In this document: one piece after another, positions 1-49,189 of the stretch
Numbering within the stretch: the first letter of the stretch is position 1
Layout: each line of letters opens with the position of its first letter
Virus record (IMG/VR): IMGVR_UViG_3300045988_153230
Origin: a virus
Taxonomy: Duplodnaviria > Heunggongvirae > Uroviricota > Caudoviricetes
Length of the DNA: 49,189 nucleotides
Direction: 5' to 3' (one strand)
Translations under genes and position numbers: made by a program
The notes under the pieces: model-generated
Databases searched by the model: none
The model's input: the letters and a program-made list of their open reading frames with translations, nothing else
What the model was told of the DNA's origin: nothing

Positions 1-45
1 TTCAGCCAGGTTAAAGCCTCATCGCATGAGGACACACGATACTCA

Positions 46-168
46 TCATCGTAGCTCAGGTCCGTAAACCTGTAGCTTTTTCAAATCAGCCAAAACCTTT
101 TCCTGAAGAGCGTCTTCTTGCTCATTTAGCCAGTCGTCAAATCGCTGGCTAAAAAGTACCGTCCACAT
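46..168 (-). pseudogene. Truncated RelE/ParE-family (Gp49/HigB-type) toxin remnant
   Basis: ATG at 168..166 opens a frame MWTVLFSQRFDDWLNEQEDALQEKVLADLKKLQVYGPE whose DNA at 55..109 is identical to 49135..49189 (5' part of the toxin gene at the right edge). After the junction at ~55 the frame stops at 48..46. Positions 1..55 are identical to 48278..48332 (inside the 126-aa gene) but out of frame and without a start. Confidence 0.55.
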
Positions 169-412
169 GTTCAATCCTATAACCTGTAGTTTATATCACT
201 AACTATATAACCTGTGAGTTATAATTTCAAGAAAAACGGGGCTATTTAACATAATGGACGTTATCGGCACCACCGGATCACCGTTCATTGTCGGATCTAA
301 AAAATCCGCTCAAAAGATCATGTTTTCCTGGGCGTTTTCCACCGTTTTTTATGTTGCTTATTTGTTAATGAAATCTCGTTTTCAGTTTCGCCTCATTTTC
401 GACGCGAAAGCC

Positions 413-703
413 CTATTTTTGTGACTTTACTCCTGGCATATGGACTTCCCAGCGACGAATCCCCATAGCTGCGCAAAAATCAGCCACATAATTCAATCCC
501 GCCCATTCGCGGATACCACCACGGGCTTTTTCAATGAAAACGGCAATCCCTTTTTTATTGAGAGCAAAAAGCCGCCAGCTTTTTGTCACTTCGTCCTGGG
601 TAGCCACAACACAAGTGAAAGCTCCCATGCGATACAGGTCCAAGAACTCTTTGCGTGTTTTGCGTACAAGTTCCATAACAAACCTCATATTTGCATGTTT
701 CAA
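413..703 (-). CDS. Hypothetical small protein (likely start at internal Met, ~91 aa)
   Basis: 96-codon ORF overlapping by 4 nt with the upstream ORF 700..999, suggesting a two-gene operon. No family recognised. Confidence 0.4.
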   Translation of the reverse strand: MKHANMRFVMELVRKTRKEFLDLYRMGAFTCVVATQDEVTKSWRLFALNKKGIAVFIEKARGGIREWAGLNYVADFCAAMGIRRWEVHMPGVKSQK

Positions 704-999
704 ACATCTGTTTTGTTATCAATGAAGATTAACCCTAACCCAGCGAAGTAACACAGCAGCGCCCAGGCTGCATACGGAATGCTGGATCTGGATGTGGACT
801 CCTTTAACATCTGCCAATTGCGAACATTGCGACTATCTTTTAAGCCAAGTTTTTTGGCCAACTGCGAGCCGCTCATTCCGGTCAGGCCAATGACTGCCCG
901 AACTTCTCCACATGTAGGAGACTCCCATTCATCCGCTTTTTTTAAACAAGCCGGATTCAACATTTTTAAAACAGTATCTTTATCCATAACCATCTCCAT
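700..999 (-). CDS. Small protein with predicted helix-turn-helix and hydrophobic C-terminus
   Basis: Segment LTGMSGSQLAKKLGLKDSRNVRNWQ resembles an XRE-type HTH; C-terminal stretch IPYAAWALLCYFAGLGLIFI is hydrophobic. Operonic with 413..703. Confidence 0.4.
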   Translation of the reverse strand: MEMVMDKDTVLKMLNPACLKKADEWESPTCGEVRAVIGLTGMSGSQLAKKLGLKDSRNVRNWQMLKESTSRSSIPYAAWALLCYFAGLGLIFIDNKTDV

Positions 1000-1379
1000 T
1001 TATTATATCTACGATGGTAGGAAATCTTTTCCTATGTGGCAATAGAAATTTACTACATTGCGTATAAGACAACTTTTCTATGTCTAATAGGAAATGATGT
1101 TTCTTACGTTTTATCGCGTTCTGATGGCTACTGTGTGCGTATTTATCGACGTTTATTGATAAGGCTCCCCCTTCCTCCTGCAAAGCCCGGCCGTAGGCCT
1201 TATTTCGTCCTTATATAAATTGATTTTGTATAGTTCGAAACGCGCCGTTTCGAAAAGGATGATCAGGCTACTCCATACCTCCGGCAAGTGCCGGAGGAGG
1301 TATATTTGAGCGTAGCGACTCGAACCGGCGCGAGCTTTAGCTCGCTGCAAGGGCGAACATATTCACAGGCAAAGCCTGC

Positions 1380-1630
1380 GTAAGTTAAATAAAGAAAGTT
1401 TTAATAAAAGAAAGTGATTTTGCATTTATTTGTTTAGTGCATCTATTATAAAAAACCATTTGCATATACATATCAAAACTGTGGATAACTTGATTAGTTG
1501 ATACCTGTAAAGGCGATATTTTTGCTGAGTTCAGGTTTAGAGAAAATTAATTTAGCTTGTTTTTTGAACAGCTATTTTTTTGCGACGTAGATAATCCTCC
1601 GGTAAAACCGGATTCATCATTCAGGTGAGT
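1380..1630. other. Putative plasmid origin (oriR-like) downstream of repA
   Basis: ~250 bp AT-rich non-coding stretch immediately 3' of repA with a consensus DnaA box (TGTGGATAA, complement TTATCCACA) at 1480..1488. IncFII-type replicons place ori just downstream of repA. Confidence 0.5.
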
Positions 1631-2478
1631 TAATGTTGGAGTGATTTCCAGGTCTTTCTTAGCCTGTTATAACGCTGCTCAACGAGGGATCGTAAATATG
1701 CAAGGTCAGCACCAGGATACATGCCATCAGCAAATTCCTGGCTAACCTCTCTAGTGATTTGATGACGAAGTTCGGCCTCTCCCTTTTCCTGAACAAGACG
1801 CGCAGCTCTCTCCGCTGCTTTCTGTTTTGCCTTTATCTCTCTGGCCGTCTTCCTCTGACGCCATACATTCTCCATCTGCTCCTGAATAACAATACGCTTA
1901 TAATCAGCCTCCGTTATCGCTTTTTTAAGCCGTTCACTATTCTTCGCATTGAAGTAATTAAGTTTCTGGCTAACCGCACGTCTCCATGCTTGTTCAGTAA
2001 TACCAACGGTTTCCAGCAGTTGATCACGAATCTCTATTTTCGCTGGCCAATACTGTTTATTCACCCGATCCCAGCGACGTTCATAATCAATAAAACCTAA
2101 CGCTTTCAGTTGCGACAACGCCCTTGTACAGCGCGTTATAGACTTGTTCCCAGCTTCGGATACGGTAGACAGGCCGCAAAAATCAGCCAACGCCTCAGCA
2201 CTAGCCAGAACCCGCTTAGAAATGATGTTTACATGGTGCAAAATCGCAGCGATCACAGCATTAATCGCCCGACGACGATGCTCGTTTATCCGGCGCTTCC
2301 GCTCTGACGGTTGATTAACGTAGAACGCAACCTCACACGTAAGATCACGCCCATTAATGCGCTGTAAAGCATCAGATAACACCAGCGGCAGCTTGTGCGT
2401 ATGGTGCTTTGGAGGCTGGAACTCCGGCGACAAATTACAAACGTAAGCTGAACGTAGAGACGGCATTGGTCTATCCAT
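1630..2478 (-). CDS. repA: Plasmid replication initiator, IncFII RepA1-like
   Basis: Conserved core ...RRRAINAVIAAILHHVNI...FCGLSTVSEAGNKSITRCTRALSQLKALGFIDYE... and basic C-terminal region match my recollection of R100/R1 RepA1. ATG at 2478 chosen (MDRPMPSLRSAYV...); the ORF track extends to 2607 with no better start. Confidence 0.75.
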   Translation of the reverse strand: MDRPMPSLRSAYVCNLSPEFQPPKHHTHKLPLVLSDALQRINGRDLTCEVAFYVNQPSERKRRINEHRRRAINAVIAAILHHVNIISKRVLASAEALADFCGLSTVSEAGNKSITRCTRALSQLKALGFIDYERRWDRVNKQYWPAKIEIRDQLLETVGITEQAWRRAVSQKLNYFNAKNSERLKKAITEADYKRIVIQEQMENVWRQRKTAREIKAKQKAAERAARLVQEKGEAELRHQITREVSQEFADGMYPGADLAYLRSLVEQRYNRLRKTWKSLQH

Positions 2479-2522
2479 ATGTTCGCTCTTGCGTCCACGG
2501 AAAACCAACGTATAATGGGAGT

Positions 2523-2598
2523 TGTCGAGGCGCCCATGGTTAGTTGTTGGTTTTCCGTGGATGTCGCAAGAAGCCCGCAGATTTATCTGCGGGCTTTT
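2523..2598 (+). ncRNA. Candidate CopA-like antisense RNA to the repA leader
   Basis: Plus-strand promoter-like TTGCGT-N16-TATAAT (2489..2516) followed ~55 nt later by a perfect hairpin plus T-run (GCCCGCAGATTTATCTGCGGGCTTTTT, 2571..2598), antisense to the region just upstream of the repA start. A 16-bp inverted repeat (2490..2505 / 2545..2560) sits in the same region. Confidence 0.4.
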
Positions 2599-2643
2599 TG
2601 TTTCCATATCTGGTCACTTTCCAACCAGACACCCACAATCATA

Positions 2644-2658
2644 ACCACGTTACGTGGT
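2644..2658. promoter_or_regulatory. Operator-like palindrome ACCACGTTACGTGGT upstream of repA
   Basis: Perfect 7-1-7 palindrome of the same ACCAC-N5-GTGGT type as the sites flanking the CI-like repressor gene. Confidence 0.4.
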
Positions 2659-2788
2659 TTTAAGAGAACTCTACCACAACACTTTCGGTCATGCACGAAG
2701 TCTCTCACTGATCGAACGATAATCCACCAGTAAAAGGATCTAAATTGGATCTCGTTTTGCGAGCATCATACTACTGGCCTAACTCCAG

Positions 2789-3343
2789 TCAATGATTCCC
2801 AGCCGGAAACCTGCGGTAAAGCGTGGATAAGGTAACATCGAAGATAATCGCTATCCGCTTACGTGAAACACCATTCGCAATAAGCCTTCCGATCTGTTCC
2901 CATTGCTCTGGTGCCAGCTTTGAGCGACGTCCTCCTATCCTGCCGTTAGCCCTTGCCACCGCCAATCCTGCACGCGTTCTTTCAATCATATTTTCCCGCT
3001 CCATCTCTGCGACTGCACTCAGCATCGTGTAGGCAAAGCGGCCAATTGAAGTGCTGATTTTTATCCCTTCCGTAATTGAAATAAACTCAATGTCGTTTGA
3101 TAAAAAATGGTTAAGTAAATCAACAAGATGAATCAGAGAACGCCCCATTCGGTCCAGCTTCCAGACAATAACCGTATCGCCCGGTCGTAACACCTTCAGT
3201 AGCTTATCAAGTCCTGGTCGTTTTGATTTAGCACCGGATATTTTATCTTCAAAAATCCGGTCACATCCTGAACTCCTGAGCGCCTCCAGTTGTAATTCCA
3301 AATTCTGGTCAAAAGTTGACACCCTCGCATAACCATATTGCAT
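2789..3343 (-). CDS. Serine DNA invertase, Gin/Pin/Cin/Hin family
   Basis: 184 aa; N-terminal GYARVSTFDQ with catalytic Ser, and C-terminal ...GRIGGRRSKL...VTLSTLYRR HTH, closely resembling Mu Gin/e14 Pin as I recall them. Adjacent to an invertible tail-fibre segment. Confidence 0.9.
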   Translation of the reverse strand: MQYGYARVSTFDQNLELQLEALRSSGCDRIFEDKISGAKSKRPGLDKLLKVLRPGDTVIVWKLDRMGRSLIHLVDLLNHFLSNDIEFISITEGIKISTSIGRFAYTMLSAVAEMERENMIERTRAGLAVARANGRIGGRRSKLAPEQWEQIGRLIANGVSRKRIAIIFDVTLSTLYRRFPAGNH

Positions 3344-3407
3344 ACTTTCTAAACCGCGATTGTTGCTAAAAGCGGGAAAAAATATCGTTCAGACGACACA
3401 GAGGCAA

Positions 3408-3433
3408 TTCGCAAAAACCTCGGTTTACAGGAA
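3408..3433. repeat. gix-like recombination site, left end of invertible segment
   Basis: Reverse complement reads TTCCTGTAAACCGAGGTTTTTGCGAA, matching my recollection of Mu gix (TTCCTGTAAACCGAGGTTTTGGATAA) over its first 20 nt. Inverted relative to the site at 6461..6486. Confidence 0.8.
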
Positions 3434-4420
3434 ACGGTAAACAGGGCTGGTAACGCCGTGCAAAAAAATGGCGATACCTTGTCCGGTGGGCTTACTTTTG
3501 AAAATGACTCAATCCTTGCCTGGATTCGAAATACTGACTGGGCGAAGATTGGATTTAAAAATGATGCTGATGGTGACACTGATTCATACATGTGGTTTGA
3601 AACAGGCGACAACGGCAATGAATATTTCAAATGGAGAAGCAAACAAAGCACCACAACAAAGGACCTGATGAATCTTAAATGGGATGCTTTGTATGTTCTT
3701 GTTAAAGCTCTTTTCAGCAGTGAAGTAAAAATATCGACAGTCAATGCACTGAGGATATTTAATTCATCTTTTGGTGCTATTTTTCGCCGTTCTGAAGAAT
3801 GCCTTCATATCATCCCTACCCGAGAAAATGAGGGGGAAAATGGCGATATAGGGCCACTACGCCCCTTTACGCTTAATCTCAGAACTGGTCGCATAACTAT
3901 GGGGCATGGTCTGGATGTTACAGGAGATATATTTACAAACCGTTTTTTAATTAACAGCAGTACAGGCATGTGGATTAATATGCGTGACCAGAACGTTATT
4001 ATGGGACGTAATGCGGTATCCACTGATGGTGCTCAGGCTTTGCTCCGTCAGGACCATGCCGACCGCAAATTTATGATTGGCGGTCTGGGAAATAAGCAAT
4101 TTGGCATCTACATGATTAATAACTCAAGGACAGCCAATGGTACCGATGGTCAGGCGTACATGGATAATAACGGTAACTGGCTTTGTGGTGCGCAAGTTAT
4201 TCCCGGCAATTATGGCAATTTTGACTCACGCTATGTGAGAGATGTCCGACTTGGCACACGTGTTGTTCAATTGATGGCGCGTGGAGGGCGTTATGAAATA
4301 GCCGGACACGCACTTACCGGATTAAGAATTATTGGTGAAGTTGATGGCGATGATGAAGCTATCTTTAGGCCGATACAAAAATACATCAATGGCACATGGT
4401 ATAACGTCGCACAGGTGTAA
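3408..4420 (+). CDS. Alternative tail-fibre C-terminal segment (Sv'-like), silent in this orientation
   Basis: Frame is open through the gix site and encodes LGLQETVN, the same peptide encoded at the gix site inside the tail-fibre gene (EYLGLQETVN). No own start; the ORF track's start at 3458 is GTG. Followed directly by a Tfa paralog. Confidence 0.7.
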
Positions 4421-4951
4421 ATGATGCAGCATTTAAAAAATATTAAGTCTGGAAATCCTAAAACGAAAGAACAATATCAGCTAACAAAGAATTTTGATGT
4501 TATCTGGTTATGGTCCGAAGACGGTAAAAACTGGTATGAGGAAGTAAATAACTTTCAGGACGACACCATAAAGATTGTATACGACGAAAATAATATTATT
4601 GTTGCCATAACCAAAGATGCCTCAACGCTTAATCCCGAAGGCTTTAGTGTCGTTGAGATTCCAGATATAACAGCCAATCGTCGTGCCGATGATTCAGGGA
4701 AGTGGATGTTTAAGGATGGATCTGTAGTTAAACGGATTTATACGGCAGACGAACAGCAACAACAAGCCGAATCACAAAAGGCCGCATTGCTTTCCGAAGC
4801 TGAATCAGTCATCCAGCCGCTGGAACGCGCTGTCAGGTTGAATATGGCAACAGACGAGGAACGCACACGACTGGAAGCATGGGAACGCTACAGTGTTCTG
4901 GTCAGCCGTGTGGATACGGCAAATCCTGAATGGCCACAAAAGCCTGAATAA
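4421..4951 (+). CDS. Tail fibre assembly protein (Tfa/U'-like), alternative copy
   Basis: 176 aa; N-terminus [25 protein letters not shown]... is paralogous to the convergent ORF 4980..5513. Typical position after a tail-fibre C-terminal segment. Confidence 0.85.
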
Positions 4952-4956
4952 AAATT

Positions 4957-4976
4957 AAGGCCCGCTATCGGGCCTT
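4957..4976. terminator. Bidirectional hairpin between convergent Tfa genes
   Basis: AAGGCCCGCTATCGGGCCTT perfect stem-loop between the two convergent Tfa ORFs. Confidence 0.5.
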
Positions 4977-4979
4977 GTC

Positions 4980-5513
4980 TCATTCCGGTTTTTCTGGAAA
5001 CGTTACTGGCAGGATGGAGGTATCTGTAGATTCGACTTTCTGTGCATATAGCATCCACTCGGTTAATTTCTGTTTATTCTCATCGGAAATGATGCCCAGC
5101 CGTAGCTGTGAGTCCCACAGTTGGGTTTTATCCCTGACAAGTTGCAACAGGCTTTGCTTTTCATTCTCTGCCTGCTGCCTCTGTTCTTCCTCGGTGTAAG
5201 TTCGCTTTATCACTACGCCATCTTTGAACATCCATTTACCCGAAATATCAGCCCGGCGATTTGCTGTAATATCAGGTAATTCAACGACGCTTGCGCCTTC
5301 CGGATTAATTGCTGAAACATCCTTTTCAATACAAATAATAACGCCGTTACGGTCATAGACCATTTTCAATGTGTCTGGCTGGAAATTCTTTTGTTCCTCA
5401 TACCAGTTTTTTCCATCATCTGAATAAAGCCATTTGATGTTAAATTGCTTTGTTAGCTGGTATTGCTCTTTTGTTTTAGGGTTGCCAGCAGTAATGTTTT
5501 TTAAGTGCATCAT
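4980..5513 (-). CDS. Tail fibre assembly protein (Tfa/U-like), expressed copy
   Basis: 177 aa; [24 protein letters not shown]...; immediately downstream of the tail-fibre gene. Confidence 0.85.
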   Translation of the reverse strand: MMHLKNITAGNPKTKEQYQLTKQFNIKWLYSDDGKNWYEEQKNFQPDTLKMVYDRNGVIICIEKDVSAINPEGASVVELPDITANRRADISGKWMFKDGVVIKRTYTEEEQRQQAENEKQSLLQLVRDKTQLWDSQLRLGIISDENKQKLTEWMLYAQKVESTDTSILPVTFPEKPE

Positions 5514-5515
5514 CG

Positions 5516-7834
5516 TTAAATACTCCCCGCGTTATACCACGTCCCATTAATGCAATACTGAATTGGCCTTGCCTGAGTTGTATCAATTAATTCATCACGG
5601 TTTCCGTTAACTGAACCCGTAACGACATAACCTGACCTGTCAGACCAGCCGGGACCATTCCATGTCTGAACAGATGACAGACCGCCCAGGCGAATACCTG
5701 TAATAAACCTTGAGTTACATTCTGCCTGCGTATATGCACCAACATCCCCCGCAGAGGGTTTGCGGGTTGTGGTGTAAAACTCTGACCAGTTAGCTTCAAA
5801 GCCATAACCATCACGCGCTGAACGATAAAAGATACCGCCGTTCTTATAATTCACGCGGAACTGTACAGCAGGGCAACTCCCCGCATTCATATTAAAGTGG
5901 AGGATTAATGTCGATGCACCACTGATATCTGCATCATAAACACCGCTATTCCAGTTCCAGCCAACAGCTTTATCATTTGCAACCCTGCTTCCTGTTTGCC
6001 CTAAAGCAAATGCAGGCTGCTGGTTTTTCGTATTGTAGTCTCTTCGCCAGCCAGGAGCATAAGCATCACCATGATTAATATAAGTGAATTGAGCGTTAGT
6101 GATTCCGCCGCCGCTGGACGTACTCGGAGTAGTAACGCGTATGGTCATTGCGCCGCGAGTGCCAATAACTTCCACCACAGCACCTGCAAGACAAATATTT
6201 CCGCAACCTGTATCTGTAATGACCTTATTATTTGCATAAGCCCATGAGCCTTTGCACATCCAGTAAGGATGGTTAAATGCTCCCTGACTCTCCAGCCACG
6301 AAATAAATTGCGCGGTTGTCCAGACCTGACTATCGCCACCAATATTCAGCCATGGGCTGTATGCGCGGCAGGCACCAATATTTTTGGTGAAGGTATCTTT
6401 TCCTGGAATATCTGCGCCGTTCTGGTTTTTCTGTAATGCGCCAGAAGCCTGATTTACCGTTTCCTGCAAACCGAGGTATTCGATAACGGCAGCAACGGTC
6501 GATTTCGCAAGAATATCCCGCCCGACTTTTGTCAGGGTTGCCAGGCTGGCGACATCATTCCCCGTAAAATACGGAAACTTGTCTGCCGAAGTAGCAAGCC
6601 CGGCCAGCGCCGTCAGGGTGGCATCTTTCGGTTGCTTACCCGCAAGCGCGTTAGTCATGGTGGTCGCAAAATTCGGGTCGTTGCCCAACGCCGCAGCCAG
6701 CTCGTTTAGCGTATTCAGTGCGTCAGGCGACGAGTCCACGAGGGCAGCGATCGCAGCCATAACATAAGCCGTGCTTGCGATCTGAGTATTGTTAGTACCT
6801 TTTGGCGCAGTTGGTGTTGTTGGTGTTCCGGTCAGCGCAGGACTGTTTAAGGGCGCTTTCTTGTTCGTTTCATCCATTACCGCCTTAACAGCTTTTGGTG
6901 TCGCAGCCAGCGTTTCAGACGTGCTGTTAGTGGCACTACTGAGCTGAGTTATTCCCCTTACAGTCAGTGAAGCTACAGGCACATTTGTTATCTGCTCCCA
7001 CGAATGCGTGTGATTGGACGGAGCCTTTCCGGCCGCAAGATCATACGCTGCCTTAACAGCCTTTGGTGTTGCTGCTAGCGTTTCAGACGTGCTGTTGGTG
7101 GCACTACTGAGCTGAACAATCCCTTTTCGCGCTGTGGTAGCGTCCTGTGCGGTGTATTTAGCGTTAGCAAGGTCATATGCTGCCTTAACAGCCTTAGGCG
7201 TCGCAGCAAGCGTTTCAGACGCGCTATTGGTGGCGCTGCTAAGTTGAACAAAGCCTTTTGAGGTTAAAGTTGCATCAGGATGATTACGTGATTGCTCATG
7301 TTTCACAATGGCTTGCTTAAGCCGCTTTGCTGAAACAGCAAGGGAATCATCTGTACCTGCCTCAATTTCTTGTTCATTAGCAAATCTTGCCACCCCAACA
7401 ACAGTTTCGGTCGCGGGAGGATTAATAAACTCAATATCACCAAATGTAATATTTTTAGTATCAAGAGTCTTAATTGCTATATCACTTGATATTAAAGCGA
7501 TAGTAGATGATGCTTTATTTATTATTGCTTGTTCTTGTGAGTATACAGCAAACAACGCCCCCTTATTCGTATACAATCCTATTGTATGGACAACATACTC
7601 ATCTTTACTATCATCCTTCGCTGTTACATGAATTGTATCAGGGGAAACAACTTTGCCACCTATTGTGGTAAGTCGTTTTATTTCGTTTGTTATATTTGTT
7701 TGTGAGGTTGACGTGACATAATATCTACTACCTAAACCAACAGAAACAATCTCAACTTTATTTGTTCCTGTTTTGTTGGCATTAACCAACTCCTGACGCC
7801 CGGCGTCAGTCATCGTAAATAATAATTTACTCAC
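5516..7834 (-). CDS. Tail fibre protein (P2 gpH / Mu S-like), constant N-terminal part plus invertible C-terminal part
   Basis: 772 aa; N-terminus MSKLLFTMTDAGRQEL resembles P2 gpH N-terminus (first codon is GTG). Contains three ~70-bp internal repeats (about 6885..7250) and the gix site at 6461..6486 inside the coding sequence. Confidence 0.85.
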   Translation of the reverse strand: MSKLLFTMTDAGRQELVNANKTGTNKVEIVSVGLGSRYYVTSTSQTNITNEIKRLTTIGGKVVSPDTIHVTAKDDSKDEYVVHTIGLYTNKGALFAVYSQEQAIINKASSTIALISSDIAIKTLDTKNITFGDIEFINPPATETVVGVARFANEQEIEAGTDDSLAVSAKRLKQAIVKHEQSRNHPDATLTSKGFVQLSSATNSASETLAATPKAVKAAYDLANAKYTAQDATTARKGIVQLSSATNSTSETLAATPKAVKAAYDLAAGKAPSNHTHSWEQITNVPVASLTVRGITQLSSATNSTSETLAATPKAVKAVMDETNKKAPLNSPALTGTPTTPTAPKGTNNTQIASTAYVMAAIAALVDSSPDALNTLNELAAALGNDPNFATTMTNALAGKQPKDATLTALAGLATSADKFPYFTGNDVASLATLTKVGRDILAKSTVAAVIEYLGLQETVNQASGALQKNQNGADIPGKDTFTKNIGACRAYSPWLNIGGDSQVWTTAQFISWLESQGAFNHPYWMCKGSWAYANNKVITDTGCGNICLAGAVVEVIGTRGAMTIRVTTPSTSSGGGITNAQFTYINHGDAYAPGWRRDYNTKNQQPAFALGQTGSRVANDKAVGWNWNSGVYDADISGASTLILHFNMNAGSCPAVQFRVNYKNGGIFYRSARDGYGFEANWSEFYTTTRKPSAGDVGAYTQAECNSRFITGIRLGGLSSVQTWNGPGWSDRSGYVVTGSVNGNRDELIDTTQARPIQYCINGTWYNAGSI
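6461..6486. repeat. gix-like recombination site inside tail-fibre gene, right end of invertible segment
   Basis: TTCCTGCAAACCGAGGTATTCGATAA, near-identical core to the site at 3408..3433 in inverted orientation. Confidence 0.8.
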
Positions 7835-7864
7835 GCTTAATTCCTTGAATTAACAAATTGCGAA

Positions 7865-8446
7865 TTAGCACTCGCCAATTAATCGTACATAGGACACAGG
7901 CTGACAAGCACCAACAATACCAACACCACCAGAAACATTGGCAGCTTGCGAAAATGTAAATAATGTTCTTGCCGACTTTGCGCTCTTGATACTTCTTAAC
8001 GTATCTTCCAACATCTCTTTCGAAGGAACGGCACCATCAAAAGAGTTAATCGAAGCAACAATTGAGGCTGTATATGGTTCGCCAGGTGGTGATGTTTCAA
8101 ACCATTCTGTTATATTTACCTCTCCACCCAAGCTATTTACTACATCTTCAACCGCTGCCCTTGTACCCTTTATTCGCTTTGTTCGTATTATTGATTTAAA
8201 AACAGAACGCTTTAACGATACAGGCCAACTATCTCTCCATGTATCAGCATTCCATTGCCAAGCTAAATGATCGAGAACAACTGAGTCCAGGTTATCAACA
8301 ACACTATATATTTCTGTCTTATATATTAAATTGTTAATTGCTTGTAGTTCATCATCGATAGCTTTCGACATAGCTATCACGTTGGGATCTCTAGCTAAGT
8401 TAGGAGGTAAAACATCCAACAAGCTAACATTAAAGATATCAGCCAT
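7865..8446 (-). CDS. Phage tail protein I (P2 gpI-like)
   Basis: 193 aa beginning MADIFNVSLLDVLPPNLARDP..., positioned between baseplate J and the tail fibre as in P2. Confidence 0.7.
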   Translation of the reverse strand: MADIFNVSLLDVLPPNLARDPNVIAMSKAIDDELQAINNLIYKTEIYSVVDNLDSVVLDHLAWQWNADTWRDSWPVSLKRSVFKSIIRTKRIKGTRAAVEDVVNSLGGEVNITEWFETSPPGEPYTASIVASINSFDGAVPSKEMLEDTLRSIKSAKSARTLFTFSQAANVSGGVGIVGACQPVSYVRLIGEC

Positions 8447-9563
8447 CCTCTAACCCCGCATACTGGCAATTTATATTTCTCTCTCTGGCGACCTGCGTCT
8501 CTCCAACCACAGTAAATACAGGACTTGATATTTCTAATCTTTTAGCCCCAGCATTTTTTAAACGTTGAATAATTTCATCTGGATTTATATCTCTTCCCAT
8601 AACCGAACGTTGCCATTGTTTATACTCATCAATAGCTTTCTCAACCTCACTTTGAATTAAAGTTGTTCTGTTTTTGTCCGATGAGTTAATCCAGTATTTA
8701 ATTATTATATCGTATTCAATGCTCTCTGGTTTCTTAACAAGAACTTTATCTGTGAATGGTCGAATATTAGTTGCAGAGAGAACGCTATTTATCTGCTCTA
8801 ATAGTTCATCAGAAGGTATATCTCCGTTCTCTAACAAAGAACGGATTTCTACAGTTCCGGGCGATGGTGTATATACATTCACATCTTTTATATTCTGATT
8901 GGCTGTTCTTGTCCAATATTTATAAGAATCCTCCGGCCCTGCTGTAGACAGTTTTTCCGGCGACAGTTTTATTCTTTCAGCATAATTATCATCTGACTCT
9001 GTATCAGCACCAGAATTAGATGTTGTTAGATTCCTTACGCTGGAAACATACGGCAACGGAGTCACCAACTCGTTTATTTGCCCAGGTAAAAAGCCATTCC
9101 CCGATAAGCCAGGTATAACAGCATATCCTGAGACTGTACCAACTGTTTTCCCAGCTGGTATTTCCAACAAAACATCTGTTTGGAAAATAACACTATTTCC
9201 AGTTGAAATTTGAGTGCCAGCAGGTATTGTATATATCCCCGATAATTTTGTTGACAGCTTAAACTCAAATGTAGTCAAGGCAGATTGAGCTTCCAGCCTA
9301 GGCGTATCCGTCAGATAGCCTATATGGTCGAGATATTCACCCCCACCATATGTAAGAAGGTTTTGTTTTGCAGAAAAATCGATAGCTTTTCTTTGCTGTA
9401 TAATAATCTCACACAATGACAAGATGAATAATCTACGTGGATCAGCAGGTGCTAATGTTTCACCTGTTATACTCTCAAAAGCCCTGATTGAACGAGTTGT
9501 TATATCAGTCGGGTTAGAATCTGCGAAAGTAATATCTGGCAAACCACCACGCGGCAACGTCAT
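8439..9563 (-). CDS. Baseplate protein J-like
   Basis: 374 aa, size and position (between W and I) as for P2 gpJ / T4 gp6-type baseplate wedge proteins. Confidence 0.7.
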   Translation of the reverse strand: MTLPRGGLPDITFADSNPTDITTRSIRAFESITGETLAPADPRRLFILSLCEIIIQQRKAIDFSAKQNLLTYGGGEYLDHIGYLTDTPRLEAQSALTTFEFKLSTKLSGIYTIPAGTQISTGNSVIFQTDVLLEIPAGKTVGTVSGYAVIPGLSGNGFLPGQINELVTPLPYVSSVRNLTTSNSGADTESDDNYAERIKLSPEKLSTAGPEDSYKYWTRTANQNIKDVNVYTPSPGTVEIRSLLENGDIPSDELLEQINSVLSATNIRPFTDKVLVKKPESIEYDIIIKYWINSSDKNRTTLIQSEVEKAIDEYKQWQRSVMGRDINPDEIIQRLKNAGAKRLEISSPVFTVVGETQVARERNINCQYAGLEDG

Positions 9564-9880
9564 TCTCTAACTCCTATCACAAGTTTTGGCCTAATAAAAC
9601 CATCAGAAACGTCCGTTCTTTCAAAAGTAACAGAATGGATAATCGCTCTAGGCTCAAACTCACTAATTTTTTGAATTATTTCTCGTGTTGCTGTAGCAAT
9701 AAAAATTGGACTGGGGCTATCAACAAGACTTGAATTAACTCCTAATTTTCTGGCATATGGTACAGTGCCAATCTGAGTATTAATAATAGTAGAGACATTT
9801 TGCAAAACTTCTTCTACAACTGTTTTGGGCGACCAATCAATCGAGTAAGAAGGTGATGATATGGTAAACGTATTATTCAT
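9560..9880 (-). CDS. Baseplate protein W (GPW/gp25-like)
   Basis: 106 aa, overlapping start/stop with neighbours, position upstream of J. Confidence 0.65.
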   Translation of the reverse strand: MNNTFTISSPSYSIDWSPKTVVEEVLQNVSTIINTQIGTVPYARKLGVNSSLVDSPSPIFIATATREIIQKISEFEPRAIIHSVTFERTDVSDGFIRPKLVIGVRE

Positions 9881-10344
9881 AATAATTTACCTAACGCACT
9901 TCTAGTTTTTGACTCTATATTGCCAGCAATATCAACTAATGCTTCTTTCAGAGAGGTCTGTCCGACTTCCTGTAATTTAATGCCGACGATAATCACTCGC
10001 GGATTCCCAGTTGGACCGAAATAAGTCCATGATTCCTCTATATCTGTAATTATAAAATTACCAAAATACTGAATACCAATTACAACAGGATTTACTTCCT
10101 GAATTGATTGCATTGTCCTAAGTAATGAAAGCGCAGCCAATGGAACAATGCCAAGTGTTGTATCCAACCGCATATTAAAACTAACTTCATCCAGATCTGG
10201 ACCTATATCCTCCAGAACAGGTTTAAGCCCAATAACATCATGGCGCGCTACACGACGCTTTGACGTCCTTTTAAAATTGTTGAACGTATTCACTACTATT
10301 GATGAGGCAACAAAAGGCATTGTACCAAGCATACCCACAATCAT
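9877..10344 (-). CDS. Phage tail protein, gpU-like (tentative)
   Basis: 155 aa; N-terminal MIVGMLGTMPFV... and overall size resemble P2 gpU as I recall it; the Mu gp46 family is an alternative. Confidence 0.45.
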   Translation of the reverse strand: MIVGMLGTMPFVASSIVVNTFNNFKRTSKRRVARHDVIGLKPVLEDIGPDLDEVSFNMRLDTTLGIVPLAALSLLRTMQSIQEVNPVVIGIQYFGNFIITDIEESWTYFGPTGNPRVIIVGIKLQEVGQTSLKEALVDIAGNIESKTRSALGKLL

Positions 10345-10961
10345 GCCTGAGCCTCCGTTGTCGAAGCGTATTCCCCCTGAGCTGTGTGATGGTGGCCTTT
10401 AGATTTAATCCCATCAACATCTATATCACCACCAACAACCTTAACATTCCCAGAAATTGTAGCTGCAACACCTCCAGCAGAAGATCCTTTCATTCCACCT
10501 TTGAAGGTTAGTAATCCTTCAACTGTAGCATTTCCGGTAATGATGGTTTCTGGAGCATCAATAGTTACGGTTCCTGTAGCCTTAACGGTTACATCTCCGA
10601 CAGCATCAACAAGGAGTAAATTAGATTCTCTGTCTATCTCAATACGAGTTCCGTTATTAAATCTAATGACGCGTTTATTAACAGTATTAGATGGCGGCTT
10701 CTGTGTTTCATCATAAAAACTACCAAGAATAAAACCTTGTTGCGGCCCTGCGGGATGAAAGATACACAAAACTTGCTCACCAATATCTGGCATCCAGTAA
10801 TCAGCATTCTTATCTGTATTTTTCACAATAACTGATAACTTTGCCGAAGTGACGTTATCCTGATCATCGAAAGTAACTCTTGCTGTAACATCACCATCAT
10901 CAATATCAGAAACAACGCCAACTCTTATAGTCTGACGTAATAATGTTTCTAAATCATTCAT
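10341..10961 (-). CDS. Baseplate assembly protein V / spike
   Basis: 206 aa with Gly-rich repetitive C-terminus (VTVKATGTVTIDAPETIITGNATVEG...) typical of gpV-type spike proteins. Confidence 0.7.
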   Translation of the reverse strand: MNDLETLLRQTIRVGVVSDIDDGDVTARVTFDDQDNVTSAKLSVIVKNTDKNADYWMPDIGEQVLCIFHPAGPQQGFILGSFYDETQKPPSNTVNKRVIRFNNGTRIEIDRESNLLLVDAVGDVTVKATGTVTIDAPETIITGNATVEGLLTFKGGMKGSSAGGVAATISGNVKVVGGDIDVDGIKSKGHHHTAQGEYASTTEAQA

Positions 10962-10963
10962 AA

Positions 10964-11965
10964 TTAATACCCATTAATTACTCTTCGGACATCAATCGAG
11001 GTGGTATAACCACTAGCCCCAATTGAATGCACAGCTTTCGATATAAGATATTTTCCAGAAAATAAACCGAATCCGTCCAGATTTATAGTTACACCAGCTA
11101 CCAATCTGGTGTCTCCAACCAATACTAAAGATCCGGTATTTTGATATCTATTTTTAAGCCGCAAAGCAGCCTTTGCCTTACGTTTTGCTTCATCTAAATT
11201 AGCTACCAGTTTTCTTATCTTAAGATTCGACCCTTCTTCTACGGATGGATCTACCCAAGTATACGAAAGCGACTTTCTTTTTTTAGGTACGCGATATTTG
11301 CACGTGCAACTTTTATACAAATCTGTAGATTGTGTGCTAAAGCTATATCTGATTATCTCATCAATACCTAACGTAAGCGTAGCGATAGGATCTTTTTGCT
11401 CAAACATCTCTTGAGCAAATATTATTAATTGGCTATCAGTGACCTTTAACGACAACCCTTCATCCTGGCAAAGTCGATGGAGAAATTTTAAATCGCTTTC
11501 CTCCATTTGATCTTCACGCGCATAATATGGATTACTATCACCATCAATAAGAAACAACAGTTCAAGGTTAGCTAATTTAGCTATAGAAGTTGCTATATCT
11601 TTAAGAGTTGTTTTTTCCCATGCATTACTTTTTAAATCACGTCTAATGCCTGATGAAACAGGAACAGAAACAGCAGTTACCTCAACAACAGAAGGTGGTC
11701 CAGAGCAAGTTATGCCATCTACCTGGAATTTCCCGCACTCAAGGACGATTTGATTTATAGGCTTAAAGCTCAAATCAATAAAATCACCCTTTTTAGGTGT
11801 CCAGTCTCCAGACCATTTCCCATCATCATTTTTTAATATAATAGAAATATCATCGACCTGACCATCTTCATTATCTGTATAAGACATTGACAAAACATCA
11901 GGTGACATATGAGCGGTAATATTTACATTCTGATATATAACATCAAAAAGCGTTTTACGTAACAC
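10964..11965 (-). CDS. Tail protein D (Phage_GPD family)
   Basis: 333 aa; ...TLKDIATSIAKLANLELLFLIDGDSNPYYAREDQMEESDLKFLHRLCQDEGLSLKV... fits the gpD late-control/tail protein pattern. Confidence 0.7.
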   Translation of the reverse strand: MLRKTLFDVIYQNVNITAHMSPDVLSMSYTDNEDGQVDDISIILKNDDGKWSGDWTPKKGDFIDLSFKPINQIVLECGKFQVDGITCSGPPSVVEVTAVSVPVSSGIRRDLKSNAWEKTTLKDIATSIAKLANLELLFLIDGDSNPYYAREDQMEESDLKFLHRLCQDEGLSLKVTDSQLIIFAQEMFEQKDPIATLTLGIDEIIRYSFSTQSTDLYKSCTCKYRVPKKRKSLSYTWVDPSVEEGSNLKIRKLVANLDEAKRKAKAALRLKNRYQNTGSLVLVGDTRLVAGVTINLDGFGLFSGKYLISKAVHSIGASGYTTSIDVRRVINGY

Positions 11966-12173
11966 TGTTGCGTCTCCACGGAGGCAAATTGTTTACTGAT
12001 ATTGGCATAACCGGAGCATCAGGAACTTTAAGAATAATTCCCGCAGAAAAAAGCACCGTAAAGCGGTGCTCAGTATTAGCATCAATAAGAAGATAAGACA
12101 GGTACTCATTACCATACAACTTTAACGCGATACTATCCCATGAGTCCCCTTGAACCGTTCTATAATCATCCAA
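11955..12173 (-). CDS. Tail protein X (LysM-like, P2 gpX-like)
   Basis: 72 aa; YRTVQGDSWDSIALKLYGNE...LIDAN...ILKVPD matches the gpX/LysM pattern. Confidence 0.65.
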   Translation of the reverse strand: MDDYRTVQGDSWDSIALKLYGNEYLSYLLIDANTEHRFTVLFSAGIILKVPDAPVMPISVNNLPPWRRNSVT

Positions 12174-14958
12174 AACTTAATCTCCGTTGTTGGAACATAT
12201 GAGCACTCAATTTCTTCTCAAAATCAGAATATCCCGCATCTAATGCTCTTTTAGCTGCCGCCTCAGTTTCCTTTGGTGAACCAGCCGGAAGATTGATTAC
12301 AGGTGAATAGGTTATTCCACCAGTCACAGCGTTAACGTTCTGGCGAGTTCCAGAAGTCCCGGCGGCAGATATCCCGTGAGGTGATAAATTTGATTGCCCG
12401 AACTTGGTTGCTATTGCATTCTGTAAGCTGTTATTCCTGCTAACACCTGATGCCAGAGTAGTCATTATTGCACCCCCTGACTTTGTTAGCTGTGTGAATG
12501 GACCTTTTTTCGCGTCAGAGAACGGTAAATACTCACGTACAGAAGAAAAAACGCCTTTCACTTCATTAATTAAAGCATTTGCTTTTGATTTTATCCCAGT
12601 GATTAACGTCTCAATTATTTTTGCACCTGACTCACTCCAGTTTATTCCAGATAAATAAGCCGTTACAGATTGGAATGCTCTTATAAAGAGTCCAACTGGT
12701 GAAAAACGCATAAAAACAGACACCAGTGTATCTATGATTTTCTTTCCTGTTTCGCTCCAGTTAATGCCAGAAAGGTAATTTGTTGTAAGTTTAAATGCTT
12801 TAATTAAGAACGGAAGCGGAGACATCCATTTAAAAGCACTAATTAATGTACTGTAAATTCTTACTCCTGCCGAACTCCAGTTTATGTTGGAAAGATAATC
12901 CCATGCTTTACCAAACATAGATATAATCCATCCATTGAGATCAAAGTTTAAGATAAAGTTTTTTATAGCTTCAAACGATTTAACTGTATATTCCTTAACA
13001 GAAGGCCAAACTCTGACAGCATAATCTCTGATCTTATCCCAGTTCTGATAGAGCAATATTCCTGCGGCAACCAGCGCAGATATAGCCATCTGAATCCACC
13101 CGAAGGGTGTTAGCTTTGTCGCTACAGATAAAGCCAGCATAGCTACCCTACACGCTATAACCACACTTTTCATGGTTAGAAACGCACCTGCCGCCATCAC
13201 AATCTGAGACACAAAATTGGGGTTGTTAGCTACAAATTCACTAATTTTTGTAATCAGCGGAACCAAAACACTAAGCGCGGCATTCAAAGCAGGTTGCAAG
13301 GCCTGACCAAAACTTAATGATGCATTGCTAGCCTGAATACGTAATTGTTTCAATCGCTCCGCATTGTCTTTCGTTATGTTGGCAAAATCGCGGTCAATAA
13401 CAGCACTTCCAGCACCAAGAGATGTTGCTTTGATTCTCTGGTATTCCTTCCAGTTTTGAATCATCGGACGAACAAAGTTCTGAACCTGCATATCGCCAAA
13501 TAGCTCACCAAGTAACTTCTGATCTCCGTTCTTAGTCATTTTCATGACAGAATGCATTGCAGCTTCGAATGGATTCTTCCCTTTTTTCTGCGCTGTTGTG
13601 ACAATTTTATATAAATCTACACCGAAATTTTTCTTTGCTTTTTTTAGCGTTTCAGGGGAAAGTATTTTCGCCAAAAAGTTGTTCATATTATTAGCAGCCT
13701 CATCCGAAGTTGCAGCACCTTTGCGAGCTATCTGCAAAGCTGCCCCCATCGTCGCGGCGGCTTCTTTACCTCCCATTTTTAATGCCTGGAACTGGGCACC
13801 AAGCACAGGAAGATTTTTGGCCATATCTTTAAATTCAAAGTTTCCCTCTTTCCCTGCCTGAACCAGAATCCCCATTGCAGACTTCATTTGAGATGGATCA
13901 ATCTTCAATGAGTCACTTAATGTAAATGATGCTTTCGAGACATCGAGGATATCAGAGCCAGTAGCTGTAGCTGTTCGCCCAATAGTTAGTAGATTCGCCT
14001 GAGCCTCTTTATAATCCTGCCCAGCAGCGACGAGAAAACCCTGAGCGGCCTGAATATCAGATGCAAACTGGTTGGTAGCCGTTCCGGTAACAAGCATCGC
14101 CTGCCCCATCGCCTGAACTTCTTCCGGCTTCATATCTGCCGTAAGACCAATCATTTTGTTTTCACGATTGAAATTTGCTGCATTGTTAGCAGCAGCAAAT
14201 GCACCAGCCGCTACAGCACCAGTTTGTAATCCTGACCTTACAAGTTGACTCTTTGCCTCACCAAGATGCTCTCGCTTCAATTCACGCTGCCTTTCCAACG
14301 CGCGGTTTAACTCCTCCTGAGCACGTTTTACTGCAAGAACATTTTTCCGTGCTTCAGCCAACGCATTTTTATAGCTGTTAATTTTATCAATACGTTGTTT
14401 TTCTAATGCCCGGTTAAGTTCCTCCTGCTGTTTTTTCACTTGCTGAACATTTGCTCTGGCTAAAGCCAAAGCCGTTCTGTAGCGGTTAACCTGCTCAACG
14501 CTACGGGCCTGAGCCTCACGATTACGATCAATGCTGGCTTTAAGTTCTTTCTCTCTTGAGGCCAAAGCTCTGGCAGATGTATCAGCTCCCTGATAGGCAG
14601 ACTTTAAAGCGGCCAGTTCTTCACGCTGAGAACGTAGTGATGCTCGTAAATTCGATGAATGTGTTTTTGCCTTCTCAAAGTCACGAAGCATCGCTCTGGT
14701 TGGATTGGCCGTGTTTTTTATTTGCTTCTGTAACTCTTCAACGCGAGCGGCAGCTTTATGATATTCGAGGGCAGTCTGTCCAACCTTTACTTTTACAGAT
14801 TGTAGCTTTTGAATTTCCCCATGTTCTTTCGTTAATCCAGCAAGCTCGGCATTTAATTTAGCAACAGCCTGATTAGCTGTAGTAAAACTTTTGGGGAGAG
14901 AGGCGGCAACTTTGCCGCCAATTTCAAAAGCCAGCTTAAAGTTCTTATTGCTGGCCAT
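12166..14958 (-). CDS. Tail tape measure protein
   Basis: 930 aa, Ala/Gln-rich coiled-coil repeats (two near-duplicate ...QQVKKQQEELNRALEKQR... segments) and C-terminal hydrophobic segments, downstream of the E/E' chaperones. Confidence 0.85.
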   Translation of the reverse strand: MASNKNFKLAFEIGGKVAASLPKSFTTANQAVAKLNAELAGLTKEHGEIQKLQSVKVKVGQTALEYHKAAARVEELQKQIKNTANPTRAMLRDFEKAKTHSSNLRASLRSQREELAALKSAYQGADTSARALASREKELKASIDRNREAQARSVEQVNRYRTALALARANVQQVKKQQEELNRALEKQRIDKINSYKNALAEARKNVLAVKRAQEELNRALERQRELKREHLGEAKSQLVRSGLQTGAVAAGAFAAANNAANFNRENKMIGLTADMKPEEVQAMGQAMLVTGTATNQFASDIQAAQGFLVAAGQDYKEAQANLLTIGRTATATGSDILDVSKASFTLSDSLKIDPSQMKSAMGILVQAGKEGNFEFKDMAKNLPVLGAQFQALKMGGKEAAATMGAALQIARKGAATSDEAANNMNNFLAKILSPETLKKAKKNFGVDLYKIVTTAQKKGKNPFEAAMHSVMKMTKNGDQKLLGELFGDMQVQNFVRPMIQNWKEYQRIKATSLGAGSAVIDRDFANITKDNAERLKQLRIQASNASLSFGQALQPALNAALSVLVPLITKISEFVANNPNFVSQIVMAAGAFLTMKSVVIACRVAMLALSVATKLTPFGWIQMAISALVAAGILLYQNWDKIRDYAVRVWPSVKEYTVKSFEAIKNFILNFDLNGWIISMFGKAWDYLSNINWSSAGVRIYSTLISAFKWMSPLPFLIKAFKLTTNYLSGINWSETGKKIIDTLVSVFMRFSPVGLFIRAFQSVTAYLSGINWSESGAKIIETLITGIKSKANALINEVKGVFSSVREYLPFSDAKKGPFTQLTKSGGAIMTTLASGVSRNNSLQNAIATKFGQSNLSPHGISAAGTSGTRQNVNAVTGGITYSPVINLPAGSPKETEAAAKRALDAGYSDFEKKLSAHMFQQRRLSFG

Positions 14959-14963
14959 TAGTA

Positions 14964-15146
14964 TTAATCCTCATTAAACACATCAATCCATGCGACAATT
15001 CGCCTCAACCGAAGCGAAAGCCAGTAGGATATAGGTGTTGATTGAGATGATTGAGATAGAGAACTCGCGGCTCTCATTATTTGCTTATCAATAGGTTTTT
15101 GCTCATCAAAACCTACGAGAGCAAAAAATTCTGTACCTTTTGGCAA
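14964..15146 (-). CDS. Tail assembly chaperone E' extension, reached by -1 frameshift from gpE
   Basis: ORF overlaps the 3' end of gpE in the -1 frame; slippery heptamer TTTTTTG (minus strand, 15128..15122) lies within the overlap, as in P2 E/E'. Confidence 0.65.
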   Translation of the reverse strand: MPKGTEFFALVGFDEQKPIDKQIMRAASSLSQSSQSTPISYWLSLRLRRIVAWIDVFNED

Positions 15147-15394
15147 ACTTTAACAAAGTCTTTCGCTGGCAATCCATTCAGATACTCTATCGGACGGCCA
15201 ATACAGCGAGCAGCCAGAGCAACGTGGACTTTATGATCAAGTGATGTTTGAACTGTAACATGCCCTTGAGATTGCAGTAAGTCCGATACTTCTAAAATAT
15301 CGCTGCCTTTTAGGTTGTCTAAATCAAGGTTGAGTTCAGTCACCGGCTCGAAGTCTTCAAAACGATACTCTTTACTTAATTTAACGGTTTCCAT
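15113..15394 (-). CDS. Tail assembly chaperone gpE-like
   Basis: 93 aa between tail tube and tape measure genes, with a downstream overlapping -1 frame ORF. Confidence 0.7.
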   Translation of the reverse strand: METVKLSKEYRFEDFEPVTELNLDLDNLKGSDILEVSDLLQSQGHVTVQTSLDHKVHVALAARCIGRPIEYLNGLPAKDFVKVCQKVQNFLLS

Positions 15395-15403
15395 TTTGTC
15401 ACC

Positions 15404-15925
15404 TTATAAACCTAAATCATCACGAACGCTTTTTAATATATCTTCACCATCGAAGATACAAATAAAGTTCAATTTATCAATTTCCAGGACTTCTTTTCCA
15501 TCAATAAATAATTTGATATAGAGAACTTCAAATTCATTCTCTGAATCAGTAGCCTTTGCCACCTGTAGCGAACCTAAATCCAGTTTTTTAGGGTTTAGCT
15601 TCATTGAAGCCCGAATGGGAACCGTTTTATATTTCCCTGTTCCGGCATCATAAACCTGCTGGCTACCACGAAAATCTACCTGATGCGATGAGGATAGAAA
15701 TAATTTTGCACCAGCAGAGGTTAGGGTTCGCCATTTAAGAGAGACGGTCATTGGTTTGAAATGCCCCAGCGTTCCGCTCTCAAGCTCTCCAGCAATACCT
15801 GCACCACTAACTGTCTCTGTCATCATCTCGATTGATGGCAGCTTTGCGTCAGCAACACCGATAATACGGTTTCCCTCACCGTATACTGTAAAGTTAATAA
15901 GTCTCTCAGGAATTTGATTGCTCAA
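15404..15925 (-). CDS. Tail tube protein (FII-like)
   Basis: 173 aa directly downstream of the sheath gene. Confidence 0.7.
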   Translation of the reverse strand: MSNQIPERLINFTVYGEGNRIIGVADAKLPSIEMMTETVSGAGIAGELESGTLGHFKPMTVSLKWRTLTSAGAKLFLSSSHQVDFRGSQQVYDAGTGKYKTVPIRASMKLNPKKLDLGSLQVAKATDSENEFEVLYIKLFIDGKEVLEIDKLNFICIFDGEDILKSVRDDLGL

Positions 15926-15941
15926 AGCAACCTCCTATTAT

Positions 15942-17405
15942 TTATTCAGAAAACAAGTTCAGCAGATAATCAGGATTATATTCCATGACGAACTCTATAT
16001 CTCTGGCAGGTGAGAATGGTGTCATTTTTACATGGAATTTAACAATCCCGTCCATCAATGACGTAATCGTGTTTTCAGACTGATCAAAGGTAACAACACC
16101 ACCTGCAATATCCTGATTACCTGTGAGGCCGTTAAGCCAAATATTCGCACTTGTAACAATCGATTCAATTAATCGACGGTTTGCAGGATTGTCTATTTTT
16201 GACCAATGCGAAAGAATTAACGTATTACCCACCCAGTTAAACATACGTCGGCAAACACGAAATGCGTCTTTGGGGTCTGTAGATGTTGGATAAATAGCAT
16301 TACGGTTTCCCCATGATTTCCAACCATCAAAATTAAGGCTTGTTACAATCCCCTGTCCATTTAAGTAGTTTGCCTGGCTAATGTTAAGCCATACTTCACT
16401 GCCATCTTTACGTACAGCACCGTCCATCTGTAGTTTTATATTTGACGGAGAACGTGATGGAATATCACCATACTGACTATCCAGCAAGCATGTTGCGGCC
16501 GCTAAATGGGTTGAGTGATGGTAAATATTGTCACCAAGTTTCACCATCGGCCAGCACACTGTCTGGTTAGCGGCCATGTGATTATTGTTCTGTTTCCATT
16601 CAGGAACAGCCGAGTAATCACTGATAGTAGATTTATCGGTCGGCGCATCCGTTATAGCTTCTGCTTTGAACAATTCACTAATCAGCGCGGCTTTAGCCGC
16701 CATTAGCTGACCAACTTCACTATCAGAACTAAATCCAGGTGCAATCACTTGTCCAGGAACTAACTTGAAGCGGGGATACACATCTGACAGTAACTCAAGC
16801 CCTGTATTGGCTTTAGTGTTGGAATCCACACCACCGATAATGTCATTTTTAGTTACGGCACCGGGATCAAGATGTGTATAACTAACCTTAAGAGTAGCGT
16901 CTTTTTCGGTAATTTTTCCTCCGCTAATAGCTGTAATGACCGTATAGCCATTATCATCCAGCGCCAGCACATAATCGGTATCAACCGTTAACCCAGGCGA
17001 ATCACCATCTGCTTTTTTCACAACAACAGATTTATATAAGACACCATCGTTAGAGAGCGTACCTTTCCCGCCAGAAAGTTTTACTAACTCATCAGTAACG
17101 TCTTTCTTATGCTTTGCTGGATCAAGCACATTGATAAATACAACTGGCGCAACACCATATATTCCAAATGCGACTTTAATTACTTCGCTTAAAGTATATT
17201 TCTCGAAGTTTGTGCTATATCCTATTTTAGATACGGCCTCTGCGTATGTATAAGCAATGATAGGTTTATTTACCGCTGAGGCTGGATCTTCTAACTGATT
17301 AACAGGAGCCGTACCAAATGCGACAATCAACCCAGCACTAACTTGCACTGGAGGAGTTATAGATGTAGCCAGCTCAGATATATAAATACCGTGGCGATAT
17401 CCCAT
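15942..17405 (-). CDS. Contractile tail sheath protein (FI-like)
   Basis: 487 aa, size and position upstream of the tube gene. Confidence 0.75.
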   Translation of the reverse strand: MGYRHGIYISELATSITPPVQVSAGLIVAFGTAPVNQLEDPASAVNKPIIAYTYAEAVSKIGYSTNFEKYTLSEVIKVAFGIYGVAPVVFINVLDPAKHKKDVTDELVKLSGGKGTLSNDGVLYKSVVVKKADGDSPGLTVDTDYVLALDDNGYTVITAISGGKITEKDATLKVSYTHLDPGAVTKNDIIGGVDSNTKANTGLELLSDVYPRFKLVPGQVIAPGFSSDSEVGQLMAAKAALISELFKAEAITDAPTDKSTISDYSAVPEWKQNNNHMAANQTVCWPMVKLGDNIYHHSTHLAAATCLLDSQYGDIPSRSPSNIKLQMDGAVRKDGSEVWLNISQANYLNGQGIVTSLNFDGWKSWGNRNAIYPTSTDPKDAFRVCRRMFNWVGNTLILSHWSKIDNPANRRLIESIVTSANIWLNGLTGNQDIAGGVVTFDQSENTITSLMDGIVKFHVKMTPFSPARDIEFVMEYNPDYLLNLFSE

Positions 17406-17695
17406 TATTTAATCTCCATGATAGAAGAAGAAACTCTAGAGTACATTACATACTCGACACTGGTTTTATCAGAAAGTCTTTTCTCTGCATCTGCAAAATC
17501 ACTGGTTGCCACAAACAAACACTTTGCACCAGGAATATGTGATATTAATTTTTTACACTCTGGAGATAAGCCATTCTTAAATAGTTTATGCTTCAAAATT
17601 GAGAGTTGAGGGATTGTTGGTCCTATATATACAAATGTTTGAGCAACATCTTCCTTCTTTTCTATATCTTCTTTACTACTTTTCTTATTAGCCAT
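17405..17695 (-). CDS. Hypothetical protein between head and tail modules
   Basis: 96-codon ORF with start/stop overlap to neighbours. Confidence 0.4.
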   Translation of the reverse strand: MANKKSSKEDIEKKEDVAQTFVYIGPTIPQLSILKHKLFKNGLSPECKKLISHIPGAKCLFVATSDFADAEKRLSDKTSVEYVMYSRVSSSIMEIK

Positions 17696-18181
17696 TTAGA
17701 TAAACTCCTGAGACTGAATATTCTGAGGCTTTAATACTAGCCACGTTCCAGTTGCTTCCGTTATCCAATATGGATACGGTTGATCATCAAACATTCGCCA
17801 TCTGATATCGCCCTGAAAAAGAAATTTCTCTTCAAGTAAAGGCTTCTCCTGAAAATGAAACATCATCCTTTCAAGAAGAGCCATTACCCATTCATATCCA
17901 GTATGGTCCTCACAAAAACCACCTAGAAGAAACTTAACCTTAACTTCATCCGTTTCAGGCTGCATTCCTCCTTCCGTGGGCCTGATAATCACATGAGGAA
18001 ATTCTGGCGGTTTATCTGGAGATGGTTGTGATTTAGGAGGCAAGTACCCTTTAAATATTGTTGGAACAAACAATTTAATATCGCTGTCTGTTTCATCATA
18101 AGGAGGCCCCTGCACTAATAAATCATGGAAAACCTCATGTTCCAACCGATTTTTTATTGCATCTATCAAAAGATTAATCAA
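17696..18181 (-). CDS. Probable head-tail connector / tail completion protein
   Basis: 161 aa, position between capsid and sheath genes; no family recognised. Confidence 0.4.
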   Translation of the reverse strand: MINLLIDAIKNRLEHEVFHDLLVQGPPYDETDSDIKLFVPTIFKGYLPPKSQPSPDKPPEFPHVIIRPTEGGMQPETDEVKVKFLLGGFCEDHTGYEWVMALLERMMFHFQEKPLLEEKFLFQGDIRWRMFDDQPYPYWITEATGTWLVLKPQNIQSQEFI

Positions 18182-18522
18182 ATCGGCATTCCTCTGTTAG
18201 TATTAACAGTGAGAGTTATTTCCAATACACCAACATTATCTGATACTTCATCAACAATATAATTTTTACCGTTGATTTTCATTGACTGGTCTTTGACTGG
18301 GAGAACAGGAAAATCTTTTCTTGAAACAAATAATATTATTTGCCCCTGATTTATTCCCTCTGCAAACTCAGCATATGAGCGTTTATTCCGCTCATGAATA
18401 AGGTCTGTATCAATAACGGCAAGGATATCCTTGCCGTCTATGTTATATGTATCGGCAAACTCTTTTTCATTGAGGAATATTGCAGAAATATCTTGCGCTA
18501 TAACCTCTTTGAAGGAGTTCAT
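18178..18522 (-). CDS. Probable head-tail joining protein
   Basis: 114 aa, position equivalent to lambda FII. Confidence 0.4.
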   Translation of the reverse strand: MNSFKEVIAQDISAIFLNEKEFADTYNIDGKDILAVIDTDLIHERNKRSYAEFAEGINQGQIILFVSRKDFPVLPVKDQSMKINGKNYIVDEVSDNVGVLEITLTVNTNRGMPI

Positions 18523-18914
18523 TACTTCTTATTACCTTTTTTTTGCGTTGATTTTTTCGCATTACTGGTATCAGAAGTAGCTACAGATTCAGATGAATCA
18601 TCAGCAACCGTTTCCTCATTGCCGCCATCATCCTCAAACTCAACCTCGAATACACAGCTACCCGCCTCCGTTCGCGTAATCAACCCCGCGTCCACAGCAT
18701 CATTAACAGCAGATGCGTATCCATGCTCAAAAGCTAACTTAGCAGCATCATAGCCCCCGGCCGATGCCAAATCCCCATCCTCTTCGGTGGCAATAGCATG
18801 TCCTGACGCAATCAGTTCAGCAATTCTGGAGTTATCCATTAGCCCATTAAGCAAACGGCCCGCTTTTAGCGAGCCGTGGCTTATCGTATCAATATTTTTA
18901 ATCAGTCTGGCCAT
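18522..18914 (-). CDS. Probable head completion/packaging accessory protein with acidic C-terminus
   Basis: 130 aa immediately downstream of the major capsid gene; C-terminal acidic tract EVEFEDDGGNEETVADDSSE. Confidence 0.35.
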   Translation of the reverse strand: MARLIKNIDTISHGSLKAGRLLNGLMDNSRIAELIASGHAIATEEDGDLASAGGYDAAKLAFEHGYASAVNDAVDAGLITRTEAGSCVFEVEFEDDGGNEETVADDSSESVATSDTSNAKKSTQKKGNKK

Positions 18915-19958
18915 TTAAACCACCTTAGCCACCAGATAGGCATCAGCCACACCTGGATTAGGCAGTGGAGATGACTTCATGGCAACATAACGGCCAGCCG
19001 GCTTACGAGTTACCCAGGTGTCTGGAACTCGTGGCGACTCAACAATCGTTAGAGTCTTTTCGGCGTCATCTACAAGCTCTACAGCACCATACAGCATCGT
19101 TCCTCGACCAGGAGAGCCAAAGAGGATCTTATCTTCCGGTACTAATGGTTCTGGTTTTCCTGTTTTATCATTGCGAATAAGTTCGTCGTAACCATAAAAA
19201 TCGACACCTTCAAGATTGCCATAATGAGTTACGCCTTCTTCTAACTCCTTAGGCTCAATATACCCAAGCTCTTTTCGGCGATTATCAAGATATTTAGTTA
19301 CTGCTTCATTTTTAACGAAGGCATCAACAACTTTTGCGCCCATTACGGCAACACGAGGTGTAAAACCTGAAGTTAGTGATACCCGACGTTTCCAGTTGCG
19401 AACATTGACCAACGGATCTGATTTTGCTGCACTCCATAAATCATCACCTGTCAGTTCAAGATATGGTTTATCTCCTTCCTCTTCAGGCCAAAAATAAACT
19501 GTGTCATCCACTCCTTCACCAACAATATCAACCTGCCCCGTAAACAAGACTTGTGCACACATCCATTCTTCACGGCGGTTAACCATTTCATCAAGCTCAA
19601 GCAAATCTTTACCTAATTGCGCGGCGGCTCGTTCTGCTGGCGATTTTGCGTTGTAAATATTCTCACCCGGAAGCCTGTTTAAAAGCAGCTCGGCTGTTGT
19701 TACCAAATCAGGTGCAACAAGTGGTGGCTCCAGAGTTCTCGTTACAAAGCCGCGTCGCTCAACGGTTTTTGAGCCAAAACCTTTACCAACAAACGGAGCC
19801 ATAGTACGGCCACCGCGAACAAAATCCAGATCAACTTTCTTTGTATTAAAGGTCTGAATACCAGGAAAAAAAGTACGAAGAAGAAAACGACGAGCCTTGA
19901 AATTCTGAATAACAGGCTCAAGCATTGTACGTCGTTCAAAAATATCAATATTCGGCAT
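18915..19958 (-). CDS. Major capsid protein, lambda gpE family
   Basis: 347 aa; N-terminal ...RRFLLRTFFPGIQTFNTKKVDLDF... resembles lambda gpE N-terminus as I recall it; gene order as in lambda. Confidence 0.75.
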   Translation of the reverse strand: MPNIDIFERRTMLEPVIQNFKARRFLLRTFFPGIQTFNTKKVDLDFVRGGRTMAPFVGKGFGSKTVERRGFVTRTLEPPLVAPDLVTTAELLLNRLPGENIYNAKSPAERAAAQLGKDLLELDEMVNRREEWMCAQVLFTGQVDIVGEGVDDTVYFWPEEEGDKPYLELTGDDLWSAAKSDPLVNVRNWKRRVSLTSGFTPRVAVMGAKVVDAFVKNEAVTKYLDNRRKELGYIEPKELEEGVTHYGNLEGVDFYGYDELIRNDKTGKPEPLVPEDKILFGSPGRGTMLYGAVELVDDAEKTLTIVESPRVPDTWVTRKPAGRYVAMKSSPLPNPGVADAYLVAKVV

Positions 19959-19978
19959 AAAAATACGACCTCTTTATA

Positions 19979-20362
19979 TTATGCAGATGGATTTTGTTGT
20001 GCGGTATTAAGGAATATCCCAACCTTCCGGCAAGCCAGATATACATCGGCAATCTTTGCTGATTCAGGAAGGATAACCGCATGTGCATTGAACATTCCGG
20101 TCAGCCATGCTGTTCCAACTTGCGCTGAATCAGTCGCATCAATACTATGTTGAGCGATACAATACGGTTCTTTTGCCACCCCCTCACCAGAGAGATTTAT
20201 TGGTGCCACAGTGACAACATTTGTTGTCTGATCAATACTGACAAAAGCAAGCAACTCACCTCGATTTACTTTACCGCTGGCAAGTTTAATACTTGTTGTA
20301 ATTGCTGGCATACCACCAGAAATAATCAGATTATCTGGTTCAAATGAAAAAGACTCTCGCAT
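19979..20362 (-). CDS. Head decoration protein (gpD-like)
   Basis: 127 aa immediately upstream of the capsid gene, as lambda D. Confidence 0.55.
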   Translation of the reverse strand: MRESFSFEPDNLIISGGMPAITTSIKLASGKVNRGELLAFVSIDQTTNVVTVAPINLSGEGVAKEPYCIAQHSIDATDSAQVGTAWLTGMFNAHAVILPESAKIADVYLACRKVGIFLNTAQQNPSA

Positions 20363-20371
20363 AAACTCACC

Positions 20372-21460
20372 TTAATTTTTATCGCGGTTTTTAAATACTG
20401 ACCCAATAACATTTTTTACTACTTCAGCTTGCTTATCGCCGTTGTTTTCTGGTTGATTAACATCAACTGAATCATTCACCTCATTTGCGTCTTCTTGCCG
20501 TTGATTAAGAAAGTTTTTATTACGCGCTCGCTCTGCATTCATAATTTCCAAAGCAAGTTCAGCCGCAGAAATTCCCGTTTTAAATTTTGCATTCTTAACC
20601 AAGTCGTCATGACCTGGAATTACGCTATTCTCGATTGTTTCAATGCGCTCGCGTTCTGATTTAACGCCCTCGTCTTTACCAGCATTAAAAACCTGATTGT
20701 ATAATTCTGGATGTTTATTTTTTAATTCATCAAGAGTCACAACATCGTCCTCATTTTGTTCATTTAATTCAGTAGATAATTCATTTTTATTTTGTGGCAA
20801 CTTTGCGAGCGAATCAGGTAATTTTGAAAACCTTGATGCTTCAAAAGTTATTCCATTGAGCGAAAGCATCCCTTCCTTTATAGAAGCGGATAAGCGCATT
20901 GGTTTTTCAACTTCGTCAGCAAATCCAAGCTCTACAGCCTCTTCTGCATTTAGCCATGTTTCCTGATCCATTAGTTCAATTAATTTATCCTCAGAAAGCC
21001 CTGTTTTCTCCTTATATGCAGATAAAATACTATCTCGTATCTTATCCATCATCTCAGCAATATCACGTAGTTCATCCGCATCACCAGCAGCAAATGTCCA
21101 CGGATTATGGATCATCATCATAGCATTAGATGGGATAACAACTTTATCACCTGCCATTGCAATAATGGTTGCAGCCGATGCAGCAATACCATCAATATAA
21201 ACAGTAATATTAGCCTTATGACGTTTTAATGAAGAAAGAATAGCTTGAGCAGTAAAAACAGAACCACCATAACTATTAATTTTTACGTTGATAGCATTTG
21301 ATGATATATCCTTTAATTTATTAACTATGTCAGAAGAAGAAACCTCATCAAATTCGCCAATATATCCGTAGATTAAAAGTTCAGCCGGAGAGTCATCTTC
21401 ACCCGTGCTATTTTTTATTTCCCACCAATTAGGCATCATCTGTCTCCATATTTTGTTCAT
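20372..21460 (-). CDS. Prohead protease/scaffold, ClpP/S49-like
   Basis: 362 aa; ...IYGYIGEF...INSYGGSVFTAQAI...ITVYIDGIAASAATIIAMAG...MMIHNP... fits the ClpP-fold serine protease pattern; C-terminal half charged/coiled like a scaffold. Confidence 0.75.
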   Translation of the reverse strand: MNKIWRQMMPNWWEIKNSTGEDDSPAELLIYGYIGEFDEVSSSDIVNKLKDISSNAINVKINSYGGSVFTAQAILSSLKRHKANITVYIDGIAASAATIIAMAGDKVVIPSNAMMMIHNPWTFAAGDADELRDIAEMMDKIRDSILSAYKEKTGLSEDKLIELMDQETWLNAEEAVELGFADEVEKPMRLSASIKEGMLSLNGITFEASRFSKLPDSLAKLPQNKNELSTELNEQNEDDVVTLDELKNKHPELYNQVFNAGKDEGVKSERERIETIENSVIPGHDDLVKNAKFKTGISAAELALEIMNAERARNKNFLNQRQEDANEVNDSVDVNQPENNGDKQAEVVKNVIGSVFKNRDKN

Positions 21461-23003
21461 TTACCTCAGAAACAGGAGGCGTAATCAGCCCCAACTCACG
21501 GCGAGCATTCTCTTCTCTGCCACAAATTTGTGCGGTTTCTTCCCAGTTAAGACCTGACATTTCAGCCGCTTCCTTTTCACGGGTAGAGAATGTTTCCTCA
21601 ACACGCAGTTTTGCAGCTTTGACTTCTTTAAGGGGATCTAATTGGCCTTGTGATGGGCCATACCATTGAGCGCCACTCCATGCAGCGCGATATTCAGGCC
21701 CATAAAAAAAACCAGGGGCAATAACACGACCTTTAGCAACGGCTTCGGCCAACCATTCCTCATAGATCGGTTGGCAAAATGACTGAACCATCCAGTCACG
21801 TCGCATACGGAACATTTTCCAGGCTTCAAGTAATGCGGCCCTGCTTGCGCTATAACTTGCTGTAAAATGCTTTACCAAGAGTTCGTAAGGGAGTTCTAAA
21901 GCAGCCCCAATTTGACGGCATATGGCGACAACAAAACCATCAAATGCCGTATTTGGTCGCCCGGGATTTGCTGTATCTATCGACTCACCTTCACCCAAAC
22001 TTACTATGGAGCCATTCCCCATTTCTTGGGTGTTATCATCATGGTTATCGATCTGCTCGTACTGAGGGATACCCGATTCACCGACTGGTCCATCAGGAGC
22101 GTCTGTTTTAATAAAGACAGTAAACATCCCTGACACAACCGCAGCAACCAATTCAGCATCGGTGTATCGTCCTAACTGCTTCAATGCTTCAATTACAGGA
22201 GCAAGGACAGGAACGCCACGGCGTTGCCCAGGCCTTTCAAAATCCTGCATGACATGCAGAATATTTCTTCTTCCTGTTTTACTCCCATATGCGGGAATAC
22301 GTTCCCACTTGCGGGTTACAAAACCAGAAGTCCCGGCTGGGTGATGTTTTGCAACCCAGTACGCCACAGGCTCGCTAAATTCACCAACCTCTACGCCACC
22401 GTAAAGATTTGGTATAAAACGATCCTCTGGATTGCAAACACGATCACCTTCAATTAAATAGACGCACAAATCATATATAACACCCTTACGCTTAATAACT
22501 GGTAGCGCAGCAAATATATCGCCAGATGTTAAAGCAGATATTTGAACCAATGATTGCAATTGTCCAAAAGTACACATTCTTGATGCATCACAATTTGGAG
22601 AATCAGCCCATAATCTAAACTCACGCTCAACATGCTTTTCCCATGCTCGCGCTTCTTCCTGCGTCATCCCCAAGAAATCGGCATCAATGTTCGCATTTAG
22701 TTTTAAACCGGAACCAACAACGTTTGTCCTGATAGTTTTTATTGCGCCAACCGATAGCGGGTTTCCCATGAAGAGATCACGAGAACGCTCACGCAATTTA
22801 TCTATATTTTTAACTATATCATCATCAGGAGAACCAGCTTTACTAAACCAACCCATTAATGATTTTTTATGAGTGCTTGCACCATGACGTGAATATCCAA
22901 GGTTATTAATACCTTCAAGTGCTTCTAACCGTTTTCTTGCCAAAGCTCGATTTAATGCCCTCTGAGGTGAAAACGGCGCAATAACTCGATCAAGAATATT
23001 CAT
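21429..23003 (-). CDS. Portal protein
   Basis: 524 aa between terminase/gpW and protease, as lambda B. Confidence 0.75.
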   Translation of the reverse strand: MNILDRVIAPFSPQRALNRALARKRLEALEGINNLGYSRHGASTHKKSLMGWFSKAGSPDDDIVKNIDKLRERSRDLFMGNPLSVGAIKTIRTNVVGSGLKLNANIDADFLGMTQEEARAWEKHVEREFRLWADSPNCDASRMCTFGQLQSLVQISALTSGDIFAALPVIKRKGVIYDLCVYLIEGDRVCNPEDRFIPNLYGGVEVGEFSEPVAYWVAKHHPAGTSGFVTRKWERIPAYGSKTGRRNILHVMQDFERPGQRRGVPVLAPVIEALKQLGRYTDAELVAAVVSGMFTVFIKTDAPDGPVGESGIPQYEQIDNHDDNTQEMGNGSIVSLGEGESIDTANPGRPNTAFDGFVVAICRQIGAALELPYELLVKHFTASYSASRAALLEAWKMFRMRRDWMVQSFCQPIYEEWLAEAVAKGRVIAPGFFYGPEYRAAWSGAQWYGPSQGQLDPLKEVKAAKLRVEETFSTREKEAAEMSGLNWEETAQICGREENARRELGLITPPVSEVNEQNMETDDA

Positions 23004-23239
23004 AAATCTCTTATCACCACTCGTTTAATTCGTGGGCCTCGGCGTATACCTGCTGATAATCTTTCTACTTCATTACGCCAGTAATCCATCTCTTTTCTGA
23101 CTTCTGATAAATCCGCACGTGTTAACTGCCGCGTACCAAATTTATATGACTGACCGCCAATAGCAATAGCGCGATATGCTTCCCGCCAGACAGATAACAT
23201 CTCTCTGGCTTCACTCAGAGAAAATGCTTCATTGTTCAT
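23000..23239 (-). CDS. Head-to-tail joining protein gpW-like
   Basis: 79 aa between large terminase and portal; ends ...RRGPRIKRVVIRDL, resembling lambda gpW. Confidence 0.5.
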   Translation of the reverse strand: MNNEAFSLSEAREMLSVWREAYRAIAIGGQSYKFGTRQLTRADLSEVRKEMDYWRNEVERLSAGIRRGPRIKRVVIRDL

Positions 23240-23250
23240 TTATATTTCCT

Positions 23251-25107
23251 CTATATGGTTACGCCTTTACTTATAACTCTACGGCGTCTTCTACGTATAC
23301 CTGACGAGTTCTGCACATACACATTACCTCGCATTTCCTGTTCGGCAAGCCAGTTAAAATTAGGGTTCAGAATTTCCATCGCGGCAGTTGCATAGTTACG
23401 GCAATCAAGAGGCTCGTTACGCTCGTAGACTTTCACCCATTTTTCTTTTGTCTGCCCATTTTTATATTCAAATATTTTTTTCTCTGATAATAATCCTTTA
23501 AAGTATTCGGTATCATATCCTCTGTCAGAATCTAATGGGAAATGCATATAACCAGGACCAGGATCATGTAGTTTAATTCTTGCCATGATGGTCCCTTTAC
23601 CATCATCAACCCCCAAATTAAACAACATAGCACCCACACGGTTATTATTACTTGGCTTTCCTATAAATGGTAAACCTACCCCACCACGCCCCCTGATAGA
23701 GTATATTCGCCTTGATTCTCTCGGCTTAGTAAAGCGATATACCTCTGTCGTAAAATGCCCACCAGAGTCAATACAAACGGAAGAAATCTGTAATTTTCGA
23801 CCGTCACGGAATGACCAGCTACGGAGTAAGTATTCATCAAGTTGTTTCCAGACAACATCTTGTGCGGGATCACCTGGGAATATTTTATATTCTATCCCCC
23901 ATGACTCCTTACCTTTTCCCCAACCGACCAATTCACAAACTAAATACGTGTCCTGTACGTCAACACCAGCACTTAACAATAAAACATCATCTGGTAAAAA
24001 CTCTTCAAACCTTATTCTGCGTTGCAACAAGTATTCAGGATCGATATCGTCTTTAGCATCCTCTTTCCATGGCTCACCCAGCTTAAGGTTAATAAACTCC
24101 ATTAATCCATTTTTATCGCGGTTTCTGGTTGCTTCCGTAAATTCTTCAACCAGCTCTGACAATGCAACCCACGGGGAGTAAAGACTGTTAATATGAAAAC
24201 CAACAATACCTTTAACTCCAGTATGTTCAGCTATCCATACCCCCTTCGCCAGCCAATCAACGTCTGGTTTACCAGATCCGCGCATAATCCCGCCGCACTC
24301 ACAGCACTCATATCTGGCCGTTTCCGGTAACGCCTCACCTGAATCGCTCTTATCCCATCTGACTTGCGACCATTTCATCACCTGCATGGTGCCACAACAT
24401 GGGCAAGGAACATGGTAGTAACGCTGATCGGAGAGCTTAAACCACTTGTGGATTTTGCTCGTTTCCTCCAAAACAGGAGTAGAAACAAAAACTTTCTTAC
24501 GATTATGAAAGTTGGTAGTACGCTGAATACCTAGTTTTAGTGGGTCGCCCTCCTGCGTCACACCGTAACGATCAATCTCATCAGCTAACAGTATTCGAAT
24601 TGGCCTGGATGCAAGACCTGCTGGGGAATTAGCACCAACAAGTGCTATATATCCACCAGCGTAATGCTTCATACGTATAGTCGTGCTGGACTTTTTGGCT
24701 GCACCGCGCCCCTCTTTCCCTTCATGCAGCTTGTGTTTCAAACCAGGGGAATATTTGAACGTCGGATCAATACGCTCTTTTGAAAAAGCCTCAGCCGCCT
24801 CTACCGTTGGATAAATCATCAACTGAGGAGATGGCTCCTGATCTGCAAAGTAACCCATAACATTTAGCTGTAATTCGGATTTACCAATTTGCGAGCTACA
24901 TTGCATCACTACTGTTTCTGTATCAGCGTCACCAATAACATCCATTGGTTCACGCAAATATGGCACTCGGCTTGTACGCCACGGCCCTGGTTCTGGAGAC
25001 GTTCCCGGCGCTACATGACGATACTTATCAGCCCATTCGGAAACAGTTAGCCGTGATTTAGGGCGAAGCGCACGGAAAAAAGCGGTGCTCCATACTGTTT
25101 CGCCCAT
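23251..25107 (-). CDS. Terminase large subunit, lambda GpA family
   Basis: 618 aa; Walker A-like QCSSQIGKSE and overall size match GpA-type terminases. Confidence 0.85.
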   Translation of the reverse strand: MGETVWSTAFFRALRPKSRLTVSEWADKYRHVAPGTSPEPGPWRTSRVPYLREPMDVIGDADTETVVMQCSSQIGKSELQLNVMGYFADQEPSPQLMIYPTVEAAEAFSKERIDPTFKYSPGLKHKLHEGKEGRGAAKKSSTTIRMKHYAGGYIALVGANSPAGLASRPIRILLADEIDRYGVTQEGDPLKLGIQRTTNFHNRKKVFVSTPVLEETSKIHKWFKLSDQRYYHVPCPCCGTMQVMKWSQVRWDKSDSGEALPETARYECCECGGIMRGSGKPDVDWLAKGVWIAEHTGVKGIVGFHINSLYSPWVALSELVEEFTEATRNRDKNGLMEFINLKLGEPWKEDAKDDIDPEYLLQRRIRFEEFLPDDVLLLSAGVDVQDTYLVCELVGWGKGKESWGIEYKIFPGDPAQDVVWKQLDEYLLRSWSFRDGRKLQISSVCIDSGGHFTTEVYRFTKPRESRRIYSIRGRGGVGLPFIGKPSNNNRVGAMLFNLGVDDGKGTIMARIKLHDPGPGYMHFPLDSDRGYDTEYFKGLLSEKKIFEYKNGQTKEKWVKVYERNEPLDCRNYATAAMEILNPNFNWLAEQEMRGNVYVQNSSGIRRRRRRVISKGVTI

Positions 25108-25112
25108 GAGGT

Positions 25113-25664
25113 TTATTCTTCCTGCTTAATAAATCGGGATTCCTGGAGCGCCTGAAGCGCAAAATTAATCTCGTCTTCAATAATGCGTTCGATCTCCCTG
25201 GCTGTTTTGCCTTCACAACGGGGAGCTGCTCTTGGAGCAATACTAAATAAGCGGCTACGCAATTCATTAGCTGCCAGAAATGCATCATCCCTGACCGCAT
25301 CTTTAGCGATGAGAGAGCCTTCCTTTTCTTCAAATTCAAGGCGTTTCAGCTTTGCCTGATAAATTTTTTCTGCGGTCTTAGCCTTGTTGAATTGCACCGC
25401 AACACCGGAAGTACCACCAGCTAATCCGGCATCATCAGCGGGTAACTCTGGTTGTTCCGAAGATATCCCATGCCCTCTTTTTCCATTTTCAGCAGATACC
25501 TCACGACCAACCTGTCGGCTCGCTTCATAAGCCGCACTGGCTTTATCAAAATCCAGCTTGCCGCTTTTCAGCACTGGAATGCGACCGGAACGACAGAGCT
25601 TCGTAACCATTGCCGGAGAAATACCTTTCCGGCGGGCAAACTCTGACTTACTGACGATGGCCAT
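25113..25664 (-). CDS. Terminase small subunit
   Basis: 183 aa from ATG at 25664 (MAIVSKSEFARRKGISPAMVTKL..., N-terminal HTH), directly upstream of the large subunit; 1-nt stop/start overlap with the upstream gene. Confidence 0.65.
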   Translation of the reverse strand: MAIVSKSEFARRKGISPAMVTKLCRSGRIPVLKSGKLDFDKASAAYEASRQVGREVSAENGKRGHGISSEQPELPADDAGLAGGTSGVAVQFNKAKTAEKIYQAKLKRLEFEEKEGSLIAKDAVRDDAFLAANELRSRLFSIAPRAAPRCEGKTAREIERIIEDEINFALQALQESRFIKQEE

Positions 25665-26254
25665 TACTTGCAACCATTAGCAAGATACTGCACAAATCCC
25701 TCATGCGTTTCATGCGCGTCGTGGTACTGACGATAAACATCCAGCAACAATGCAATTTCCATATCCGTCGCGGGAATACGTTCTTTATCAATAGCCAGGT
25801 ACTTAATTTGAACAACAGGGGAAGAATTATCGTCTTCTTCCTGCGGCTGTTCATCGCTTAACATTTCGTCAAGCTCTGCATCATTAAACCCAAGCAGATC
25901 AATATCAAAATCATCATCCATTAACTCTTTGACTTCTTCGGCCAGAAGCTGCATATCCCAGCCAGCATTTAAGGCCAGCTTGTTATCTGCAATCCTGTAA
26001 GCCTTCTTCTGTTTTTCAGAAAGGTTACTCAACCGAATCGCCGGAACTTTATCCATTTCCAGAATTTCGGCTGCTGCAAGCCGACCATGCCCCGCAATCA
26101 GTTCATTCTTTTCATCGATCAGCACAGGATTAGTGAACCCGAACTCACGGATACTGTTCACCAACTGTTCAACCTGCTCATCTGAATGAGTCCGTGAATT
26201 TTTGGCGTATCTGAGCAGCTTACCGACTGGTAAATATTCGATTTTTAGAGCCAT
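25664..26254 (-). CDS. ParB/Srx-like nuclease-domain protein, paralog 1
   Basis: 196 aa; ...KNSRTHSDEQVEQLVNSIREFGFTNPVLIDEKNELIAGHGRLAAA... ParB N-terminal domain motif; paralogous to 28921..29544. Confidence 0.7.
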   Translation of the reverse strand: MALKIEYLPVGKLLRYAKNSRTHSDEQVEQLVNSIREFGFTNPVLIDEKNELIAGHGRLAAAEILEMDKVPAIRLSNLSEKQKKAYRIADNKLALNAGWDMQLLAEEVKELMDDDFDIDLLGFNDAELDEMLSDEQPQEEDDNSSPVVQIKYLAIDKERIPATDMEIALLLDVYRQYHDAHETHEGFVQYLANGCK

Positions 26255-26811
26255 TTTTTAACCGCCATAACACAACAGGTTAAAGAAAACCGTTTAACTT
26301 ATTGATACTAAAAGAGAAAAATGACGATCTTTTTACTCATAAAAAATCACACAAAACAGCATAATTATCTGATTTTATTAAGTTTTTATAAGTAAAAAGG
26401 ATCTTGAGATGGTTTTTTGGTTAAAAGATTGGATGTATTTGCATGATTTATAACGATTTTTATCAGAACAACATCACATTGGTTAAAGATCTGCGCGTAT
26501 CTTGATGATCTAAAAGAAAATTTTCTACTTTCTTTTTACCAGCACAAATACAGCAAAAAATCACGTTTTCCCGATATTTTTCAATGAGATGAGTAAATTT
26601 CTTTTACCGCAACTTTTAACCTAACTTTTTTCACGTTTAGCTAGCCGAACATCGGGGTTCGAATGACCCGCATCCAACGCTTTTGGCCAGAAGGACCCAA
26701 TTCTGCCGGACGATGAAACGATGCTCGTACTCCCCCACAGACAGCCAGCGAGCGACGCTACAGAACACAGTGAATACACTCTGCATAACAACACCATCAA
26801 CCACACGATGA

Positions 26812-27531
26812 TTAACGAGAGAAGGTCTTAGAAAGAATGTCATCAATAGCCTTTGTGACTTCATCAGCAAACGCATCCTCACCAGCACGCAGCGCCACGC
26901 CATGCCAATCAAGACGCTGCGAATAGTTAGGTTGCTGGATAAACGTAAGGATCAACGTAGGACGCCGCCCAACGCGCTGCCAGACGCCTGGTTGAAGCGG
27001 GTTACTTGTACCAGGTCGAACAACAAAAAACTCCGTAGGCTTGCCCTGACGGCGATTTTGATGCGCATCTCGCTGAACTCTTAGGCCAGATAAGACCTGC
27101 TGTAATTGCCCCCGCGAAATATTCCCGTATTTGTCCAGCTTTGCGCCGGGACCAGGAGCAAGCTGCCAGCCGTTAGGCAAATATCCACCAGCCCTTAGCG
27201 CCCCTTCTGAGCGTTTGTACTGTCGTTGGCCACCTTCGATTTGCGGAGTCAACGTTACAGGGGCTGGCGTTCCTCCCCATTCACGAGCATACACAATGGC
27301 TGTAGGATCACTCTTCTTTGCGGCCAAAACGTAAGTAGAGTTCTGAATCCACGGCGTGGGCCTGTCAAATACCCGATTAATTTCATTCTTAATCGCAGCC
27401 TGAGAAGCCTTTGCCGTTCTGGTTGCCGCAAGCGCCATTGCGAACGGCAATTCGCGTTCTTCAAGGCGCTGGAGTTGTCGTTGAATATCCTGAGAAGAAA
27501 AATCCATCTTTATCTCAATTCTGTCAGCCAC
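26812..27531 (-). CDS. Hypothetical protein inside the ParB-domain cluster
   Basis: 239 aa; GTG start at 27531 preceded by AGGGGG. No family recognised. Confidence 0.5.
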   Translation of the reverse strand: MADRIEIKMDFSSQDIQRQLQRLEERELPFAMALAATRTAKASQAAIKNEINRVFDRPTPWIQNSTYVLAAKKSDPTAIVYAREWGGTPAPVTLTPQIEGGQRQYKRSEGALRAGGYLPNGWQLAPGPGAKLDKYGNISRGQLQQVLSGLRVQRDAHQNRRQGKPTEFFVVRPGTSNPLQPGVWQRVGRRPTLILTFIQQPNYSQRLDWHGVALRAGEDAFADEVTKAIDDILSKTFSR

Positions 27532-27547
27532 CAGCGCCCCCTACAGA

Positions 27548-28921
27548 CTACTTAATCAACGGCCGGAAAGCCGCCAGCACATCATCAGATCGTCCGATTG
27601 TTGAACCACCAGGCAACGGCAACTCAAACTCAAAACGAACAGCTTTCTCCAGACTCGCCCAACTAAGGGAATCATCGTTAATGACGTGCAAATACCAGCT
27701 CTTACAGTTGAATATTGACCGCTTAATCCTGAAACCATGTACACGACACAACTGCTTCACTTCCTCATCAGAGTGAAACTTCTGGTAAAACCAGTGCCCC
27801 TTCCGGTACAACGCGGTAAAACCGTTATGATCAATAAAATAAAGCCGGCTTTTGGAACTCGCCGCCTGTGTTTGCTTCAGGACTGTTTCCAGCTCTCCAC
27901 GGCTACGACCAGAAAAGAATATTGACCCACCAGCTTTACACAGGCCTTTCAGAACCGTCAGAACGGACCATTCAGCCTCGACACTATCGACCGAGTTCAA
28001 AACGCTATCGCAAATCACGTAGTCGTAACGCCCTCGCGTTTTTAAGTCATCCACCAGCGTATCAATCATCCGGTTTGTTGCGGTCCTATCCAGAGTGTTT
28101 CCAGCGCCCTTACGGCGGAAAAGCTCGAGATCATGCAGGTTATATCCCTTTGCCCTGAGCATTCGCGCGTAGTCTCCCTGCCCCGAACCAAAATCAATTC
28201 CTCTTGGCGTCTTGGCAATGATCGGGAGGATCAACGACTCATACAGATTTGATTTCAGGCTGCCACCATTACGCAACCGCATAAGCTGCGCATACGTCTG
28301 GATGTATGTTGTTTTCTCCAGATGAGAATACTCAAATACACCATAAGTTTTATTCAGATAACTTTGGTATTTTTCCTTCTCAACATCAGGGATCACAAAC
28401 ACCGTTAGCGGTGTGCGCGTCATCTTCGCTGCTAATGCATACTGAGCACAATGAATAACCTCACCAGACTGAGTAGCAACACAACCACCCCACGGACCAT
28501 ACTTGATAACCAGTTCCGCTATGTTCTTTCGAACATATGCCATTTTCGCGCGCATATTGCCTGAGATCTGGCTTGCCGATACCTGAACAAAACCATGCTT
28601 ATCTTCCAGACCGGACACCCTGCAACGCTCATCTCCGCTATCAAAATCCGTTCCGTTATGCAGTTGGTTAAACCGTACTTCGTCGTATACCGTCGTTTCA
28701 CAGGGCAACACATACACCGCAGCACGCGTTATTCCCAACTTACGTAGCGCCTTCGTCCTTTGGTGTCCCGCCACCAGCAAATCGCCGCGCACTATCAATG
28801 GCTTCACAAGCCCCAGCTCCCTGACGCTTTCCGCCAGCCTCGCAAGATCATCCTCACCGATAAAACGCGGGTTATATTCCGCGCCGCGTAGGTGCGTTAT
28901 GTCGTAATTCAGGTGAAGCAT
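27548..28921 (-). CDS. ParB-like domain fused to class I SAM-dependent methyltransferase
   Basis: N-terminal ...LGLVKPLIVRGDLLVAGHQRTKALRKLG... (ParB/Srx motif); C-terminal Rossmann MTase motifs GIDFGSGQGDYARML (motif I), acidic LHDLE, YDYVICDSVLNSV, LKGLCKAGGSIFFSG. No DPPY/NPPY motif, so not a canonical amino-MTase. ATG at 28921 overlaps the stop of the upstream ParB gene. Confidence 0.7.
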   Translation of the reverse strand: MLHLNYDITHLRGAEYNPRFIGEDDLARLAESVRELGLVKPLIVRGDLLVAGHQRTKALRKLGITRAAVYVLPCETTVYDEVRFNQLHNGTDFDSGDERCRVSGLEDKHGFVQVSASQISGNMRAKMAYVRKNIAELVIKYGPWGGCVATQSGEVIHCAQYALAAKMTRTPLTVFVIPDVEKEKYQSYLNKTYGVFEYSHLEKTTYIQTYAQLMRLRNGGSLKSNLYESLILPIIAKTPRGIDFGSGQGDYARMLRAKGYNLHDLELFRRKGAGNTLDRTATNRMIDTLVDDLKTRGRYDYVICDSVLNSVDSVEAEWSVLTVLKGLCKAGGSIFFSGRSRGELETVLKQTQAASSKSRLYFIDHNGFTALYRKGHWFYQKFHSDEEVKQLCRVHGFRIKRSIFNCKSWYLHVINDDSLSWASLEKAVRFEFELPLPGGSTIGRSDDVLAAFRPLIK

Positions 28922-29544
28922 CAGCACACCTCCCCAGCCAGCAATGCGGATACAAATCCGATATAGCTGCCATTATCATCAACATAACGAGACACCGCGC
29001 AGTCAAAACGATCCGCTTCCTCATCCGTTGCCGGGATTTTATGACCTCCAAATGACAGGTACTGAACTTTTACGCCTGATTTGGCCTCATCCTTCTCAAA
29101 TGGGATATCCATACCCTCTGTGTCATCGTAGACCGCCGCACTCAATAAGTTATCCAGTTCGCGCTGAGTAAAACCAATTGAGTCCAGAGCAAAATCATCG
29201 GCCGCAAGATCTGCAAGTTCCGCGCTTAACAACTCTTCATCCCAACCAGCATTCAGCGGAATACGGTTGTCGGCCAGACGATATGCCTTCTTCTGATTCT
29301 CCGTTAGCCCTTCCAGAACAATGCAGGGAACGTCATCCATCCCCAACTGAGTGGCCGCAGCAATTCGACCATGACCAGCAATTACAACGTTGTTCTCGTC
29401 TATCAGGATCGGATTAGTCCATCCGTACTCCTGTATGCTGGCAACAATCTGATCTACCTGCTCCACGGAGTGTGTGCGAGCGTTCTTTTCATAACCAATC
29501 AACACAGAAAGTGGTAAAGAAACCACATTAAGATGTTTTGTCAT
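28921..29544 (-). CDS. ParB/Srx-like nuclease-domain protein, paralog 2
   Basis: 207 aa; ...KNARTHSVEQVDQIVASIQEYGWTNPILIDENNVVIAGHGRIAAA...; clear paralog of 25664..26254. Confidence 0.7.
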   Translation of the reverse strand: MTKHLNVVSLPLSVLIGYEKNARTHSVEQVDQIVASIQEYGWTNPILIDENNVVIAGHGRIAAATQLGMDDVPCIVLEGLTENQKKAYRLADNRIPLNAGWDEELLSAELADLAADDFALDSIGFTQRELDNLLSAAVYDDTEGMDIPFEKDEAKSGVKVQYLSFGGHKIPATDEEADRFDCAVSRYVDDNGSYIGFVSALLAGEVC

Positions 29545-29789
29545 GCCGTTTATCCGCTAAAATCCCCTCGCTTGTGCAAGCAAGTGGGCCTCGGTTTGTA
29601 TCCACGGCACCCTGTGGGTATGAATGACTGTCGTCAGGTCGCAACTGACGGCGGTCGCCCACCTTCCAGTAATAAAAAAGCCACCAGCATTAACTCCACA
29701 GCGAGCTGGAGTTAATGAGGCAGCTTTGGTTTGCGCATTATCGCAGCCCCTGATAGGCACAAGAGCTGCTGTAATGCGTTACGCAGGGA

Positions 29790-30107
29790 TCAAACGGATG
29801 CGGCCGTTTCGTCGTCTTCAAGTACCGCGCCTTCTGGCAAATCAACACAGGCAAAAACAGGGCAGCCAGGATAACGATCATCTTCCATCGCAATCAGCAT
29901 CGACTCACCGAACCACTCTGTGGTAGCACGACCATCAGCCGCCTGATAGTGAATCAGATACTGGTTTTCGCCATTTGCATACTGAGCACGGGCTTGAACT
30001 TCTCCCCACTCTTCACTGATACGCATTGTTACCAGTTGGGATAATTCAAACTTAAACGGAACAGACTCTGCACCAATGGCAATCGGTTTATCTTCTTTCT
30101 TTTCCAT
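29790..30107 (-). CDS. Hypothetical protein
   Basis: 105 aa from ATG at 30107 (MEKKEDKPIAIG...) with AGGTGA RBS. Confidence 0.5.
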   Translation of the reverse strand: MEKKEDKPIAIGAESVPFKFELSQLVTMRISEEWGEVQARAQYANGENQYLIHYQAADGRATTEWFGESMLIAMEDDRYPGCPVFACVDLPEGAVLEDDETAASV

Positions 30108-30156
30108 AACATCACCTGAAAATAAAAAGCCCCGCGACACCGCGAGGCTGTAAGAG

Positions 30157-30309
30157 TTACTTTCGATATAAATCAAGGCGCATTTGCTCCCGCTTAAGCC
30201 GAAAAGCTCTCTGCGCCACTAAGATGCGCCACAGGACACCAGCAACAACCACCAGCGAGAAACAAAACCACACGGCCATAATCACCAGAAAAATGCCAAG
30301 ACCATTCAT
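30157..30309 (-). CDS. Small hydrophobic protein (50 aa)
   Basis: ATG at 30309 giving MNGLGIFLVIMAVWFCFSLVVVAGVLWRILVAQRAF...; below the ORF-track size cut-off; followed by a hairpin plus T-run on the minus strand (~30124..30150). Confidence 0.35.
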   Translation of the reverse strand: MNGLGIFLVIMAVWFCFSLVVVAGVLWRILVAQRAFRLKREQMRLDLYRK

Positions 30310-30512
30310 GAAACTATCCATTTTCCAATGAATACCTCCAGTAATATCAAGAGATACGCCATACCAATTGCGTTTCCTATCGATATAGCCAAGACAAACC
30401 TCAAAGATAACGAGGTGTCTTTCGCTTTTCTCCAGACGTAAGCGCCAGCCAGAAATACCAACAAATCTCTTATTGGAAGCGGTAACCAGAACAAATCACC
30501 AGACAAATCCAC
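30306..30512 (-). CDS. Small membrane protein
   Basis: 68 aa with two hydrophobic segments, tightly packed between neighbours. Confidence 0.45.
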   Translation of the reverse strand: MDLSGDLFWLPLPIRDLLVFLAGAYVWRKAKDTSLSLRFVLAISIGNAIGMAYLLILLEVFIGKWIVS

Positions 30513-30514
30513 GG

Positions 30515-30970
30515 TTATATCCTTCCATTAATTTTTATCGGATGACCAGATAGCCTTACGCAGTTGAGCTGTAAAGCTCCGGTATCAACTAACTGATCAA
30601 CTAACATGATTAGAGCTTCATATTCAGACTGATAGCTAACCTGACGCATTCGACCGCCGTTGTTCTCCAGAATGTCGGCCACCTTTGCAGCCAACTCGCT
30701 TAGACAGGAGAACTTATTCCCATATATCGTTTTATACTCGCGCTTCTGGCATTCTTCGGCTTGCGGCTGGTTATCGAAAGCTATCAGCGACCGATGGCTA
30801 TCAAGGAAGTCCACAATCTCATTCAGGCACTCTTTAGCTGCCTCATCGTGACTTTTTCCGTATGCTTCATGGAGGACTTTCATCCTCATCATTGCTCCAT
30901 CACATATAGTCGAAAGCGCATAAAGCACATCACTAACCGCCATTTCTTTTTTGGTGCTTGTCGAAGGCAT
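30515..30970 (-). CDS. Hypothetical protein
   Basis: 151-codon ORF in operon context; no family recognised. Confidence 0.5.
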   Translation of the reverse strand: MPSTSTKKEMAVSDVLYALSTICDGAMMRMKVLHEAYGKSHDEAAKECLNEIVDFLDSHRSLIAFDNQPQAEECQKREYKTIYGNKFSCLSELAAKVADILENNGGRMRQVSYQSEYEALIMLVDQLVDTGALQLNCVRLSGHPIKINGRI

Positions 30971-31044
30971 CCCATGTTCTCCTTTGTCTGGATGTAAAAA
31001 AGCCCCGGCAATTGCCGAGGCTTGTTGTTCGTTATCGTTACGGT

Positions 31045-31266
31045 TTAATGCTCGCGTCGTCCGGCGACAACTTCGGATTTGAATTTCAGGTCGCCCAGCA
31101 AGAATTGCAGTTTAAGCATCTTTGCCGCCGTGTAGTTCCCTGATTCCACAACCTCTTTCATGAGGTCATAAACGGCCGCTACATCATCAGCCAGGAACTC
31201 TTTGCGTTGCTGCTCAGTCGCACGTTTGAAGGAAATACGCATTACTTTACGGTCTTGTTCTTTCAT
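31045..31266 (-). CDS. Hypothetical small protein, first gene after promoter/leader cassette copy 1
   Basis: 73 aa; ATG at 31266 with GGAGA RBS supplied by the conserved cassette. Confidence 0.55.
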   Translation of the reverse strand: MKEQDRKVMRISFKRATEQQRKEFLADDVAAVYDLMKEVVESGNYTAAKMLKLQFLLGDLKFKSEVVAGRREH

Positions 31267-31383
31267 CGGGTTATCTCCGGTTTAACCAGGGCGGGTATCG
31301 CTCGGTTTCGGGTATAACCTTAGGAAATTTTTTCCCACCTGTAAAGCACTTTTTATATAAATCTATAATTATATAATTCTATA
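31267..31383 (-). promoter_or_regulatory. Conserved ~115 bp promoter/leader cassette, copy 1
   Basis: Near-identical to 38340..38452 and 48439..48555; contains AT-rich palindromes (TATAATTATATAATT) and the RBS (GGAGATAACCCG-ATG on minus strand) of the downstream gene. Confidence 0.6.
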
Positions 31384-31966
31384 CCACTTGCCAGAGAGCA
31401 TCATGCAACTGGATACCTCCATTGCACTGGTTGCCCCAGCCATGCCAGCCATCAGGTAAATCACCGCGAGCAAACAGCTCAATACGAGGAACATCGCCTA
31501 ACAGCTTTACCAGCTTGTCACGGACCACATCAGGCTTCCGAGAATGCTCCAGACGAGGCGATGTAAACGACTGAATGATCCCCGCATCAAGACGGGTCGG
31601 CAGTTTGCCTTTTACCGCAAACAAGCAATCTTCACTGTTTGCACGAGTCATATGCCCCATCCCCATCACCAGCTTATCTGGTTGTCGGCTACCACATTTG
31701 TTCCATGTGAAGCCCTTCATGGTCATCAGCCTGAATCCCCATGCTTTCACCACCAGCAACGCTTCTTCTGGCTGAGTCGGAACCCACCACATGGCCAACA
31801 AACACGATTCAGGATTAGCAAGCTGCCAGACAGGAATACGAGCAATATCCTCAGCTTTCATCGTTGGATACTTAAAACCAGCGCCACGATTCCCATCCTT
31901 ACACTTGTCTTTGTATTCCCAGGGGGGATCTGCATAAATCAGATTAAACAATGCAATTGCCTCCAT
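31379..31966 (-). CDS. DNA N6-adenine methyltransferase, MT-A70 family
   Basis: 195 aa; N-terminal LIYADPPWEY motif (DPPW) typical of MT-A70/phage Dam-like methylases. Confidence 0.8.
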   Translation of the reverse strand: MEAIALFNLIYADPPWEYKDKCKDGNRGAGFKYPTMKAEDIARIPVWQLANPESCLLAMWWVPTQPEEALLVVKAWGFRLMTMKGFTWNKCGSRQPDKLVMGMGHMTRANSEDCLFAVKGKLPTRLDAGIIQSFTSPRLEHSRKPDVVRDKLVKLLGDVPRIELFARGDLPDGWHGWGNQCNGGIQLHDALWQVV

Positions 31967-32274
31967 GTTAGTTGTGTCTCCGGCGCTTATCTCCGGCAGT
32001 CATAACGCTGGCCAGCTCTACAGCAAACACAACGAAAAGGGCACTAACCAGACTGATTAATGCCCTTGCCTGTTGTGTGCCGGATATCGCCCGACAACGC
32101 TGTTTTGGTAACACGGCTACAGTTCCGCGCCGCTCCAGCTTTTACCCCTTTGCGGATAACAGGCCCTGCCTGTAACTTAGCCCCACGTTCGCCCGAAATG
32201 CGCACCAGGCACGCATAAAGATGAGCACGAAGGAAGTAACTCCACCGCGCTTATCTTTATGTGTGAGAGTGAAT

Positions 32275-32350
32275 TGGTGGCCCCTACCGGATTTGAACCG
32301 ATGACCGTGCGATTATGAGTCGCCAGCTCTAACCACTGAGCTAAGGGGCC
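32275..32350 (-). tRNA. tRNA with CAU anticodon (Ile2/Met type, ileX-like)
   Basis: Minus-strand sequence GGCCCCTTAGCTCAGTGGTTAGAGCTGGCGACTCATAATCGCACGGTCATCGGTTCAAATCCGGTAGGGGCCACCA folds by eye into acceptor, D, anticodon (loop CTCATAA) and T arms with encoded CCA; the 5' half matches E. coli ileX as I recall it. Confidence 0.85.
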
Positions 32351-32519
32351 ATATTTGATCTGTTTGTCTGGTGTGGCGCCGCGCACGAAAATCCCAGCCA
32401 ATAAATTCAGGATTTTTGGGCGCGGCGGCATATCAGACAAACATGGTTGATGCGTGCGCTCATGAGAAAAGCGCATAGAATGTTGTAACTATATATTTAT
32501 ATAATTATAGAAATATATA

Positions 32520-32729
32520 TTACTTGGGGCAGTTGATTTCCCATGCCCTGTTATGAGCCAGAATATCTTTCTTTGTCTGGCGGTCCATAACATCGATATC
32601 GTGATCAGTCAGGTAGATGGGCTTTACCCAATCACAGGCGGTATCAACCACCACCGGGACGCTTCCACGACTCCCGCAGCTCGCGATCAACATCGTCATC
32701 AGCCATATGGTTAACACTCTGCTGTACAT
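32520..32729 (-). CDS. Rz1-like outer-membrane lipoprotein (o-spanin)
   Basis: 69 aa; signal plus lipobox-like LIASC; overlaps the 3' part of the Rz-like ORF in another frame. Confidence 0.6.
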   Translation of the reverse strand: MYSRVLTIWLMTMLIASCGSRGSVPVVVDTACDWVKPIYLTDHDIDVMDRQTKKDILAHNRAWEINCPK

Positions 32730-32922
32730 TCCCCACCTCTTTTGTCACTTCTATACGCCGCTCCGCAGTGGCTTTTACGGCGGCTGCTTTCTCATTAATG
32801 CGCTGCTTTTCAGCTTCATCTTCGGCCTTTTCTCGCCCCTTCATACGACCAAAACCAAACGCGCCGAATGCAACCAATATAATTGTGCCAATAAATGACA
32901 AAACGGCCTTCAAACCAGTCAT
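32644..32922 (-). CDS. Rz-like i-spanin
   Basis: 92 aa; N-terminal transmembrane segment then charged coiled-coil; ATGA overlap with the endolysin stop. Confidence 0.6.
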   Translation of the reverse strand: MTGLKAVLSFIGTIILVAFGAFGFGRMKGREKAEDEAEKQRINEKAAAVKATAERRIEVTKEVGNVQQSVNHMADDDVDRELRESWKRPGGG

Positions 32923-33461
32923 ACCACCACTCGCTCTTTCATCCAGCCGTAGACAAACGACTCATTCGCCTCGCGCTTCTCCGCCAACTCCAGATAGCGT
33001 TCGCCCTGCGTACAGTTCAGCGACGTCAGCATCACCCGTTCGCCGTCTTTTCCCCGATTCCCAAGATAAGCACGCAGCGCATTAATGGTACGTGGACCGA
33101 TTCGTCCATCTGCATCCAAATCGGGATACAGCTTCCCACGCAGATTGAACACATTCAGCCAGCGTTGAAGCATTTTGGACGCCACTGTTGGCCCCATATT
33201 CACACCGGTATCACACAGCTCTGCGGCAATATCAGAGGATAATGCGGCCACCTGATCAAAGCGTGGTCCGTACCAGTAATCAGCCTCAAGGATTTCTAGT
33301 GCCTGTTCGCGGGTTAAATCGCGCATATCGCCACGGTATCCATGAGCACGGGCAGTGTTCTGAGTAATGCCCCACTTTGTTGGGCCTCCCTTGTCGTCAG
33401 GGTGATCCACATAGCCGCCCTCTTTTCCAAGAATGCTGTTAAAAATCTCATCTTTGGTCAT
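32919..33461 (-). CDS. Endolysin, GH108-type lysozyme with peptidoglycan-binding domain
   Basis: 180 aa; N-terminal ILGKEGGYVDHPDDKGGPTKWGIT motif characteristic of GH108 family endolysins. Confidence 0.8.
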   Translation of the reverse strand: MTKDEIFNSILGKEGGYVDHPDDKGGPTKWGITQNTARAHGYRGDMRDLTREQALEILEADYWYGPRFDQVAALSSDIAAELCDTGVNMGPTVASKMLQRWLNVFNLRGKLYPDLDADGRIGPRTINALRAYLGNRGKDGERVMLTSLNCTQGERYLELAEKREANESFVYGWMKERVVV

Positions 33462-33744
33462 GATTAAATCCTAATGCGTCAACTATCCGCGCCAGATTGC
33501 CCCTGAAATACAGAACAACGATGCAGATAATCAGATTTCCAATAACCACCAGCCAGTGGGATTCTTGATAAAGACCGAACACATAACGGAAGGGAACATT
33601 GGCGTATACAATGACGTAGATATAAGCCAGAAAGGAAACAAATGGACGATGCCTGGAGTCTTTCCGTCGATAAAGCATCAGCGCCATTACTATTACTGTG
33701 CAAAGCACCGCATTAATCAGTGCTGACGGGTCACTGCTTACCAT
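33448..33744 (-). CDS. Membrane protein, probable holin/antiholin
   Basis: ~98 aa from ATG at 33744 (strong GGAGGGGG RBS) with three hydrophobic segments; immediately upstream of the endolysin. Confidence 0.55.
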   Translation of the reverse strand: MVSSDPSALINAVLCTVIVMALMLYRRKDSRHRPFVSFLAYIYVIVYANVPFRYVFGLYQESHWLVVIGNLIICIVVLYFRGNLARIVDALGFNHDQR

Positions 33745-34126
33745 TTGAACCCCCTCCACGTAAGCGGGAAAGCATTCCAAAGATGCTACCGAGATCCTGG
33801 CTGTTTACGAACGTGAGGATTTTAATGGTCAATGCAGCCACAATAACCGCACCAAGCGCATCCAGAGGACGATCGTTGTAGCTGGTCCATTTGGCAAGAA
33901 ATGAGCCAACTAACGGCGCTCCAATCACTCCAACAATGAACGATGTAAAGAAATAGCCAATCAGCTTGAGACGGCTAATATTCACCGCTGTAGCAACATA
34001 GAAAACAGCGCCAGCAAATGCCCCGAATACAACGCCGTAATCAATACCAGTTGCAATACCAAAAACGCTGGCACCCATCAGGCCACCAGCAGCAACGGCC
34101 GTACCGGAAATTGGTTCTGCTGACAT
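33731..34126 (-). CDS. Putative holin
   Basis: 132 aa from ATG at 34126 (GAGGA RBS), multiple Gly/Ala-rich transmembrane segments; first gene of the lysis cassette. Confidence 0.6.
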   Translation of the reverse strand: MSAEPISGTAVAAGGLMGASVFGIATGIDYGVVFGAFAGAVFYVATAVNISRLKLIGYFFTSFIVGVIGAPLVGSFLAKWTSYNDRPLDALGAVIVAALTIKILTFVNSQDLGSIFGMLSRLRGGGSNGKQ

Positions 34127-34139
34127 TGAAATCCTCGTT

Positions 34140-34169
34140 AAAAAAAAGCCCCGCCGAAAAAGGCAGGGC
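34140..34169 (-). terminator. Rho-independent terminator just upstream of the holin gene
   Basis: Minus strand GCCCTGCC-TTTTTC-GGCGGGGC followed by T8, ending ~15 nt before the holin RBS. Confidence 0.55.
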
Positions 34170-34503
34170 TTCATAAAGCAACAAATTACGCGGTAATCGC
34201 TTAACGCAGTTTTACTACGTTAAATGAAACACTACACCCAGTTACCACCTAAAACAAGGTTTTCCCACAAAAAAACCTTCATATCGTGGTTAATTGATCG
34301 ATAAAAAAGCAATGTTCAACTTTTTACCAACCGAACATCCCGACCAGGACTTCCATAATATTCGCCGATATGCCACTGCTTAAGTTGAGTAATCTTCTCC
34401 AACATAACTCCCATAGAGTCCAGTTTCTGCCATGTTTTCGGTTGTATGTGCTTCATTACCCGCTCTGAATATCTGAATACTGCTCGTAGCCTCGCTAAAT
34501 TGC

Positions 34504-35361
34504 TCACTTGTCGCCTCCTTTACGAATCTGTTCCGCCCATTCCCCAAGAGATTTCTCCGCATATTCACCGGACAGGCCATCAATCGGGTGCGGTTCATTA
34601 GCCAACTCTTCTTTCGCTGACAAAATCATGCGTGTAACGTCGAAAACTTCAGCCAAAGGCTTATTGATAAATCCGTGATTGAACGCAGCAGCAAGACGGC
34701 TGGCGGTATAGTTAATCCCCTCGTTGCGTGCTTCCGCACGTACTTCAGCAAGGAAAGCATCGGTGGCTGGGGTTTCGACATTAGGTCGAAGCTCATAATC
34801 ACAAACTCTTTCAATCCATGGTGATACTCTGTCGCATTTCCTCTTCTTGCGTTCACCGACCTTGGTTGCCTGCTGAATAATTACCCCCCAGCAAATGCTT
34901 TCGACCTCTTCGCTCCATCCATCGCAAGCATCGCCTCTATAGTCGTCAATTGCAGCCTCAGCAGCAGCGATAGCCTCCTCAGCAGTTTTGTGACACTCGA
35001 AACTAAATTCAGAGCCATATGAGAAATACATAGCCCCGGCCTTAAGCCCCGCATTCTCCGCCGCCAGCGCCGCACGACAGGCCTCCAGTTCAGCAATACG
35101 CTTGTTTTGGGCTTCCCGCTCATCCAGTAGTGCCAAAGCAACCTTTGGGTTGAACGCGGCAACATAACGAGCGTTGTTCTCTGCATTTTTCTGTCCATCA
35201 AAGCCGGTCCATTTGATAACGTCTTCACATCGTTCATCACCGGGCGTGTGCACCGCATAAGTACCAGTATCCGTCGAAATAAATGCGACCCATTCGTCTG
35301 GTGTTGCCTGTTTTGCTATCTCACGCAGCGCCTGATAATTAATTGCTGTGCTGTTAGTCAT
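34504..35361 (-). CDS. Ead/Ea22-like protein
   Basis: 286 aa from ATG at 35361 (GGAG RBS); Ala-rich coiled region (...ELEACRAALAAENAGLKAG...) and overall pattern resemble lambdoid Ea22-like proteins as I recall them. Confidence 0.55.
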   Translation of the reverse strand: MTNSTAINYQALREIAKQATPDEWVAFISTDTGTYAVHTPGDERCEDVIKWTGFDGQKNAENNARYVAAFNPKVALALLDEREAQNKRIAELEACRAALAAENAGLKAGAMYFSYGSEFSFECHKTAEEAIAAAEAAIDDYRGDACDGWSEEVESICWGVIIQQATKVGERKKRKCDRVSPWIERVCDYELRPNVETPATDAFLAEVRAEARNEGINYTASRLAAAFNHGFINKPLAEVFDVTRMILSAKEELANEPHPIDGLSGEYAEKSLGEWAEQIRKGGDK

Positions 35362-35695
35362 TCCAAGACTCCAGCTCTGTTTCAATTTCTTTATCGATCT
35401 CATCGTTTGTGGCTTCTTCATCCAGATGGTCACGAGCCTCTTTACGATACTTTTCTCTATGCGCTTCATACCAGTTAGAAAACTCCGGCGACCAGCCTGT
35501 GTCCTTGCCGTCGTAGTCAAACTTGGCATTTTTCTCAGCCATGCTTTCAACCATGTTTTCAGCCGTAATAAGCCCCAATTCACGCATCCCACGCAAAAAA
35601 CTTTTACGCATGTGAGGGCTAACTTTCGAATCACAAACAGGCTTAAATTTGACTTCCCAACGGCGAATACAACGTGCATTAAGTGATTTGTTCAT
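35354..35695 (-). CDS. Hypothetical protein
   Basis: 113 aa, acidic C-terminus; operon context. Confidence 0.5.
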   Translation of the reverse strand: MNKSLNARCIRRWEVKFKPVCDSKVSPHMRKSFLRGMRELGLITAENMVESMAEKNAKFDYDGKDTGWSPEFSNWYEAHREKYRKEARDHLDEEATNDEIDKEIETELESWND

Positions 35696-35697
35696 AG

Positions 35698-36294
35698 TTA
35701 TGCTTCCTGAATACGCTTAAACTCAATTACCCATACCCACGGGTTAGATAGCCAGTTCTCTTGCCCGTAAATACCGCGCCAGATATCACCAAAGCCAACG
35801 CGATAAACAGCTTCCGGCGGTGTAATCTTGTACGTCGCCGGAGATGCGCCTTCCGCTTTAGCATCTGCCTCGCTCATGTCATGCAGCCGTTCCACACGCA
35901 CGTCGGTTATTTCCAACAGAATACGGCTGGCCCAACGTGGCATGTGAATTGATGGGGTCCAACCCTCAGCTGGCTTGCTACTATCTGAGTAATCAGCCTT
36001 GTAATCACACAGTTCAGAAGCCAGAGAGACACCATCTTTGATTTCCTGAATGACATCGTTATCCAGCCAAAAAGCGTTGAATGTTTCACGTACCCATATG
36101 CGATCACCAACGTTACCGAACGGACATAAACCATGTTTCGGTGCATCCATAACATGGGTACAGACACCATTGCGTTTCTTTGTCGGTTTACTGATAACCA
36201 GGCAGTTATCCGCCCCGACATTTTTTACAGGTCGGCGAGTCTGCGTTTTCCTTCCTTCGAGGATGGCCCGGACCATCTCATCGTTAAAAATCAT
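35698..36294 (-). CDS. Conserved phage protein (N-terminal MIFNDEMVRAILEGRKTQTRRP motif)
   Basis: ~198 aa from ATG at 36294; the N-terminal motif recurs in lambdoid prophages but I cannot name the family. Confidence 0.5.
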   Translation of the reverse strand: MIFNDEMVRAILEGRKTQTRRPVKNVGADNCLVISKPTKKRNGVCTHVMDAPKHGLCPFGNVGDRIWVRETFNAFWLDNDVIQEIKDGVSLASELCDYKADYSDSSKPAEGWTPSIHMPRWASRILLEITDVRVERLHDMSEADAKAEGASPATYKITPPEAVYRVGFGDIWRGIYGQENWLSNPWVWVIEFKRIQEA

Positions 36295-36550
36295 GCCGCG
36301 CTCTTTCACTCTCCCTCCCACGTTTTCAGACTTTCACCACAAAACGGGCAAAATGAAACTCGAATCGGTGATTTAGAAAACTCACCGGAACGCAACATCA
36401 CCAAATCAGGTCCACGGGTTAAACTCTCATTCCAGATTTTGTATAGCAGTAAGCCTTTTCTTACTGAGCATTCAGCATCACGCTCAAGAGACTTTGCCAA
36501 TGCAGCACACGGCTCTATTCGATTGCCATTAATTCGACAATTTGATCCAC

Positions 36551-36916
36551 TCACTTCAACTCCTCCCGACGACGTTCCTGAAGCTCTAGCATTGCGGCTC
36601 GGAAATCCTGCCACCACTCCTCATCTGCAACGGGGGTGTTCCGCTCCAGCACCTTGTCCGCATCTGCGATCAGATTTGCCAGACTCTTGTCTGAAATCTT
36701 CGTTACCGGAGTCGTTGGTTGCTCAACCTGCCCGATAGGTTTTATCGTGCTCAAAAGGAGGCGACGGCTGGAAAGTGGCGACCCACAACGGCGCCCATCT
36801 TCCTTGCGATATGTTTCTTTCGGACCAACACACCAAGTTGTCGGCGTTTCGCGTAACTTCACTTTTTTCTCACCATCAATGGTGATGATTATTCCGGTAT
36901 GGGTTTTGATGCTCAT
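36551..36916 (-). CDS. Hypothetical protein
   Basis: 121 aa, ATGA overlap with the upstream gene. Confidence 0.45.
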   Translation of the reverse strand: MSIKTHTGIIITIDGEKKVKLRETPTTWCVGPKETYRKEDGRRCGSPLSSRRLLLSTIKPIGQVEQPTTPVTKISDKSLANLIADADKVLERNTPVADEEWWQDFRAAMLELQERRREELK

Positions 36917-37194
36917 GCCACAGCCCCTCTCAACGGCTTAACTTTGGCTAATAAGGCGTTAAACAACATGGAGTTAGAATTCATGCCAAATGGCAATTCC
37001 GGTTTAGCGGAGTAGTACAGGCAACCATTTATTTTCCTGGTTGTTATCTGTCCTTCGGCAACCATGCTTCTCAGTCTGCAACGCATAGAGTTCTGCGACA
37101 CACCAATGTGCTCCGCGATTACGTCCACTTTTGAACATGGGTGATCGGTCAGGAAATTAATCACATCTTGGGGGTTAATAATTTTGCGTTTCAT
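36913..37194 (-). CDS. Winged-helix DNA-binding protein, FaeA-like
   Basis: 93 aa from ATG at 37194 (AAGGA RBS): ...VINFLTDHPCSKVDVIAEHIGVSQNSMRCRLRSMVAEGQITTRK...; AT-rich palindrome motif immediately upstream. Confidence 0.5.
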   Translation of the reverse strand: MKRKIINPQDVINFLTDHPCSKVDVIAEHIGVSQNSMRCRLRSMVAEGQITTRKINGCLYYSAKPELPFGMNSNSMLFNALLAKVKPLRGAVA

Positions 37195-37271
37195 TGTCGA
37201 GGCGTCCTTATACATTTATATAAATATATAATTCTATATACAGCGGGAGACATCCCGCCGTATGCTTACTG

Positions 37272-38339
37272 TCAGGCTTTCAATAGCGATTCTTTCAGAT
37301 ATCGGGCATCAGCCAGGGCGTTTGGAGTAATCTTGCGAACCCATGCATTACGGGTTGGACTCCACTTAAAGGCGCGTGATTTAAGCAGCGAACGAATGTT
37401 TGCCTCTGGTTTGCCAGGGAAATAAAACAGGATGCGGTTATCCTCTGGATCTATCTCCATAGAAAAGCCGTCGTATTCTTCGCGCTGTGCTCCTGTTACA
37501 GACTTGACCGATTCAAGCTCCTTAATACGGCTCTGTAGTCGTTTGATTTCGGCGTTATTGTTGCTCAGTGCGTATGAAGGGAATCCGATGCGCCCACAGA
37601 AATCTCCGGCCAGTAACTCTTTGGCTTCGCTTTCTGTAAACCTGAGATCGATTAATGCAGAAAGCTGCTGTAATTGGTCTTTTTTGTATTTGCGAATGGC
37701 CTTATTTGCGGCCTTCATTTTGACGTGTGACTTCATGCAGCCTTGCAGCTTACGAAGCAACTTAAATAGCGCATCAGGATCATCAGACGAAATTCCATTA
37801 CGACCAACACCTGCGGCTTTGCTCTCGTAGTGTGATGCTTTACTTTCGCATTCAACAAACGCTTTTCTGAATAACGCATCAGCTTTAGACAAACGGCGGC
37901 GATGGCCTTTCGCGCTATAATGGTCAACTAAAATCGGCTGGCCTAACGGGATCACATCCAACAGGTCATGCGCTCGCTTATGCGCTACCGCTCCTTCTTT
38001 TCTGGCTTTTTCTGCACGAGCAATATATCGGGCAAGACGCGCGTTCTGGCGTTCCTGATAGGTATTTACGTAATCATCTCCGCGCTGCTGCTGTTCAAGC
38101 CATGCTTTGCGCAGCTCTTCTGTTACGTCCACCAGCTCCGCAGGGATACAACCTGTTTGGGCTTCATAAGAGTAACCATCCTCATAGATGCGCCCATCGT
38201 CTTCAACAAAGAAAAAGGTTTCGTGCTCATCGCTTTTGACCATACGACCATTAACATGGCGTAATAGGTAGCCAGTATCAGTGCTTAACAGGCTGTTAGG
38301 GTTGTTGATCCAGTCAGAAATAATTACTTGTTTATTCAT
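37272..38339 (-). CDS. DUF3560-like phage protein
   Basis: 355 aa with C-terminal ...RAFKWSPTRNAWVRK...; first gene after cassette copy 2. Confidence 0.5.
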   Translation of the reverse strand: MNKQVIISDWINNPNSLLSTDTGYLLRHVNGRMVKSDEHETFFFVEDDGRIYEDGYSYEAQTGCIPAELVDVTEELRKAWLEQQQRGDDYVNTYQERQNARLARYIARAEKARKEGAVAHKRAHDLLDVIPLGQPILVDHYSAKGHRRRLSKADALFRKAFVECESKASHYESKAAGVGRNGISSDDPDALFKLLRKLQGCMKSHVKMKAANKAIRKYKKDQLQQLSALIDLRFTESEAKELLAGDFCGRIGFPSYALSNNNAEIKRLQSRIKELESVKSVTGAQREEYDGFSMEIDPEDNRILFYFPGKPEANIRSLLKSRAFKWSPTRNAWVRKITPNALADARYLKESLLKA

Positions 38340-38452
38340 CAGATTTCTCCGGTTTAACCAGGGCGGGTATCGCTCGGTTTCGGGTATAACCTTAGGAAAT
38401 TTTTTCCCACCTGTAAAGCACTTTTTATATAAATCTATAATTATATATTTAT
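38340..38452 (-). promoter_or_regulatory. Conserved ~115 bp promoter/leader cassette, copy 2, in late-promoter position downstream of Q
   Basis: Near-identical to copies at 31267..31383 and 48439..48555; lies directly 3' of the Q-like gene, where lambdoid phages place P_R'/qut. Confidence 0.6.
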
Positions 38453-38508
38453 ATATTTTCGATGTTCCCGATGTCTACACACCATCAAAACAGCTCAAAA
38501 TGACACTT

Positions 38509-38886
38509 TCACTCTCTTCGCTTTTTCAAATAGTCGACAACATACGCCCTGGCTTTTGCCAGCTTCCGGCGATACTGTCTGAGACTAAGAGAAAGGGCGT
38601 GGGCTTTATCAATATGCGGTGCATTTATGTCGAGGCCCCGAATCTCCCACGCCCCGTATTCAATTCGGACAACCAGCGCCGCAGTCTCATCAACTACCGT
38701 GAGGGCCGTCACCGCTCCCTCGATACTGGTTTCCAGTGAGTCATTTGGTGCGCCGCCCCCTCCGGTAAACTGGCAACGCGTAACCATCATCATTTCTAAC
38801 ATCGACGCGAAACCGCTACGGGCGTTGCAGCCATTGCGCACCCACAGCGCCCATAGCTCAAACAAGCTATCCAGATCGCGTCTCAC
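38509..38886 (-). CDS. Antitermination protein Q-like (Phage_antitermQ-type)
   Basis: 125 aa; ...LFELWALWVRNG...FTGGGGAPNDSLETSIEGAVTALTVVDETAALVVRIEY...LSLRQYRRKLAKARAYV... fits the small Q-family pattern. Confidence 0.6.
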   Translation of the reverse strand: MRRDLDSLFELWALWVRNGCNARSGFASMLEMMMVTRCQFTGGGGAPNDSLETSIEGAVTALTVVDETAALVVRIEYGAWEIRGLDINAPHIDKAHALSLSLRQYRRKLAKARAYVVDYLKKRRE

Positions 38887-38889
38887 TGT

Positions 38890-39222
38890 TCAGATCTCCC
38901 GTATCGTGACGGGATAAAGCGCCTCTACCTGCTTTTTCTTCATGATGTAGACGTCTGTTCGCACACCTTTAGTGTCGACACAATCAATCGTCCCATCGTC
39001 ATAAAACACCATGAAATCAAGTTTATAAACGACACCACCTGGCAGATGAAAAGGCACCTGCATAAGAAACGTCACAACGCGGCCAGCTTTTCTCAGTAGC
39101 TTCAGTTCGCAGTAGTAATCAGCCTCTTTTTTGCTATCAAAAGCGATATCATCGACAACCGTTTTTTTATTGCCGTATTTGCTTTTCCTGGTCGCTGGTT
39201 TGCGAAAGCCGGTATATCTCAT
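38890..39222 (-). CDS. DUF1064-like phage protein
   Basis: 110 aa; ...KSKYGNKKTVVDDIAFDSKKEADYYCELKLL... pattern. Confidence 0.5.
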   Translation of the reverse strand: MRYTGFRKPATRKSKYGNKKTVVDDIAFDSKKEADYYCELKLLRKAGRVVTFLMQVPFHLPGGVVYKLDFMVFYDDGTIDCVDTKGVRTDVYIMKKKQVEALYPVTIREI

Positions 39223-39623
39223 TTGGTATCCCCTGGTACTTCACCAAGACTAAGATCAAACCCAATTTCGTCTTTAACTGACTGCGGCAACAGCTCCCAC
39301 GTCTGCGCACACAAAAATTCATCGGTGCCATAACGCTCAACAAAGCGAGCACAATTACTCAGGGGAGGGTGACGAACGGCAATATGCGGAGGCACGCGCC
39401 CACCACCAGGCACAACACCGCGATGATGTGGTGCGCACAACCCAAAGCTATGGAAGTGGCAATTCTCATCAACGCTGCCGTAATCAGGATCGTGATGTAG
39501 CTCCGTCCACAGCTCTGGATTCTCAATTTCACGGCCATCAATAATGCAAGCTATGCAACCCACGTGAGTGAGCACCGCTTGTATATAAAGTTTCTCTTTC
39601 TTCGTTGGCGTACGTCCGTTCAT
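39219..39623 (-). CDS. Hypothetical protein, Cys/His-rich
   Basis: 134 aa with ...HVGCIACIIDGRE...HHDPDYGS...CHFHSFGLCAPHH...; possible metal-binding/HNH-like fold, unverified. Confidence 0.45.
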   Translation of the reverse strand: MNGRTPTKKEKLYIQAVLTHVGCIACIIDGREIENPELWTELHHDPDYGSVDENCHFHSFGLCAPHHRGVVPGGGRVPPHIAVRHPPLSNCARFVERYGTDEFLCAQTWELLPQSVKDEIGFDLSLGEVPGDTK

Positions 39624-39856
39624 CAGCGCCCCTTACCATTGATAAAGAGGTTGAACTCGTTGATTAACTGGACATACATGCTTCTGGCCGCATAGTTCTT
39701 TGCCAGCTCTTTACGGGATGAGATCCCGCAAAACTCACGCAGAATCACAGAGGCCTCAGAACTGTTTGAAACGTTCTTCCCTGTTTTACTGGTCAGAAAG
39801 CGCCAGAATTGGGGATTCTGGCAATGCATCGCAGCACCGCGAACATAACTACTCAT
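39623..39856 (-). CDS. Hypothetical small protein
   Basis: 77-codon ORF with start/stop overlaps in the early operon. Confidence 0.45.
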   Translation of the reverse strand: MSSYVRGAAMHCQNPQFWRFLTSKTGKNVSNSSEASVILREFCGISSRKELAKNYAARSMYVQLINEFNLFINGKGR

Positions 39857-40368
39857 TGATGGCCCCCGTCATTTCTGGTGCTTTTCACCGTGCGGCTTCT
39901 TAAAAACCTGCCATCACGAACAACAGACACTTCTCGTTTACCCAACCTCATTTCACGGCGGTAACATTCAGAAAATGCCTCGTCCGGCATCATATAAATG
40001 CGACGCTTCGCCTCCGTATCCAGAAGGGAACGGCTTGGGGTTACATATAAAAACGACTCATCAATAGGGACAAAACCACGAGCAAGAATTGCTGGCAGAA
40101 TGCCAGGAAGAACGCAGAAAACAGCTCCACGATGCAGCAACATCTGGTACTCCATGACCTCCGTTATCCCCGTGACGACTGTTACGGTGTCACGTCTGTT
40201 ACGGCTGGCAACCAGTCGCTGCACACGTCCAATTTTCTGATCTACAGATAGATGTTTGCTATCGTTATCAATATGATCGATAACAAATCCTTTAATCGTT
40301 TGATCAAGGTAGTGCACCACCTGCGATTGAATCTGGTGATTATCACCAAAGAAGGCCAGAATCATCAT
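39853..40368 (-). CDS. Hypothetical protein
   Basis: 171-codon ORF, ATGA overlaps on both sides. Confidence 0.45.
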   Translation of the reverse strand: MMILAFFGDNHQIQSQVVHYLDQTIKGFVIDHIDNDSKHLSVDQKIGRVQRLVASRNRRDTVTVVTGITEVMEYQMLLHRGAVFCVLPGILPAILARGFVPIDESFLYVTPSRSLLDTEAKRRIYMMPDEAFSECYRREMRLGKREVSVVRDGRFLRSRTVKSTRNDGGHQ

Positions 40369-40859
40369 TCCTCAAGCCTCCCAAGTGCTGAACGCCGGGC
40401 GTTGCTAATCTCCTTATGAATCAGCTCGATATCGCTGGAATCTTTATTCTTAAGCTCCAGCACGGCAATCGCATCACGAACCTCTGAAACGGTTACGTGT
40501 GAGTGTTTCCAGCGAGCAATGAATCGCGGACCGCGTAGATTGCAACGCTCCGCAGGCATCCCCAGCTCAGAGAAAACCGCTTTCAGCCTTGATAAGCAGT
40601 TAACAGGGAGATTCCCTTTGATCTTGTTCTGCCGAACCGATGTGCCATCGCTACGCTGGCGCTGACGTTCGGCAAAATCTGCCGCCCATTGCTGGACGTT
40701 AATCCGGCCTTCCGAATACGCCACCAGCAGCGTCAGGTTATCCGCACGAGGGAATCTCTCGAAGCGATACCAGGCACCAATCAGTGATGACGTAAAGCCA
40801 AACTTTCTGGCAACACCAATTTGGCCTCCATTTTCGTCAACCCACTCCTGAAAGGTCAT
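40365..40859 (-). CDS. Putative Cro/CII-like regulator with N-terminal HTH
   Basis: 164 aa; GQIGVARKFGFTSSLIGAWYR resembles an HTH; first gene of the operon divergent from the CI-like repressor. Confidence 0.45.
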   Translation of the reverse strand: MTFQEWVDENGGQIGVARKFGFTSSLIGAWYRFERFPRADNLTLLVAYSEGRINVQQWAADFAERQRQRSDGTSVRQNKIKGNLPVNCLSRLKAVFSELGMPAERCNLRGPRFIARWKHSHVTVSEVRDAIAVLELKNKDSSDIELIHKEISNARRSALGRLEE

Positions 40860-40878
40860 TTAACGAACTCCAATTAAA

Positions 40879-40996
40879 ACCACGATATGTGGTATTAAAA
40901 CCACATATCGTGAGTTTTTCAATGGGCGAAACAAAAAATAACCTTCTATTTGTGGTCCACCTCTCGTCTTACCATGTGAAAACCACTAAATGTGGT
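40879..40996. promoter_or_regulatory. Divergent promoter/operator region with three ACCAC-N5-GTGGT-type sites
   Basis: ACCACGATATGTGGT (40879..40893), ACCACATATCGTGAG (40900..40914, forming a 12-bp inverted repeat with the first), ACCACTAAATGTGGT (40982..40996), between the divergent early operon and the repressor gene. Confidence 0.55.
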
Positions 40997-41033
40997 AATG
41001 TATAAATAACCCACCATTCACGATTGATGAGAC

Positions 41034-41690
41034 ATGAAAAGCAACGACGAGAACATCAAGAAAGAAATAGGTCTGCGCATTCAGACTCTACGGAAACAAT
41101 CCGGCATGACTGCCGGAGATCTCCAGCAAGTCACTGGAATAGGCTTAAGCACCTTGCAGAACTATGAGGCCGGATTAAGACAACCATCTATACCTGCCAT
41201 CAAGAAAATTGCGCACGCCCTGAAAGCATCAGCGCCTTATATCGCGTGCTTAACAGATAACCCGTTCCCACCCCAGAATACTAACGCTCCTGTTATTCCT
41301 GGGCTTGTAGCTATAAAAAATGACATAGCATCGCACGCCGGAGAAAAGCCAGTGCTGGCGATAGAACAGGAGATTCTACGAAGCAAGAACATCAACCCAT
41401 CGTCTCTGTCAGTTCTCCAGAGCAACGATGAGTTAATGTCACCAACAATATCCCCAGGCTCCCAAGTCCTGATTGATACAGACGATACAGAGATTCATGA
41501 GGGGATCTATGCCCTTGAAGACAGAAATGGCCTGGTTGTTTTGAGGCACTGTAGAGTCATACCGGGTGACAATGCTGTTATGCTGTCAACCGAAAGGGAT
41601 GCTGAAATGAACACTAAGCATCTGAATAACGAGGAATTTAAGCGTTATAAAGTTCTTGGCCGCGTAGTTAGTGTTGTCAACTGGTTATGA
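41034..41690 (+). CDS. CI-like repressor, HTH plus S24 (LexA-like) peptidase domain
   Basis: 218 aa; N-terminal HTH (...IGLRIQTLRKQSGMTAGDLQQVTGIGLSTLQNYEAG...), C-terminal S24-like (...MSPTISPGSQVLID...FKRYKVLGRVV...). Followed by a hairpin (GCACGGCGAAAGCCGTGC). Confidence 0.8.
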   Translation: MKSNDENIKKEIGLRIQTLRKQSGMTAGDLQQVTGIGLSTLQNYEAGLRQPSIPAIKKIAHALKASAPYIACLTDNPFPPQNTNAPVIPGLVAIKNDIASHAGEKPVLAIEQEILRSKNINPSSLSVLQSNDELMSPTISPGSQVLIDTDDTEIHEGIYALEDRNGLVVLRHCRVIPGDNAVMLSTERDAEMNTKHLNNEEFKRYKVLGRVVSVVNWL

Positions 41691-41732
41691 TACACAGCAC
41701 GGCGAAAGCCGTGCATTTCTACGCTCAAAAAA

Positions 41733-41747
41733 ACCACGCTTTGTGGT
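41733..41747. promoter_or_regulatory. Operator-like palindrome ACCACGCTTTGTGGT
   Basis: Same ACCAC-N5-GTGGT architecture, upstream of ORF 41783..42157 and the par genes. Confidence 0.45.
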
Positions 41748-41782
41748 TTTGACAACATGTGAAAGTATAAAAGAGGCTACGC

Positions 41783-42157
41783 ATGGAATTACATACAGCC
41801 AATAAAAACGAAACTCTGATCACTGCTGGAATCGAAATCCAAGCGTTGAACATAGCGATTGAGTGTATGTTATGCCAAATCATTGATAATGAGAAAGATA
41901 TCGACTGGATAGAATCTATCCTTCATCTGGCATCAGAACAAAAAGTCTGCCTCAAAACGGCCTTACAATACGATGTGCCAGCGGTATCGAAGCTGTGCCA
42001 GCCATTGATGGCATATAACAGGGCTATTATTTCTGTATGCCTCATGATTCTTGATGAAAACACCCCTCTTAGCGACCGCTCAGAAGCTGCTCTAACCCTC
42101 TCACGTAAACAGCGACAGCTAGCAAATCAACTGATATCAACGATAGCTGACCTCTGA
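41783..42157 (+). CDS. Hypothetical protein
   Basis: 124 aa, followed by hairpin AGCGGGCTAACGCCCGCT (42162..42181). Confidence 0.5.
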   Translation: MELHTANKNETLITAGIEIQALNIAIECMLCQIIDNEKDIDWIESILHLASEQKVCLKTALQYDVPAVSKLCQPLMAYNRAIISVCLMILDENTPLSDRSEAALTLSRKQRQLANQLISTIADL

Positions 42158-42195
42158 CTGCAAGCGGGCTAACGCCCGCTTATATGATTATAGAT

Positions 42196-42284
42196 TTATA
42201 TAATTATATAAAACGCTTTTCATCCGCCAAAAAGTTGGTTATGCTTACCTCGTTCTATAAATATAGATTTATAGAATTATATAA
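42196..42284. repeat. AT-rich palindromic repeats upstream of parA (candidate centromere/operator)
   Basis: Perfect 16-bp palindrome TTATATAATTATATAA (42196..42211) and variant TTATAGAATTATATAA (42269..42284), plus ATAGATTTATA direct repeats; a further copy sits between parA and the RHH gene (42962..42974). Confidence 0.5.
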
Positions 42285-42307
42285 CCAAACACATGGAGTC
42301 TCGACAA

Positions 42308-42961
42308 ATGACTATCTCTGTAGGTATTTTCAACGGAAAAGGCGGCGTAACCAAATCAACAATTGCCCGTGCTTTAGCAGTTGCTTATGCAAAGGCTGGC
42401 TGGAATGTATGCCTGATCGATATGGATGTGCTTAACGGAACGGTAACGCGTTGGGTACAACGCAGAATGGCCAACAATATCGAACCAGCAATCGCGGCGC
42501 AGCCGTGCGGCACACCATCACAAGTCCAGAAAATCATCGAATCAGAAATATACGACCTGGTTATCGTCGATGGCGGTGCCTACGCATCTGAATCAGTACC
42601 GAAGCTCTCTGAATTTCTGGATATGGTTATTTTGCCAACCAGATTCTCTACCGATGACCTGGAAACCACCGTTAACACAGCTCACGGCATCGTTAAAAAG
42701 GGTGTACCAATCAAGAAAATTTGCATGGTGTTTTCCGGCGCGGCTGAAAACGAAGCTGACTATATTGAAGCCCAAGAGTACCTGGCTAATACGCCATACT
42801 TTGTTGTCGATAAGTACATTCCCCACAAGCCAGCTCTGAGCAAAGCTCAGGATAAGGGCTTAAGCCTCATTGAGTGCTCATACGTTGCGCCACGCAAAAA
42901 GGCAGACGACGTTATTCAGGGGATTATCAACCAGCTTGAGGCTCTGACTACTGCCGCGTAA
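42308..42961 (+). CDS. parA: ParA-family partition ATPase (type Ib, ParF-like)
   Basis: ~217 aa from ATG at 42308 (GGAG RBS): MTISVGIFNGKGGVTKSTIA... deviant Walker A near the N-terminus. Confidence 0.8.
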   Translation: MTISVGIFNGKGGVTKSTIARALAVAYAKAGWNVCLIDMDVLNGTVTRWVQRRMANNIEPAIAAQPCGTPSQVQKIIESEIYDLVIVDGGAYASESVPKLSEFLDMVILPTRFSTDDLETTVNTAHGIVKKGVPIKKICMVFSGAAENEADYIEAQEYLANTPYFVVDKYIPHKPALSKAQDKGLSLIECSYVAPRKKADDVIQGIINQLEALTTAA

Positions 42962-43004
42962 TATATAATTATAGTTTTATAGATTTATATAAGAGGGGAT
43001 ACAC

Positions 43005-43253
43005 ATGGCCGCACCATCAAAACCACCAAAGAAGAACAGCAAAGGCGTACCGCCATCGATCGAACAACCGCAGGTTTTCGACCCGACTGAAACGCCAACC
43101 AGAACCAAATCAGGTGGGGCACAAATGGCGTTTAACGTCGACCCTGAATTTAAACGCGAGTACAAAACGTTCGCCAGCTCAATGGATATGTCATTGAAAG
43201 AAGTGCTGACAAAATCTTTTGAGTTACTCAAGGCTCAATACAACCAGAAGTAA
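43005..43253 (+). CDS. Ribbon-helix-helix centromere-binding protein (ParG-like)
   Basis: 82 aa; Pro/Lys-rich flexible N-terminal tail and C-terminal ...MAFNVDPEFKREYKTFASSMDMSLKEVLTKSFELLKAQ... with RHH-like beta-alpha-alpha pattern; directly downstream of parA. Confidence 0.65.
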   Translation: MAAPSKPPKKNSKGVPPSIEQPQVFDPTETPTRTKSGGAQMAFNVDPEFKREYKTFASSMDMSLKEVLTKSFELLKAQYNQK

Positions 43254-43503
43254 GAGAAGGTGACGGCCTCCAGCGCCAACTGTTGGCCGTCGCGACACAA
43301 CAAGGGGAATTTGTTATGTCCGAGCAACAATATACACGGTTACTAAAAACTCGTCTAATAGACCTCAAACGGCTGCAAGCTGGTCGCTTATTTGCCCTGC
43401 TATCCACCAGGCCAGAATGGGTACGTGAAGCAGTTCTGAAAGGCTTAATGCGCTCAAGCGTTTAAATTCAACCATAAAAAAGGCCCCCGAAGGGGCCTAA
43501 TCG

Positions 43504-43626
43504 CTACTTGCTGCTAATGTTTATCGTCACATTCAGAGCGTTATCAGTAATCTTCCAACCCTCCCCATGTGGCGTAAACAAAGCTCCAGTAACAACGATA
43601 AAAATACACATGTAGTATTTTTTCAT
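43504..43626 (-). CDS. Small hydrophobic protein (40 aa), candidate type I toxin-like peptide
   Basis: ATG at 43626: MKKYYMCIFIVVTGALFTPHGEGWKITDNALNVTINISSK; a bidirectional hairpin (GGCCCCTTCGGGGGCC, ~43478..43500) follows on the minus strand. Confidence 0.4.
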   Translation of the reverse strand: MKKYYMCIFIVVTGALFTPHGEGWKITDNALNVTINISSK

Positions 43627-43940
43627 TGTGTGGCCCTTACAGGCCGTTTCACGGCATCCCCACCGACGAAAATGACGCGAGAGCAAGCACGCTGTTTGTG
43701 CCTGCGTGGTACGGCAAGTGGATAATCCTTTCCTGAAAGTCAGTGCCCGGGTGCGAATCGGCGGAAAGGCCCCAAGCCATATTACACGTCATACCCTTCA
43801 TAATGAAGGAATAAAAAACGCTTTTATTACATAAGATTACACGTAAATAAGTTAAAAACCTTCATTTTGCATGAGCTAATGAGCTAAATTTTTTTATATG
43901 AATAGTGGACTATTCACCTCAGTTGGGTAAGAATGTAGTT

Positions 43941-44044
43941 GCTGTTTGTGCTTGCGTGGTTGTATTAGTACAACGACGTTATGCTGAAAGGACCGCGAAT
44001 CCGATCAGCACGAAAGAACCGTCCTCAAAAGGACGGTTTTTTTG
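43941..44044 (+). ncRNA. Candidate small RNA with intrinsic terminator
   Basis: Begins with GCTGTTTGTGCTTGCGTGGT, a 19/20 copy of 43691..43710 (the putative 5' leader region of the small ORF on the other strand), and ends in hairpin CCGTCCTCAAAAGGACGG plus T7 (44019..44044). Confidence 0.35.
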
Positions 44045-44597
44045 TTTCTCCCCCTTCCTTCCCAAATGATTCAAATGTTAATGAGAGTGAATCATTTGAT
44101 ATGTTCGATTTAGCGCCGTTATCGACCCAATTTCTGTATGCTTCATCACAACAGTACCTTACAGCAGTTGGAGTAACAGGGATGCCGCCCCCAAATGAGA
44201 ATCCCATTGAGCTAATGCTAACTCTTTCGAATGGCCTATTTCTCAATGCTTCAAACCCCTTGCTATTAAAGTAACGCAGCATCAGAGGTAAAAGGTTATC
44301 CTCGTCCTGACTGATTGTTCCAGGGAAAAAGTAGTAACCATAACGGTTAAATTCGGGAATAAGATTTTCTACCAATGACATGAAATTCACTGGAGTAATA
44401 TTAAGGGCTGTGAAAGCACCAAAAAGGGCGTCAACTGTTAATACAGACTGCCCGTTCTCTATCTTTGTCCATGCGTTTGGTGTTTTTCCAGCAGCTTGAG
44501 CCAGCACTCCTTGATGCACACCTCTTTCTAGCCTAAGTTCTTTTATGATCATTAGGTGAATTGTTGAAAAACATGAGTTTTTTGACTGTTCAATCAT
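44025..44597 (-). CDS. HTH-domain protein with uncharacterised C-terminal domain
   Basis: 190 aa; N-terminal XRE-like HTH (...IKELRLERGVHQGVLAQAAGKTPNAWTKIENGQSVLTVDALFGAF...); C-terminal ~110 aa unrecognised. Confidence 0.55.
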   Translation of the reverse strand: MIEQSKNSCFSTIHLMIIKELRLERGVHQGVLAQAAGKTPNAWTKIENGQSVLTVDALFGAFTALNITPVNFMSLVENLIPEFNRYGYYFFPGTISQDEDNLLPLMLRYFNSKGFEALRNRPFERVSISSMGFSFGGGIPVTPTAVRYCCDEAYRNWVDNGAKSNISNDSLSLTFESFGKEGGETKKPSF

Positions 44598-45046
44598 TTT
44601 TTATCCCCATACTGAATTTTTTCTTGTTCCCGACTTTAACAAAATTCCACAACTCAGGACTGATTGATTCCCTACAGGAACTATACATTCCCATTTTTAG
44701 CATATCAAGAAAATTAAAAGCCCCGCATTCAAACCCACACTATGTGGTTTAGTCTGTTAAAATCCCTCTGTATTGACATAAATGCGCCATTGGTGGACAC
44801 TTTCCGAGCCGTAGCAAAATCTACGGTCGGGATTGGAACCCCGATAATCATCATGGCGCATACCGCGTTAGCGGTTTTTTTATGCGTAAAGCACTGCTAC
44901 ACCCAAATTATGGTGGGGCGTGCGGGGGAGTCGTAAGACTCGCCGGATTCCATGGTGACCGGTAGTTCCAACCCTGTACGTCTCACCACCCAATGATTGG
45001 AACCAGACGGTGGTGAGTATCCTTAACCTTTAAGGGAACTATCACC

Positions 45047-45238
45047 ATGACAAACTTACCCCATGACTATTACGTCAACCTCGTAAAGATCCTTCTCAAG
45101 AAAGCCTCATACGCCGATAAATTCCGCCTGGCTGAAATCATCGAGCGCGAAGCTATGCGCATCGCCAGCAACGATAACGCTGTTTCTGACGCAAAAATCT
45201 CCCTCGTAACCAAAGTAGTTATGGGAGGTGCAAAATGA
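45047..45238 (+). CDS. Hypothetical small protein upstream of antirepressor
   Basis: 63 aa, ATGA overlap with the downstream gene. Confidence 0.45.
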   Translation: MTNLPHDYYVNLVKILLKKASYADKFRLAEIIEREAMRIASNDNAVSDAKISLVTKVVMGGAK

Positions 45239-46416
45239 AAACGCTTCCGACCGTTAACACCCTACAGCCTATCCTGCATAACCAAATCCCCGTTATCACT
45301 ACTGAACTACTGGCAAAGCTATACGGCACAGACGTTGATAACATCAAAAAAAATTACTCACGTAACGCAAACCGCTTTATTGAAGGAAAGCATTTTTTCA
45401 AAGTGGCTGGCGATGAGTTAAAAACTTTGCGAGTGACTTTAAGTCACTCACAAAATTTGCGACTGGTTTTAAACGAGTCACAAAATGAGGTGCAAATTTC
45501 CCCCAAAACTCGCTCTCTCATCCTCTGGACAGAACGCGGGGCTGCACGTCACGCCAAAATGCTTGAAACTAACCAAGCGTGGGATGTGTTCGAACGGCTG
45601 GAAGACTGCTACTTCAACCAGAACGCGCAAACGGCCGCGACCGTTACCGTCTCGCCAAACAATGCTCGTGAGGTTGTCGATACGCTCAACGCCAAACCGA
45701 TGTTTTACATTAAAGTGTGCAACAACGAGCCACTCACAACCTCAGCCGATGTTGCCCAGGCATTCAGCACCACAAACAATTCCATCGTTATGGCCATCGA
45801 TGCGCTACGCATTCCTCGCACGGCTGCGGCGCGTCACTTCTTTAAAGAGCAACGACCGCTGGAAGGAAGCGACCGCGAAATAACAATCTATCGCATGACA
45901 AAAGACGGATTTACCTTACTCATGGAGAGCATCGACGGTCCAAGCGTGAAAGATATCAAGCTGGCCTACATTGAAGCCTTTAACGCTATCAGCAGCGTGT
46001 TAAAAACACAGTACGAGCGTGATCTGGCTAAACGACTGTACCAGGAAAAAACGATTATCCGCGCGGCAACAGAGCATAATCGGCTATTAACGGAACCGAA
46101 CTACAGGAAGGAACTAATCAAGGAGTTTGACAAGGCAACAGGGAAAACCAAAGCGGCGCTAAATCTGCCAGCAATGACTCAGGAAAATGTGATATCAGCC
46201 TTACTTCTTGATCTGCTCAGAAACGCCAGAGCACTGATCAGCTTTGACGAAAACCTGAATCCTCAGCTCAAGCTACTACCACCGACAGGCAAAGTAGTCG
46301 ACCAGGCAGATCACAACAGCATACTCAGCGTACTGGATGCAAACCTACCAGCCAGGACACTACAGGAACTGATAAAGATATCGGCGGATAAACTGGCCGC
46401 AGGTGCAAAACCATAA
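45235..46416 (+). CDS. Antirepressor-like protein (ORF6N and Rha-like domains)
   Basis: 393 aa; N-terminal ...PVITTELLAKLYGTDVDNIKKNYSRNANRFIEGKHFFKVAGDELKTL... (ORF6N-like) and central ...NAKPMFYIKVCNNEPLTTSADVAQAFSTTNNSIVMAIDAL... (Rha/antirepressor-like). Confidence 0.65.
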   Translation: MKTLPTVNTLQPILHNQIPVITTELLAKLYGTDVDNIKKNYSRNANRFIEGKHFFKVAGDELKTLRVTLSHSQNLRLVLNESQNEVQISPKTRSLILWTERGAARHAKMLETNQAWDVFERLEDCYFNQNAQTAATVTVSPNNAREVVDTLNAKPMFYIKVCNNEPLTTSADVAQAFSTTNNSIVMAIDALRIPRTAAARHFFKEQRPLEGSDREITIYRMTKDGFTLLMESIDGPSVKDIKLAYIEAFNAISSVLKTQYERDLAKRLYQEKTIIRAATEHNRLLTEPNYRKELIKEFDKATGKTKAALNLPAMTQENVISALLLDLLRNARALISFDENLNPQLKLLPPTGKVVDQADHNSILSVLDANLPARTLQELIKISADKLAAGAKP

Positions 46417-46450
46417 AACAAAGCGCCCGATTTGGGCGCTTCTTCAATTC

Positions 46451-47086
46451 TTAATATTTCGGTGTAATCAGTAGCGACACGAGCCCTGATTTGTCACGAG
46501 AAACGTAATACTCGCCTCTCTTAGTCTTAAACTCAGCTTTCTGCGTATCAGATTTAACAATCTGCTCTAACTGCGCGATCACTGTGTCTCTATCACTTGA
46601 TGCATCCAAGACTTCAACAGCTACGGCCATAGAAAGCAAGGAATCAGAGCTAGGCTTAGATACTCGCCATAATAACTCTGAAATCTTCCCATCCTTATCA
46701 ACTCTAGCTCGACCGTTAACAGATGAATTGATGGCAAATTCAACGATGTTGTTACCTTGTTTAACTGACTTAATTCTTATAGTGGAGGTGGATTTTCCTG
46801 ATGTAGCGATACCTTCAAGGTCATCATTATATAGCTGCTTAAACTTATCTACGGTCACGCCATCGAAAGCAGCTCCGGTAGTAGCCGTAGTGCCGGAGTC
46901 TTCTGGAATCAAGGCCACAGCAGCAAGAGTATTAACAACAACAAAAGTAGCAATCCCAAGAAACCCACTCACTAAAACAGCTTTGAACTTACTACCAGAA
47001 GATGGGCCACATTGTTTCCGATATGCACCACGAACTACGAAGAAACACAAAATCAGGCTAATAATAAACGCCACCAGCATCCCCAT
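46451..47086 (-). CDS. Membrane-anchored protein of unknown function (candidate superinfection-exclusion/surface protein)
   Basis: 211 aa; two N-terminal hydrophobic segments then a Ser/Thr-rich soluble domain; poly-C tract in the upstream region (47149..47162). Confidence 0.5.
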   Translation of the reverse strand: MGMLVAFIISLILCFFVVRGAYRKQCGPSSGSKFKAVLVSGFLGIATFVVVNTLAAVALIPEDSGTTATTGAAFDGVTVDKFKQLYNDDLEGIATSGKSTSTIRIKSVKQGNNIVEFAINSSVNGRARVDKDGKISELLWRVSKPSSDSLLSMAVAVEVLDASSDRDTVIAQLEQIVKSDTQKAEFKTKRGEYYVSRDKSGLVSLLITPKY

Positions 47087-47721
47087 AGAAATCTCCTTTT
47101 AGATATAAGGGTAAAGCAATATCGTATTGGATCTTCCTTTAGACACAACCCCCCCTCCCCCCATACAGGGTGCCCTTTACCGGAGTTCCGGCCCCTTCTC
47201 AAAAGCATCAAAAAAAGCTCGAGATCGAGTACCGGAACTCATGCCACCAGATAGCTCCACATCGTTTCCAATGCTTCGCCGCCGTGTGCGCCCTGTGGCC
47301 CACAATCATGCCATTGGTCGTCTGATATACCTTCTTCTGCTCATAGAGCACAGGCGAGTTGTCGCACTCCTGCCTTTCTCAGACTCGACTTAGTTTAGAT
47401 CGCTGTTCCTGGCTTGCGTCAGCACACTTTCCCCTTGTACGCATACCCGCGCGCCACTTCGCCCAAAAACACCGAACCCAACGAAGTGGCAAAGACAACG
47501 ACGCGAGCGTGAGTCTGAAATGGGCACCAGTAAAAAAGGGGTTGCAGGCGCAAAAAGATTTGATTATCTTTAGACGCAAGAAAGCCGCCCCAATCAAGAG
47601 GTGTCTTTTTAAATCCAGCCTACCAAGCAAGATTTAAATTTCAGACTGAAAACCGCCCGGCAAGGCGGTTTTTGTCTTTCTGGCGCTTACATTACACCAC
47701 CATAAAACGATCCGTAAAGGA

Positions 47722-47994
47722 TCATTTGATCCCTTGTTCCAATTCTGACGACACTTTAACCTTTTCCCATACAAGGGTTTGCAGCCTTAACAGAATCGCG
47801 TCTTTATCAAGGTGTGAAAGATCCTTCACCATATCGTCAAACGACAGAACGCGAATGGCCATCTCAATGACCCTCGGCGGCTCCCCCTTCTCATATCGCT
47901 TATATGTAGCCAACGATATCCCAAATTCTTCGGCGGCTCGCTCCTGCGTCCAGTTCATCCCACGACGCCATAATTTCAATTCATAACCCGTCAT
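47722..47994 (-). CDS. XRE-family HTH regulator
   Basis: 90 aa from ATG at 47994 (GAGGAGG RBS): MTGYELKLWRRGMNWTQERAAEEFGISLATYKRYEKG... Confidence 0.6.
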   Translation of the reverse strand: MTGYELKLWRRGMNWTQERAAEEFGISLATYKRYEKGEPPRVIEMAIRVLSFDDMVKDLSHLDKDAILLRLQTLVWEKVKVSSELEQGIK

Positions 47995-48020
47995 AGCATC
48001 CTCCTCGCACAATATTAACA

Positions 48021-48047
48021 CTCGCAAAGTGTCAAAATGACACTTTG
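48021..48047. promoter_or_regulatory. Perfect 12-bp inverted repeat (operator-like) upstream of the HTH regulator gene
   Basis: CGCAAAGTGTCA-AAA-TGACACTTTGCG, ~25 nt upstream of the ATG at 47994. Confidence 0.45.
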
Positions 48048-48057
48048 CGTATTGTGT

Positions 48058-48438
48058 TTACTTAACGAGGAATAAAAATGGTTTATTGTTCGGCGGTGTA
48101 ATCGGGGCTGGCTCGCTTTTGCTCATGCGATCAGTGTACCAGGCCAACTCCTTGTCAAAGTAAGCCTGATTAAAATAGGCCATGAATGTAGTTTCAAATC
48201 CATAACGACCGCTAATACGCAGCATCTGATTGCCGTTCTCTGTTTCCAGATATACCTGGGCACGTTCCTGATTCTCCTTCAGCCAGGTTAAAGCCTCATC
48301 GCATGAGGACACACGATACTCATCATCGTAGCAGTCATCGATGCGGCTTGAGGAAGAACGGCAAATCACGCCAACAGAACCAGCCAGGATAGTTTGAATT
48401 TTAAGGAAAGCGTTTTTGCGGATTTTAATCATGCTCAT
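48058..48438 (-). CDS. Hypothetical protein (126 aa), first gene after cassette copy 3
   Basis: ATG at 48438 with the cassette-supplied RBS; its middle part (48278..48332) is duplicated at window positions 1..55. Confidence 0.55.
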   Translation of the reverse strand: MSMIKIRKNAFLKIQTILAGSVGVICRSSSSRIDDCYDDEYRVSSCDEALTWLKENQERAQVYLETENGNQMLRISGRYGFETTFMAYFNQAYFDKELAWYTDRMSKSEPAPITPPNNKPFLFLVK

Positions 48439-48555
48439 CGGGTTATCTCCGGTTTAACCAGGACGGGTATCGCTCGGTTTCGGGTATAACCTTAGGAAAT
48501 TTTTTCCCACCTGTAAAGCACTTTTTATATAAATATATAATTATATAATTCTATG
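48439..48555 (-). promoter_or_regulatory. Conserved ~115 bp promoter/leader cassette, copy 3
   Basis: Near-identical to copies 1 and 2, including TATATAATTATATAATT palindrome and RBS/start context. Confidence 0.6.
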
Positions 48556-48601
48556 AGCACAAAAAAGCCCCTTTGCAACAGGGGCTTATCATTCGTTCTG
48601 A

Positions 48602-48901
48602 TCAGATGTTAAACGCTATTCGTTTTCCTGTGGGAAGCTCAACATCCAGGCTTAATTTGCCTCCCATAGCTTCAACGTAACGCTTTAATGTCGCCAGCTT
48701 TAAATCATTTCCGCGCTGCTCCAGCTTTGTTACTGCTGGCTGGCTTATACCCATCGCCTCAGCAACCTGTTTTTGTGATAACTGGAGTTCTTCACGCATC
48801 ATCTGCAAGCCGACCTCAAGAATCATCTCATCTGCCATTTCTTTAATTCGCGCCTGGCTTTCCGGTGAACGGCTGGCAATCGCCTCATCTAATGTTCTCA
48901 T
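48602..48901 (-). CDS. HigA-like antitoxin (XRE-family HTH)
   Basis: 99 aa; ...LQLSQKQVAEAMGISQPAVTKLEQRGNDLKLATLKRYVEAMGG...; ATG overlaps the stop of the upstream toxin gene by 1 nt (toxin-first order as in higBA). Confidence 0.7.
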   Translation of the reverse strand: MRTLDEAIASRSPESQARIKEMADEMILEVGLQMMREELQLSQKQVAEAMGISQPAVTKLEQRGNDLKLATLKRYVEAMGGKLSLDVELPTGKRIAFNI

Positions 48902-49189
48902 TACTTGCTCTCCAGTGTGTTCAGATGTGCTGCAAACTCATCCTCAGCTATACGCACCAGTTTTTCATAAAACCGCTTATCGTTACTTTTGTCTCCTGCA
49001 CAAAGAACGATGGCCCGGCGAATCGGATCGAACGCATAAAAGGCTCTTATCGGACGGCCAGAAAACTGAACGCGAAGCTCTTTCATATTTTTGTACCGAG
49101 AACCTTTTACGGTATCGGCATATGGCCTGGGTAACTCAGGTCCGTAAACCTGTAGCTTTTTCAAATCAGCCAAAACCTTTTCCTGAAGA
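48901..49189 (-). CDS. RelE/ParE-superfamily toxin, Gp49/HigB-like; 5' end cut by window edge
   Basis: ...GPELPRPYADTVKGSRYKNMKELRVQFSGRPIRAFYAFDPIRRAIVLCAGDKSNDKRFY... matches the Gp49-like addiction-module killer pattern. The true start lies beyond 49189; the homologous left-end copy suggests the N-terminus MWTVLFSQRFDDWLNEQEDALQEKVL... Confidence 0.75.
   Translation of the reverse strand, partial: LQEKVLADLKKLQVYGPELPRPYADTVKGSRYKNMKELRVQFSGRPIRAFYAFDPIRRAIVLCAGDKSNDKRFYEKLVRIAEDEFAAHLNTLESK

Follow-up and report, generated by a model that had tools for sequence, protein, structure and literature searches.

The G segment of phage Mu is known to have a role in host range (PMC10434027). Hin and Pin of e14, and probably the invertase described here, belong to one subclass, the Fis/enhancer-dependent invertases that act on 26-bp sites (PMC3798978). 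For phage-plasmids with an invertase and a tail fibre, the literature that we searched yielded P1/D6-like cases only; publications on vB_YpM phages dealt with different ones, such as the 32-kb peduovirus HQ103, and the preprint on vB_EcoM-613R2 mentions neither invertase nor fibre. Here we analyse a stretch of viral DNA of 49,189 nt, hereafter the window, and propose, with a probability of about 0.88, that a Gin-type site-specific inversion switch sets which of two receptor-binding tips is carried by the tail fibre of a myovirus phage-plasmid. It is an ordinary Mu G-type switch in a 49-kb E. coli phage-plasmid, and its kind is well known. The features on which this proposal is based are collected in Table 1.

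Table 1. Features of the invertible tail-fibre locus and its surroundings, in window coordinates
Feature	Position	Strand	Remarks
RepA, IncFII family	1630-2607		
DNA invertase, 184 aa, small serine recombinase	2789-3343	-	Pfam Resolvase 3.6e-44 and C-terminal HTH_7 2.9e-13
Candidate recombinational enhancer (invertase nt 22-85)	3259..3322	-	Putative; two Fis-like 15-mers
gix-like site, invertase-proximal	3408-3433	+	TTCGCAAAAACCTCGGTTTACAGGAA; TC core 3420-3421; 23/26 identical to Mu gix
Silent variable fibre C-terminus (Sv')	3434..4420	+	Amino acid identity: P7 Sv' 89.8%, Mu S variable part 69%
Silent tail-fibre assembly chaperone, Mu U type	4421..4951	+	Caudo_TAP 5e-37; 97% amino acid identity to Mu U
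GC-rich hairpin between the convergent sets	4957..4976	.	Terminator-like on the - strand; also present in Mu and P7
Expressed tail-fibre assembly chaperone, Mu U' type	4980..5513	-	Caudo_TAP 4.6e-36; amino acid identity: Mu U' 96%, P7 U' 96.6%
Expressed variable fibre C-terminus (Sv), receptor-binding part	5516..6460	-	Amino acid identity: Mu S' C-terminal part 96.5%, P7 Sv 98.7%
gix-like site within the fibre gene	6461-6486	-	TTATCGAATACCTCGGTTTGCAGGAA; core 6473-6474; 23/26 identical to Mu gix
Constant N-terminal fibre part Sc, ~449 aa	6487..7834	-	Three Phage_fiber_2 repeats, Pfam PF03406, 1.7e-59; direct repeats D1

The two crossover sites lie in inverted orientation, and a preliminary description made from the letters of the sequence had placed both of them correctly, the second within the fibre coding sequence. 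The TC core of both is the core of Mu gix. In the 49-kb window there are two site matches and no more, against a chance expectation of 0.01, and none of 100 shuffled sequences contained at least two. Multiple inversion of the Min or shufflon kind, with more than two sites, was considered and rejected, as a degenerate search with three mismatches and a loose core scan returned only these two; the locus is therefore a simple switch with two states. Both sites sit inside a 55-nt inverted repeat. From crossover point to crossover point the segment measures 3053 bp, in keeping with the earlier estimate of ~3.1 kb. The peptide LGLQETVN, said to be common to the two junctions, is indeed encoded in frame at either of them, and ...EYLGLQETVN... 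reads across the junction in both states.

Between the sites lie two convergent sets, each consisting of a fibre C-terminus and its own chaperone. The present fibre ORF (7834..5516, 772 aa) contains the second site, and the silent Sv' is in frame with its own site but, as now oriented, is without a promoter-linked N-terminus. Inversion in silico yields an intact fibre ORF of 786 aa followed by the other chaperone, so that the exchange of C-terminus and Tfa sets foreseen in the preliminary description is supported: the fibre ORF is unbroken in either state, and two Caudo_TAP genes are present. These chaperones are 58% identical to one another, and the two fibre tips share just 38% identity across their last 71 residues. 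The fibre and chaperone proteins of the window have 90-99% amino acid identity to P7 Sv', to Mu S', U and U' or to their P7 counterparts, and NCBIfam offers no specific family for fibre, chaperones or invertase. Sc is specific to the phage-plasmid family of the window and is 97-98% identical among its members in either segment orientation. We interpret the window as now expressing the Mu G(-)-type (S'/U') set, with the hairpin between the sets as the likely terminator of the fibre operon in this orientation. By analogy with Mu, the two tips would bind different LPS receptors.

How would such a switch operate? The fibre operon may be read from the baseplate genes through Sc (7834..6487) and the crossover site into the segment, which in the present orientation would fuse Sc to the Mu S'-like tip and add the U'-like chaperone. 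The invertase would bind the two inverted 26-bp sites and Ser9 would make staggered cuts at the central TC; rotation of half the tetramer and religation would then leave the 3053 bp flipped. After the flip Sc would be in frame with the other tip, giving the 786-aa fibre, and the matching chaperone would follow.

The invertase gene adjoins the segment at 65 bp and is transcribed away from it, with a site-to-start spacing as for Mu gin. Enzymes of this class measure about 185-195 aa, with a nucleophilic Ser9/10 and a C-terminal HTH. The protein shares 54% identity with Gin and 55% with Cin, and its best PDB match is Gin 3uj3 (E 1e-61, residues 2-181 aligned). R7, S9, D64, R65 and R68 are invariant among the three enzymes; the catalytic Ser9 is intact, as the preliminary description had maintained. 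Annotations of its relatives read hin or pinE. Two Fis-like 15-mers in the 5' end of the gene, GTGTCAACTTTTGAC at 3322..3308 (invertase nt 22-36) and GTTCAGGATGTGACC at 3273..3259 (nt 71-85), match in position the G-N13-C 15-mers of gin and fall inside the annotated P7 cin enhancer at nt 19-86. Third positions in invertase nt 19-86, taken as a gauge of synonymous-site conservation, showed no clear increase (0.50 vs 0.33 in the comparison with gin, 0.27 vs 0.30 in that with cin). On the model of gin, cin and hin, in which a cis-acting enhancer with two Fis sites occupies the 5' part of the gene, inversion would need Fis and an enhancer here, and likewise DNA supercoiling. A sigma-70 scan for the invertase promoter was no richer than shuffles and gave no match upstream of 3343. 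Inspection by eye brought up a sub-threshold TTGCCT-17-TATTTT, the only candidate for that promoter.

The only slightly unusual part of the locus is this divergent invertase with its rebuilt helix-E 'phenylalanine switch'. The helix-E motif is FAYTML in the window enzyme (A104, Y105, T106, L108) vs FFFHVM in Gin and Cin, where Hin F105, F106, H107 and M109 are equivalent to Gin F104, F105, H106 and M108. The departure concerns residues related to regulation, not catalysis.

In close relatives of the window the segment occurs in both orientations; these relatives are ~48-kb IncFII-RepA phage-plasmids and include the Yersinia phages vB_YpM_39/41/44. Junction probes of PLSDB matched six records with the segment oriented as in the window and 15 with it flipped. 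In pP136-7 a segment 97.4% identical to that of the window lies flipped between flanks that are 98-99% identical. There a 99.4%-identical copy of the silent Sv' of the window is fused to Sc and expressed, and the annotated fibre gene has the length of 786 aa that in-silico inversion of the window gives. Moreover, a crossover before site position 20 predicts particular hybrid sites, and exactly these are present in the seven loci L004, L006, L007, L008, L009, L011 and L012 of relatives. In the relatives the outer half-site remains with the flank and the inner half moves with the segment, and a single A/G marker at site position 20 has travelled with the segment in all seven flipped or hybrid cases. 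The marker and the outer half-sites together place the crossover within site positions 11-19, the 9 bp at the outer end of a 55-73-bp repeat, with the TC core included. Additionally, in record NZ_CP032086.1 of E. coli ATCC 25922 the two orientations occur as tandem copies, whose sole difference is a 3071-nt inversion at 99.97% identity; as both orientations are found in one assembly, inversion is ongoing in that strain. The lack of any inverted form together with a dead invertase, which the preliminary description had named as its refutation, is contradicted by these relatives, flipped as they are with the predicted hybrid sites, and by the two orientations in the ATCC 25922 assembly.

It has to be asked whether the window copy itself still switches. 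A Mu G homologue might be a frozen relic, no longer self-switching, with a divergent invertase that is inactive or very weak, the orientations seen in relatives being old or catalysed in trans by the invertases of other prophages; we regard this as improbable. In its favour, A104, Y105 and L108 of the window enzyme stand at positions where single changes in Hin impair inversion, F105A giving no inversion, F106Y a trace and M109L poor inversion (PMC4513852). Other G-like cassettes, presumably with invertases, are also common: among 5426 complete E. coli genomes, 2020 contain them, and inversion in the relatives could be catalysed in trans by such chromosomal prophage invertases. An identity to Gin of only 54%, third-position conservation that is not distinctly higher at the candidate enhancer, and the lack of a clear invertase promoter count on the same side. 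However, of the 120 nearest cluster representatives 90 keep FAYTML, even at identities as low as 68%, which points to a functional clade under selection and not to decay. All through the family the invertase ORF and the two sites remain intact, at 98-99% conservation, and it is the cassette between the sites that varies; the paired orientations within the ATCC 25922 assembly likewise speak against a relic. We take it as probable that the window copy flips now, by its own invertase.

The inversions in relatives might also be attributed to RecA-dependent homologous recombination between the short inverted repeats instead of a site-specific reaction, an explanation that we hold to be very improbable. 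The arms do share identical bases, 10 + 14 in the window and ~73 bp in the ATCC 25922 plasmid, and two sibling E. fergusonii isolates have IncY P1-like plasmids that differ by a 4.3-kb inversion flanked by ~0.6-kb repeats. Repeats of 25-30 identical bases, however, are very poor RecA substrates, and the confinement of the crossover to site positions 11-19 in all seven flipped or hybrid relatives is at odds with it. The E. fergusonii inversion had been considered as independent evidence that the invertase clade is active; we set it aside as non-discriminating, because with repeats of 0.6 kb homologous recombination is equally possible. Site-specific inversion by a Gin-type enzyme is the reading that we retain.

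A further proposal concerning this enzyme is put forward tentatively, as one that is rather doubtful. The invertase may represent a natural conserved clade, distributed over prophages and phage-plasmids of Escherichia, Citrobacter and Salmonella, in which the Hin switch and gating residues F105, F106, H107 and M109 are jointly A, Y, T and L. If active, such enzymes may differ from Gin, Cin and Hin in dimer-to-tetramer remodelling, Fis dependence or inversion rate. The conservation of the FAYTML clade and the flipped relatives suggest that it is active; in that case nature would have supplied, ready made, a means of testing the gating model. The clade is a modest lead for students of serine invertase regulation.

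What are the consequences of a flipping segment for this phage-plasmid family? A textbook Mu G-type host-range switch carries, as such, little mechanistic weight. The family of 48-49-kb phage-plasmids is common in E. coli, the reference strain ATCC 25922 included, and members have been recovered as infectious phages on Yersinia pestis; the family makes virions, vB_YpM_39/41/44 having a backbone 99% identical to the window. Host range should depend on segment orientation. In addition, the flip can cause separate assemblies of a single plasmid to disagree, or to be wrongly joined as dimers. The switch does sit beside a plasmid replicon, that of the IncFII RepA, as had been described. The cassette is a module exchanged among Mu-like, P1/P7-like and P2-like phages and the phage-plasmids to which the window belongs.

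Comparison with other inversion systems sets the locus in its place. Hin of Salmonella flagellar phase variation flips a promoter, whereas the window system flips coding ends, and the window enzyme has other residues at the helix-E positions by which the Hin dimer is locked. Min of p15B and the R64 shufflon (Rci) also exchange C-terminal ends of adhesins or fibres through inversion, but they use many crossover sites, the shufflon with a tyrosine recombinase, and the window has two. The preliminary description had assigned the switch to the Mu G / P1 C type. The assignment stands with a small correction: in layout the locus is Mu-like and not P1-like. Like Mu, the window has the order Sc, gix, [Sv-U / U'-Sv'], gix, 65-75 bp and an invertase transcribed outward. 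The DNA of the Mu G segment is 89-95% identical to the window segment, and the S', U and U' proteins of Mu are 96-97% identical to their window counterparts. Mu differs in its constant part, ~170 aa as opposed to ~449 aa with Phage_fiber_2 repeats in the window, and in Gin, which is only 54% identical to the window invertase and has the other helix-E motif. Furthermore, the second tip of the window has more in common with P7 Sv' (90%) than with Mu S (69%), and Mu is a transposable phage whereas the element that carries the window switch is a plasmid-prophage of the IncFII-RepA kind and has a P2-type baseplate. P1 and P7 are likewise plasmid-prophages with an invertible fibre cassette, the C segment, whose inner 3 kb are 93% identical to the window segment. 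In these phages, however, cin overlaps cixL and its transcription runs towards the segment, whereas the window invertase is transcribed away; their segment is ~4 kb with ~0.6-kb repeats in place of the short repeats of the window, and their cix sites occupy a more upstream position in S (LGLRELG), whereas the window has the Mu-type switch point.

All elements of the fibre cassette lie where the preliminary description had placed them: its coordinates for the sites and ORFs proved correct in the ORF map, the repeat search and a scan with a gix pattern. A search of the first 11 kb for inverted repeats gave, as the longest, one that pairs 3414-3468 with 6426-6480. Scanned with a degenerate gix pattern, the 49-kb window has exactly two sites, at 3408-3433 (+) and 6461-6486 (-), against a chance expectation of 0.01. 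Each site is identical to the Mu gix (TTATCCAAAACCTCGGTTTACAGGAA) at 23 of 26 positions and shares its central TC; between the two sites the sequence varies in the outer halves and at inner position 20, which is A or G. The silent ORF has an open frame back through its site, reading IRKNLGLQETVNRAG, and the fibre gene reads VIEYLGLQETVNQAS at the junction. Inversion in silico at the core dinucleotides yields an intact 786-aa fibre with the other chaperone directly after it, in agreement with the earlier proposal that a flip exchanges the expressed tip and chaperone for the silent ones. The silent-tip frame is also open for 18 further codons upstream of the invertase-side site (3353-3407, +; AKSGKKYRSDDTEAIRKN); this stretch may be a remnant of the constant part of another fibre, left at cassette acquisition. 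Both plus-strand ORFs fall between the recombinase and the 177-aa gene in the ORF map.

Features of the fibre cassette and its neighbourhood, in window coordinates
Feature	Position	Strand	Basis or remark
repA	1630-2607	-	ORF map; IncFII-family RepA by domain search
Recombinase (invertase), 184 aa	2789-3343	-	ORF map; Pfam Resolvase and HTH_7
Silent-tip ORF, 320 aa	3458-4420	+	ORF map
Silent chaperone ORF, 176 aa	4421-4951	+	ORF map; Pfam Caudo_TAP
GC-rich hairpin	4957-4976		Between the convergent sets; also kept in Mu and P7
Expressed chaperone, 177 aa	4980-5513	-	ORF map; Pfam Caudo_TAP
Fibre gene, 772 aa	5516-7834	-	ORF map; three Phage_fiber_2 repeats
P2-type baseplate genes I, J, W, V	After fibre gene		Next gene P2 gpI-like

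Where the repA ORF has its leader or 5' end, a 16-bp perfect inverted repeat (2494-2509 and 2546-2561) adjoins a 16-bp hairpin (2567-2600). No Rfam family matched these repeats (2494-2600), which may serve the IncFII-type replicon in copy control or as antisense elements. Rfam matches above the gathering score were obtained for ryfA (43476-43774, -), isrK (44808-44881, +) and C4 antisense RNA (44906-44993, +), the last of which suggests, by analogy with P1 and P7, an immI-type immunity region in this phage-plasmid. A tRNA-Met (CAT) at 32275-32350 (-) has a counterpart of ~95% identity in P1, P7 and RCS47, where the annotation is Ile or Met.

Is the segment found in both orientations in nature? 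Three relatives, pP136-7, pO145_122715_2 and pRHB38-C13_5, match the window's flanks at 93-99% identity in a single direction and its 3-kb segment in the opposite one, at up to 97.4% identity over the whole length of the segment. In pP136-7 the silent tip of the window (99.4% aa identity) is expressed and the expressed tip is silent. A crossover at the core predicts the hybrid sites TTCGCAAAAACCTCGGTTTGCAGGAA and TTATCGAATACCTCGGTTTACAGGAA, and every flipped relative has exactly both, which confines the exchange to site positions 11-19, core included. When two junction probes of 626 nt each, the first built on the window's orientation and the second on the flipped one, were compared with PLSDB at a coverage of at least 80%, six records matched the former and 15 the latter, one flipped junction matching at 625/625.

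The strongest natural case for flipping among relatives is NZ_CP032086.1 (E. coli ATCC 25922 pL25922_3), a 94-kb linear record that consists of two tandem copies (L010 and L011) of a 48.5-kb phage-plasmid. The flanks of the copies are 99.94-99.95% identical and run in the same direction, while the 3071-nt segment, 99.97% identical, runs in opposite directions. The record is probably an assembly of a mixed population, and its opposite orientations therefore place both states in one culture. Its two 26-bp sites are identical to those of the window, and its invertase flank, taking in the adjacent site and the invertase gene's 5' part, shares 98.8% DNA identity with that of the window. The remaining ATCC 25922 records that were looked at are plasmids of 48,488 bp and, where the match spans the whole region, have the arrangement of L010.

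The invertase shares 54% of its residues with Gin and 55% with Cin, and its closest solved structure is the Gin tetramer 3uj3. The catalytic Ser9, already described as intact, is invariant with respect to Gin and Cin, as are R7, D64, R65 and R68. In helix E, at the positions by which the inactive dimer is locked, the protein departs from Gin, Cin and Hin: residues 103-108 (3020-3037) read F-A-Y-T-M-L, against F-F-F-H-V-M in all three of those enzymes. The S9A and M114V changes in the alignment to 3uj3 set the register from Gin to the window protein. Hin numbering was taken to run one ahead of that of Gin, since the catalytic residue is Ser10 in the former and Ser9 in the latter. With positions matched in this way, the relevant Hin substitutions are F105A, which abolishes inversion, F106Y, which allows a trace of it, and M109L, with which it is poor (PMC4513852). 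Taken alone, these residues would suggest a dead enzyme and a cassette that no longer switches. However, such a frozen relic is unlikely given the intact sites, the ATCC 25922 record with both orientations and the conservation of the motif in its clade. Among the 120 nearest invertase cluster representatives, 90 keep FAYTML (68-100% identity; Escherichia, Citrobacter and Salmonella), which marks it as a stable natural variant with a compensating context, not decay. We infer that the window copy is active.

The best explanation of the switch is the standard DNA-invertase mechanism (PMC3798978; PMC3575834; PMC10434027). Invertase dimers would bind both 26-bp sites, Ser9 would make staggered cuts at the core, and half of the tetramer would rotate before religation, leaving the segment flipped and the fibre tip and chaperone exchanged downstream of the constant part. 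Homologous recombination between the repeats is an unlikely cause of the inversions, because all observed exchanges sit within the outermost 9 bp of a 55-73-bp repeat. Prophage invertases may act in trans, as G-like cassettes are present in 2020 of 5426 complete E. coli genomes; catalysis by the window's own invertase, rather than a chromosomal one, is nevertheless the reading we adopt, provisionally. Inversion may depend on Fis and an enhancer. Fis-like 15-mers lie at nt 22-36 and 71-85 of the invertase gene; gin has such 15-mers at these positions, which in P7 cin fall within the annotated enhancer. This candidate enhancer also encodes the catalytic motif, and third-position conservation against gin and cin shows no clear excess there. 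A promoter scan found none standing out for the invertase.

The window is one of a family of E. coli plasmids of ~48-49 kb that are non-mobilizable and carry an IncFII-type RepA. The structural backbone of the window shares 99% identity with the infectious Yersinia phages vB_YpM_39/41/44, and also with vB_EcoM-613R2 and -473R2, two E. coli phage records of prophage origin. The cassette is mosaic across the family: the variable tips are of at least four or five kinds (relative loci L003, L008, L012 and L013 against window 3434-4420 and 5516-6460), and for some of them identity to the Mu or P7 types is just 45-55%. In each of the three Yersinia phages, which derive from virions, the tip in the expressed position is not of the S' type; vB_YpM_39 has its S'-type tip, 99% identical to Mu S', in the silent position. 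In a close relative, pZ0117EC0148-4 (NZ_CP098182.1; L009), a Tn5403-family Tn3-like transposon (transposase and resolvase; 6642-10307) sits inside one variable fibre part of the flipped segment and cuts the silent tip after 109 aa. The IncY P1-like plasmids of E. fergusonii RHB23-C01 and -C02 (L014 and L015; 95,926 bp each) carry a truncated cin remnant (74 aa) adjoining a 193-aa invertase of the FAYTML clade; these siblings differ by a 4295-bp inversion (99.98% identical) flanked by ~0.6-kb repeats.

At the DNA level the segment (3434-6460) matches the Mu G segment at 89.5-95% identity and, in the P7 C segment, the inner 3 kb at 93%. The expressed tip shares 96.5% identity with Mu S' and 98.7% with P7 Sv, and its chaperone 96% (aa) with Mu U', which puts the window in the counterpart of the Mu G(-) state. 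For the silent tip, identity is 89.8% with P7 Sv' and 69% with Mu S, and for the silent chaperone 97% (aa) with Mu U. Expressed and silent tips share just 38% identity across their last 71 residues, and the two presumably differ in receptor specificity. A literature search found no published description of a switch in this IncFII-RepA, P2-baseplate phage-plasmid family; this host, the long constant part of the fibre and the divergent invertase clade are modest new points. In P7, cin runs into cixL and the repeats are ~0.6 kb; the window instead has the layout of Mu G, its invertase starting 65 bp outside the site and being transcribed away from the segment. This fibre switch belongs to the Mu G / P1 C class, whose module makes up most of its DNA.

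Follow-up and report, generated by a model that had tools for sequence, protein, structure and literature searches.

A ParB–methyltransferase gene module beside the phage terminase, found across bacterial phyla

What do ParB/Srx-domain genes, one of them fused to a methyltransferase, do immediately beside the terminase of a phage? We address this question in a window of 49,189 nucleotides (the whole stretch of DNA that was analysed), whose source is a roughly 49 kb phage-plasmid of E. coli and Yersinia, a plasmid prophage that is plasmid-borne in 79 of its 82 matching places in E. coli genomes. The original prediction described a tandem cluster of three ParB-domain genes and a 239-aa protein without a recognisable family, named DNA modification, packaging-site recognition and a partition- or silencing-like function as candidate roles, and suggested an undescribed system.

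Gene layout around the terminase

The features on which the argument draws are the following.

23251–25107, minus strand: TerL of the lambda GpA type (GpA_ATPase, E 7e-76; GpA_nuclease, E 1e-84)
25113–25664, minus strand: TerS, 183 aa from its ATG (phrog_57, E 7e-42)
25664–26254, minus strand: ParB1, 196 aa, paralogue of ParB2, Box II AGHGR
26255–26656: AT-rich non-coding stretch between cosN and ParB1, at the lambda cosB position
26657–26668: probable cosN, a 12-nt cohesive end deduced from the ends of phage records
26812–27531, minus strand: 239-aa protein (phrog_1924), HK97 gp10-like fold
27548–28921, minus strand: the fusion, 457 aa, with ParB/Srx, middle and class I SAM methyltransferase domains
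28921–29544, minus strand: ParB2, 207 aa, stand-alone ParB/Srx protein, Box II AGHGR
31379–31966, minus strand: MT-A70, 195 aa, stand-alone N6-adenine methyltransferase
42293–42961, plus strand: ParA ATPase (CbiA/ParA/MipZ matches)
43005–43253, plus strand: 82-aa basic protein, partner of ParA

All four open reading frames of the cluster lie where they had been placed, on the minus strand together with the MT-A70 gene and the terminase, and the predicted position beside the terminase is correct, with TerS and then TerL directly after ParB1. For the ATCC 25922 plasmid, RefSeq gives the TerS gene as a CDS of 552 nt. For the fusion, a GTG at 28927 offers an alternative start that would give 459 aa.

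The cluster is interrupted by a probable cos site. The records of three roughly 99% identical Yersinia phages begin and end at this point, and since vB_YpM_41 and 39 break 12 nt from vB_YpM_44, the same 12-mer (GGTCATTCGAAC in minus-strand orientation) is placed at one record end in the first two and at the other end in the third; comparison of the records therefore makes 26657–26668 the probable cosN. As it falls within the 558-nt gap between the 239-aa ORF and ParB1, the cluster is divided between the two ends of the virion DNA, with ParB1 as the first gene past the inferred cos. The adjoining stretch, 26255–26656, contains many short direct and inverted repeats, gave no match in Rfam and, by its position, may take the place of lambda cosB.

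The 239-aa protein does have a recognisable family, contrary to the prediction: it matches phrog_1924 and has the alpha/beta fold of HK97 gp10-like neck proteins. Cos phages devoid of ParB genes encode members of this family immediately ahead of TerS, and the gene lies here at the right genome end, outside the head–tail gene block. It is probably a virion neck or tail-completion protein, and probably a neighbour of the ParB/methyltransferase module and not a member of it. The three ParB genes are present, but the inferred cos site splits the proposed cluster and one of its four proteins probably falls out. The separate adenine methylase predicted nearby is real (PF05063, E 4e-23, profile positions 1–172 of 172, with DPPW at residue 13). 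Its gene shares the strand of the cluster and lies 1.8 kb upstream of it, beyond two terminator-like hairpins; it accompanies the module in the window's own clade (six loci) and in no other.

The fusion and its small ParB partners

The fusion is laid out as a ParB/Srx domain (residues ~1–95), a middle region (~100–195), a class I SAM methyltransferase domain (~230–415) and C-terminal helices. Pfam recognises Methyltransf_23 (PF13489) with an E value of 7.9e-8 and 32.6 bits against a cutoff of 27, and ParB_N with 24.3 bits, slightly under its cutoff of 26.3 bits, a match that is backed by PHROG and PDB matches. Positions 1–457 of 458 of phrog_5475 align with fusion residues 3–459 (E 2e-265), placing the protein in a family that joins ParB_N and Methyltransf_23 in one chain of about 460 aa; the domain calls of the original prediction are correct. 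In a structure model, the roughly 100 residues between ParB and methyltransferase form a separate domain, for which sequence searches returned no relatives.

Both the SAM site and the P-motif are intact. The fusion carries the SAM motif I DFGSGQG and the Box II sequence AGHQRTKA; in a set of 63 sequences that includes it, D243, F244, G245, G247, E266, D305, N309 and D312 are invariant, as is the P-motif A51-G52-H53-Q54-R55. Arginines and lysines are conserved in the methyltransferase domain at R270, R339, R373, K381 and R444. A regular-expression search of the fusion for [DNS]PP[YFW] came back empty, as expected from the claim that it lacks an amino-methylase motif, and C5 motifs were not noticed either. 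Public labels range over 'hypothetical', 'ParB N-terminal domain-containing', 'methyltransferase domain-containing' and 'nuclease', phrog_5475 is labelled "unknown function", and we found no public annotation of this architecture as a routine phage DNA methylase; its function is uncharacterised, as had been proposed.

The two small proteins match phrog_620 over their full length (E 5e-75 for ParB1, 3e-74 for ParB2), with ParB_N scores of 33.7 bits in ParB1, over the 26.3-bit Pfam cutoff, and 24.8 bits in ParB2, slightly under it. Being 48% identical end to end, they are true paralogues, which bears out the predicted relationship, and relatives of the element keep separate orthologues of ParB1 and ParB2 (79–81% and 60–66% identity). 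The ParB domain of the fusion is 28% identical to ParB2 over 74 residues. Each small gene is coupled to the next: the ParB2 stop codon overlaps the ATG of the fusion (TGATG) and that of ParB1 overlaps the ATG of TerS (TAATG).

Both small proteins are akin to adenine methylases in one part. ParB1 residues 2–148 match positions 7–157 of the PADLOC MTase_II profile PDLC03229 (E 2e-40), ParB2 residues 11–151 match its N-terminal part (E 6e-38), and both match phrog_498 (E 4e-52 and 1e-50, respectively). Judged by these alignments, they belong to a ParB clade usually fused to N6/N4 DNA methylases. Domain searches found no PF01555 in ParB1, ParB2 or the fusion, and a motif search found (D/N/S)PP(Y/F/W) in none of them, so ParB1 and ParB2 are kin of the ParB module of these methylases only and not members of the methylase family. 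Neither an HTH nor any other DNA-binding domain was detected in the three ParB proteins by domain search.

Distribution of the module and its possible roles

The arrangement recurs in about 150 loci, drawn from at least eight phyla: the start of the fusion is overlapped by a ParB gene of ~207 aa, and no more than about 3.5 kb further on stands a terminase, which may belong to any of four or more families. The fusion family has 715 matches of ~460 aa with 45–60% identity across Proteobacteria, and further members in Bacillota, Bacteroidota, Planctomycetota, Chloroflexota, Myxococcota, Kiritimatiellia and Streptomyces. Where there is room upstream, 61 of 63 viral loci have the ~207-aa ParB at position −1 or −2, mostly with an overlap of 4–14 nt, and a ParB precedes the fusion in 30 of 37 loci of non-Streptomyces genomes. 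At least 47 of 62 viral loci have a TerL, of the GpA, Terminase_6, TerL_ATPase or Terminase_3 family, at a distance of 0.3–3.5 kb downstream, and Streptomyces prophages likewise have one downstream of the module; the isolated Bacteroides phage BS-TP3 has the order ParB, methyltransferase, TerS, TerL.

The core unit reads as ParB2 plus the fusion, with ParB1 as an additional small ParB particular to the lineage. Such a second copy arose independently at least twice, as two small paralogues per module recur in Bacteroidota (pairs 33–38% identical). Most lineages add a gene for a ~145-aa Cys/His protein without known relatives, which is absent from the window's lineage, so the version studied here may work differently. 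Ordinary DNA methylases also accompany the module (MT-A70 here, others elsewhere), which is therefore not simply the phage's only methylase.

Our preferred reading, which we hold tentatively, is an NTP-gated, ParB-assisted methylation module that acts on phage DNA, its putative substrate, before packaging. It would be expressed late, along with the packaging proteins, and its target would be replicated phage DNA, or something bound to it, just before or during packaging. The ParB/Srx domain of the fusion would bind ATP through its GHQR arginine motif and pair with the stand-alone ParB or ParBs, the gene of the small partner being translationally coupled to that of the fusion; the nucleotide-gated assembly would then bring the class I methyltransferase to its substrate or hold it there. 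Precedents for a ParB-only gene working with an associated effector are the phage ParBs that activate thymine dioxygenases, in a comparable manner, and the GmrS/GmrSD doublets, both treated below. The most likely gain would be escape from host restriction or other defences. We infer the formation of a ParB2–fusion complex, DNA as its substrate and the anti-restriction benefit alike. Among the three roles first proposed, DNA modification fits best. Among the observations that count against it, the methyltransferase domain has no DNA-methylase signature, and the ParB proteins have no detected DNA-binding domain.

A target other than DNA is a possibility we regard as doubtful. The fusion would then methylate a small molecule or nucleotide, RNA or a protein (for example, a host defence signal, tRNA or a virion protein), and its ParB/Srx domain would be an ATP-using enzyme or sensor, like sulfiredoxin or the serine kinase SerK, and not a DNA clamp. 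Against this, the module stands before the terminase just where ParB–N6/N4 DNA methylases do, the small partner of the fusion belongs to the DNA-methylase-associated ParB clade, and the conserved Arg/Lys residues would suit a polyanionic substrate, although they would suit nucleotides too.

Synteny with the terminase would also fit a role in packaging or as virion cargo. It is unlikely, in our judgement, that the ParB/Srx proteins are packaging accessories, that is, site-specific binders or nickases that aid the terminase at cos or pac in the manner of the HNH proteins of HK97-like phages, with the methyltransferase marking or regulating the step. The tight linkage to both terminase genes, seen with four terminase families, would suit such accessories, as would the place of ParB1, first after the inferred cos and translationally coupled to TerS, and for this protein packaging-site recognition, the second of the roles first proposed, is possible; moreover, a ParB–methyltransferase of a Bacillus cereus prophage has DNA-nicking activity, and the slot is also one in which HNH nickases are encoded (PMC3592412). 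But a packaging cofactor is expected to co-vary with the terminase, and the association is independent of terminase type (cos GpA as well as headful-type Terminase_6 and Terminase_3), which counts against it. The module is also absent from most phages with these terminases, and the invariant SAM site points to methyl transfer as the core activity.

We consider it distinctly improbable that the fusion, perhaps along with the small ParBs, enters the capsid and is injected with the DNA, to protect it or to attack host targets at entry, like the Dar proteins of phage P1, in which DarB is a methylase and DdrB has a ParB-like domain. The genes would be expressed late and adjoin head genes, and ParB-like domains occur in virion-delivered phage proteins encoded beside structural genes (PMC5512222); however, Pfam and PHROG detected no peptidase, MuF or other capsid-targeting domain, the module precedes TerS instead of standing among the head genes, and the families matched by the ParB domains, phrog_620 and phrog_498, are linked to methylases.

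That the three ParB proteins serve plasmid partition, or silence the phage-plasmid in the ParB manner, is very unlikely: the element's plasmid state and public annotation of the small proteins as 'chromosome (plasmid) partitioning protein ParB' would speak for it, but the proteins score 40.1, 31.0 and 16.4 bits with TIGR00180, all under its 58.45-bit cutoff, the family sits mostly in integrated prophages and non-plasmid phages beside the terminase, and the role is unsupported because a separate ParA with its 82-aa partner, likely the plasmid partition locus, is encoded ~13 kb off at 42293–43253.

Comparison with known systems

Canonical ParABS ParB proteins share the N-terminal ParB/Srx fold with the window proteins, whose top PDB sequence matches are Spo0J, ParB and Noc (E 1e-4 to 1e-2). 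They differ in Box II, which reads AGHGR, AGHGR and AGHQR here and not GERRxRA, in having no HTH and no adjacent parA, and in their late-operon context; with the sub-cutoff TIGR00180 scores, we rejected an identity with canonical partition ParB on these grounds.

The closest architecture is in the catalogue of Kaljevic et al. (PNAS 2025; PMC12704722), which lists the ParB-CTPase fold with Methyltransf_23 (PF13489) as a phage- and prophage-enriched fusion and, in the parts covered, treats it as a two-domain protein and speaks of 'predicted DNA methyltransferase' activity. The domain pair, the enrichment and the Box II sequence GHQRTKA (their Fig. S7) are the same as in the window fusion, and phrog_5475 appears equivalent to the catalogued fusions. 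The paper reports that one bacterial and probably prophage protein of the 'Mtase23' type binds ATP by DRaCALA, and a P-motif R-to-A change abolished nucleotide binding in the positive binders. The tested protein and the window fusion may be one family, as judged by the motif. The notion of an undescribed system holds for the function and not for the architecture; the terminase link, the overlapping ParB partner, the middle domain and the ~145-aa gene are not mentioned in the main text and supplements that were searched.

ParB–N6/N4 methylases (phrog_498; PADLOC MTase_II; B. cereus Bce_0392) have an N-terminal module in common with ParB1 and ParB2 over about 150 residues (E 2e-40 to 4e-52) and lie directly upstream of TerS or TerL (PMC3592412 among the sources), the slot of the window module. 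A tblastn search yielded 402 phage records, and many among the matches listed are annotated DNA methylases. In the window, by contrast, the ParB module is a separate protein, and the methyltransferase linked to it, a Methyltransf_23 enzyme without a DPPY-type motif, bears its own, more divergent ParB domain. A bolder form of our reading, improbable in our estimate, is that an ATP-gated heteromer of ParB1/ParB2 and the fusion would place a non-canonical class I methyltransferase on phage DNA ahead of packaging, the mark being neither N6-methyladenine, N4-methylcytosine nor 5-methylcytosine, but, for example, ring-nitrogen, oxygen or phosphate methylation. If so, this would be a new phylum-spanning phage DNA-modification system, with the ~145-aa Cys/His protein as its third component in most lineages.

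Phage ParBs without a DNA-binding domain activate DNA thymine dioxygenases, which do not work without them (O'Toole et al., bioRxiv 10.1101/2025.08.14.668559). Like ParB1 and ParB2, these 5mYOX activators are small and combine a nucleotide-binding domain with a C-terminal part; they are encoded beside the DNA-modifying enzyme that needs them for activity, on contigs that often carry terminases. Their partner is a dioxygenase without its own ParB domain, whereas that in the window is a ParB-bearing methyltransferase, and the annotation of the near-identical ATCC 25922 plasmid lists no TET/JBP or 5mYOX gene, nor was a TET/JBP gene seen around the cluster. The likeness, to which size and the missing HTH lend themselves, would be one of analogy.

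The same two-gene logic, a ParB-only protein with a ParB–effector fusion, appears in the GmrS/GmrSD doublets of Silas et al. (2025; PMC12373910), where a ParB_n-only gene is paired with a ParB_n–nuclease gene and, according to a section title, this restriction enzyme needs two GmrS-like genes. Those doublets are host defences of the DUF262 branch with a nuclease effector; the window holds a phage module with a methyltransferase in that place.

Gene set and carrier element

All of the open reading frames (ORFs) named in the original prediction are present, on the minus strand, and Pfam, PHROG and PDB-sequence searches bear out its ParB/Srx, methyltransferase (a Methyltransf_23 domain) and MT-A70 calls.

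Features of the window (nucleotide positions, strand, description)
23251-25107, minus: TerL, large terminase subunit, GpA-type
25113-25664, minus: TerS, small terminase subunit
25664-26254, minus: ParB1, small stand-alone ParB/Srx protein, 196 aa
26657-26668: probable cosN with a 12-nt cohesive end, GGTCATTCGAAC (minus-strand reading), placed from phage record ends
26812-27531, minus: 239-aa ORF, neck-like gene
27548-28921, minus: fusion of a ParB/Srx domain, a middle domain and a class I SAM methyltransferase, 457 aa
28921-29544, minus: ParB2, small stand-alone ParB/Srx protein, 207 aa
31379-31966, minus: MT-A70, adenine methylase
42293-43253, plus: ParA ATPase (Walker A GKGGVTKST), then an 82-aa basic protein

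The two small ParB proteins had been described as paralogues, which agrees with their 48% identity over the full length, and the methyltransferase as free of an amino-methylase motif, as is indeed the case: (D/N/S)PP(Y/F/W) is absent from the fusion, DPPW being present in MT-A70. The ParB2 stop codon overlaps the fusion ATG (TGATG), and that of ParB1 overlaps the TerS ATG (TAATG). A promoter search found no sigma-70 site upstream of ParB2, and the region holds four weak sites compared to roughly ten expected by chance; as late promoters probably require an activator, this count tells us nothing.

The window is a circular permutation of a plasmid of E. coli ATCC 25922, a 48.5-kb circle to which its 49,189 bases align end to end, short variable gaps aside. 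A 5-kb query around the cluster is about 99% identical to this plasmid, to Escherichia phage vB_EcoM-613R2 and to Yersinia phages vB_YpM_39, 41 and 44, and the region occurs in 74 of 5,426 complete E. coli genomes, with 79 of the 82 matching places on plasmids. The plasmid annotation describes a contractile-tailed phage with RepA, a toxin–antitoxin pair, ParA, lysis genes and a lambda-type head and packaging module. Given this plasmid location and its phage, RepA and ParA gene content, the element is a phage-plasmid, and its ParA gene and 82-aa partner (no Pfam match) are likely its type Ib partition locus. As the three Yersinia phages are plaque-forming relatives, the genes are open to direct testing both there and on the plasmid of a standard strain.

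The window has several other features. The most variable part of the cluster region relative to the ATCC 25922 plasmid is just upstream of ParB2 (29790-30800 compared to NZ_CP009073.1 33111-34260), with an 81-nt indel near 29807 and differing small ORFs around 30500-30790. Two strong terminator-like hairpins lie on the minus strand at 31023-31000 and 30149-30128. A tRNA with anticodon CAT (32275-32350, minus strand) is tRNA-Met according to ARAGORN and tRNA-Ile according to RefSeq on the near-identical plasmid; the latter call would imply a lysidine-modified Ile2 tRNA. An element of roughly 120 nt occurs in three nearly identical minus-strand copies (31254-31383, 38335-38454 and 48435-48555), laid out as an AT-rich palindromic stretch, TATAGAATTATATAATTATAGATTTATATAAAAAG, then TTTACA-17 nt-TAAGGT, with GGAGA..GATG at the end. 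Three different ORFs each take their start codon and ribosome-binding site from one of the copies (a 73-aa ORF at 31266-31045, a 355-aa DUF3560 ORF at 38339-37272 and one that begins near 48435), and the repeat resembles a cassette of promoter, operator and leader present three times.

A probable cos site within the cluster

The records of the three Yersinia phages, which were assembled independently, start and end within the gap of 558 nt that separates ParB1 from the 239-aa gene. Their break points, vB_YpM_41 and 39 compared to vB_YpM_44, are exactly 12 nt apart (...GGATGCG/GGTCATTCGAAC/CCCGATG..., slashes marking the breaks), an offset that is expected from the fill-in of a cohesive end and thus points to one of 12 nt. 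We infer from these record ends that the gap probably contains the cos site, in which case ParB2, the fusion and the neck-like gene would lie at the opposite end of the virion DNA from ParB1, TerS and TerL. The original prediction of a single tandem cluster beside the terminase is therefore right as to the genes and their neighbour, but the cluster itself is probably split. The 400 nt from the putative cos to ParB1 are AT-rich with many short repeats, and a search of the gap for non-coding RNAs gave no Rfam match at E ≤ 0.1.

The fusion and its conserved neighbourhood

The fusion has a very confident predicted structure (pLDDT 94, pTM 0.90), in which a domain of about 100 residues separates the ParB domain from the methyltransferase. 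The profile of this middle domain has no match in PDB sequences or Pfam. In the AF2 model the order of secondary structures in residues 110-190 mirrors that of the ParB N-domain (residues 1-90); a tandem ParB duplication was nevertheless rejected, as hhalign of the two sub-alignments returned a probability of 0.3%. Searching a large protein collection, we found 715 homologues, the best 120 of which are almost all about 460 aa long and 45–60% identical across Proteobacteria, with generic names ('methyltransferase domain-containing', 'ParB N-terminal domain-containing', 'nuclease'). Neither the ParB P-motif, AGHQR, nor the SAM-binding motifs vary. Among 50,697 deposited phage genomes, the fusion is encoded in only seven, and four of these belong to the window's own group.

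We collected 77 viral-contig and 78 genome loci with relatives of the fusion and clustered all their ORFs. Among the viral loci with room upstream, 61 of 63 have a stand-alone ParB of about 207 aa, of the ParB1/ParB2 family, on the same strand at position -1 or -2, usually overlapping the fusion by 4–14 nt; a ParB also lies upstream in 30 of 37 loci from non-Streptomyces genomes. TerL follows 0.3–3.5 kb downstream of the fusion in at least 47 of 62 viral loci and comes from at least four families (GpA, Terminase_6, TerL_ATPase and Terminase_3), an arrangement also found in Streptomyces prophages and in the isolated Bacteroides phage BS-TP3 (ParB, methyltransferase, TerS, TerL). Hosts of this module of small ParB and fusion include Gamma- and Alphaproteobacteria, Bacillota, Bacteroidota, Planctomycetota, Chloroflexota, Myxococcota, Kiritimatiellia and Actinomycetota. 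A second small ParB recurs independently in Bacteroidota, where the pairs are 33–38% identical, and the window's lineage keeps separate ParB1 and ParB2 orthologues down to 60–66% identity. MT-A70 was rejected as a conserved partner, being linked only in the window's own clade (six loci).

Directly 3' of the fusion, 44 of the 80 loci in a first clustering set (the window, the viral contigs and four further loci), and most genome loci, have a third gene of about 145 aa.

Examples of the third gene
Locus L006: 2210-2644
Locus L004: 9419-9883
Locus L092: from 7382
Locus L126: from 7441

This family (about 145–170 aa, convergently oriented in some loci) ranges from Proteobacteria to Streptomyces and Bacteroidota. 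It has invariant residues W20, H32-C33, Y66, C68-G69, N79, H81 and C131-R132-N133 (W, HC, Y-x-CG, N-x-H, CRN), and searches of Pfam, PHROGs, NCBIfam, PADLOC and PDB sequences gave no match to it. The window lacks this gene, its HMM reaching a best E value of 2.8 across all six reading frames, and so do the examined Lelliottia, Serratia and Pantoea loci.

Some loci depart from this layout. The module is amplified in L122-L125, L127, L142 and L146 (Bacteroidota, Eggerthellaceae), Bacteroidota loci having two tandem small ParB genes and sometimes two fusions, and two or three fusion genes stand in tandem in Chloroflexota loci L103, L110 and L112. In a Bradyrhizobium prophage (L004/L005, 11054-17196), an opposite-strand block encoding Amidoligase_2, two GGACT/AIG2-like proteins and an MTS/N6_Mtase-like methyltransferase adjoins the triad of ParB, fusion and 145-aa gene.

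Possible roles and relation to known systems

We tentatively favour a reading in which a late methylation module made up of ParB2 and the fusion, supplemented in this lineage by ParB1 as a further copy, acts on phage DNA before packaging. The module would be expressed together with the packaging genes, the ATP-binding ParB domain of the fusion would pair with the small ParB or ParBs, and the resulting nucleotide-gated complex would bring the methyltransferase onto phage DNA after replication, so that this DNA could be protected in the next host. ATP binding has been shown for an 'Mtase23' protein whose Box II, GHQRTKA, is identical to that of the window's fusion, in a study that also lists ParB-CTPase fold plus Methyltransf_23 as a fusion enriched in phages and prophages (Kaljevic et al., PNAS 2025, PMC12704722). 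By analogy, a ParB-only protein paired with an effector finds support in phage ParBs that lack a DNA-binding domain and are obligatory activators of DNA thymine dioxygenases (bioRxiv 10.1101/2025.08.14.668559), and in GmrS/GmrSD doublets, where a ParB-only gene is paired with a ParB-nuclease gene (PMC12373910).

The weak point of this methylation proposal is the proposed DNA substrate: the fusion methyltransferase looks like a small-molecule or RNA enzyme. On the other side, the first 150 or so residues of ParB1 and ParB2 match the N-terminal module of ParB-N6/N4 DNA methylases (PADLOC MTase_II, E = 2 × 10−40; phrog_498, E = 4 × 10−52), which tblastn finds in 402 phage records, many among the matches listed being annotated as DNA methylases; we consider action on a non-DNA substrate rather unlikely. 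A packaging-accessory role is more doubtful still: the DNA nicking by a ParB-methyltransferase encoded at this position in a B. cereus prophage (PMC3592412) would suit it, but the varied type of the terminases here speaks against it. We rejected a defence system because the context is a late phage operon, and PADLOC matches only the ParB part of its type II methylase model. A role as injected anti-restriction cargo appears improbable. Partition, also raised originally, is very improbable, with a canonical ParB model scoring below cutoff, Box II reading GHGR or GHQR rather than GERR, no HTH domain found in the ParB proteins and a separate ParA with its partner elsewhere.

The suggestion of an undescribed system holds in part: the genes were already in public databases and the domain fusion is catalogued, but its system-level features were not found described. 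Literature searches by phage names and ParB-methyltransferase gave no functional study of the fusion's family, and the literature searched holds no description of an obligatory, translationally coupled stand-alone ParB, of a recurrent second ParB, of a third gene without database relatives in most lineages or of a fixed place upstream of any terminase type in at least eight phyla. E. coli phage-plasmids share one gene order with prophages of Streptomyces, Bacteroides and planctomycetes, a depth of conservation that implies an important function late in infection. Should the module methylate DNA, its chemistry is probably new, and it would add to the cases in which a ParB fold serves as a nucleotide-gated loader of a DNA-modifying enzyme; should it act on something else, it would be a new late-stage phage activity.

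Phages commonly carry ParB-methylase modules immediately upstream of their terminase genes, and these modules are poorly understood. ParB-N6/N4 methylases occupy this position in Psychrobacter phage pOW20-A and Streptococcus phage Javan28, and in Rhodobacter phage RcMamaDuck the first gene beside TerS is a stand-alone ParB. In the version described here, the methyltransferase is of a non-DNA type and is accompanied by one or two ParB proteins encoded separately; this variant of the theme is real and uncharacterised.

Follow-up and report, generated by a model that had tools for sequence, protein, structure and literature searches.

In phage lambda, the signal that terminates DNA packaging is cosQ, reportedly defined by Wieczorek and Feiss in 2001, and we take the heptamer GGGTCCT to be cosQ on the basis of its conservation in lambda and N15 together with that work. 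Phage P1 packages by a PacA/PacB headful mechanism, and its pac motif is made up of clustered TGATCA/G hexamers that have to be methylated and that are accompanied by an IHF site. In lambda-type cos sites, a CG flanking the nick is highly conserved according to Feiss (PMC4669245), the I2 segment of lambda covers bp 18-50 (PMC4856287) and the R3 repeats of lambda and N15 are found at about bp 48-65 (PMC9026076). N15 also carries rR2, an inverted accessory copy located distally, about 200 bp from R3 (PMC4669245), which sets a precedent for distant inverted repeat copies. For Serratia phage BZS1, a 12-nt 5' cohesive end was determined by PhageTerm combined with end and junction sequencing (PMC7556043), and Vibrio phages vB_VpaM_XM1, X29, phi 2 and Rostov 7 are placed in the proposed 'Weiviridae' (PMC11432961).

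The locus we describe here sits in a 49,189-nucleotide stretch of viral DNA (the window) and, to our minds, is very probably a lambda-type cos site that belongs to a circular 49-kb temperate myovirus kept as a plasmid, i.e. an E. coli phage-plasmid. It occupies a 557-bp gap (26255-26811) bounded by the start of a ParB/Srx gene (26254) and the stop of a 239-aa gene (26812). The first-pass annotation saw in this gap an AT-rich, gene-free island with clustered GATC sites, the largest of the late region and some 0.6 kb upstream of the small terminase gene, and it offered a packaging site, a lytic origin or a methylation-sensitive control region as candidate functions. Lack of genes, size and location all hold: there is no annotated or convincing gene within 26255-26811, where open reading frames are at most 61 aa long with GTG/TTG starts or extend into the adjoining gene; in the RefSeq annotation of the near-identical plasmid p48 the gap is indeed the largest gene-free stretch of the late region; and terS starts about 0.58 kb leftward. 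The AT-richness applies to 26255-26640 (28.2% GC vs 44.5% overall), the most AT-rich 386-bp stretch of the replicon, and not to the remaining 171 bp on the right (26641-26811), which have 53.8% GC. We also considered a small gene or sRNA and rejected both, given that the short frames have poor start codons, that RefSeq annotates zero genes in the gap and that an Rfam search of 26150-26900 returns no hit even with a cut-off of E<=1. A tRNA remnant or attP was likewise dismissed. Although GGGGTTCGAATGACCC (26654-26669) resembles a tRNA T-arm, the sole tRNA called by ARAGORN is at 32275-32350, Rfam is empty here and the attP reading is further contradicted by the element being a plasmid rather than an integrated prophage. 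As for transcription, a consensus scan of 25900-27100 returned no sigma-70-like sites (2.0 expected) and the single terminator-like site (27041-27055) is inside the 239-aa gene and outside the gap. Hence, the late transcript probably reads through, and promoters of other types may still operate here.

The core of the site is made up of four elements that follow one another without interruption.

26692-26698, minus strand: cosQ-like heptamer GGGTCCT, placed 23 nt ahead of the nick, the lambda and N15 distance
26669-26691, minus strand: 23-nt spacer from cosQ to the top-strand nick, assigned by its length and terminal CG
26657-26668, minus strand: cosN, the 12-nt cohesive-end sequence GGTCATTCGAAC, assigned from the record ends of relatives
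26622-26656, minus strand: I2-like segment from cosN to the first repeat, CCCG...TTCG.CTAGCTA, with CTAGCTA at 26638-26644

The geometry of GGGTCCT, 23 nt ending in CG and a 12-mer starting with GG is a base-exact match to lambda and N15, the 12-nt 5' ends of which are annotated, and spacer length and terminal CG are the same again in Salmonella plasmids and Vibrio phages. GGGTCCT occurs once in the window with both strands counted, and the 12-mer once in the replicon. The heptamer is invariant among 22 unique relatives and also present in Vibrio phages XM1, X29 and Rostov 7, in two further elements (L049, L050) and in Serratia phage BZS1. The 12-mer is invariant throughout the enterobacterial relatives. 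The nicks are predicted between 26669 and 26668 on the minus strand and between 26656 and 26657 on the plus strand; they are flanked by CG on the left and, on the right, by CC followed by CG one base later, an arrangement that Vibrio and Salmonella relatives share. The I2-like segment takes the same position as I2 in lambda, and its CCCG...TTCG.CTAGCTA pattern is kept in the E. coli, Salmonella and Vibrio relatives and in BZS1. Three Salmonella plasmids and about 20 IMG/VR elements show this geometry again, as do L049 and L050, whose large terminase subunits are only 50-61% identical. A search based on the large terminase subunit was more productive than a scan of IMG/VR for the exact cos-core pattern (four matches only). 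One element with a 77% identical large terminase subunit (L040) has no recognisable cos core within 4 kb upstream of it; in L022, L023 and L047 the sequence available ahead of that gene is only 312, 1262 and 699 nt long, respectively, and in the first two it is probably too short to judge. Our data strongly support the packaging site among the functions proposed earlier, on grounds that differ from the original ones because cosQ and cosN (26657-26698) sit in the right part of the gap, where GC content is normal, and outside the GATC cluster.

Further support comes from where the database records of relatives begin and end. The records of Yersinia phages vB_YpM_39 and vB_YpM_41 (98.8% and 99.6% identical to the window over 12.7 kb) start at window position 26668 with GGTCATTCGAAC and finish with ...GGATGCG directly before the 12-mer, while that of vB_YpM_44 finishes with ...GGATGCGGGTCATTCGAAC, which carries the 12-mer, and begins with CCCGATG right after it. 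Therefore, there are two break points exactly 12 nt apart, and the breaks of these three near-identical records are the two predicted nicks, the evidence for the 12-bp stagger being database record ends. We regard these start points as circumstantial because the records are flagged circular and we found no paper or method for them; our literature search retrieved no paper on vB_YpM_39, vB_YpM_41 or vB_YpM_44, and the 12-mers are absent from the relevant papers. The record of Vibrio phage XM1 starts at the homologous base and has its 12-mer, GGTGCTCGCGAC, plus an A repeated at the other end, which looks like the signature of a filled-in 5' overhang (fill-in and A-tailing), and that of Vibrio phage X29 breaks 11 nt into the same 12-mer. 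From the XM1 duplication and the experimental 5' ends of BZS1 we infer that the cohesive ends are 5' here, too. None of the records of this phage-plasmid family has a cos site annotated.

Leftward from the I2-like segment, the AT-rich part of the gap is a cosB-like arm with copies of a short repeat (GGTWAAARR).

26600-26621, minus strand: repeat copies 1 and 2, GGTTAAAAG at +48 and GGTAAAAGA at +61, the position equivalent to R3
26532-26540, minus strand: repeat copy 3, GGTAAAAAG, at +129, with position and orientation kept in Salmonella plasmids
26441-26530, no strand assigned: dispensable 90-bp segment, missing from the plaque-forming phage vB_YpM_44 (alignment A2, columns 171-260)
26419-26427, plus strand: repeat copy 5, GGTTAAAAG inverted, at +250, with a copy at the same position in Salmonella plasmids
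26326-26403, no strand assigned: 78-bp imperfect palindrome bounded by two conserved GATC sites
26362-26374, minus strand: IHF-like site AATCAGATAATTA (WATCARNNNNTTR) at the centre of the palindrome
26278-26286, plus strand: repeat copy 8, position kept in Salmonella
26255-26263, minus strand: repeat copy 9, overlapping the ParB/Srx ribosome-binding region, position kept in Salmonella

Seven of the 11 GGTWAAARR copies in the window fall within 402 bp, a 212-fold density that none of 2000 mononucleotide shuffles reached in count, for a pattern that was defined after inspecting the sequence. With the pattern relaxed, there are nine copies, and Salmonella elements have them at the same places and in the same orientations despite an identity of only about 67% in this region. 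The block formed by copies 1 and 2, AAAAGTTAGGTTAAAAGT, is invariant in 22 relatives, and repeats in other phages begin at similar distances from the end (GTTAAC from +50 in Vibrio phages, GGTAACA from +46 in BZS1). Copy 4 (26481-26489, plus strand) lies in the dispensable segment together with the GATC sites at 26488 and 26507, while copies 7 (26329-26337, minus strand) and 6 (26391-26399, plus strand) form the outer ends of the palindrome, whose arms (26329-26359 and 26369-26399; inverted repeat I1) are 31 nt long and 77% complementary; GATCCTTTTTA and GTAAAAAGATC are at least 90% conserved in the 22 relatives. The IHF-like pattern is matched eight times in the window, including twice in the gap, and the match at 26362-26374, conserved in Salmonella as AATCAGACAATTA, is a sequence match located between the inverted repeat pair and 295 nt from the nick. 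The IHF search that the first-pass annotation suggested has thus produced a conserved match at the level of sequence, and its placement between an inverted pair resembles the R3-I1-R2 arrangement of lambda (PMC4669245). In addition, AA/TT dinucleotides are phased at about 10.5 bp with a score that was reached by none of 2000 block shuffles. Taken as a whole, the nine-copy array starting at +48 suggests cosB-like, putative binding sites for the small terminase subunit. Some of the AT-rich DNA may have a different role, because the cosB-like region measures about 400 bp vs 120 bp in lambda, the ParB/Srx gene is interposed and 90 bp are dispensable.

Being the most AT-rich stretch of the replicon, with nine short repeats and curved DNA, the left part of the gap could also be read as an unwinding region with iteron-like repeats, in other words as a replication origin, lytic or plasmid. 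This is exceedingly improbable. A DnaA box (TTWTNCACA), which the first-pass annotation had proposed to look for, is absent from the gap, the gene for the RepA initiator is about 24 kb off (around 1631-2478) and has its own GATC trio upstream, and the repeats are 9-mers in both orientations whose position is fixed relative to the nick and corresponds to that of lambda R3. Moreover, the homologous arrays of the Vibrio and Serratia phages lie at most 150 nt from the genome end and directly before the packaging genes. The earlier idea of a lytic origin is left unsupported by these data.

What reads the array, if it is indeed a cosB-like arm, may be asked from the genes next to it, all of which run leftwards from the gap, with a lambda-family portal after the large terminase gene.

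25664-26254, minus strand: ParB/Srx-domain protein of 196 aa (Pfam ParB_N, E = 3.8e-8; PHROG 620, E = 4.6e-75)
25113-25673, minus strand: small terminase subunit (TerS) of 183-186 aa with an N-terminal HTH (PHROG 57 'terminase small subunit', E = 7.4e-42)
23251-25107, minus strand: large terminase subunit (TerL) of the gpA family (Pfam GpA_ATPase, E = 7e-76; GpA_nuclease, E = 1e-84)

Over 599 aa, TerL and lambda gpA share 28% identity. TerS is 26% identical to its BZS1 counterpart (E = 1e-10) and shows no similarity to gpNu1 by BLASTP; hhalign aligns TerS residues 7-38 with gpNu1 residues 3-33 (E = 5.5e-4, probability 30%), a weak match confined to the HTH. The ParB/Srx gene, the first one after cos, shares 59% identity with the gene that comes first in Vibrio phage X29 and is missing from more distant relatives that share the cos core. 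It has to be weighed whether the array is a platform or operator for this ParB/Srx-fold protein and not (or not only) the cosB of TerS, with cosN and cosQ still being the cut site; the protein might then regulate the ParB-terS-terL operon or be a third packaging factor. In favour of such a role, ParB/Srx comes first after cos in the enterobacterial and the Vibrio group, both of which have arrays (five to nine copies) in front of it, whereas, of the three more distant relatives that lack it, two have cosN and terS close together (70-170 nt) with nothing like this array in between; furthermore, the ribosome-binding region ahead of ParB/Srx overlaps copy 9, and the distal 270 bp are missing in Vibrio phages. 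BZS1, however, has three GGTAACA repeats (+46 to +73) and no ParB gene between cos and terS, and the 196-aa protein consists of a ParB_N/Srx domain only, in which we detected no HTH or other sequence-specific DNA-binding domain. Also, the E. coli and Vibrio versions share 59% identity over their N-terminal 145 aa even though the DNA motif differs, while it is the HTH region of TerS that diverges in step with the motif. So we consider a ParB platform unlikely, if the least so of the alternatives discussed here, and prefer TerS as the candidate ligand of the array. A ParABS centromere (parS) was rejected, the neighbouring protein having no detected HTH and the ParA gene of the plasmid lying elsewhere with its own small partner gene.

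The GATC sites on which the first-pass annotation had focussed are at 26326, 26400, 26488 and 26507. Four sites in 185 bp are there as claimed, and their clustering does not go beyond chance across the replicon: the window has three 185-bp stretches with at least four GATC vs 1.45 expected under random placement (P = 0.17). A P1 pac-like scenario, in which Dam methylation of these sites gates recognition or cleavage and hence packaging or late expression, can draw on local composition, from which 0.98 rather than the four observed sites are expected (uncorrected P = 0.018), on three of the four sites abutting a repeat copy (GTAAAAAGATC, GTAAAAAGGATC, GGTTAAAGATC), on at least 90% conservation in 22 relatives of the two that bound the 78-bp palindrome and on an MT-A70-family methyltransferase and a ParB-methyltransferase fusion that the element encodes. 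Yet GATC is under-represented in the window as a whole (136 vs 171 in shuffles), and its count in the segment varies from one to four across relatives; vB_YpM_44 has lost two sites by deletion, and vB_YpM_41 and vB_YpM_39 lack one each through a point change. Conserved GATCs are only the two (26326, 26400) that abut repeat copies and bound the palindrome. The contexts (CGATCT, GGATCT, AGATCT, TGATCT) do not fit the P1 hexamer, and the terminase is of the gpA/cos rather than the PacA/PacB headful type. We conclude that the GATC cluster is incidental and that a Dam-sensitive switch is very unlikely; a methylation-sensitive control region, as proposed before, is a weak candidate with a non-significant cluster and two of four sites missing in viable phages and Salmonella relatives.

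Based on the lambda-type cos site, the following model of packaging may be envisaged. During lytic growth, a gpA-family terminase (TerS plus TerL) would recognise the island on concatemeric DNA, with the N-terminal HTH of TerS presumably binding the GGTWAAARR repeats, the first two of which (+48, +61) sit where lambda has R3. Additional copies, oriented either way across about 400 bp of intrinsically curved AT-rich DNA, and an IHF-like site centring the inverted pair, might assist. Once bound, TerS would place TerL on cosN for nicking of both strands 12 bp apart, predicted to yield 5' cohesive ends GGTCATTCGAAC, and packaging would proceed leftwards in window coordinates through ParB/Srx, terS, terL, portal and onward, to end at the next cos with GGGTCCT, 23 bp upstream of the nick, as the likely cosQ termination signal. 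A bolder version, which we think quite unlikely, is that packaging initiation may need ParB/Srx as a third component that loads on the nine-copy array over 400 bp of curved DNA and, possibly by nucleotide-dependent action or nicking, helps or gates terminase at cosN; the two conserved palindrome GATCs would then add sensitivity to the element's own methyltransferases. If true, cos packaging would here involve a ParB-like accessory factor, much in the spirit of the HNH proteins that HK97-like phages employ.

The proposed cos site fixes physical ends and packaging direction for a widespread family of ~48-kb phage-plasmids from E. coli, Salmonella and Klebsiella, which is found in 72 of 5426 complete E. 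coli genomes (ATCC 25922 included) and extends to the Yersinia-plating phages vB_YpM_39, vB_YpM_41 and vB_YpM_44. It also shows that the cosQ heptamer of lambda, with a spacing of precisely 23 bp, is retained where the terminase has only 28% identity to gpA and in hosts reaching as far as Vibrio, which is of use for studying the role of cosQ in placing the nuclease when packaging ends. For practical work, the ~470-bp fragment 26255-26720 should render any plasmid packageable by these phages, and the ParB/Srx gene beside cos is a testable candidate for an accessory factor.

How does the site compare with the systems we started from? Like P1 pac, it would serve a phage-plasmid as the site recognised for packaging, and it likewise has repeats with GATC and an IHF-like counterpart to the IHF site of P1; it differs in its cos-type terminase and in GATCs that are few, variable and partly dispensable, so that it does not qualify as a P1-type pac. 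N15, also a plasmid-prophage, has in common a gpA-type terminase, cosQ GGGTCCT, 23 nt of spacing and a 12-nt 5' end. It differs by a simple cosB with a single critical R3, a lambda-like cohesive end and terS only 88 nt from the end, and by a linear prophage with telomeres and a siphovirus tail. Vibrio phages have the same triad after the end (ParB-like, TerS, TerL; TerL 63-65% identical, 65% in XM1), the same cosQ-N23-nick geometry, a 12-mer with 6 of 12 bases in common, the CCCG...TTCG.CTAGCTA segment and GTTAAC-core repeats from +50, whereas their interval from the end to ParB is about 140 nt and holds a single array of five repeats, without the 270-bp distal segment of palindrome and IHF-like site. 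The XM1 paper itself makes no mention of cohesive ends or PhageTerm. BZS1 is likewise a temperate myovirus with a gpA-type TerL (37.5% identical), a homologous TerS, GGGTCCT ahead of the end, CTAGCTA near +25 and, from +46, short direct repeats of the GGTAAC type; in contrast to the plasmid described here it is an integrating prophage, its spacer to the annotated end is 24 rather than 23 nt, its cohesive end is GCATTGCGCGCC and its repeats number only three, within 30 nt, followed by terS at +75 with no ParB gene in between.

The likeness to lambda itself includes a gpA-family TerL, GGGTCCT exactly 23 nt before the top-strand nick with a spacer ending in CG, a 12-nt stagger with a cohesive end beginning in GG, and a conserved AT-containing segment followed by a first repeat at about +48, the R3 site (PMC9026076). 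Repeats in both orientations, a candidate IHF-like site between an inverted pair and a downstream terS with an N-terminal HTH complete the list. On the other hand, GGTCATTCGAAC shares only 3 of 12 bases with the lambda end GGGCGGCGACCT and 3 of the first six, so it does not resemble GGGCGGCGACCT, especially at bases 1-6, as lambda-like cohesive ends do (PMC4669245), and the second nick is followed by CC instead of the CG conserved in lambda-like phages (PMC4669245). TerL is distant from gpA at 28% identity, TerS has no BLASTP similarity to gpNu1 and the repeat sequence is unrelated to the R sites. Hence, the cos site of this phage-plasmid is ordinary in kind and previously unannotated; what sets it apart is a very long cosB-like array, with nine copies over about 400 bp against three over 120 bp in lambda, and the ParB/Srx gene that lies between cos and terS.

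The window (49,189 bp) represents an entire circular replicon that is collinear over its full length with E. coli plasmid p48 (NZ_CP023368.1). In RefSeq, p48 is annotated with RepA, a ParA-family protein, a toxin-antitoxin pair (the toxin being of RelE/ParE type) and a lysis cassette, together with a lambda-like head module and a contractile tail of P2-like type. Of 5426 complete E. coli genomes, 72 contain the 651 bp around the gene-free island, 71 of them on ~48-kb plasmids, including one in ATCC 25922; plasmids of E. fergusonii, E. albertii and Klebsiella have this stretch too. Yersinia phages vB_YpM_39, vB_YpM_41 and vB_YpM_44 show 98-99.6% identity across much of the genome. Plasmid location, p48 annotation and phage identity therefore define the replicon as a temperate myovirus maintained as a plasmid (phage-plasmid). 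Rfam matches above gathering score - ryfA (43476-43774, minus), isrK (44808-44881, plus) and a C4 antisense RNA of the P1/P7 immunity type (44906-44993, plus) - suggest an antisense-controlled antirepressor module. A tRNA with a CAT anticodon (32275-32350, minus) is tRNA-Met according to ARAGORN and tRNA-Ile in the RefSeq record of its p48 homologue; the latter assignment implies lysidine modification.

The gap at 26255-26811 is real: it spans 557 bp with no convincing ORF and no known RNA, and neither a sigma-70-like promoter nor a terminator was detected within it. Every surrounding gene lies on the minus strand, and a DUF6148 protein and the portal follow beyond TerL (large terminase subunit) on that strand.

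26812-27531, minus: 239-aa gene
25664-26254, minus: ParB/Srx gene
25113-25673, minus: TerS (small terminase subunit) gene
23251-25107, minus: TerL gene

For the 239-aa protein there is a strong match to PHROG 1924, 'minor tail protein' (E = 2.5e-97), but we regard this label as doubtful; the gene is at the far genome end from the tail module and adjoins a ParB-methyltransferase gene, and one RefSeq record calls a homologue a glycosyltransferase.

The first clue to the genome ends came from BLAST: the vB_YpM_39 and vB_YpM_41 records both start at window position 26668, reading leftward with GGTCATTCGAACCCCGATG, and finish ...GTTGGATGCG on the immediately preceding base. The record of vB_YpM_44, a third phage of this series, starts 12 nt further in (CCCGATG...) and finishes ...GGATGCGGGTCATTCGAAC; a single 12-mer therefore separates the two break points, which is what 12-nt cohesive ends should give. 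Vibrio phages from other laboratories (TerL 63-65% identical) give the same end picture. In XM1 the first base of the record is the homologous one, and GGTGCTCGCGAC is found at both termini with a single additional A, as is typical when a 5' overhang has been filled in and A-tailed. The X29 record is opened 11 nt inside this 12-mer, and in Rostov 7 the 12-mer sequence is internal.

On its sequence, we identify the island as a cos site: cosQ is predicted at 26692-26698 and cosN at 26657-26668, followed by a cosB-like arm (26255-26656). This bears out the packaging site that the first-pass annotation had listed among its candidates, albeit its stress on GATC sites and AT-richness pointed to the accessory arm and not to the cut site. 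Aligned, with slashes at the borders of the cohesive end, lambda reads GGGTCCT-ttccggtgatccgacaggttaCG / GGGCGGCGACCT / CGCGGGTTTTCGCTA and our element GGGTCCT-tctggccaaaagcgttggatgCG / GGTCATTCGAAC / CCCGATGTTCGGCTA; the two agree exactly in their heptamer, in its 23-nt spacing and in the CG preceding the nick. N15, for which a 12-nt 5' extension is annotated, shares all three. According to Feiss and colleagues, cosQ is a highly conserved 7-bp site required for termination. In our replicon as a whole, GGGTCCT occurs just once. The same core is found in three Salmonella plasmids, in ~20 IMG/VR elements (TerL 87-100% identical) and in relatives L049 and L050 (TerL 50-61%). Distant relatives L046 and L051 (~3250-3300) have a one-base cosQ variant, GGTTCCT, with cosN otherwise conserved; relative L040 (TerL 77%) has no recognisable core in the 4 kb that precede TerL. 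Serratia phage BZS1, whose 12-nt 5' end was called by PhageTerm and confirmed by sequencing (PMC7556043), has a homologous TerS, shares CTAGCTA at about +25 and has GGGTCCT as well, with 24 nt between the heptamer and the annotated end as opposed to 23 here. Moving that nick by one base would yield lambda-like CG/GG.../CG flanks, so the published position may be one base out.

AT-richness holds for 26255-26640, at 28.2% GC the replicon's most AT-rich stretch, but not for the right-hand 171 bp (53.8% GC). The interval from the nick to the start codon of ParB/Srx (+13 to +414) contains nine GGTWAAARR-like 9-mers, and 7 of the window's 11 strict copies fall within these 402 bp.

Forward repeat copies: +48, +61, +129, +332, +406 from the nick
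Inverted repeat copies: +188, +250, +278, +391 from the nick

Salmonella elements only ~67% identical here keep repeat position and orientation while the intervening DNA has diverged. TerS appears the likelier repeat binder than ParB/Srx, because BZS1 has repeats without a ParB gene and the TerS HTH region changes with the motif between groups; in the TerS-family profile, residues 7-38 align weakly with the wHTH (residues 3-33) of gpNu1, the lambda small terminase (E = 5.5e-4, probability 30%). AA/TT dinucleotides in the arm show ~10.5-bp phasing, which suggests curved DNA. The plaque-forming vB_YpM_44 carries a natural 90-bp deletion at 26441-26530, which shows that this part of the arm, including repeat copy 4 and two GATC sites, can be dispensed with.

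All four GATC sites noted in the first pass exist, three directly touching a repeat copy, yet their clustering is unremarkable: the window has 3 clusters of such density, where random placement predicts 1.45 (P = 0.17). Overall, the window holds fewer GATC sites than expected, and the island's four sites compare with 0.98 expected from local composition (uncorrected P = 0.018). Only the sites at 26326 and 26400, at the two ends of a palindrome, are kept in 90% or more of 22 relatives. The other two fall in the segment missing from vB_YpM_44 and are each also lost singly by point change in vB_YpM_41 or vB_YpM_39, and relatives carry anywhere from 1 to 4 sites, so to our minds a P1-pac-like Dam switch is unlikely, though conceivable for the two conserved sites. 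Tighter clusters exist elsewhere, three sites in 42 bp (2710-2751) and three in 23 bp (47709-47731); the former lies upstream of repA (~1631-2478, minus), ~230-270 bp from its start, and is a better candidate than the island for a Dam-sensitive origin or promoter. Nor did the suggested lytic origin find support: the gap contains no DnaA box, and repA, with its own GATC trio upstream, is ~24 kb away.

Three ParB_N/Srx-domain genes flank cos (27548-29544 and 25664-26254), encoding 207-aa, 459-aa (ParB_N-methyltransferase fusion) and 196-aa proteins; the first and last are 48% identical paralogues, and only a ParB_N/Srx domain is detectable in the 196-aa protein. In virion DNA, genes on either side of cos would come to lie at opposite genome ends. 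The gene of the 196-aa protein sits between cos and terS here, and its counterpart comes first in the Vibrio phages too; in more distant relatives it is absent and terS begins 70-170 nt after cosN.

Compared with known systems, repeat copies 1 and 2 occupy the place of R3 in lambda and N15 (about bp 48-65; PMC9026076). The Vibrio phages have five GTTAAC-core repeats starting at +50, and BZS1 has three GGTAACA repeats from +46 that run directly into terS. A 78-bp imperfect palindrome (26326-26403), bounded by a repeat copy on each side and centred on a conserved match to the IHF consensus, is reminiscent of lambda R3-I1-R2. The island is a previously unannotated addition to the lambda-type cos family, set apart by its unusually long cosB-like arm and the interposed ParB/Srx gene, and it stands outside the narrow 'lambda-like cohesive end' group, as just 3 of the 12 cohesive-end bases are common to lambda.

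Follow-up and report, generated by a model that had tools for sequence, protein, structure and literature searches.

Which control signal is shared by the three near-identical segments that precede three separate genes in the window (the whole stretch of 49,189 nucleotides of viral DNA analysed here)? The window represents a ~48-kb phage-plasmid of E. coli/Yersinia, a temperate myovirus also living as a plasmid, which encodes RepA, ParA and HigBA and whose gene content includes no integrase. The segment, called cassette here, is present in three direct copies of 115-120 nt on the minus strand, which are 92-98% identical in pairwise comparison and share ~105 consecutive invariant alignment columns. 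Each copy ends with the GGAG-N-ATG of the next minus-strand ORF. A repeat of this kind lies far beyond chance and confirms the initial annotation, in which three near-identical copies closing on a ribosome-binding site and ATG were described. The copies are spread over 17 kb, within the early and late regions of the phage, and display the same order of elements: four 8-bp AT-rich iterons, a -35 box (TTTACA), the 17-bp palindrome TGGGAAAAAATTTCCTA, a -10 box (TAAGGT), a 5' hairpin and AAACCGGAGA-N6-7-ATG. What had been taken for AT-rich palindromes are direct 8-bp iterons. The cassettes and the genes behind them are as follows:

About 31264..31383, minus strand: cassette copy 1, with array 31354-31383, -35 TTTACA 31340-31345, operator palindrome 31321-31337, -10 TAAGGT 31317-31322, hairpin 31284-31307, SD GGAG 31275-31278 and ATG 31264-31266
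31045..31266, minus strand: cargo gene 1, 73 aa, phrog_6621 (function-unknown PHROG)
About 38336..38455, minus strand: cassette copy 2, with array 38426-38455, -35 38412-38417, operator 38393-38409, -10 38389-38394, hairpin 38356-38379, SD 38347-38350 and ATG 38337-38339
37272..38339, minus strand: cargo gene 2, 355 aa, DUF3560, C-terminal part primase-like
About 48436..48555, minus strand: cassette copy 3, with array 48526-48555, -35 48512-48517, operator 48493-48509, -10 48489-48494, hairpin 48456-48479, SD 48447-48450 and ATG 48436-48438
48058..48438, minus strand: cargo gene 3, 126 aa, phrog_8090 (function-unknown PHROG)

The palindrome TGGGAAAAAATTTCCTA fills the 17-bp promoter spacer and overlaps the -10 box (TTTACA-N17-TAAGGT). 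TAAGGT is a weak match to a -10 box, and the cassettes were not picked up by a generic promoter scan. The predicted transcript start lies about 7 nt downstream of TAAGGT, 1-3 nt before the conserved stem-loop and ~45 nt before the ATG. The 17-bp operator motif T(G/A)GGAAA-N3-TTTCCTA was found at four sites in the window against 0.05 expected, all of them in promoters. The fourth site belongs to a promoter located directly upstream of a gene for a small XRE-type helix-turn-helix (HTH) protein, and this promoter carries neither an iteron array nor a hairpin leader:

1014..1042, minus strand: fourth promoter, TTGCCA-N17-TACCAT, with the palindrome TAGGAAAAGATTTCCTA at 1018-1034 in the spacer
700..987, minus strand: korC-like gene, 95 aa when translated from the third ATG (700-999 in the ORF call), XRE-type HTH

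The initial annotation had mentioned neither the palindrome at 1018-1034 nor five sites, described below, where arrays occur alone.

The 95-aa protein is 49% identical (E=1e-22) to P0131, a protein whose 90% cluster includes a member deposited as KorC. P0131, P0148 and P0078 all sit in the korC slot of IncP-like plasmids, between klcA-klcB and kleA-kleE-korA-incC-korB. When the repressor profile was compared with PDB sequences, the HTH domain of AcrIF24 was matched with E=3.7e-7 and Aca3 more weakly (E=0.016). From its sequence, the 95-aa protein is a candidate repressor of all four palindrome-bearing promoters, and since its own promoter carries the same palindrome, the gene is proposed to regulate itself. 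The palindrome in this promoter is conserved in the relatives L001, L002, L004, L005, L006 and L036. The regulator gene stands apart from the cassettes, at a circular distance of 1.8-38 kb.

The cassette itself recurs in the IncP-like plasmids, where the order of elements is -35, TAGGGCAnnnTGCCCTA, -10, a GGCCGGGCA...GGTC hairpin and AACCGGAGA-ATG. Each plasmid has two to four copies, which precede klcA, kleA and small ORFs, and no Q gene is present. The resemblance to the KorC/O_C regulon of IncP-1 (RK2/RP4) and IncU (RA3) plasmids extends from the homologous repressor to the 17-bp TAGG-N9-CCTA palindrome, which lies in the promoter spacer and agrees in frame and position with that of the IncP-like loci, to the occurrence of several near-identical promoter copies per replicon (as in the klcA, kleA and kleC promoters of kil-kor), to the GC-rich leader hairpin and the AACCGGAGA SD block of the IncP-like relatives and to a second operator just upstream of the -35 box. 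Cargo which includes antirestriction genes and an expected induction on entry are further common traits; klcA of RP4, which is repressed by KorA and KorC, was ~120-220-fold induced in new transconjugants (PMC7314908). The window differs in that its host is a temperate myovirus/plasmid and not a conjugative plasmid, its korC-like gene is driven by an own array-less promoter and is not part of a klcA operon, its cargo is unrelated to klc/kle, and its cassettes are dispersed over the genome.

Promoters controlled by Aca proteins show a comparable design. In AcrIF24, to which the regulator of the window is related in its HTH sequence, a 17-bp inverted repeat is located between -35 and -10 of TTGCAT-N17-TATAGT (PMC9638941), exactly as in the cassette. 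Control of multiple operons and 5'UTR RNA motifs have been described for Aca systems (NAR 2026, PMC13551039), and the window likewise combines one regulator, several operons and a conserved structured 5'UTR. However, the regulator gene does not follow the cargo within one operon, no known acr gene is present, and a second input by a partition protein is not described for Aca systems. Repeated promoter elements before establishment/antirestriction genes are also known as CUP repeats in IncN pKM101 and IncW R388, where a small autoregulated HTH repressor, ArdK, silences the genes behind the repeated element (PMC9723621, PMC6289460). This likeness is functional only, as the elements share no sequence similarity: ArdK belongs to the KorA family and its direct repeats lie at -35, in contrast to the KorC-like protein and the spacer palindrome of the window, where no KORA domain is encoded.

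Taken with these comparisons, it is likely that the cassette is a self-contained repressible unit of the kil-kor (KorC/O_C) type. Sequence and comparison both support the initial annotation in its view of a promoter, leader and ribosome-binding-site cassette through which a single control signal governs three separate genes. The 95-aa protein, as a dimer, would bind the spacer palindrome and block RNA polymerase at the sigma-70 promoter, and the same palindrome would provide autoregulation of the korC-like gene.

The same annotation had compared copy 2 with P_R'/qut of lambdoid phages, naming a Q-like gene upstream of it. In such a scheme the cassettes would be Q-dependent late promoters, from which antitermination by the 125-aa product of that gene reaches the lysis and packaging operons. 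Copy 2 indeed lies directly behind the gene that closes the leftward early operon, and this position is the only point of likeness to P_R'/qut. The 125-aa protein has an HTH-like pair of helices in its C-terminal part and matches NCBIfam PA0613_fam weakly over its full length, below threshold (E=2.5e-4). Several intrinsic terminators separate the cassettes from the lysis/virion genes, so some form of antitermination, or else separate late promoters, must operate in this genome. The 125-aa ORF, however, is not recognisable as a Q protein: it gave no Pfam hit, none of the Q families of Pfam, PHROGs or NCBIfam was matched, it belongs to the function-unknown phrog_5285, and its AF2 model (low confidence, pLDDT 59) had no Foldseek hit at E<2. 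The transcription units do not fit either. The ATG follows the predicted start after ~45 nt; by inspection, the initially transcribed region contains no -10-like pause hexamer; the window has neither a promoter-proximal terminator nor a long late operon of the lambdoid kind, and three copies instead of a single promoter. The claim that the cassettes head lysis and packaging operons was not borne out, as the copy 1 unit consists of the 73-aa gene alone, which is followed after 22 nt by a strong intrinsic terminator (31023-31000), and the lysis genes lie behind another terminator (34172-34145). Copy 3 adjoins higBA in the plasmid-maintenance region, where it is preceded by the higA terminator (48587-48565). 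Plasmids devoid of the 125-aa gene, and indeed of phage genes, carry the same type of cassette. The Q-dependent reading is therefore disfavoured, and we regard it as extremely improbable.

The array upstream of the -35 box brings in a further regulator. Its unit, TATAKAWT, repeats with a strict 8-bp period, four times at each site, and the four-unit TATA-N4 array was found at eight loci in the window versus none expected. Five of these AT-rich arrays lie outside the cassettes, mostly around a partition locus:

42181-42210, plus strand: array A, in the parA promoter region (42181..42284)
42217-42245, plus strand: parA core promoter, TTTTCA-N17-TATGCT, between arrays A and B
~42256-42284, plus strand: array B, on the other side of the parA core promoter
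42293..42961, plus strand: parA, 222 aa, small Walker-type partition ATPase
42962-42991, plus strand: array C, between parA and the 82-aa ORF
43005..43253, plus strand: gene of a ParG/omega-like small protein, 82 aa
~37207-37242, minus strand: array D, without O_C promoter, directly before the SD of a 100-aa MarR-like ORF (36913-37215)
32490-32519, minus strand: array E, upstream of a tRNA gene (32278-32350)

No core promoter is obvious downstream of arrays C, D and E, so the arrays are not simply promoter operators. Array D is reached from cargo gene 2 after a hairpin lacking a U-tract. ParA belongs to the CbiA/ParA/MipZ group (NCBIfam ParA_partition, E=6e-22; phrog_164) and has no N-terminal HTH. 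In the 82-aa protein, a putative strand and two helices are accompanied by a disordered Pro/Lys tail; it is the candidate iteron-binding protein. In some type Ib partition systems, the small centromere-binding protein is also a repressor, as in ParF/ParG-parH of TP228 and omega of pSM19035, and dispersed centromeres are known from the KorB O_B sites of RK2 and from sopC of N15. The window resembles type Ib loci in its small Walker ParA with a ~80-aa partner bearing a disordered tail and a strand-helix-helix-like C-terminus, and in the short-unit arrays, which are found at the par promoter as well as at further promoters of the replicon. It differs in that the unit (TATAKAWT, four per array) and the putative ribbon-helix-helix (RHH) protein are unrelated in sequence to ParG/omega, and that the arrays are joined to a KorC-type operator in a single cassette. 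Neither a KORA-domain protein nor a GTTTAGCTAAAC site was found in the window, where the arrays, linked to a type Ib ParA and its small partner, occupy the O_A position and replace KorA/O_A.

The four iterons upstream of -35 would most likely be bound by the 82-aa ParA partner, and those flanking the parA promoter may act as both centromere and operator. Since the same iterons occur at the parA promoter and in the cassettes, a second repressor input at the cassettes is proposed; it would be independent of the first and would take the position of the KorA operator in IncP plasmids. It is also conceivable, if rather unlikely, that the KorC-type promoter is correctly identified and that the arrays are UP elements, curved DNA, nucleation sites for host nucleoid proteins (H-NS, IHF, Fis) or sites of another protein, for which the 124-aa ORF at 41783-42157 is a candidate. 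The arrays are extremely AT-rich and located at -37 to -70, the region in which UP elements are active, H-NS typically targets TATA-rich tracts, and both the RHH fold and the iteron binding of the 82-aa protein are putative. The 124-aa ORF, moreover, lies beside parA and is conserved in all the phage-plasmids. Several observations argue for the small protein instead: the strict periodicity with four units per site; the position of the arrays around the parA promoter and in the gap that separates parA from the small ORF, which resembles that in type Ib par loci; and arrays where no promoter follows, as at sites C and D. The unit type also switches from TATAKAWT to a TTTAAATA-type together with the lineage of the small protein, although only three types are available. 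Units of the TTTAAATA-type are found in the Serratia elements, whose small proteins are 71% identical to each other but only 40-50% to that of the window. A further case is the conjugative plasmid L003, which is unrelated to the window. Apart from ParA (46% identity), higBA and the small protein (39%, E=4e-14) it has nothing in common with the backbone of the window, yet it also carries dispersed arrays. Arrays lie inside its virB operon with no promoter following, its cassette adjoins higBA as well, and no homolog of the 124-aa ORF is present.

Our best reading is that of a KorC/Aca-type regulon, co-repressed by the partition protein, which would express establishment or anti-defence genes on cell entry. 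As a naive cell contains no repressor, the three cargo genes are expected to fire in a burst when the DNA enters (zygotic induction), and silencing would follow as the repressors accumulate.

Comparison of lineages showed that the set of three cassettes, together with a single korC-like promoter lacking an array, is also found in the Salmonella lineages and in two phage-plasmids of Serratia with different virion modules; at least four diverged lineages retain this count. Lineage-specific substitutions are common to all three cassette copies. Alternatively, the repeats could be recombination scars or remnants of mobile, moron-type promoter elements, without shared regulation today. The genes at equivalent positions do differ between lineages, the copies evolve in concert, and one copy in L003 is truncated by IS26. 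Against this stands the higher conservation of the cassette relative to the flanking coding sequence: between E. coli and Salmonella, nucleotide identity is 87-89% for the cassette and 69-71% for the cargo CDS. The retention of operator and repressor together, of the full set of three cassettes and an autoregulated repressor promoter, and of co-varying hairpin stems also speaks against this explanation, which we consider very unlikely.

The GC-rich leader hairpin is common to the phage-plasmid of the window and the IncP-like plasmids, and its stems co-vary across lineages. In the alignment, 90% of the hairpin cells are paired versus 11-48% in slid registers, and four of eight pairs are changed on both sides. 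The covariation score, drawn from about six independent lineages, is 0.335 (versus 0.184; 0 of 500 shuffles reached it), and RNAalifold recovered the same stems. Folding of single sequences is weak (z from -0.6 to -2.1). The covariance check proposed in the initial annotation came out in favour of RNA folding in part of the leader; of the segments it had named, GGAAATTTTTTCC does not belong to the leader but is the DNA operator in the spacer, upstream of the predicted start. The stem-loop, followed by a strong SD, probably stabilises the mRNA or is a further regulatory target.

More tentatively, and with low probability, the cassette could be an undescribed three-layer switch, in which a KorC/Aca-family repressor acting on DNA is combined with the small centromere-binding protein of the partition system as a genome-wide co-repressor acting through dispersed iterons and with an RNA operator in the 5' hairpin. 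If so, the second layer would tie the shutdown of entry genes to the assembly of the segregation complex, and the hairpin, kept from IncP plasmids to phage-plasmids, would be a target comparable to the 5'UTR that Aca2 recognises in its own transcript. The 73-aa, 126-aa and DUF3560 genes and their replacements in other lineages would then be a reservoir of new anti-defence/establishment proteins, with recombination at the cassette as the means of exchange. Searches of Pfam, NCBIfam and PDB with the window's three cargo proteins gave no match to known anti-defence proteins and no solved relative. In the distant relative L028, an ArdB/KlcA protein (PF03230, E=8e-31) is encoded behind a cassette, and in L036 a gene of the Lar family lies behind an array-only site of the site D type, not behind a cassette.

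Three near-identical copies of a ~120-bp cassette, as claimed in the initial annotation, were confirmed on the minus strand at 31263-31382, 38335-38454 and 48435-48554 (92-98% identity, ~105 invariant columns). As also described there, all three run into the ATG of the following minus-strand ORF. Each copy shows the following parts, in minus-strand reading order:

Iterons: four 8-bp units, consensus TATAKAWT
-35 box: 6 nt after the units, TTTACA
Palindrome and -10 box: GG, then a 17-bp near-palindrome TGGGAAAAAATTTCCTA, whose final TA opens the -10 box TAAGGT (17-nt spacer)
Predicted start: ~7 nt from the -10 box
Leader: stem-loop AACCG-A-GCG[AUACC]CGC-CC-UGGUU
Translation start: AAACCGGAGA, 6-7 nt, ATG

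The cassettes escaped a generic sigma-70 scan, TAAGGT scoring under its threshold. The Rfam gathering scan of the window gave no match inside them, and elsewhere returned ryfA, C4, isrK and one tRNA.

The cassettes had been proposed to head the lysis and packaging operons under a Q-like protein. Copy 1 is followed by a 73-aa gene and, 22 nt further, by a strong terminator; copy 2 by the DUF3560 gene, a hairpin without U-tract and another array; copy 3 by the 126-aa gene and a hairpin. The lysis genes lie behind an additional terminator (34172-34145). The cassettes are therefore not at the head of these operons. The supposed Q-like protein, a 125-aa ORF, gave no Pfam hit, a PHROG without function and only a sub-threshold NCBIfam match (PA0613_fam); its low-confidence AF2 model retrieved no significant match from the PDB with Foldseek, and a literature search on PA0613 yielded nothing functional. 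The three cargo proteins had no informative match, PDB searches included, and the literature search on DUF3560 was uninformative. A role of the DUF3560 protein as replication initiator was dropped, as an IncFII-type RepA is present.

In the window four sites match the palindrome TRGGAAA-N3-TTTCCTA, where 0.05 would be expected. The segment GGAAATTTTTTCC, previously thought able to fold in RNA, lies upstream of the predicted start and is instead a DNA operator. Outside the cassettes, the fourth site is:

1018-1034: palindrome in the spacer of TTGCCA-N17-TACCAT, directly upstream of a 95-99-aa ORF (700-999), with no array and no hairpin

The Yersinia phage, two Salmonella plasmids and two Serratia phage-plasmids all retain this arrangement of palindrome, spacer and ORF. 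The 95-aa protein carries an XRE-type HTH. A profile of four orthologs, searched against PDB sequences, matched the HTH domain of AcrIF24 (E=3.7e-7) and Aca3 (E=0.016). AcrIF24 has the same architecture of operator in promoter as the palindrome promoters of the window, its 17-bp inverted repeat sitting within TTGCAT-N17-TATAGT (PMC9638941). The same profile retrieved 163 homologs; three of them, sampled with their genomic context, lie on IncP-like plasmids between klcA (Antirestrict)-klcB and kleA-kleE-korA-incC-korB, which is the korC slot. The 95-aa protein is 49% identical (E=1e-22) to P0131, from a cluster of which one member was deposited as KorC. Membership of the ArdK/KorA family was rejected, since the protein has no KORA domain and the operator is of a different type. 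Judged from sequence, the korC-like gene is a putative repressor gene that would regulate itself and form a small regulon with the three cassettes.

The IncP-like plasmids carry two to four cassette copies each, composed of a -35 box, TAGGGCAnnnTGCCCTA, a -10 box, a GGCCGGGCA...GGTC hairpin and AACCGGAGA-ATG, which precede klcA, kleA and small ORFs. In two IncP-like loci a KorA operator lies immediately upstream of the -35 box, a position which in the window's cassettes is taken by the partition-linked iterons. The role of KorC as a global repressor in RK2/RP4 and RA3 is established, and RP4 klcA, which is under KorA and KorC repression, is induced ~120-220-fold in fresh transconjugants (PMC7314908, PMC7414963). 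The RK2/RA3 KorC regulon is among the closest described systems, as are the Aca-controlled anti-defence operons, including their multi-operon control and structured 5'UTRs (PMC13551039); the CUP/ArdK regulon is close on functional grounds. The literature search found no paper linking KorC with phage-plasmids, and the top-ranked papers containing both 'KorC' and 'anti-CRISPR' apparently make no connection between them in title or abstract. Neither a 5' hairpin common to IncP plasmids nor iterons in place of the KorA operator were described in the literature searched.

A pattern scan of genome contigs gave only two matches, in Zavarzinia and a Pseudomonadaceae MAG, both of which are true cassettes. 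The core of operator, hairpin and AAACCGGAGA was observed beyond Enterobacterales, in L023/L029 (Zavarzinia aquatilis, an alphaproteobacterial genome) and in L028 (the Pseudomonadaceae MAG). Upstream of the -35 box, L028 has another 8-nt periodic block (TTAATACG GAATAACG AAAATAACG).

Folding and covariance analysis of the leader, recommended in the initial annotation, was borne out for the hairpin, whose stems co-vary among 19 distinct leaders, whereas single-sequence folding of the whole cassette was weak (z -0.6 to -2.1), for which reason an elaborate riboregulator was rejected. The stem sequences vary by lineage with pairing kept:

Window: AACC/GGUU and GCG/CGC
Serratia: GGCC/GGCC and GGC/GCC
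Zavarzinia: CGGC/GCCG and GGGC/GCCC
Proteus IncP-like plasmid: GCCC/GGGC

In the 19 leaders, 90% of cells are paired, against 11-48% in slid registers, and in four of the eight pairs both partners have changed. A covariation score of 0.335 compares with 0.184 in shuffles (0/500); G·U pairing is common, and RNAalifold returned these stems as well. A hairpin beginning 1-3 nt after the predicted start points to a role as 5'-terminal stabiliser or as regulatory RNA site.

The AT-rich 5' part of the cassette belongs to a repeat family of its own, an 8-nt periodic block detected at eight loci with a repeat finder. The pattern TATA-N4 x4 gave 12 matches, exactly at these eight array loci, and none in 100 shuffles. 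Arrays lie on both sides of the parA core promoter, and another lies between parA and the 82-aa ORF; arrays D and E stand before other genes and lack the palindrome promoter. The parA promoter has the layout of the cassette (array, TTTTCA-N17-TATGCT) plus the extra array downstream. In two Serratia phage-plasmids the architecture is kept whole with units of the TTTAAATA type, and their small proteins share 71% identity with one another and 40-50% with the 82-aa protein. In the latter, a Pro/Lys tail is disordered, and a short hydrophobic-polar alternating segment precedes two C-terminal helices. Its homolog on pTP33, where AT-rich arrays are not obvious, gave weak RHH hits. Taken together, the arrays at par loci, the unit type differing with the small protein and the protein features make a ParG/omega-like 82-aa protein, with a possible RHH fold, the most likely ligand of the iterons.

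The conjugative plasmid L003 has in common with the window only higBA, ParA (46%) and a homolog of the 82-aa protein (39%, E=4e-14), and carries arrays of the same kind at the par promoter, between parA and the small ORF and inside the virB operon. This MOBC/MPF_T plasmid (NZ_CP037908.1) is otherwise unrelated to the window. Its AT-rich 8-bp arrays at 11983-12018 and 13756-13793 occupy virB/T4SS intergenic gaps directly before ribosome-binding sites, a position from which the partition protein may control transfer genes. In the window, a tRNA gene (32278-32350, minus strand; tRNA-Met in the Yersinia phage annotation) lies directly downstream of an iteron array (32490-32519) without the palindrome promoter. 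Two proteins with ParB/Srx N-terminal domains, assigned by homology to a Salmonella plasmid's annotation, are encoded at 27548-29544, upstream of the terminase genes and separate from the ParA and 82-aa pair.

The replicon genes are:

1630-2607: RepA, IncFII-type
42293-42961: small ParA

HigBA, a CI-like repressor and a P1-type C4/antirepressor module are also encoded and no integrase was found in the window, which is therefore a phage-plasmid. The phage-plasmid is common. Searching PLSDB with the cassette gave 65 complete plasmids of ~48 kb, mostly from E. coli and non-mobilizable, among them one from ATCC 25922, almost always with three cassette places per record. The same phage-plasmid was also isolated as Yersinia pestis phages, vB_YpM_39/41/44 being matches of the window; the distinct 32-kb phage vB_YpM_HQ103 was rejected. 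Annotations list every gene treated here as hypothetical.

In any one lineage the three copies carry the same substitutions, which indicates that they evolve in concert. Between E. coli and Salmonella, identity is 87-89% for the cassette, 69-71% for the cargo CDS and 68% for the korC-like CDS. The cargo genes vary among lineages: the gene that the cassette drives in the Pseudomonadaceae MAG encodes an ArdB/KlcA antirestriction protein (E=8e-31). Arrays of the site-D type stand without the palindrome promoter before a Lar-family restriction-alleviation gene in Serratia phage-plasmid L036 (13656-13712) and before a DGQHR-domain gene in Salmonella plasmid L002 (27954-27990); variable cargo related to defence seems to occupy this slot as well.

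The cassette is thus read as a KorC/Aca-type promoter-leader module in triplicate, predicted to be repressible through operator binding. Its likely role would be a burst of establishment or anti-defence gene expression on entry, with silencing afterwards. With this reading, the 95-aa protein and four promoters acquire a function open to testing, the kil-kor logic of plasmids, a burst at entry and silencing thereafter, is extended to a virus, and KorC is tied to anti-CRISPR-associated regulators through sequence and operator architecture. The three variable slots per genome are places to seek new anti-defence or establishment genes.

Several further features were observed. Bases 51-109 repeat 49131-49189 (circular overlap) and bases 1-55 duplicate 48278-48332 inside the 126-aa gene. 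The window end is colinear with the Yersinia phage genome, so the first ~50 nt are misplaced, either as an assembly artefact or as a 798-bp deletion variant with 5-bp microhomology (GTAGC/GTAAC); the deletion, if real, would take out copy 3 of the cassette together with higA, part of higB and part of the 126-aa gene. The Rfam matches to ryfA, isrK and C4 antisense RNA (43476-43774, minus strand; 44808-44881 and 44906-44993, plus strand) are immediately followed, at 45047-46416 on the plus strand, by a 63-aa ORF and a 393-aa antirepressor. Together they make up an antirepressor module of the P1/P7 immI-like kind, under antisense control, and the window has a CI-like S24 repressor (41034-41690) besides. 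The interval from the cI-like gene to the leftward early operon contains a perfect 32-bp palindrome, CACGATATGTGGTATTAAAACCACATATCGTG (40881-40912), which could be a CI operator or a bidirectional terminator. Direct repeats occur at 6867-7259 and 12617-12901, with three copies of ~93 nt in a tail-fibre ORF and three copies at 120-nt spacing in the tape-measure ORF. A Hin-type invertase (2789-3343) adjoins tail-fibre and assembly genes of opposite orientation, an arrangement that points to an invertible host-range segment.

What the first reader, a model, noticed from the sequence alone, without database searches (positions are those of the whole stretch)
31351..48555. Dispersed family of AT-rich palindromes (consensus TTATATAATTATATAA) at eight or more sites, including the par region
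A perfect 16-bp palindrome at 42196..42211 and close variants occur upstream of parA (42269..42284), between parA and the RHH gene (42962..42974), in all three promoter cassettes (about 31365..31379, 38414..38450, 48524..48555), upstream of the FaeA-like gene (37211..37240) and upstream of the tRNA (32489..32522). The distribution resembles dispersed centromere/operator sites of some phage-plasmids, where a partition protein also modulates promoters. Alternatively these are strong overlapping -10 elements.
Basis: partly seen in the sequence, partly recalled or inferred. Interest (0 to 1): 0.55.

Follow-up and report, generated by a model that had tools for sequence, protein, structure and literature searches.

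The report
Partition-protein binding arrays across a phage-plasmid
Eight identical-format DNA arrays (four 8-bp TTATATAA-like units each) mark the partition genes and several phage promoters of this E. coli-type phage-plasmid and are most likely the docking sites of its small ribbon-helix-helix partition protein, which would tie plasmid inheritance to phage gene control.

Summary
The motif is not a loose 16-bp palindrome. It is eight arrays of exactly four tandem 8-bp units (WT[A/C]TA[T/G]AW; T2, T4 and A5 invariant in 32/32 units). There are no partial arrays anywhere else in 49 kb, against 0.005 expected by shuffling. Two arrays sandwich the parA promoter and one abuts the ribosome-binding site of the gene after parA. 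Three lie 7 nt upstream of the -35 of a 120-bp promoter/leader cassette repeated three times. One abuts the RBS of a MarR/FaeA-like gene and one lies upstream of tRNA-Met. The 82-aa protein after parA belongs to an uncharacterised ribbon-helix-helix family remotely like ParG. In eight related elements the same architecture recurs. The unit sequence switches in concert at par and at dispersed sites, and it tracks the predicted DNA-facing ribbon residues. An ordinary plasmid with only the ParA-RHH pair also has the arrays. The best reading is a type Ib, omega/ParG-like centromere-plus-operator regulon. Binding, centromere activity and the sign of regulation are inferred, not shown. The '-10 element' alternative is rejected. 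Novelty: a new variant of a known kind.

The parts
42180..42211 (+). Array A of the par locus: TTATATGA TTATAGAT TTATATAA TTATATAA. It starts directly after a terminator hairpin (42164-42179) and ends 5 nt before the putative -35 of the parA promoter.
42217..42245 (+). Putative parA promoter: TTTTCA (42217-42222), 17 nt, TATGCT (42240-42245), sandwiched between arrays A and B. Inferred by analogy with relatives (TTTACA-17-TATGCT in L130, TTTACA-17-TAAGCT in L003).
   Evidence: inference
42253..42284 (+). Array B: TTCTATAA ATATAGAT TTATAGAA TTATATAA. It starts 7 nt after the putative -10 and ends just before the parA RBS (GGAGTCTCGACAAATG).
42308..42961 (+). parA: a 217-aa Walker-type ATPase (GKGGVTKST) with no N-terminal DNA-binding domain, i.e. 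type Ib size.
   Evidence: CbiA/ParA/MipZ Pfam hits; PHROG 164 ParA-like; annotated ParA in relatives
42961..42992 (+). Array between the parA stop codon and the RHH gene: ATATATAA TTATAGTT TTATAGAT TTATATAA. It directly abuts the RBS GAGGGG.
43005..43253 (+). 82-aa candidate centromere-binding protein. It has a disordered basic N-terminal tail (conserved K..KG.PP motif) and a C-terminal strand-helix-helix (QMAFNVD; helices 47-59 and 62-79), predicted ribbon-helix-helix.
31353..31384 (-). Array at the upstream end of promoter cassette 1. In transcription orientation it reads GTATAGAA TTATATAA TTATAGAT TTATATAA.
31263..31352 (-). Cassette 1 promoter and leader: -35 TTTACA (31340-31345), a 17-nt spacer holding the inverted repeat GGGAAA-AAA-TTTCC, -10 TAAGGT (31317-31322), a leader of about 50 nt, GGAG, and ATG at 31266. 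It heads small genes that lead into the ParB/Srx-methyltransferase and packaging genes.
38425..38456 (-). Array at the upstream end of promoter cassette 2.
38335..38424 (-). Cassette 2 promoter and leader (-35 at 38412-38417, -10 at 38389-38394). It heads the DUF3560/primase-like gene 37272-38339.
48525..48556 (-). Array at the upstream end of promoter cassette 3, directly downstream of a terminator hairpin (48565-48587).
48435..48524 (-). Cassette 3 promoter and leader (-35 at 48512-48517, -10 at 48489-48494). It heads the 126-aa gene 48058-48438.
37208..37239 (-). Array abutting the RBS/start (GGACGCCTCGACAATG, ATG at 37194) of the MarR/FaeA-like winged-helix gene 36913-37194. It follows a hairpin at 37243-37259. 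This is the same 'array + GGAnnCTCGACAA(A)TG' layout as at parA.
32489..32520 (.). Array about 140 nt upstream of tRNA-Met (32275-32350, minus strand). Its orientation relative to a promoter is unclear.

Best explanation
The eight arrays are the cognate DNA sites of the 82-aa ribbon-helix-helix protein encoded just after parA; together with the small ParA they form a type Ib partition system. By analogy with MetJ, ParG and omega, each 8-bp unit is proposed to bind one RHH dimer through its beta-ribbon, so four dimers would coat each 32-bp array cooperatively. The three arrays at par would autoregulate parA and the RHH gene: one lies upstream of the -35, one covers the start region, and one abuts the RHH RBS. 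These arrays would also serve as the centromere, with the basic N-terminal tail of the bound protein stimulating nucleoid-bound ParA. The same four-unit module has been placed 7 nt upstream of the -35 of three copies of a promoter/leader cassette that head phage operons. It also sits at the RBS of a MarR-like regulator gene and upstream of a tRNA. The partition protein would therefore also act as a global regulator of these units, most likely a repressor in the plasmid state, and every site would add to partition-complex mass. What is shown: the array anatomy, its statistics, its positions, and its co-variation with the par module across relatives. What is inferred: binding, stoichiometry, centromere activity and the sign of regulation.
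For: 1) Anatomy and statistics: there are eight arrays of exactly four units, none partial, against 0.005 expected. 2) The arrays are the only repeat family in the par locus and they sandwich the putative promoter. 3) ParA is small and Walker-type. 4) The downstream protein has no Pfam hit itself. Of 82 distant relatives found by exhaustive HMMER, 35 hit RHH_10, 21 hit Antitox_RHH and 5 hit ParG. The family profile's top three PDB hits are all RHH proteins, though none is individually significant: SvtR 2kel E=0.056, ParG 1p94 E=0.14, antitoxin 7e4j E=0.98. hhalign against ParG gives 66% probability and E=5.7e-5 across the whole domain. The AlphaFold monomer shows a disordered tail plus two helices. 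5) Concerted switch: the Salmonella relative keeps TATA-type arrays at homologous sites. Two Serratia phage-plasmids with the same gene order and homologous cassettes have all their arrays (par, three cassettes, RBS-adjacent) built from T[A/C]TTTA units and none of TATA type. Vibrio, Halomonas-like and three metagenomic relatives use TTC[G/T]TTAA units in the same array-promoter-array-RBS-parA-RHH layout. 6) Predicted DNA-facing ribbon residues (positions 40/42/44) track the unit: Q-A/S-N with TATATA, A/P-N-N with TmTTTA, S/P-N-K with TCkTTA. In RHH proteins the ribbon sets specificity and the helical backbone sets site spacing (PMC3413123). 7) L129, a contig with a T4SS coupling protein and no phage genes, has the ParA-RHH pair and the arrays around it. 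This ties the arrays to the par module rather than to the CI-like repressor, orf124 or the MarR-like protein. 8) The CI-like repressor has a different candidate operator family, ACCAC-N5-GTGGT, at the early/immunity promoters. 9) Precedent: omega of pSM19035 binds repeat arrays that overlap three promoters and double as parS, and needs at least four contiguous repeats for full ParA activation (PMC9499535). ParG binds one dimer per 4-bp box separated by 4-bp AT-rich spacers (PMC3130281).
Confidence: 0.72

Rival explanations
1. The arrays are operators of the RHH protein acting purely as a transcription factor. Only the par-proximal arrays, or none, act as centromere, and the dispersed arrays contribute nothing to partition.
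For: The dispersed arrays sit at fixed positions relative to promoters or RBSs. The ordinary plasmid L129 has arrays only around par within the 20 kb held, so the par arrays suffice for partition there.
Against: In pSM19035 the same arrays are both operators and parS, and four contiguous repeats are enough to activate ParA (PMC9499535). Every array here has exactly that minimal number. Nothing in the sequence distinguishes par arrays from dispersed ones.
Confidence: 0.18
2. The arrays are bound by a different element-encoded regulator, such as the MarR/FaeA-like winged-helix protein (36913-37194) whose gene is preceded by an array, or one of the HTH proteins. The RHH protein would recognise something else.
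For: The array abutting the MarR-like gene's RBS looks like an autoregulatory operator. All regulators diverge together between the E. coli and Serratia elements.
Against: L129 carries the arrays around ParA-RHH with no phage regulators nearby. The arrays are the only repeats in the par locus. Tandem 8-bp units are typical of RHH proteins, not of winged-helix or HTH dimers (established knowledge: MetJ metboxes; ParG in PMC3130281). The CI-like repressor has its own candidate palindromes.
Confidence: 0.05
3. The arrays are protein-independent AT-rich promoter elements (overlapping -10 hexamers or UP elements), or sites for host nucleoid proteins such as H-NS, IHF or Fis.
For: They are 90-100% AT, contain TATAAT strings, and in the cassettes occupy about -43 to -74, where UP elements act.
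Against: Other AT-rich DNA in the window shows no such pattern. The periodicity is strict at 8 bp, three positions are invariant, and the length is exactly four units. The unit sequence switches in concert between elements, and relatives use TTCGTTAA units that resemble neither a -10 nor an UP element. The cassettes have a separate -35/-10 conserved between E. coli, Salmonella and Serratia elements. Three arrays abut RBSs with no room for a promoter.
Confidence: 0.04

Closest known systems
Omega (ParB) / delta (ParA) of pSM19035 (Inc18, Firmicutes): a type Ib partition system with a global-regulator CBP
   Same: Small Walker ParA plus a small RHH protein with a flexible N-terminal tail. Arrays of short contiguous repeats, one dimer per repeat. 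The arrays overlap several promoters, so the partition protein is also a global regulator. At least four contiguous repeats are needed for full ParA activation, and every array here has exactly four units (PMC9499535, PMC4627068).
   Different: Units here are 8 bp (TTATATAA-like, palindromic), not 7-bp WATCACW heptads. There are four units per array instead of 7-10. There are eight sites spread over 17 kb of a Gram-negative phage-plasmid, at phage operons, a tRNA and a regulator gene, and none at the replication gene. There is no detectable sequence similarity to omega. Function is untested.
ParF/ParG/parH-OF of plasmid TP228 (type Ib)
   Same: ParA-like ATPase followed by an RHH protein with a mobile N-terminal tail. 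Centromere and operator are made of short boxes with an 8-bp register (4-bp box plus 4-bp AT-rich spacer), one dimer per box (PMC3130281). There is remote profile similarity over the RHH domain.
   Different: The window protein does not reach the Pfam ParG threshold. The recognised sequence is different and lies in AT-only DNA. The arrays are quantised at four units and dispersed, whereas parH/OF are single sites upstream of parF.
N15 prophage-plasmid SopAB with four dispersed IR centromere sites
   Same: A phage-plasmid whose centromere sites are scattered through the genome rather than clustered (PMC7205306, citing Ravin and Lane 1999).
   Different: N15 uses a type Ia system (large SopA; HTH ParB-family SopB) and single 16-bp-type inverted repeats, not an RHH protein with tandem 8-bp arrays.
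MetJ repressor and tandem 8-bp metboxes (from established knowledge, not tested here)
   Same: An RHH dimer per 8-bp palindromic unit, with two to five units in tandem and cooperative binding. This is the same geometry as the TTATATAA arrays.
   Different: MetJ is a chromosomal metabolic repressor with a SAM co-repressor. It has no ParA partner, no N-terminal tail and an unrelated sequence.
KorB/IncC of RK2 (from established knowledge)
   Same: A partition protein with about a dozen operator sites dispersed over the replicon, acting as a global regulator.
   Different: KorB is an HTH ParB-family protein that binds 13-bp palindromes. RK2 is not a phage-plasmid.

Membership tests
Type Ib ParABS partition system | Small Walker-type (deviant Walker A) ParA lacking an N-terminal DNA-binding domain | tested here: met
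   217 aa; GKGGVTKST at residues 10-18; Pfam CbiA, ParA, MipZ and AAA_31 hits; PHROG 164 ParA-like.
Type Ib ParABS partition system | Small non-HTH centromere-binding protein (typically RHH) encoded immediately downstream of parA | tested here: met
   An 82-aa gene starts 44 nt after parA. The RHH assignment comes from family-level profile hits (35/82 relatives hit RHH_10, 5 hit ParG), from the top PDB hits all being RHH proteins although individually weak, from hhalign to ParG with E=5.7e-5, and from the two-helix model. The evidence is remote, not a direct domain hit.
Type Ib ParABS partition system | Centromere of iterated short repeats next to or upstream of parA, overlapping its promoter | tested here: met
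   Arrays at 42180-42211 and 42253-42284 bracket the putative promoter. They are the only repeat family in the locus. The same layout occurs in eight relatives.
Type Ib ParABS partition system | The CBP binds the repeats, stimulates the ParA ATPase, and the cassette stabilises a plasmid | not testable with these tools
   Needs EMSA or footprinting, an ATPase assay and a plasmid-stability assay.
ParG family (Pfam PF09274) | Sequence match to the ParG profile at the curated threshold | tested here: not met
   The window protein has no Pfam hit at E<=0.01. Only 5 of 82 distant relatives touch ParG weakly. The profile against 1p94 gives E=0.14. The protein is therefore ParG-like in architecture but is not filed as a ParG family member.
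Omega-type global regulator/centromere (pSM19035) | Arrays of contiguous repeats in several promoter regions of the same replicon, with at least 4 contiguous units per site | tested here: met
   Eight arrays of exactly four units. Four are placed just upstream of a -35 (P_par and three cassettes) and three abut an RBS.
Omega-type global regulator/centromere (pSM19035) | 7-bp WATCACW heptads; control of the copy-number gene (copS) and of a toxin-antitoxin operon | tested here: not met
   Units are 8 bp and read TTATATAA-like. No array lies in 1-31352, where repA lies. Cassette 3 lies next to, but not in front of, the RelE/antitoxin pair. In Serratia L004 one array does sit in the divergent region next to a PemK/MazF TA operon.
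N15-type dispersed centromeres | Type Ia SopA/SopB (HTH ParB) with single inverted-repeat sites scattered in a phage-plasmid | tested here: not met
   Dispersal in a phage-plasmid is shared, but the proteins are type Ib/RHH and the sites are tandem arrays.

The most novel reading that the evidence does not exclude
The RHH partition protein is a second master regulator of the phage-plasmid. Each four-unit array would be both a minimal centromere and an upstream operator. Assembly of the partition complex and silencing (or timing) of the replication, lysis and packaging operons headed by the three cassettes would then be one physical event. Dilution, titration or loss of the partition protein would feed directly into the lysis-lysogeny decision. 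This design would be conserved, with re-tuned specificities, across phage-plasmids of Escherichia, Salmonella, Serratia, Vibrio and Halomonas.
Probability: 0.25. Interest if true: 0.75.

Novelty: new variant of a known kind. Interest (0 to 1): 0.6.

Why it matters
Phage-plasmids are common in Enterobacteria. About 60 near-identical plasmids of this element exist, including one in E. coli ATCC 25922, yet how they coordinate plasmid maintenance with the phage programme is largely unknown outside P1 and N15. This element appears to use an omega/ParG-like ribbon-helix-helix partition protein from a family annotated only as 'unknown function' (PHROG 6024, no Pfam). Its sites are built to a strict four-by-8-bp format and planted at phage promoters. 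If confirmed, this would give a Gram-negative, phage-borne counterpart of the pSM19035 omega regulon. It would also provide a natural series of ribbon/operator specificity variants useful for studying RHH recognition, and a compact 32-bp centromere/operator module. The four-unit quantum matches the experimentally defined minimum for ParA activation by omega, which makes a general rule for RHH centromeres testable.

Full report
**What the window is.** The par region is 97-99% identical to three Yersinia phages (vB_YpM_39/41/44, about 49 kb). It is also 97-99% identical to about 60 circular plasmids of about 48 kb from E. coli, E. albertii, E. fergusonii and Klebsiella, including one in E. coli ATCC 25922, and about 80% identical to three Salmonella plasmids. 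Annotated relatives carry RepA, ParA, a RelE-type toxin-antitoxin pair, a CI-like repressor, a Rha/ORF6N antirepressor, lysis genes and P2-like tail genes. The window is therefore a phage-plasmid.

**The observation.**
With up to 3 mismatches the 16-mer gives 20 overlapping matches against 0.51 expected, all between 31353 and 48556.
- Read in register, the matches resolve into eight arrays, each of four tandem 8-bp units: 31353, 32489, 37208, 38425, 42180, 42253, 42961 and 48525, each +31.
- T2, T4 and A5 are invariant in all 32 units. Position 3 is A or C, position 6 is T or G (one C), and position 7 is A in 29 units.
- Eight arrays score at least 23/24 core positions. Dinucleotide shuffles give 0.005 arrays even at 21/24. 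The 23 other AT-rich segments of the window have none. In pure A/T sequence the chance of 23/24 or better is about 1.5e-6 per position (my arithmetic).
- No 2- or 3-unit fragment occurs anywhere else, and the units flanking each array score at most 3/6. The arrays are quantised at exactly four units.
- TATAGA variants face the direction of transcription in most arrays and TCTATA is their reverse complement, so the arrays have an orientation.

**Where the arrays sit.**
- At par the order is: terminator hairpin (42164-42179), array A, 5 nt, TTTTCA, 17 nt, TATGCT, 7 nt, array B, RBS, parA (42308-42961). A third array fills the gap between the parA stop codon and the RBS of the 82-aa gene (43005-43253).
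- Three arrays form the upstream end of a 120-bp repeat (92-98% identical). On the minus strand this repeat reads: array, 7 nt, TTTACA, a 17-nt spacer with an inverted repeat, TAAGGT, a leader of about 50 nt, GGAG, ATG.
- In the Salmonella relative the cassette -35 is unchanged, the -10 is TATGGT and the leader has diverged. This supports these hexamers as the promoter. The arrays therefore occupy about -43 to -74 (inferred).
- The cassettes head three units. The first runs from small genes into the ParB/Srx-methyltransferase and packaging genes. The second starts with a DUF3560/primase-like gene and is followed by regulatory and lysis genes. The third is a 126-aa gene plus an HTH gene.
- The seventh array abuts the RBS of a MarR/FaeA-like gene. 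The flanking sequence (GGACGCCTCGACAATG) resembles that at parA.
- The eighth array lies about 140 nt upstream of tRNA-Met.
- None lies in the structural-gene half or at repA.

**The proteins.**
- ParA is 217 aa with a deviant Walker A box and no extra N-terminal domain, as in type Ib systems.
- The 82-aa protein has no Pfam or PDB sequence hit and sits in PHROG 6024, 'unknown function'.
- An exhaustive profile search found about 100 distant relatives of similar size. Of 82 of them, 35 hit RHH_10, 21 hit Antitox_RHH, 8 hit 56B_RHH and 5 hit ParG.
- The family profile's only PDB hits are three RHH proteins in the correct register: SvtR, ParG and an antitoxin. All are weak, with E from 0.056 to 0.98. 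hhalign against ParG gives 66% probability and E=5.7e-5 over the whole domain.
- The N-terminal K..KG.PP motif is the best-conserved part outside the fold. By analogy with the ParG and omega tails it is the likely ParA-contacting element (inference; PMC3130281, PMC9499535).

**Comparative test.**
- The Salmonella element (L002) keeps TATA-type arrays at the homologous positions although flanks are only about 80% identical. Substitutions fall at the variable unit positions.
- Two Serratia phage-plasmids (L003, a P2-like myovirus; L004, a lambda-like siphovirus) share the gene order CI-like repressor, orf124 homologue, ParA, RHH (41-44% identity), and have homologous promoter cassettes. There every array is built from a different unit, [A/T]T[C/A]TTTA[A/T] in both orientations. 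This holds for the two arrays flanking P_par, the one before the RHH gene in L003 (L004 has only a 12-nt gap there), three cassette arrays and one RBS-adjacent array. No TATA-type array is present, and the window has no TTTA-type array.
- Five more distant homologues were traced to contigs: a Vibrio parahaemolyticus 38.6-kb element, a Halomonas-like 39.9-kb element, two further phage-like contigs, and L129, a contig with a T4SS coupling protein and no phage genes.
- These contigs show an array, a promoter and a second array before the RBS of parA-RHH, built from 8-bp TTC[G/T]TTAA-type units. The full four-plus-four layout is clear in L128, L129 and L130. L130 repeats the window's layout almost exactly, including four units before the RHH gene and TTTACA-17-TATGCT. 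In L127 and L131 the downstream par array is shorter or degenerate.
- The phage-plasmid-like contigs have extra arrays inside their early operons. L129 has them only around par within the 20 kb held.
- The arrays therefore travel with the ParA-RHH pair, not with the phage regulators, and they change in concert at par and at dispersed sites.

**Ribbon-unit co-variation.** Alignment to ParG puts M41, F43 and V45 on the core side of the strand and residues 40, 42 and 44 on the DNA side (inference from RHH structures).

| Ribbon residues 40/42/44 | Unit core | Elements |
|---|---|---|
| Q-A/S-N | T[A/C]TA[T/G]A | window, Salmonella |
| A/P-N-N | T[A/C]TTTA | Serratia L003, L004 |
| S/P-N-K | TC[G/T]TTA | Vibrio, Halomonas-like, metagenomic contigs |

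The 8-bp spacing is constant throughout. This fits the experimental finding that the ribbon sets specificity and the helical backbone sets spacing (PMC3413123).

**Other regulators are accounted for separately.** The CI/early divergent region has no array but carries ACCAC-N5-GTGGT palindromes. This family (8 matches against 0.66 expected) also occurs between the CI gene and orf124, upstream of repA, and upstream of the isrK/C4 RNAs. The cassette spacers carry yet another inverted repeat, TAGGAAA-N3-TTTCCyA. It also occurs in a fourth promoter at 1018-1034 that has no array. The arrays are thus one of at least three dispersed cis-element families, and the one tied to par.

**Mechanism proposed.**
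- One RHH dimer per 8-bp unit and four dimers per array would bind cooperatively, as for MetJ metboxes (established knowledge), ParG boxes (PMC3130281) and omega heptads (PMC9499535).
- At par, occupancy of arrays A and B would bracket RNA polymerase and autoregulate the operon. The bound tails would activate ParA on the nucleoid and so segregate plasmids.
- For omega, four contiguous repeats is the experimentally determined minimum for full ParA activation (PMC9499535). Every array here has exactly four, so each could be a minimal centromere.
- At the cassettes the array covers the UP-element/alpha-CTD zone just upstream of the -35. Repression is the simplest expectation. Omega, however, activates at partial occupancy and represses at full occupancy (PMC4627068), so the sign is open.
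- Shown: the anatomy, statistics, positions and co-variation. Inferred: binding, stoichiometry, centromere activity and regulatory sign.

**Comparison and novelty.**
- The system works like a type Ib ParA/RHH system with an omega-like global-regulator role, and it shares with N15 the scattering of centromere-like sites through a phage-plasmid (PMC7205306).
- It is not a member of the ParG Pfam family (threshold not met). It lacks omega's heptads and copy-control target, and it is not type Ia like N15.
- No paper on this family's partition system was found in the library.
- I rate it a new variant of a known kind. It combines an uncharacterised RHH partition-protein family, a strict four-by-8-bp site format, and a regulon reaching into phage operons, conserved with re-tuned specificity across several genera.
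- Interest is 0.6. Confidence in the central claim, that the arrays are the RHH partition protein's sites, is about 0.7-0.8.

Noticed in passing
window 31263-31382, 38335-38454, 48435-48554 (minus strand): A 120-bp promoter/leader cassette is present three times (92-98% identical). It has an identical -35 (TTTACA), spacer, -10 (TAAGGT) and a leader of about 50 nt ending at the ATG of three unrelated genes. Homologous cassettes, also in three copies, occur in the Serratia phage-plasmids L003 and L004.
   Followed up: partly
window 31321-31337, 38393-38409, 48493-48509 and 1018-1034: The inverted repeat TAGGAAA-N3-TTTCCyA lies inside the 17-nt spacer of the three cassette promoters. It also lies in a fourth promoter-like site (TTGCCA-17-TACCAT) upstream of gene 700-999 (minus strand) that has no array. 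There are 4 matches against 0.27 expected. It is probably the operator of another, unidentified regulator.
   Followed up: partly
window 2644-2658, 40879-40893, 40982-40996, 41733-41747, 44734-44748 (and weaker copies): The palindrome family ACCAC-N5-GTGGT gives 8 matches against 0.66 expected. It is concentrated in the divergent region between the CI-like repressor gene and the early operon, after the CI gene, just upstream of repA, and upstream of the isrK/C4 RNAs. These are likely operators of the CI-like repressor, dispersed somewhat like P1 C1 operators.
   Followed up: partly
window 44808-44881 (+), 44906-44993 (+), 45235-46416 (+): Rfam hits to isrK (70 bits) and to the P1/P7-type C4 antisense RNA (84 bits) lie directly upstream of an ORF6N/Rha antirepressor gene. 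This looks like a P1 immI-like (c4-ant) immunity module in a non-P1 phage-plasmid.
   Followed up: no
window 43476-43774 (minus strand): A full-length Rfam match to ryfA RNA (135 bits) lies just downstream of the par operon. It may be a type I toxin-like small RNA/peptide locus serving plasmid maintenance.
   Followed up: no
window 1-109 versus 48278-48332 and 49131-49189: Bases 1-55 are identical to 48278-48332, and bases 51-109 match 49131-49189 (98%). The left end therefore looks like the right end with about 800 bp deleted (cassette 3, the antitoxin and part of the RelE-like toxin gene). The window ends inside the toxin gene. This may be an assembly or terminal-redundancy artefact, or a deletion variant in the population.
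   Followed up: no
window 42164-42179, 48565-48587, 37243-37259: Several arrays start immediately after a GC-rich terminator-like hairpin, so the T-rich first unit could double as the terminator's U-tract. The same is seen in the relatives L002, L003 and L004. The order terminator, array, promoter looks like a self-contained insulated module.
   Followed up: partly
L005 (Y. pestis pTP33) about 26342-26420; L006 (Erwinia tracheiphila plasmid) about 12109-12190: A more distant homologue of the RHH protein (75 aa, ribbon LNFKVS) follows a small ParA in another phage-plasmid type. Upstream of that parA are several TCAC-containing repeats (CATCACT, TTTCACC, ATTCACT, TATCACC) reminiscent of omega's WATCACW heptads, with irregular spacing.
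   Followed up: partly
window 6867-7259 and 12617-12901: Two sets of in-gene tandem-like repeats in the structural region: three copies of a 93-nt segment (77-84% identical, spacing 168 and 132), and three copies of a 45-nt segment at 120-nt spacing. They are probably repeated protein domains in tail or fibre genes.
   Followed up: no
window 37195-37207 and 42285-42310; L003 38092-38107; L004 27713-27728: The sequence between array and start codon, GGA(G/C)nCTCGACAA(A)TG, is shared by parA and by an unrelated gene (the MarR/FaeA-like gene in the window) in three different elements. This suggests the par operator-RBS module was copied to a second gene.
   Followed up: partly
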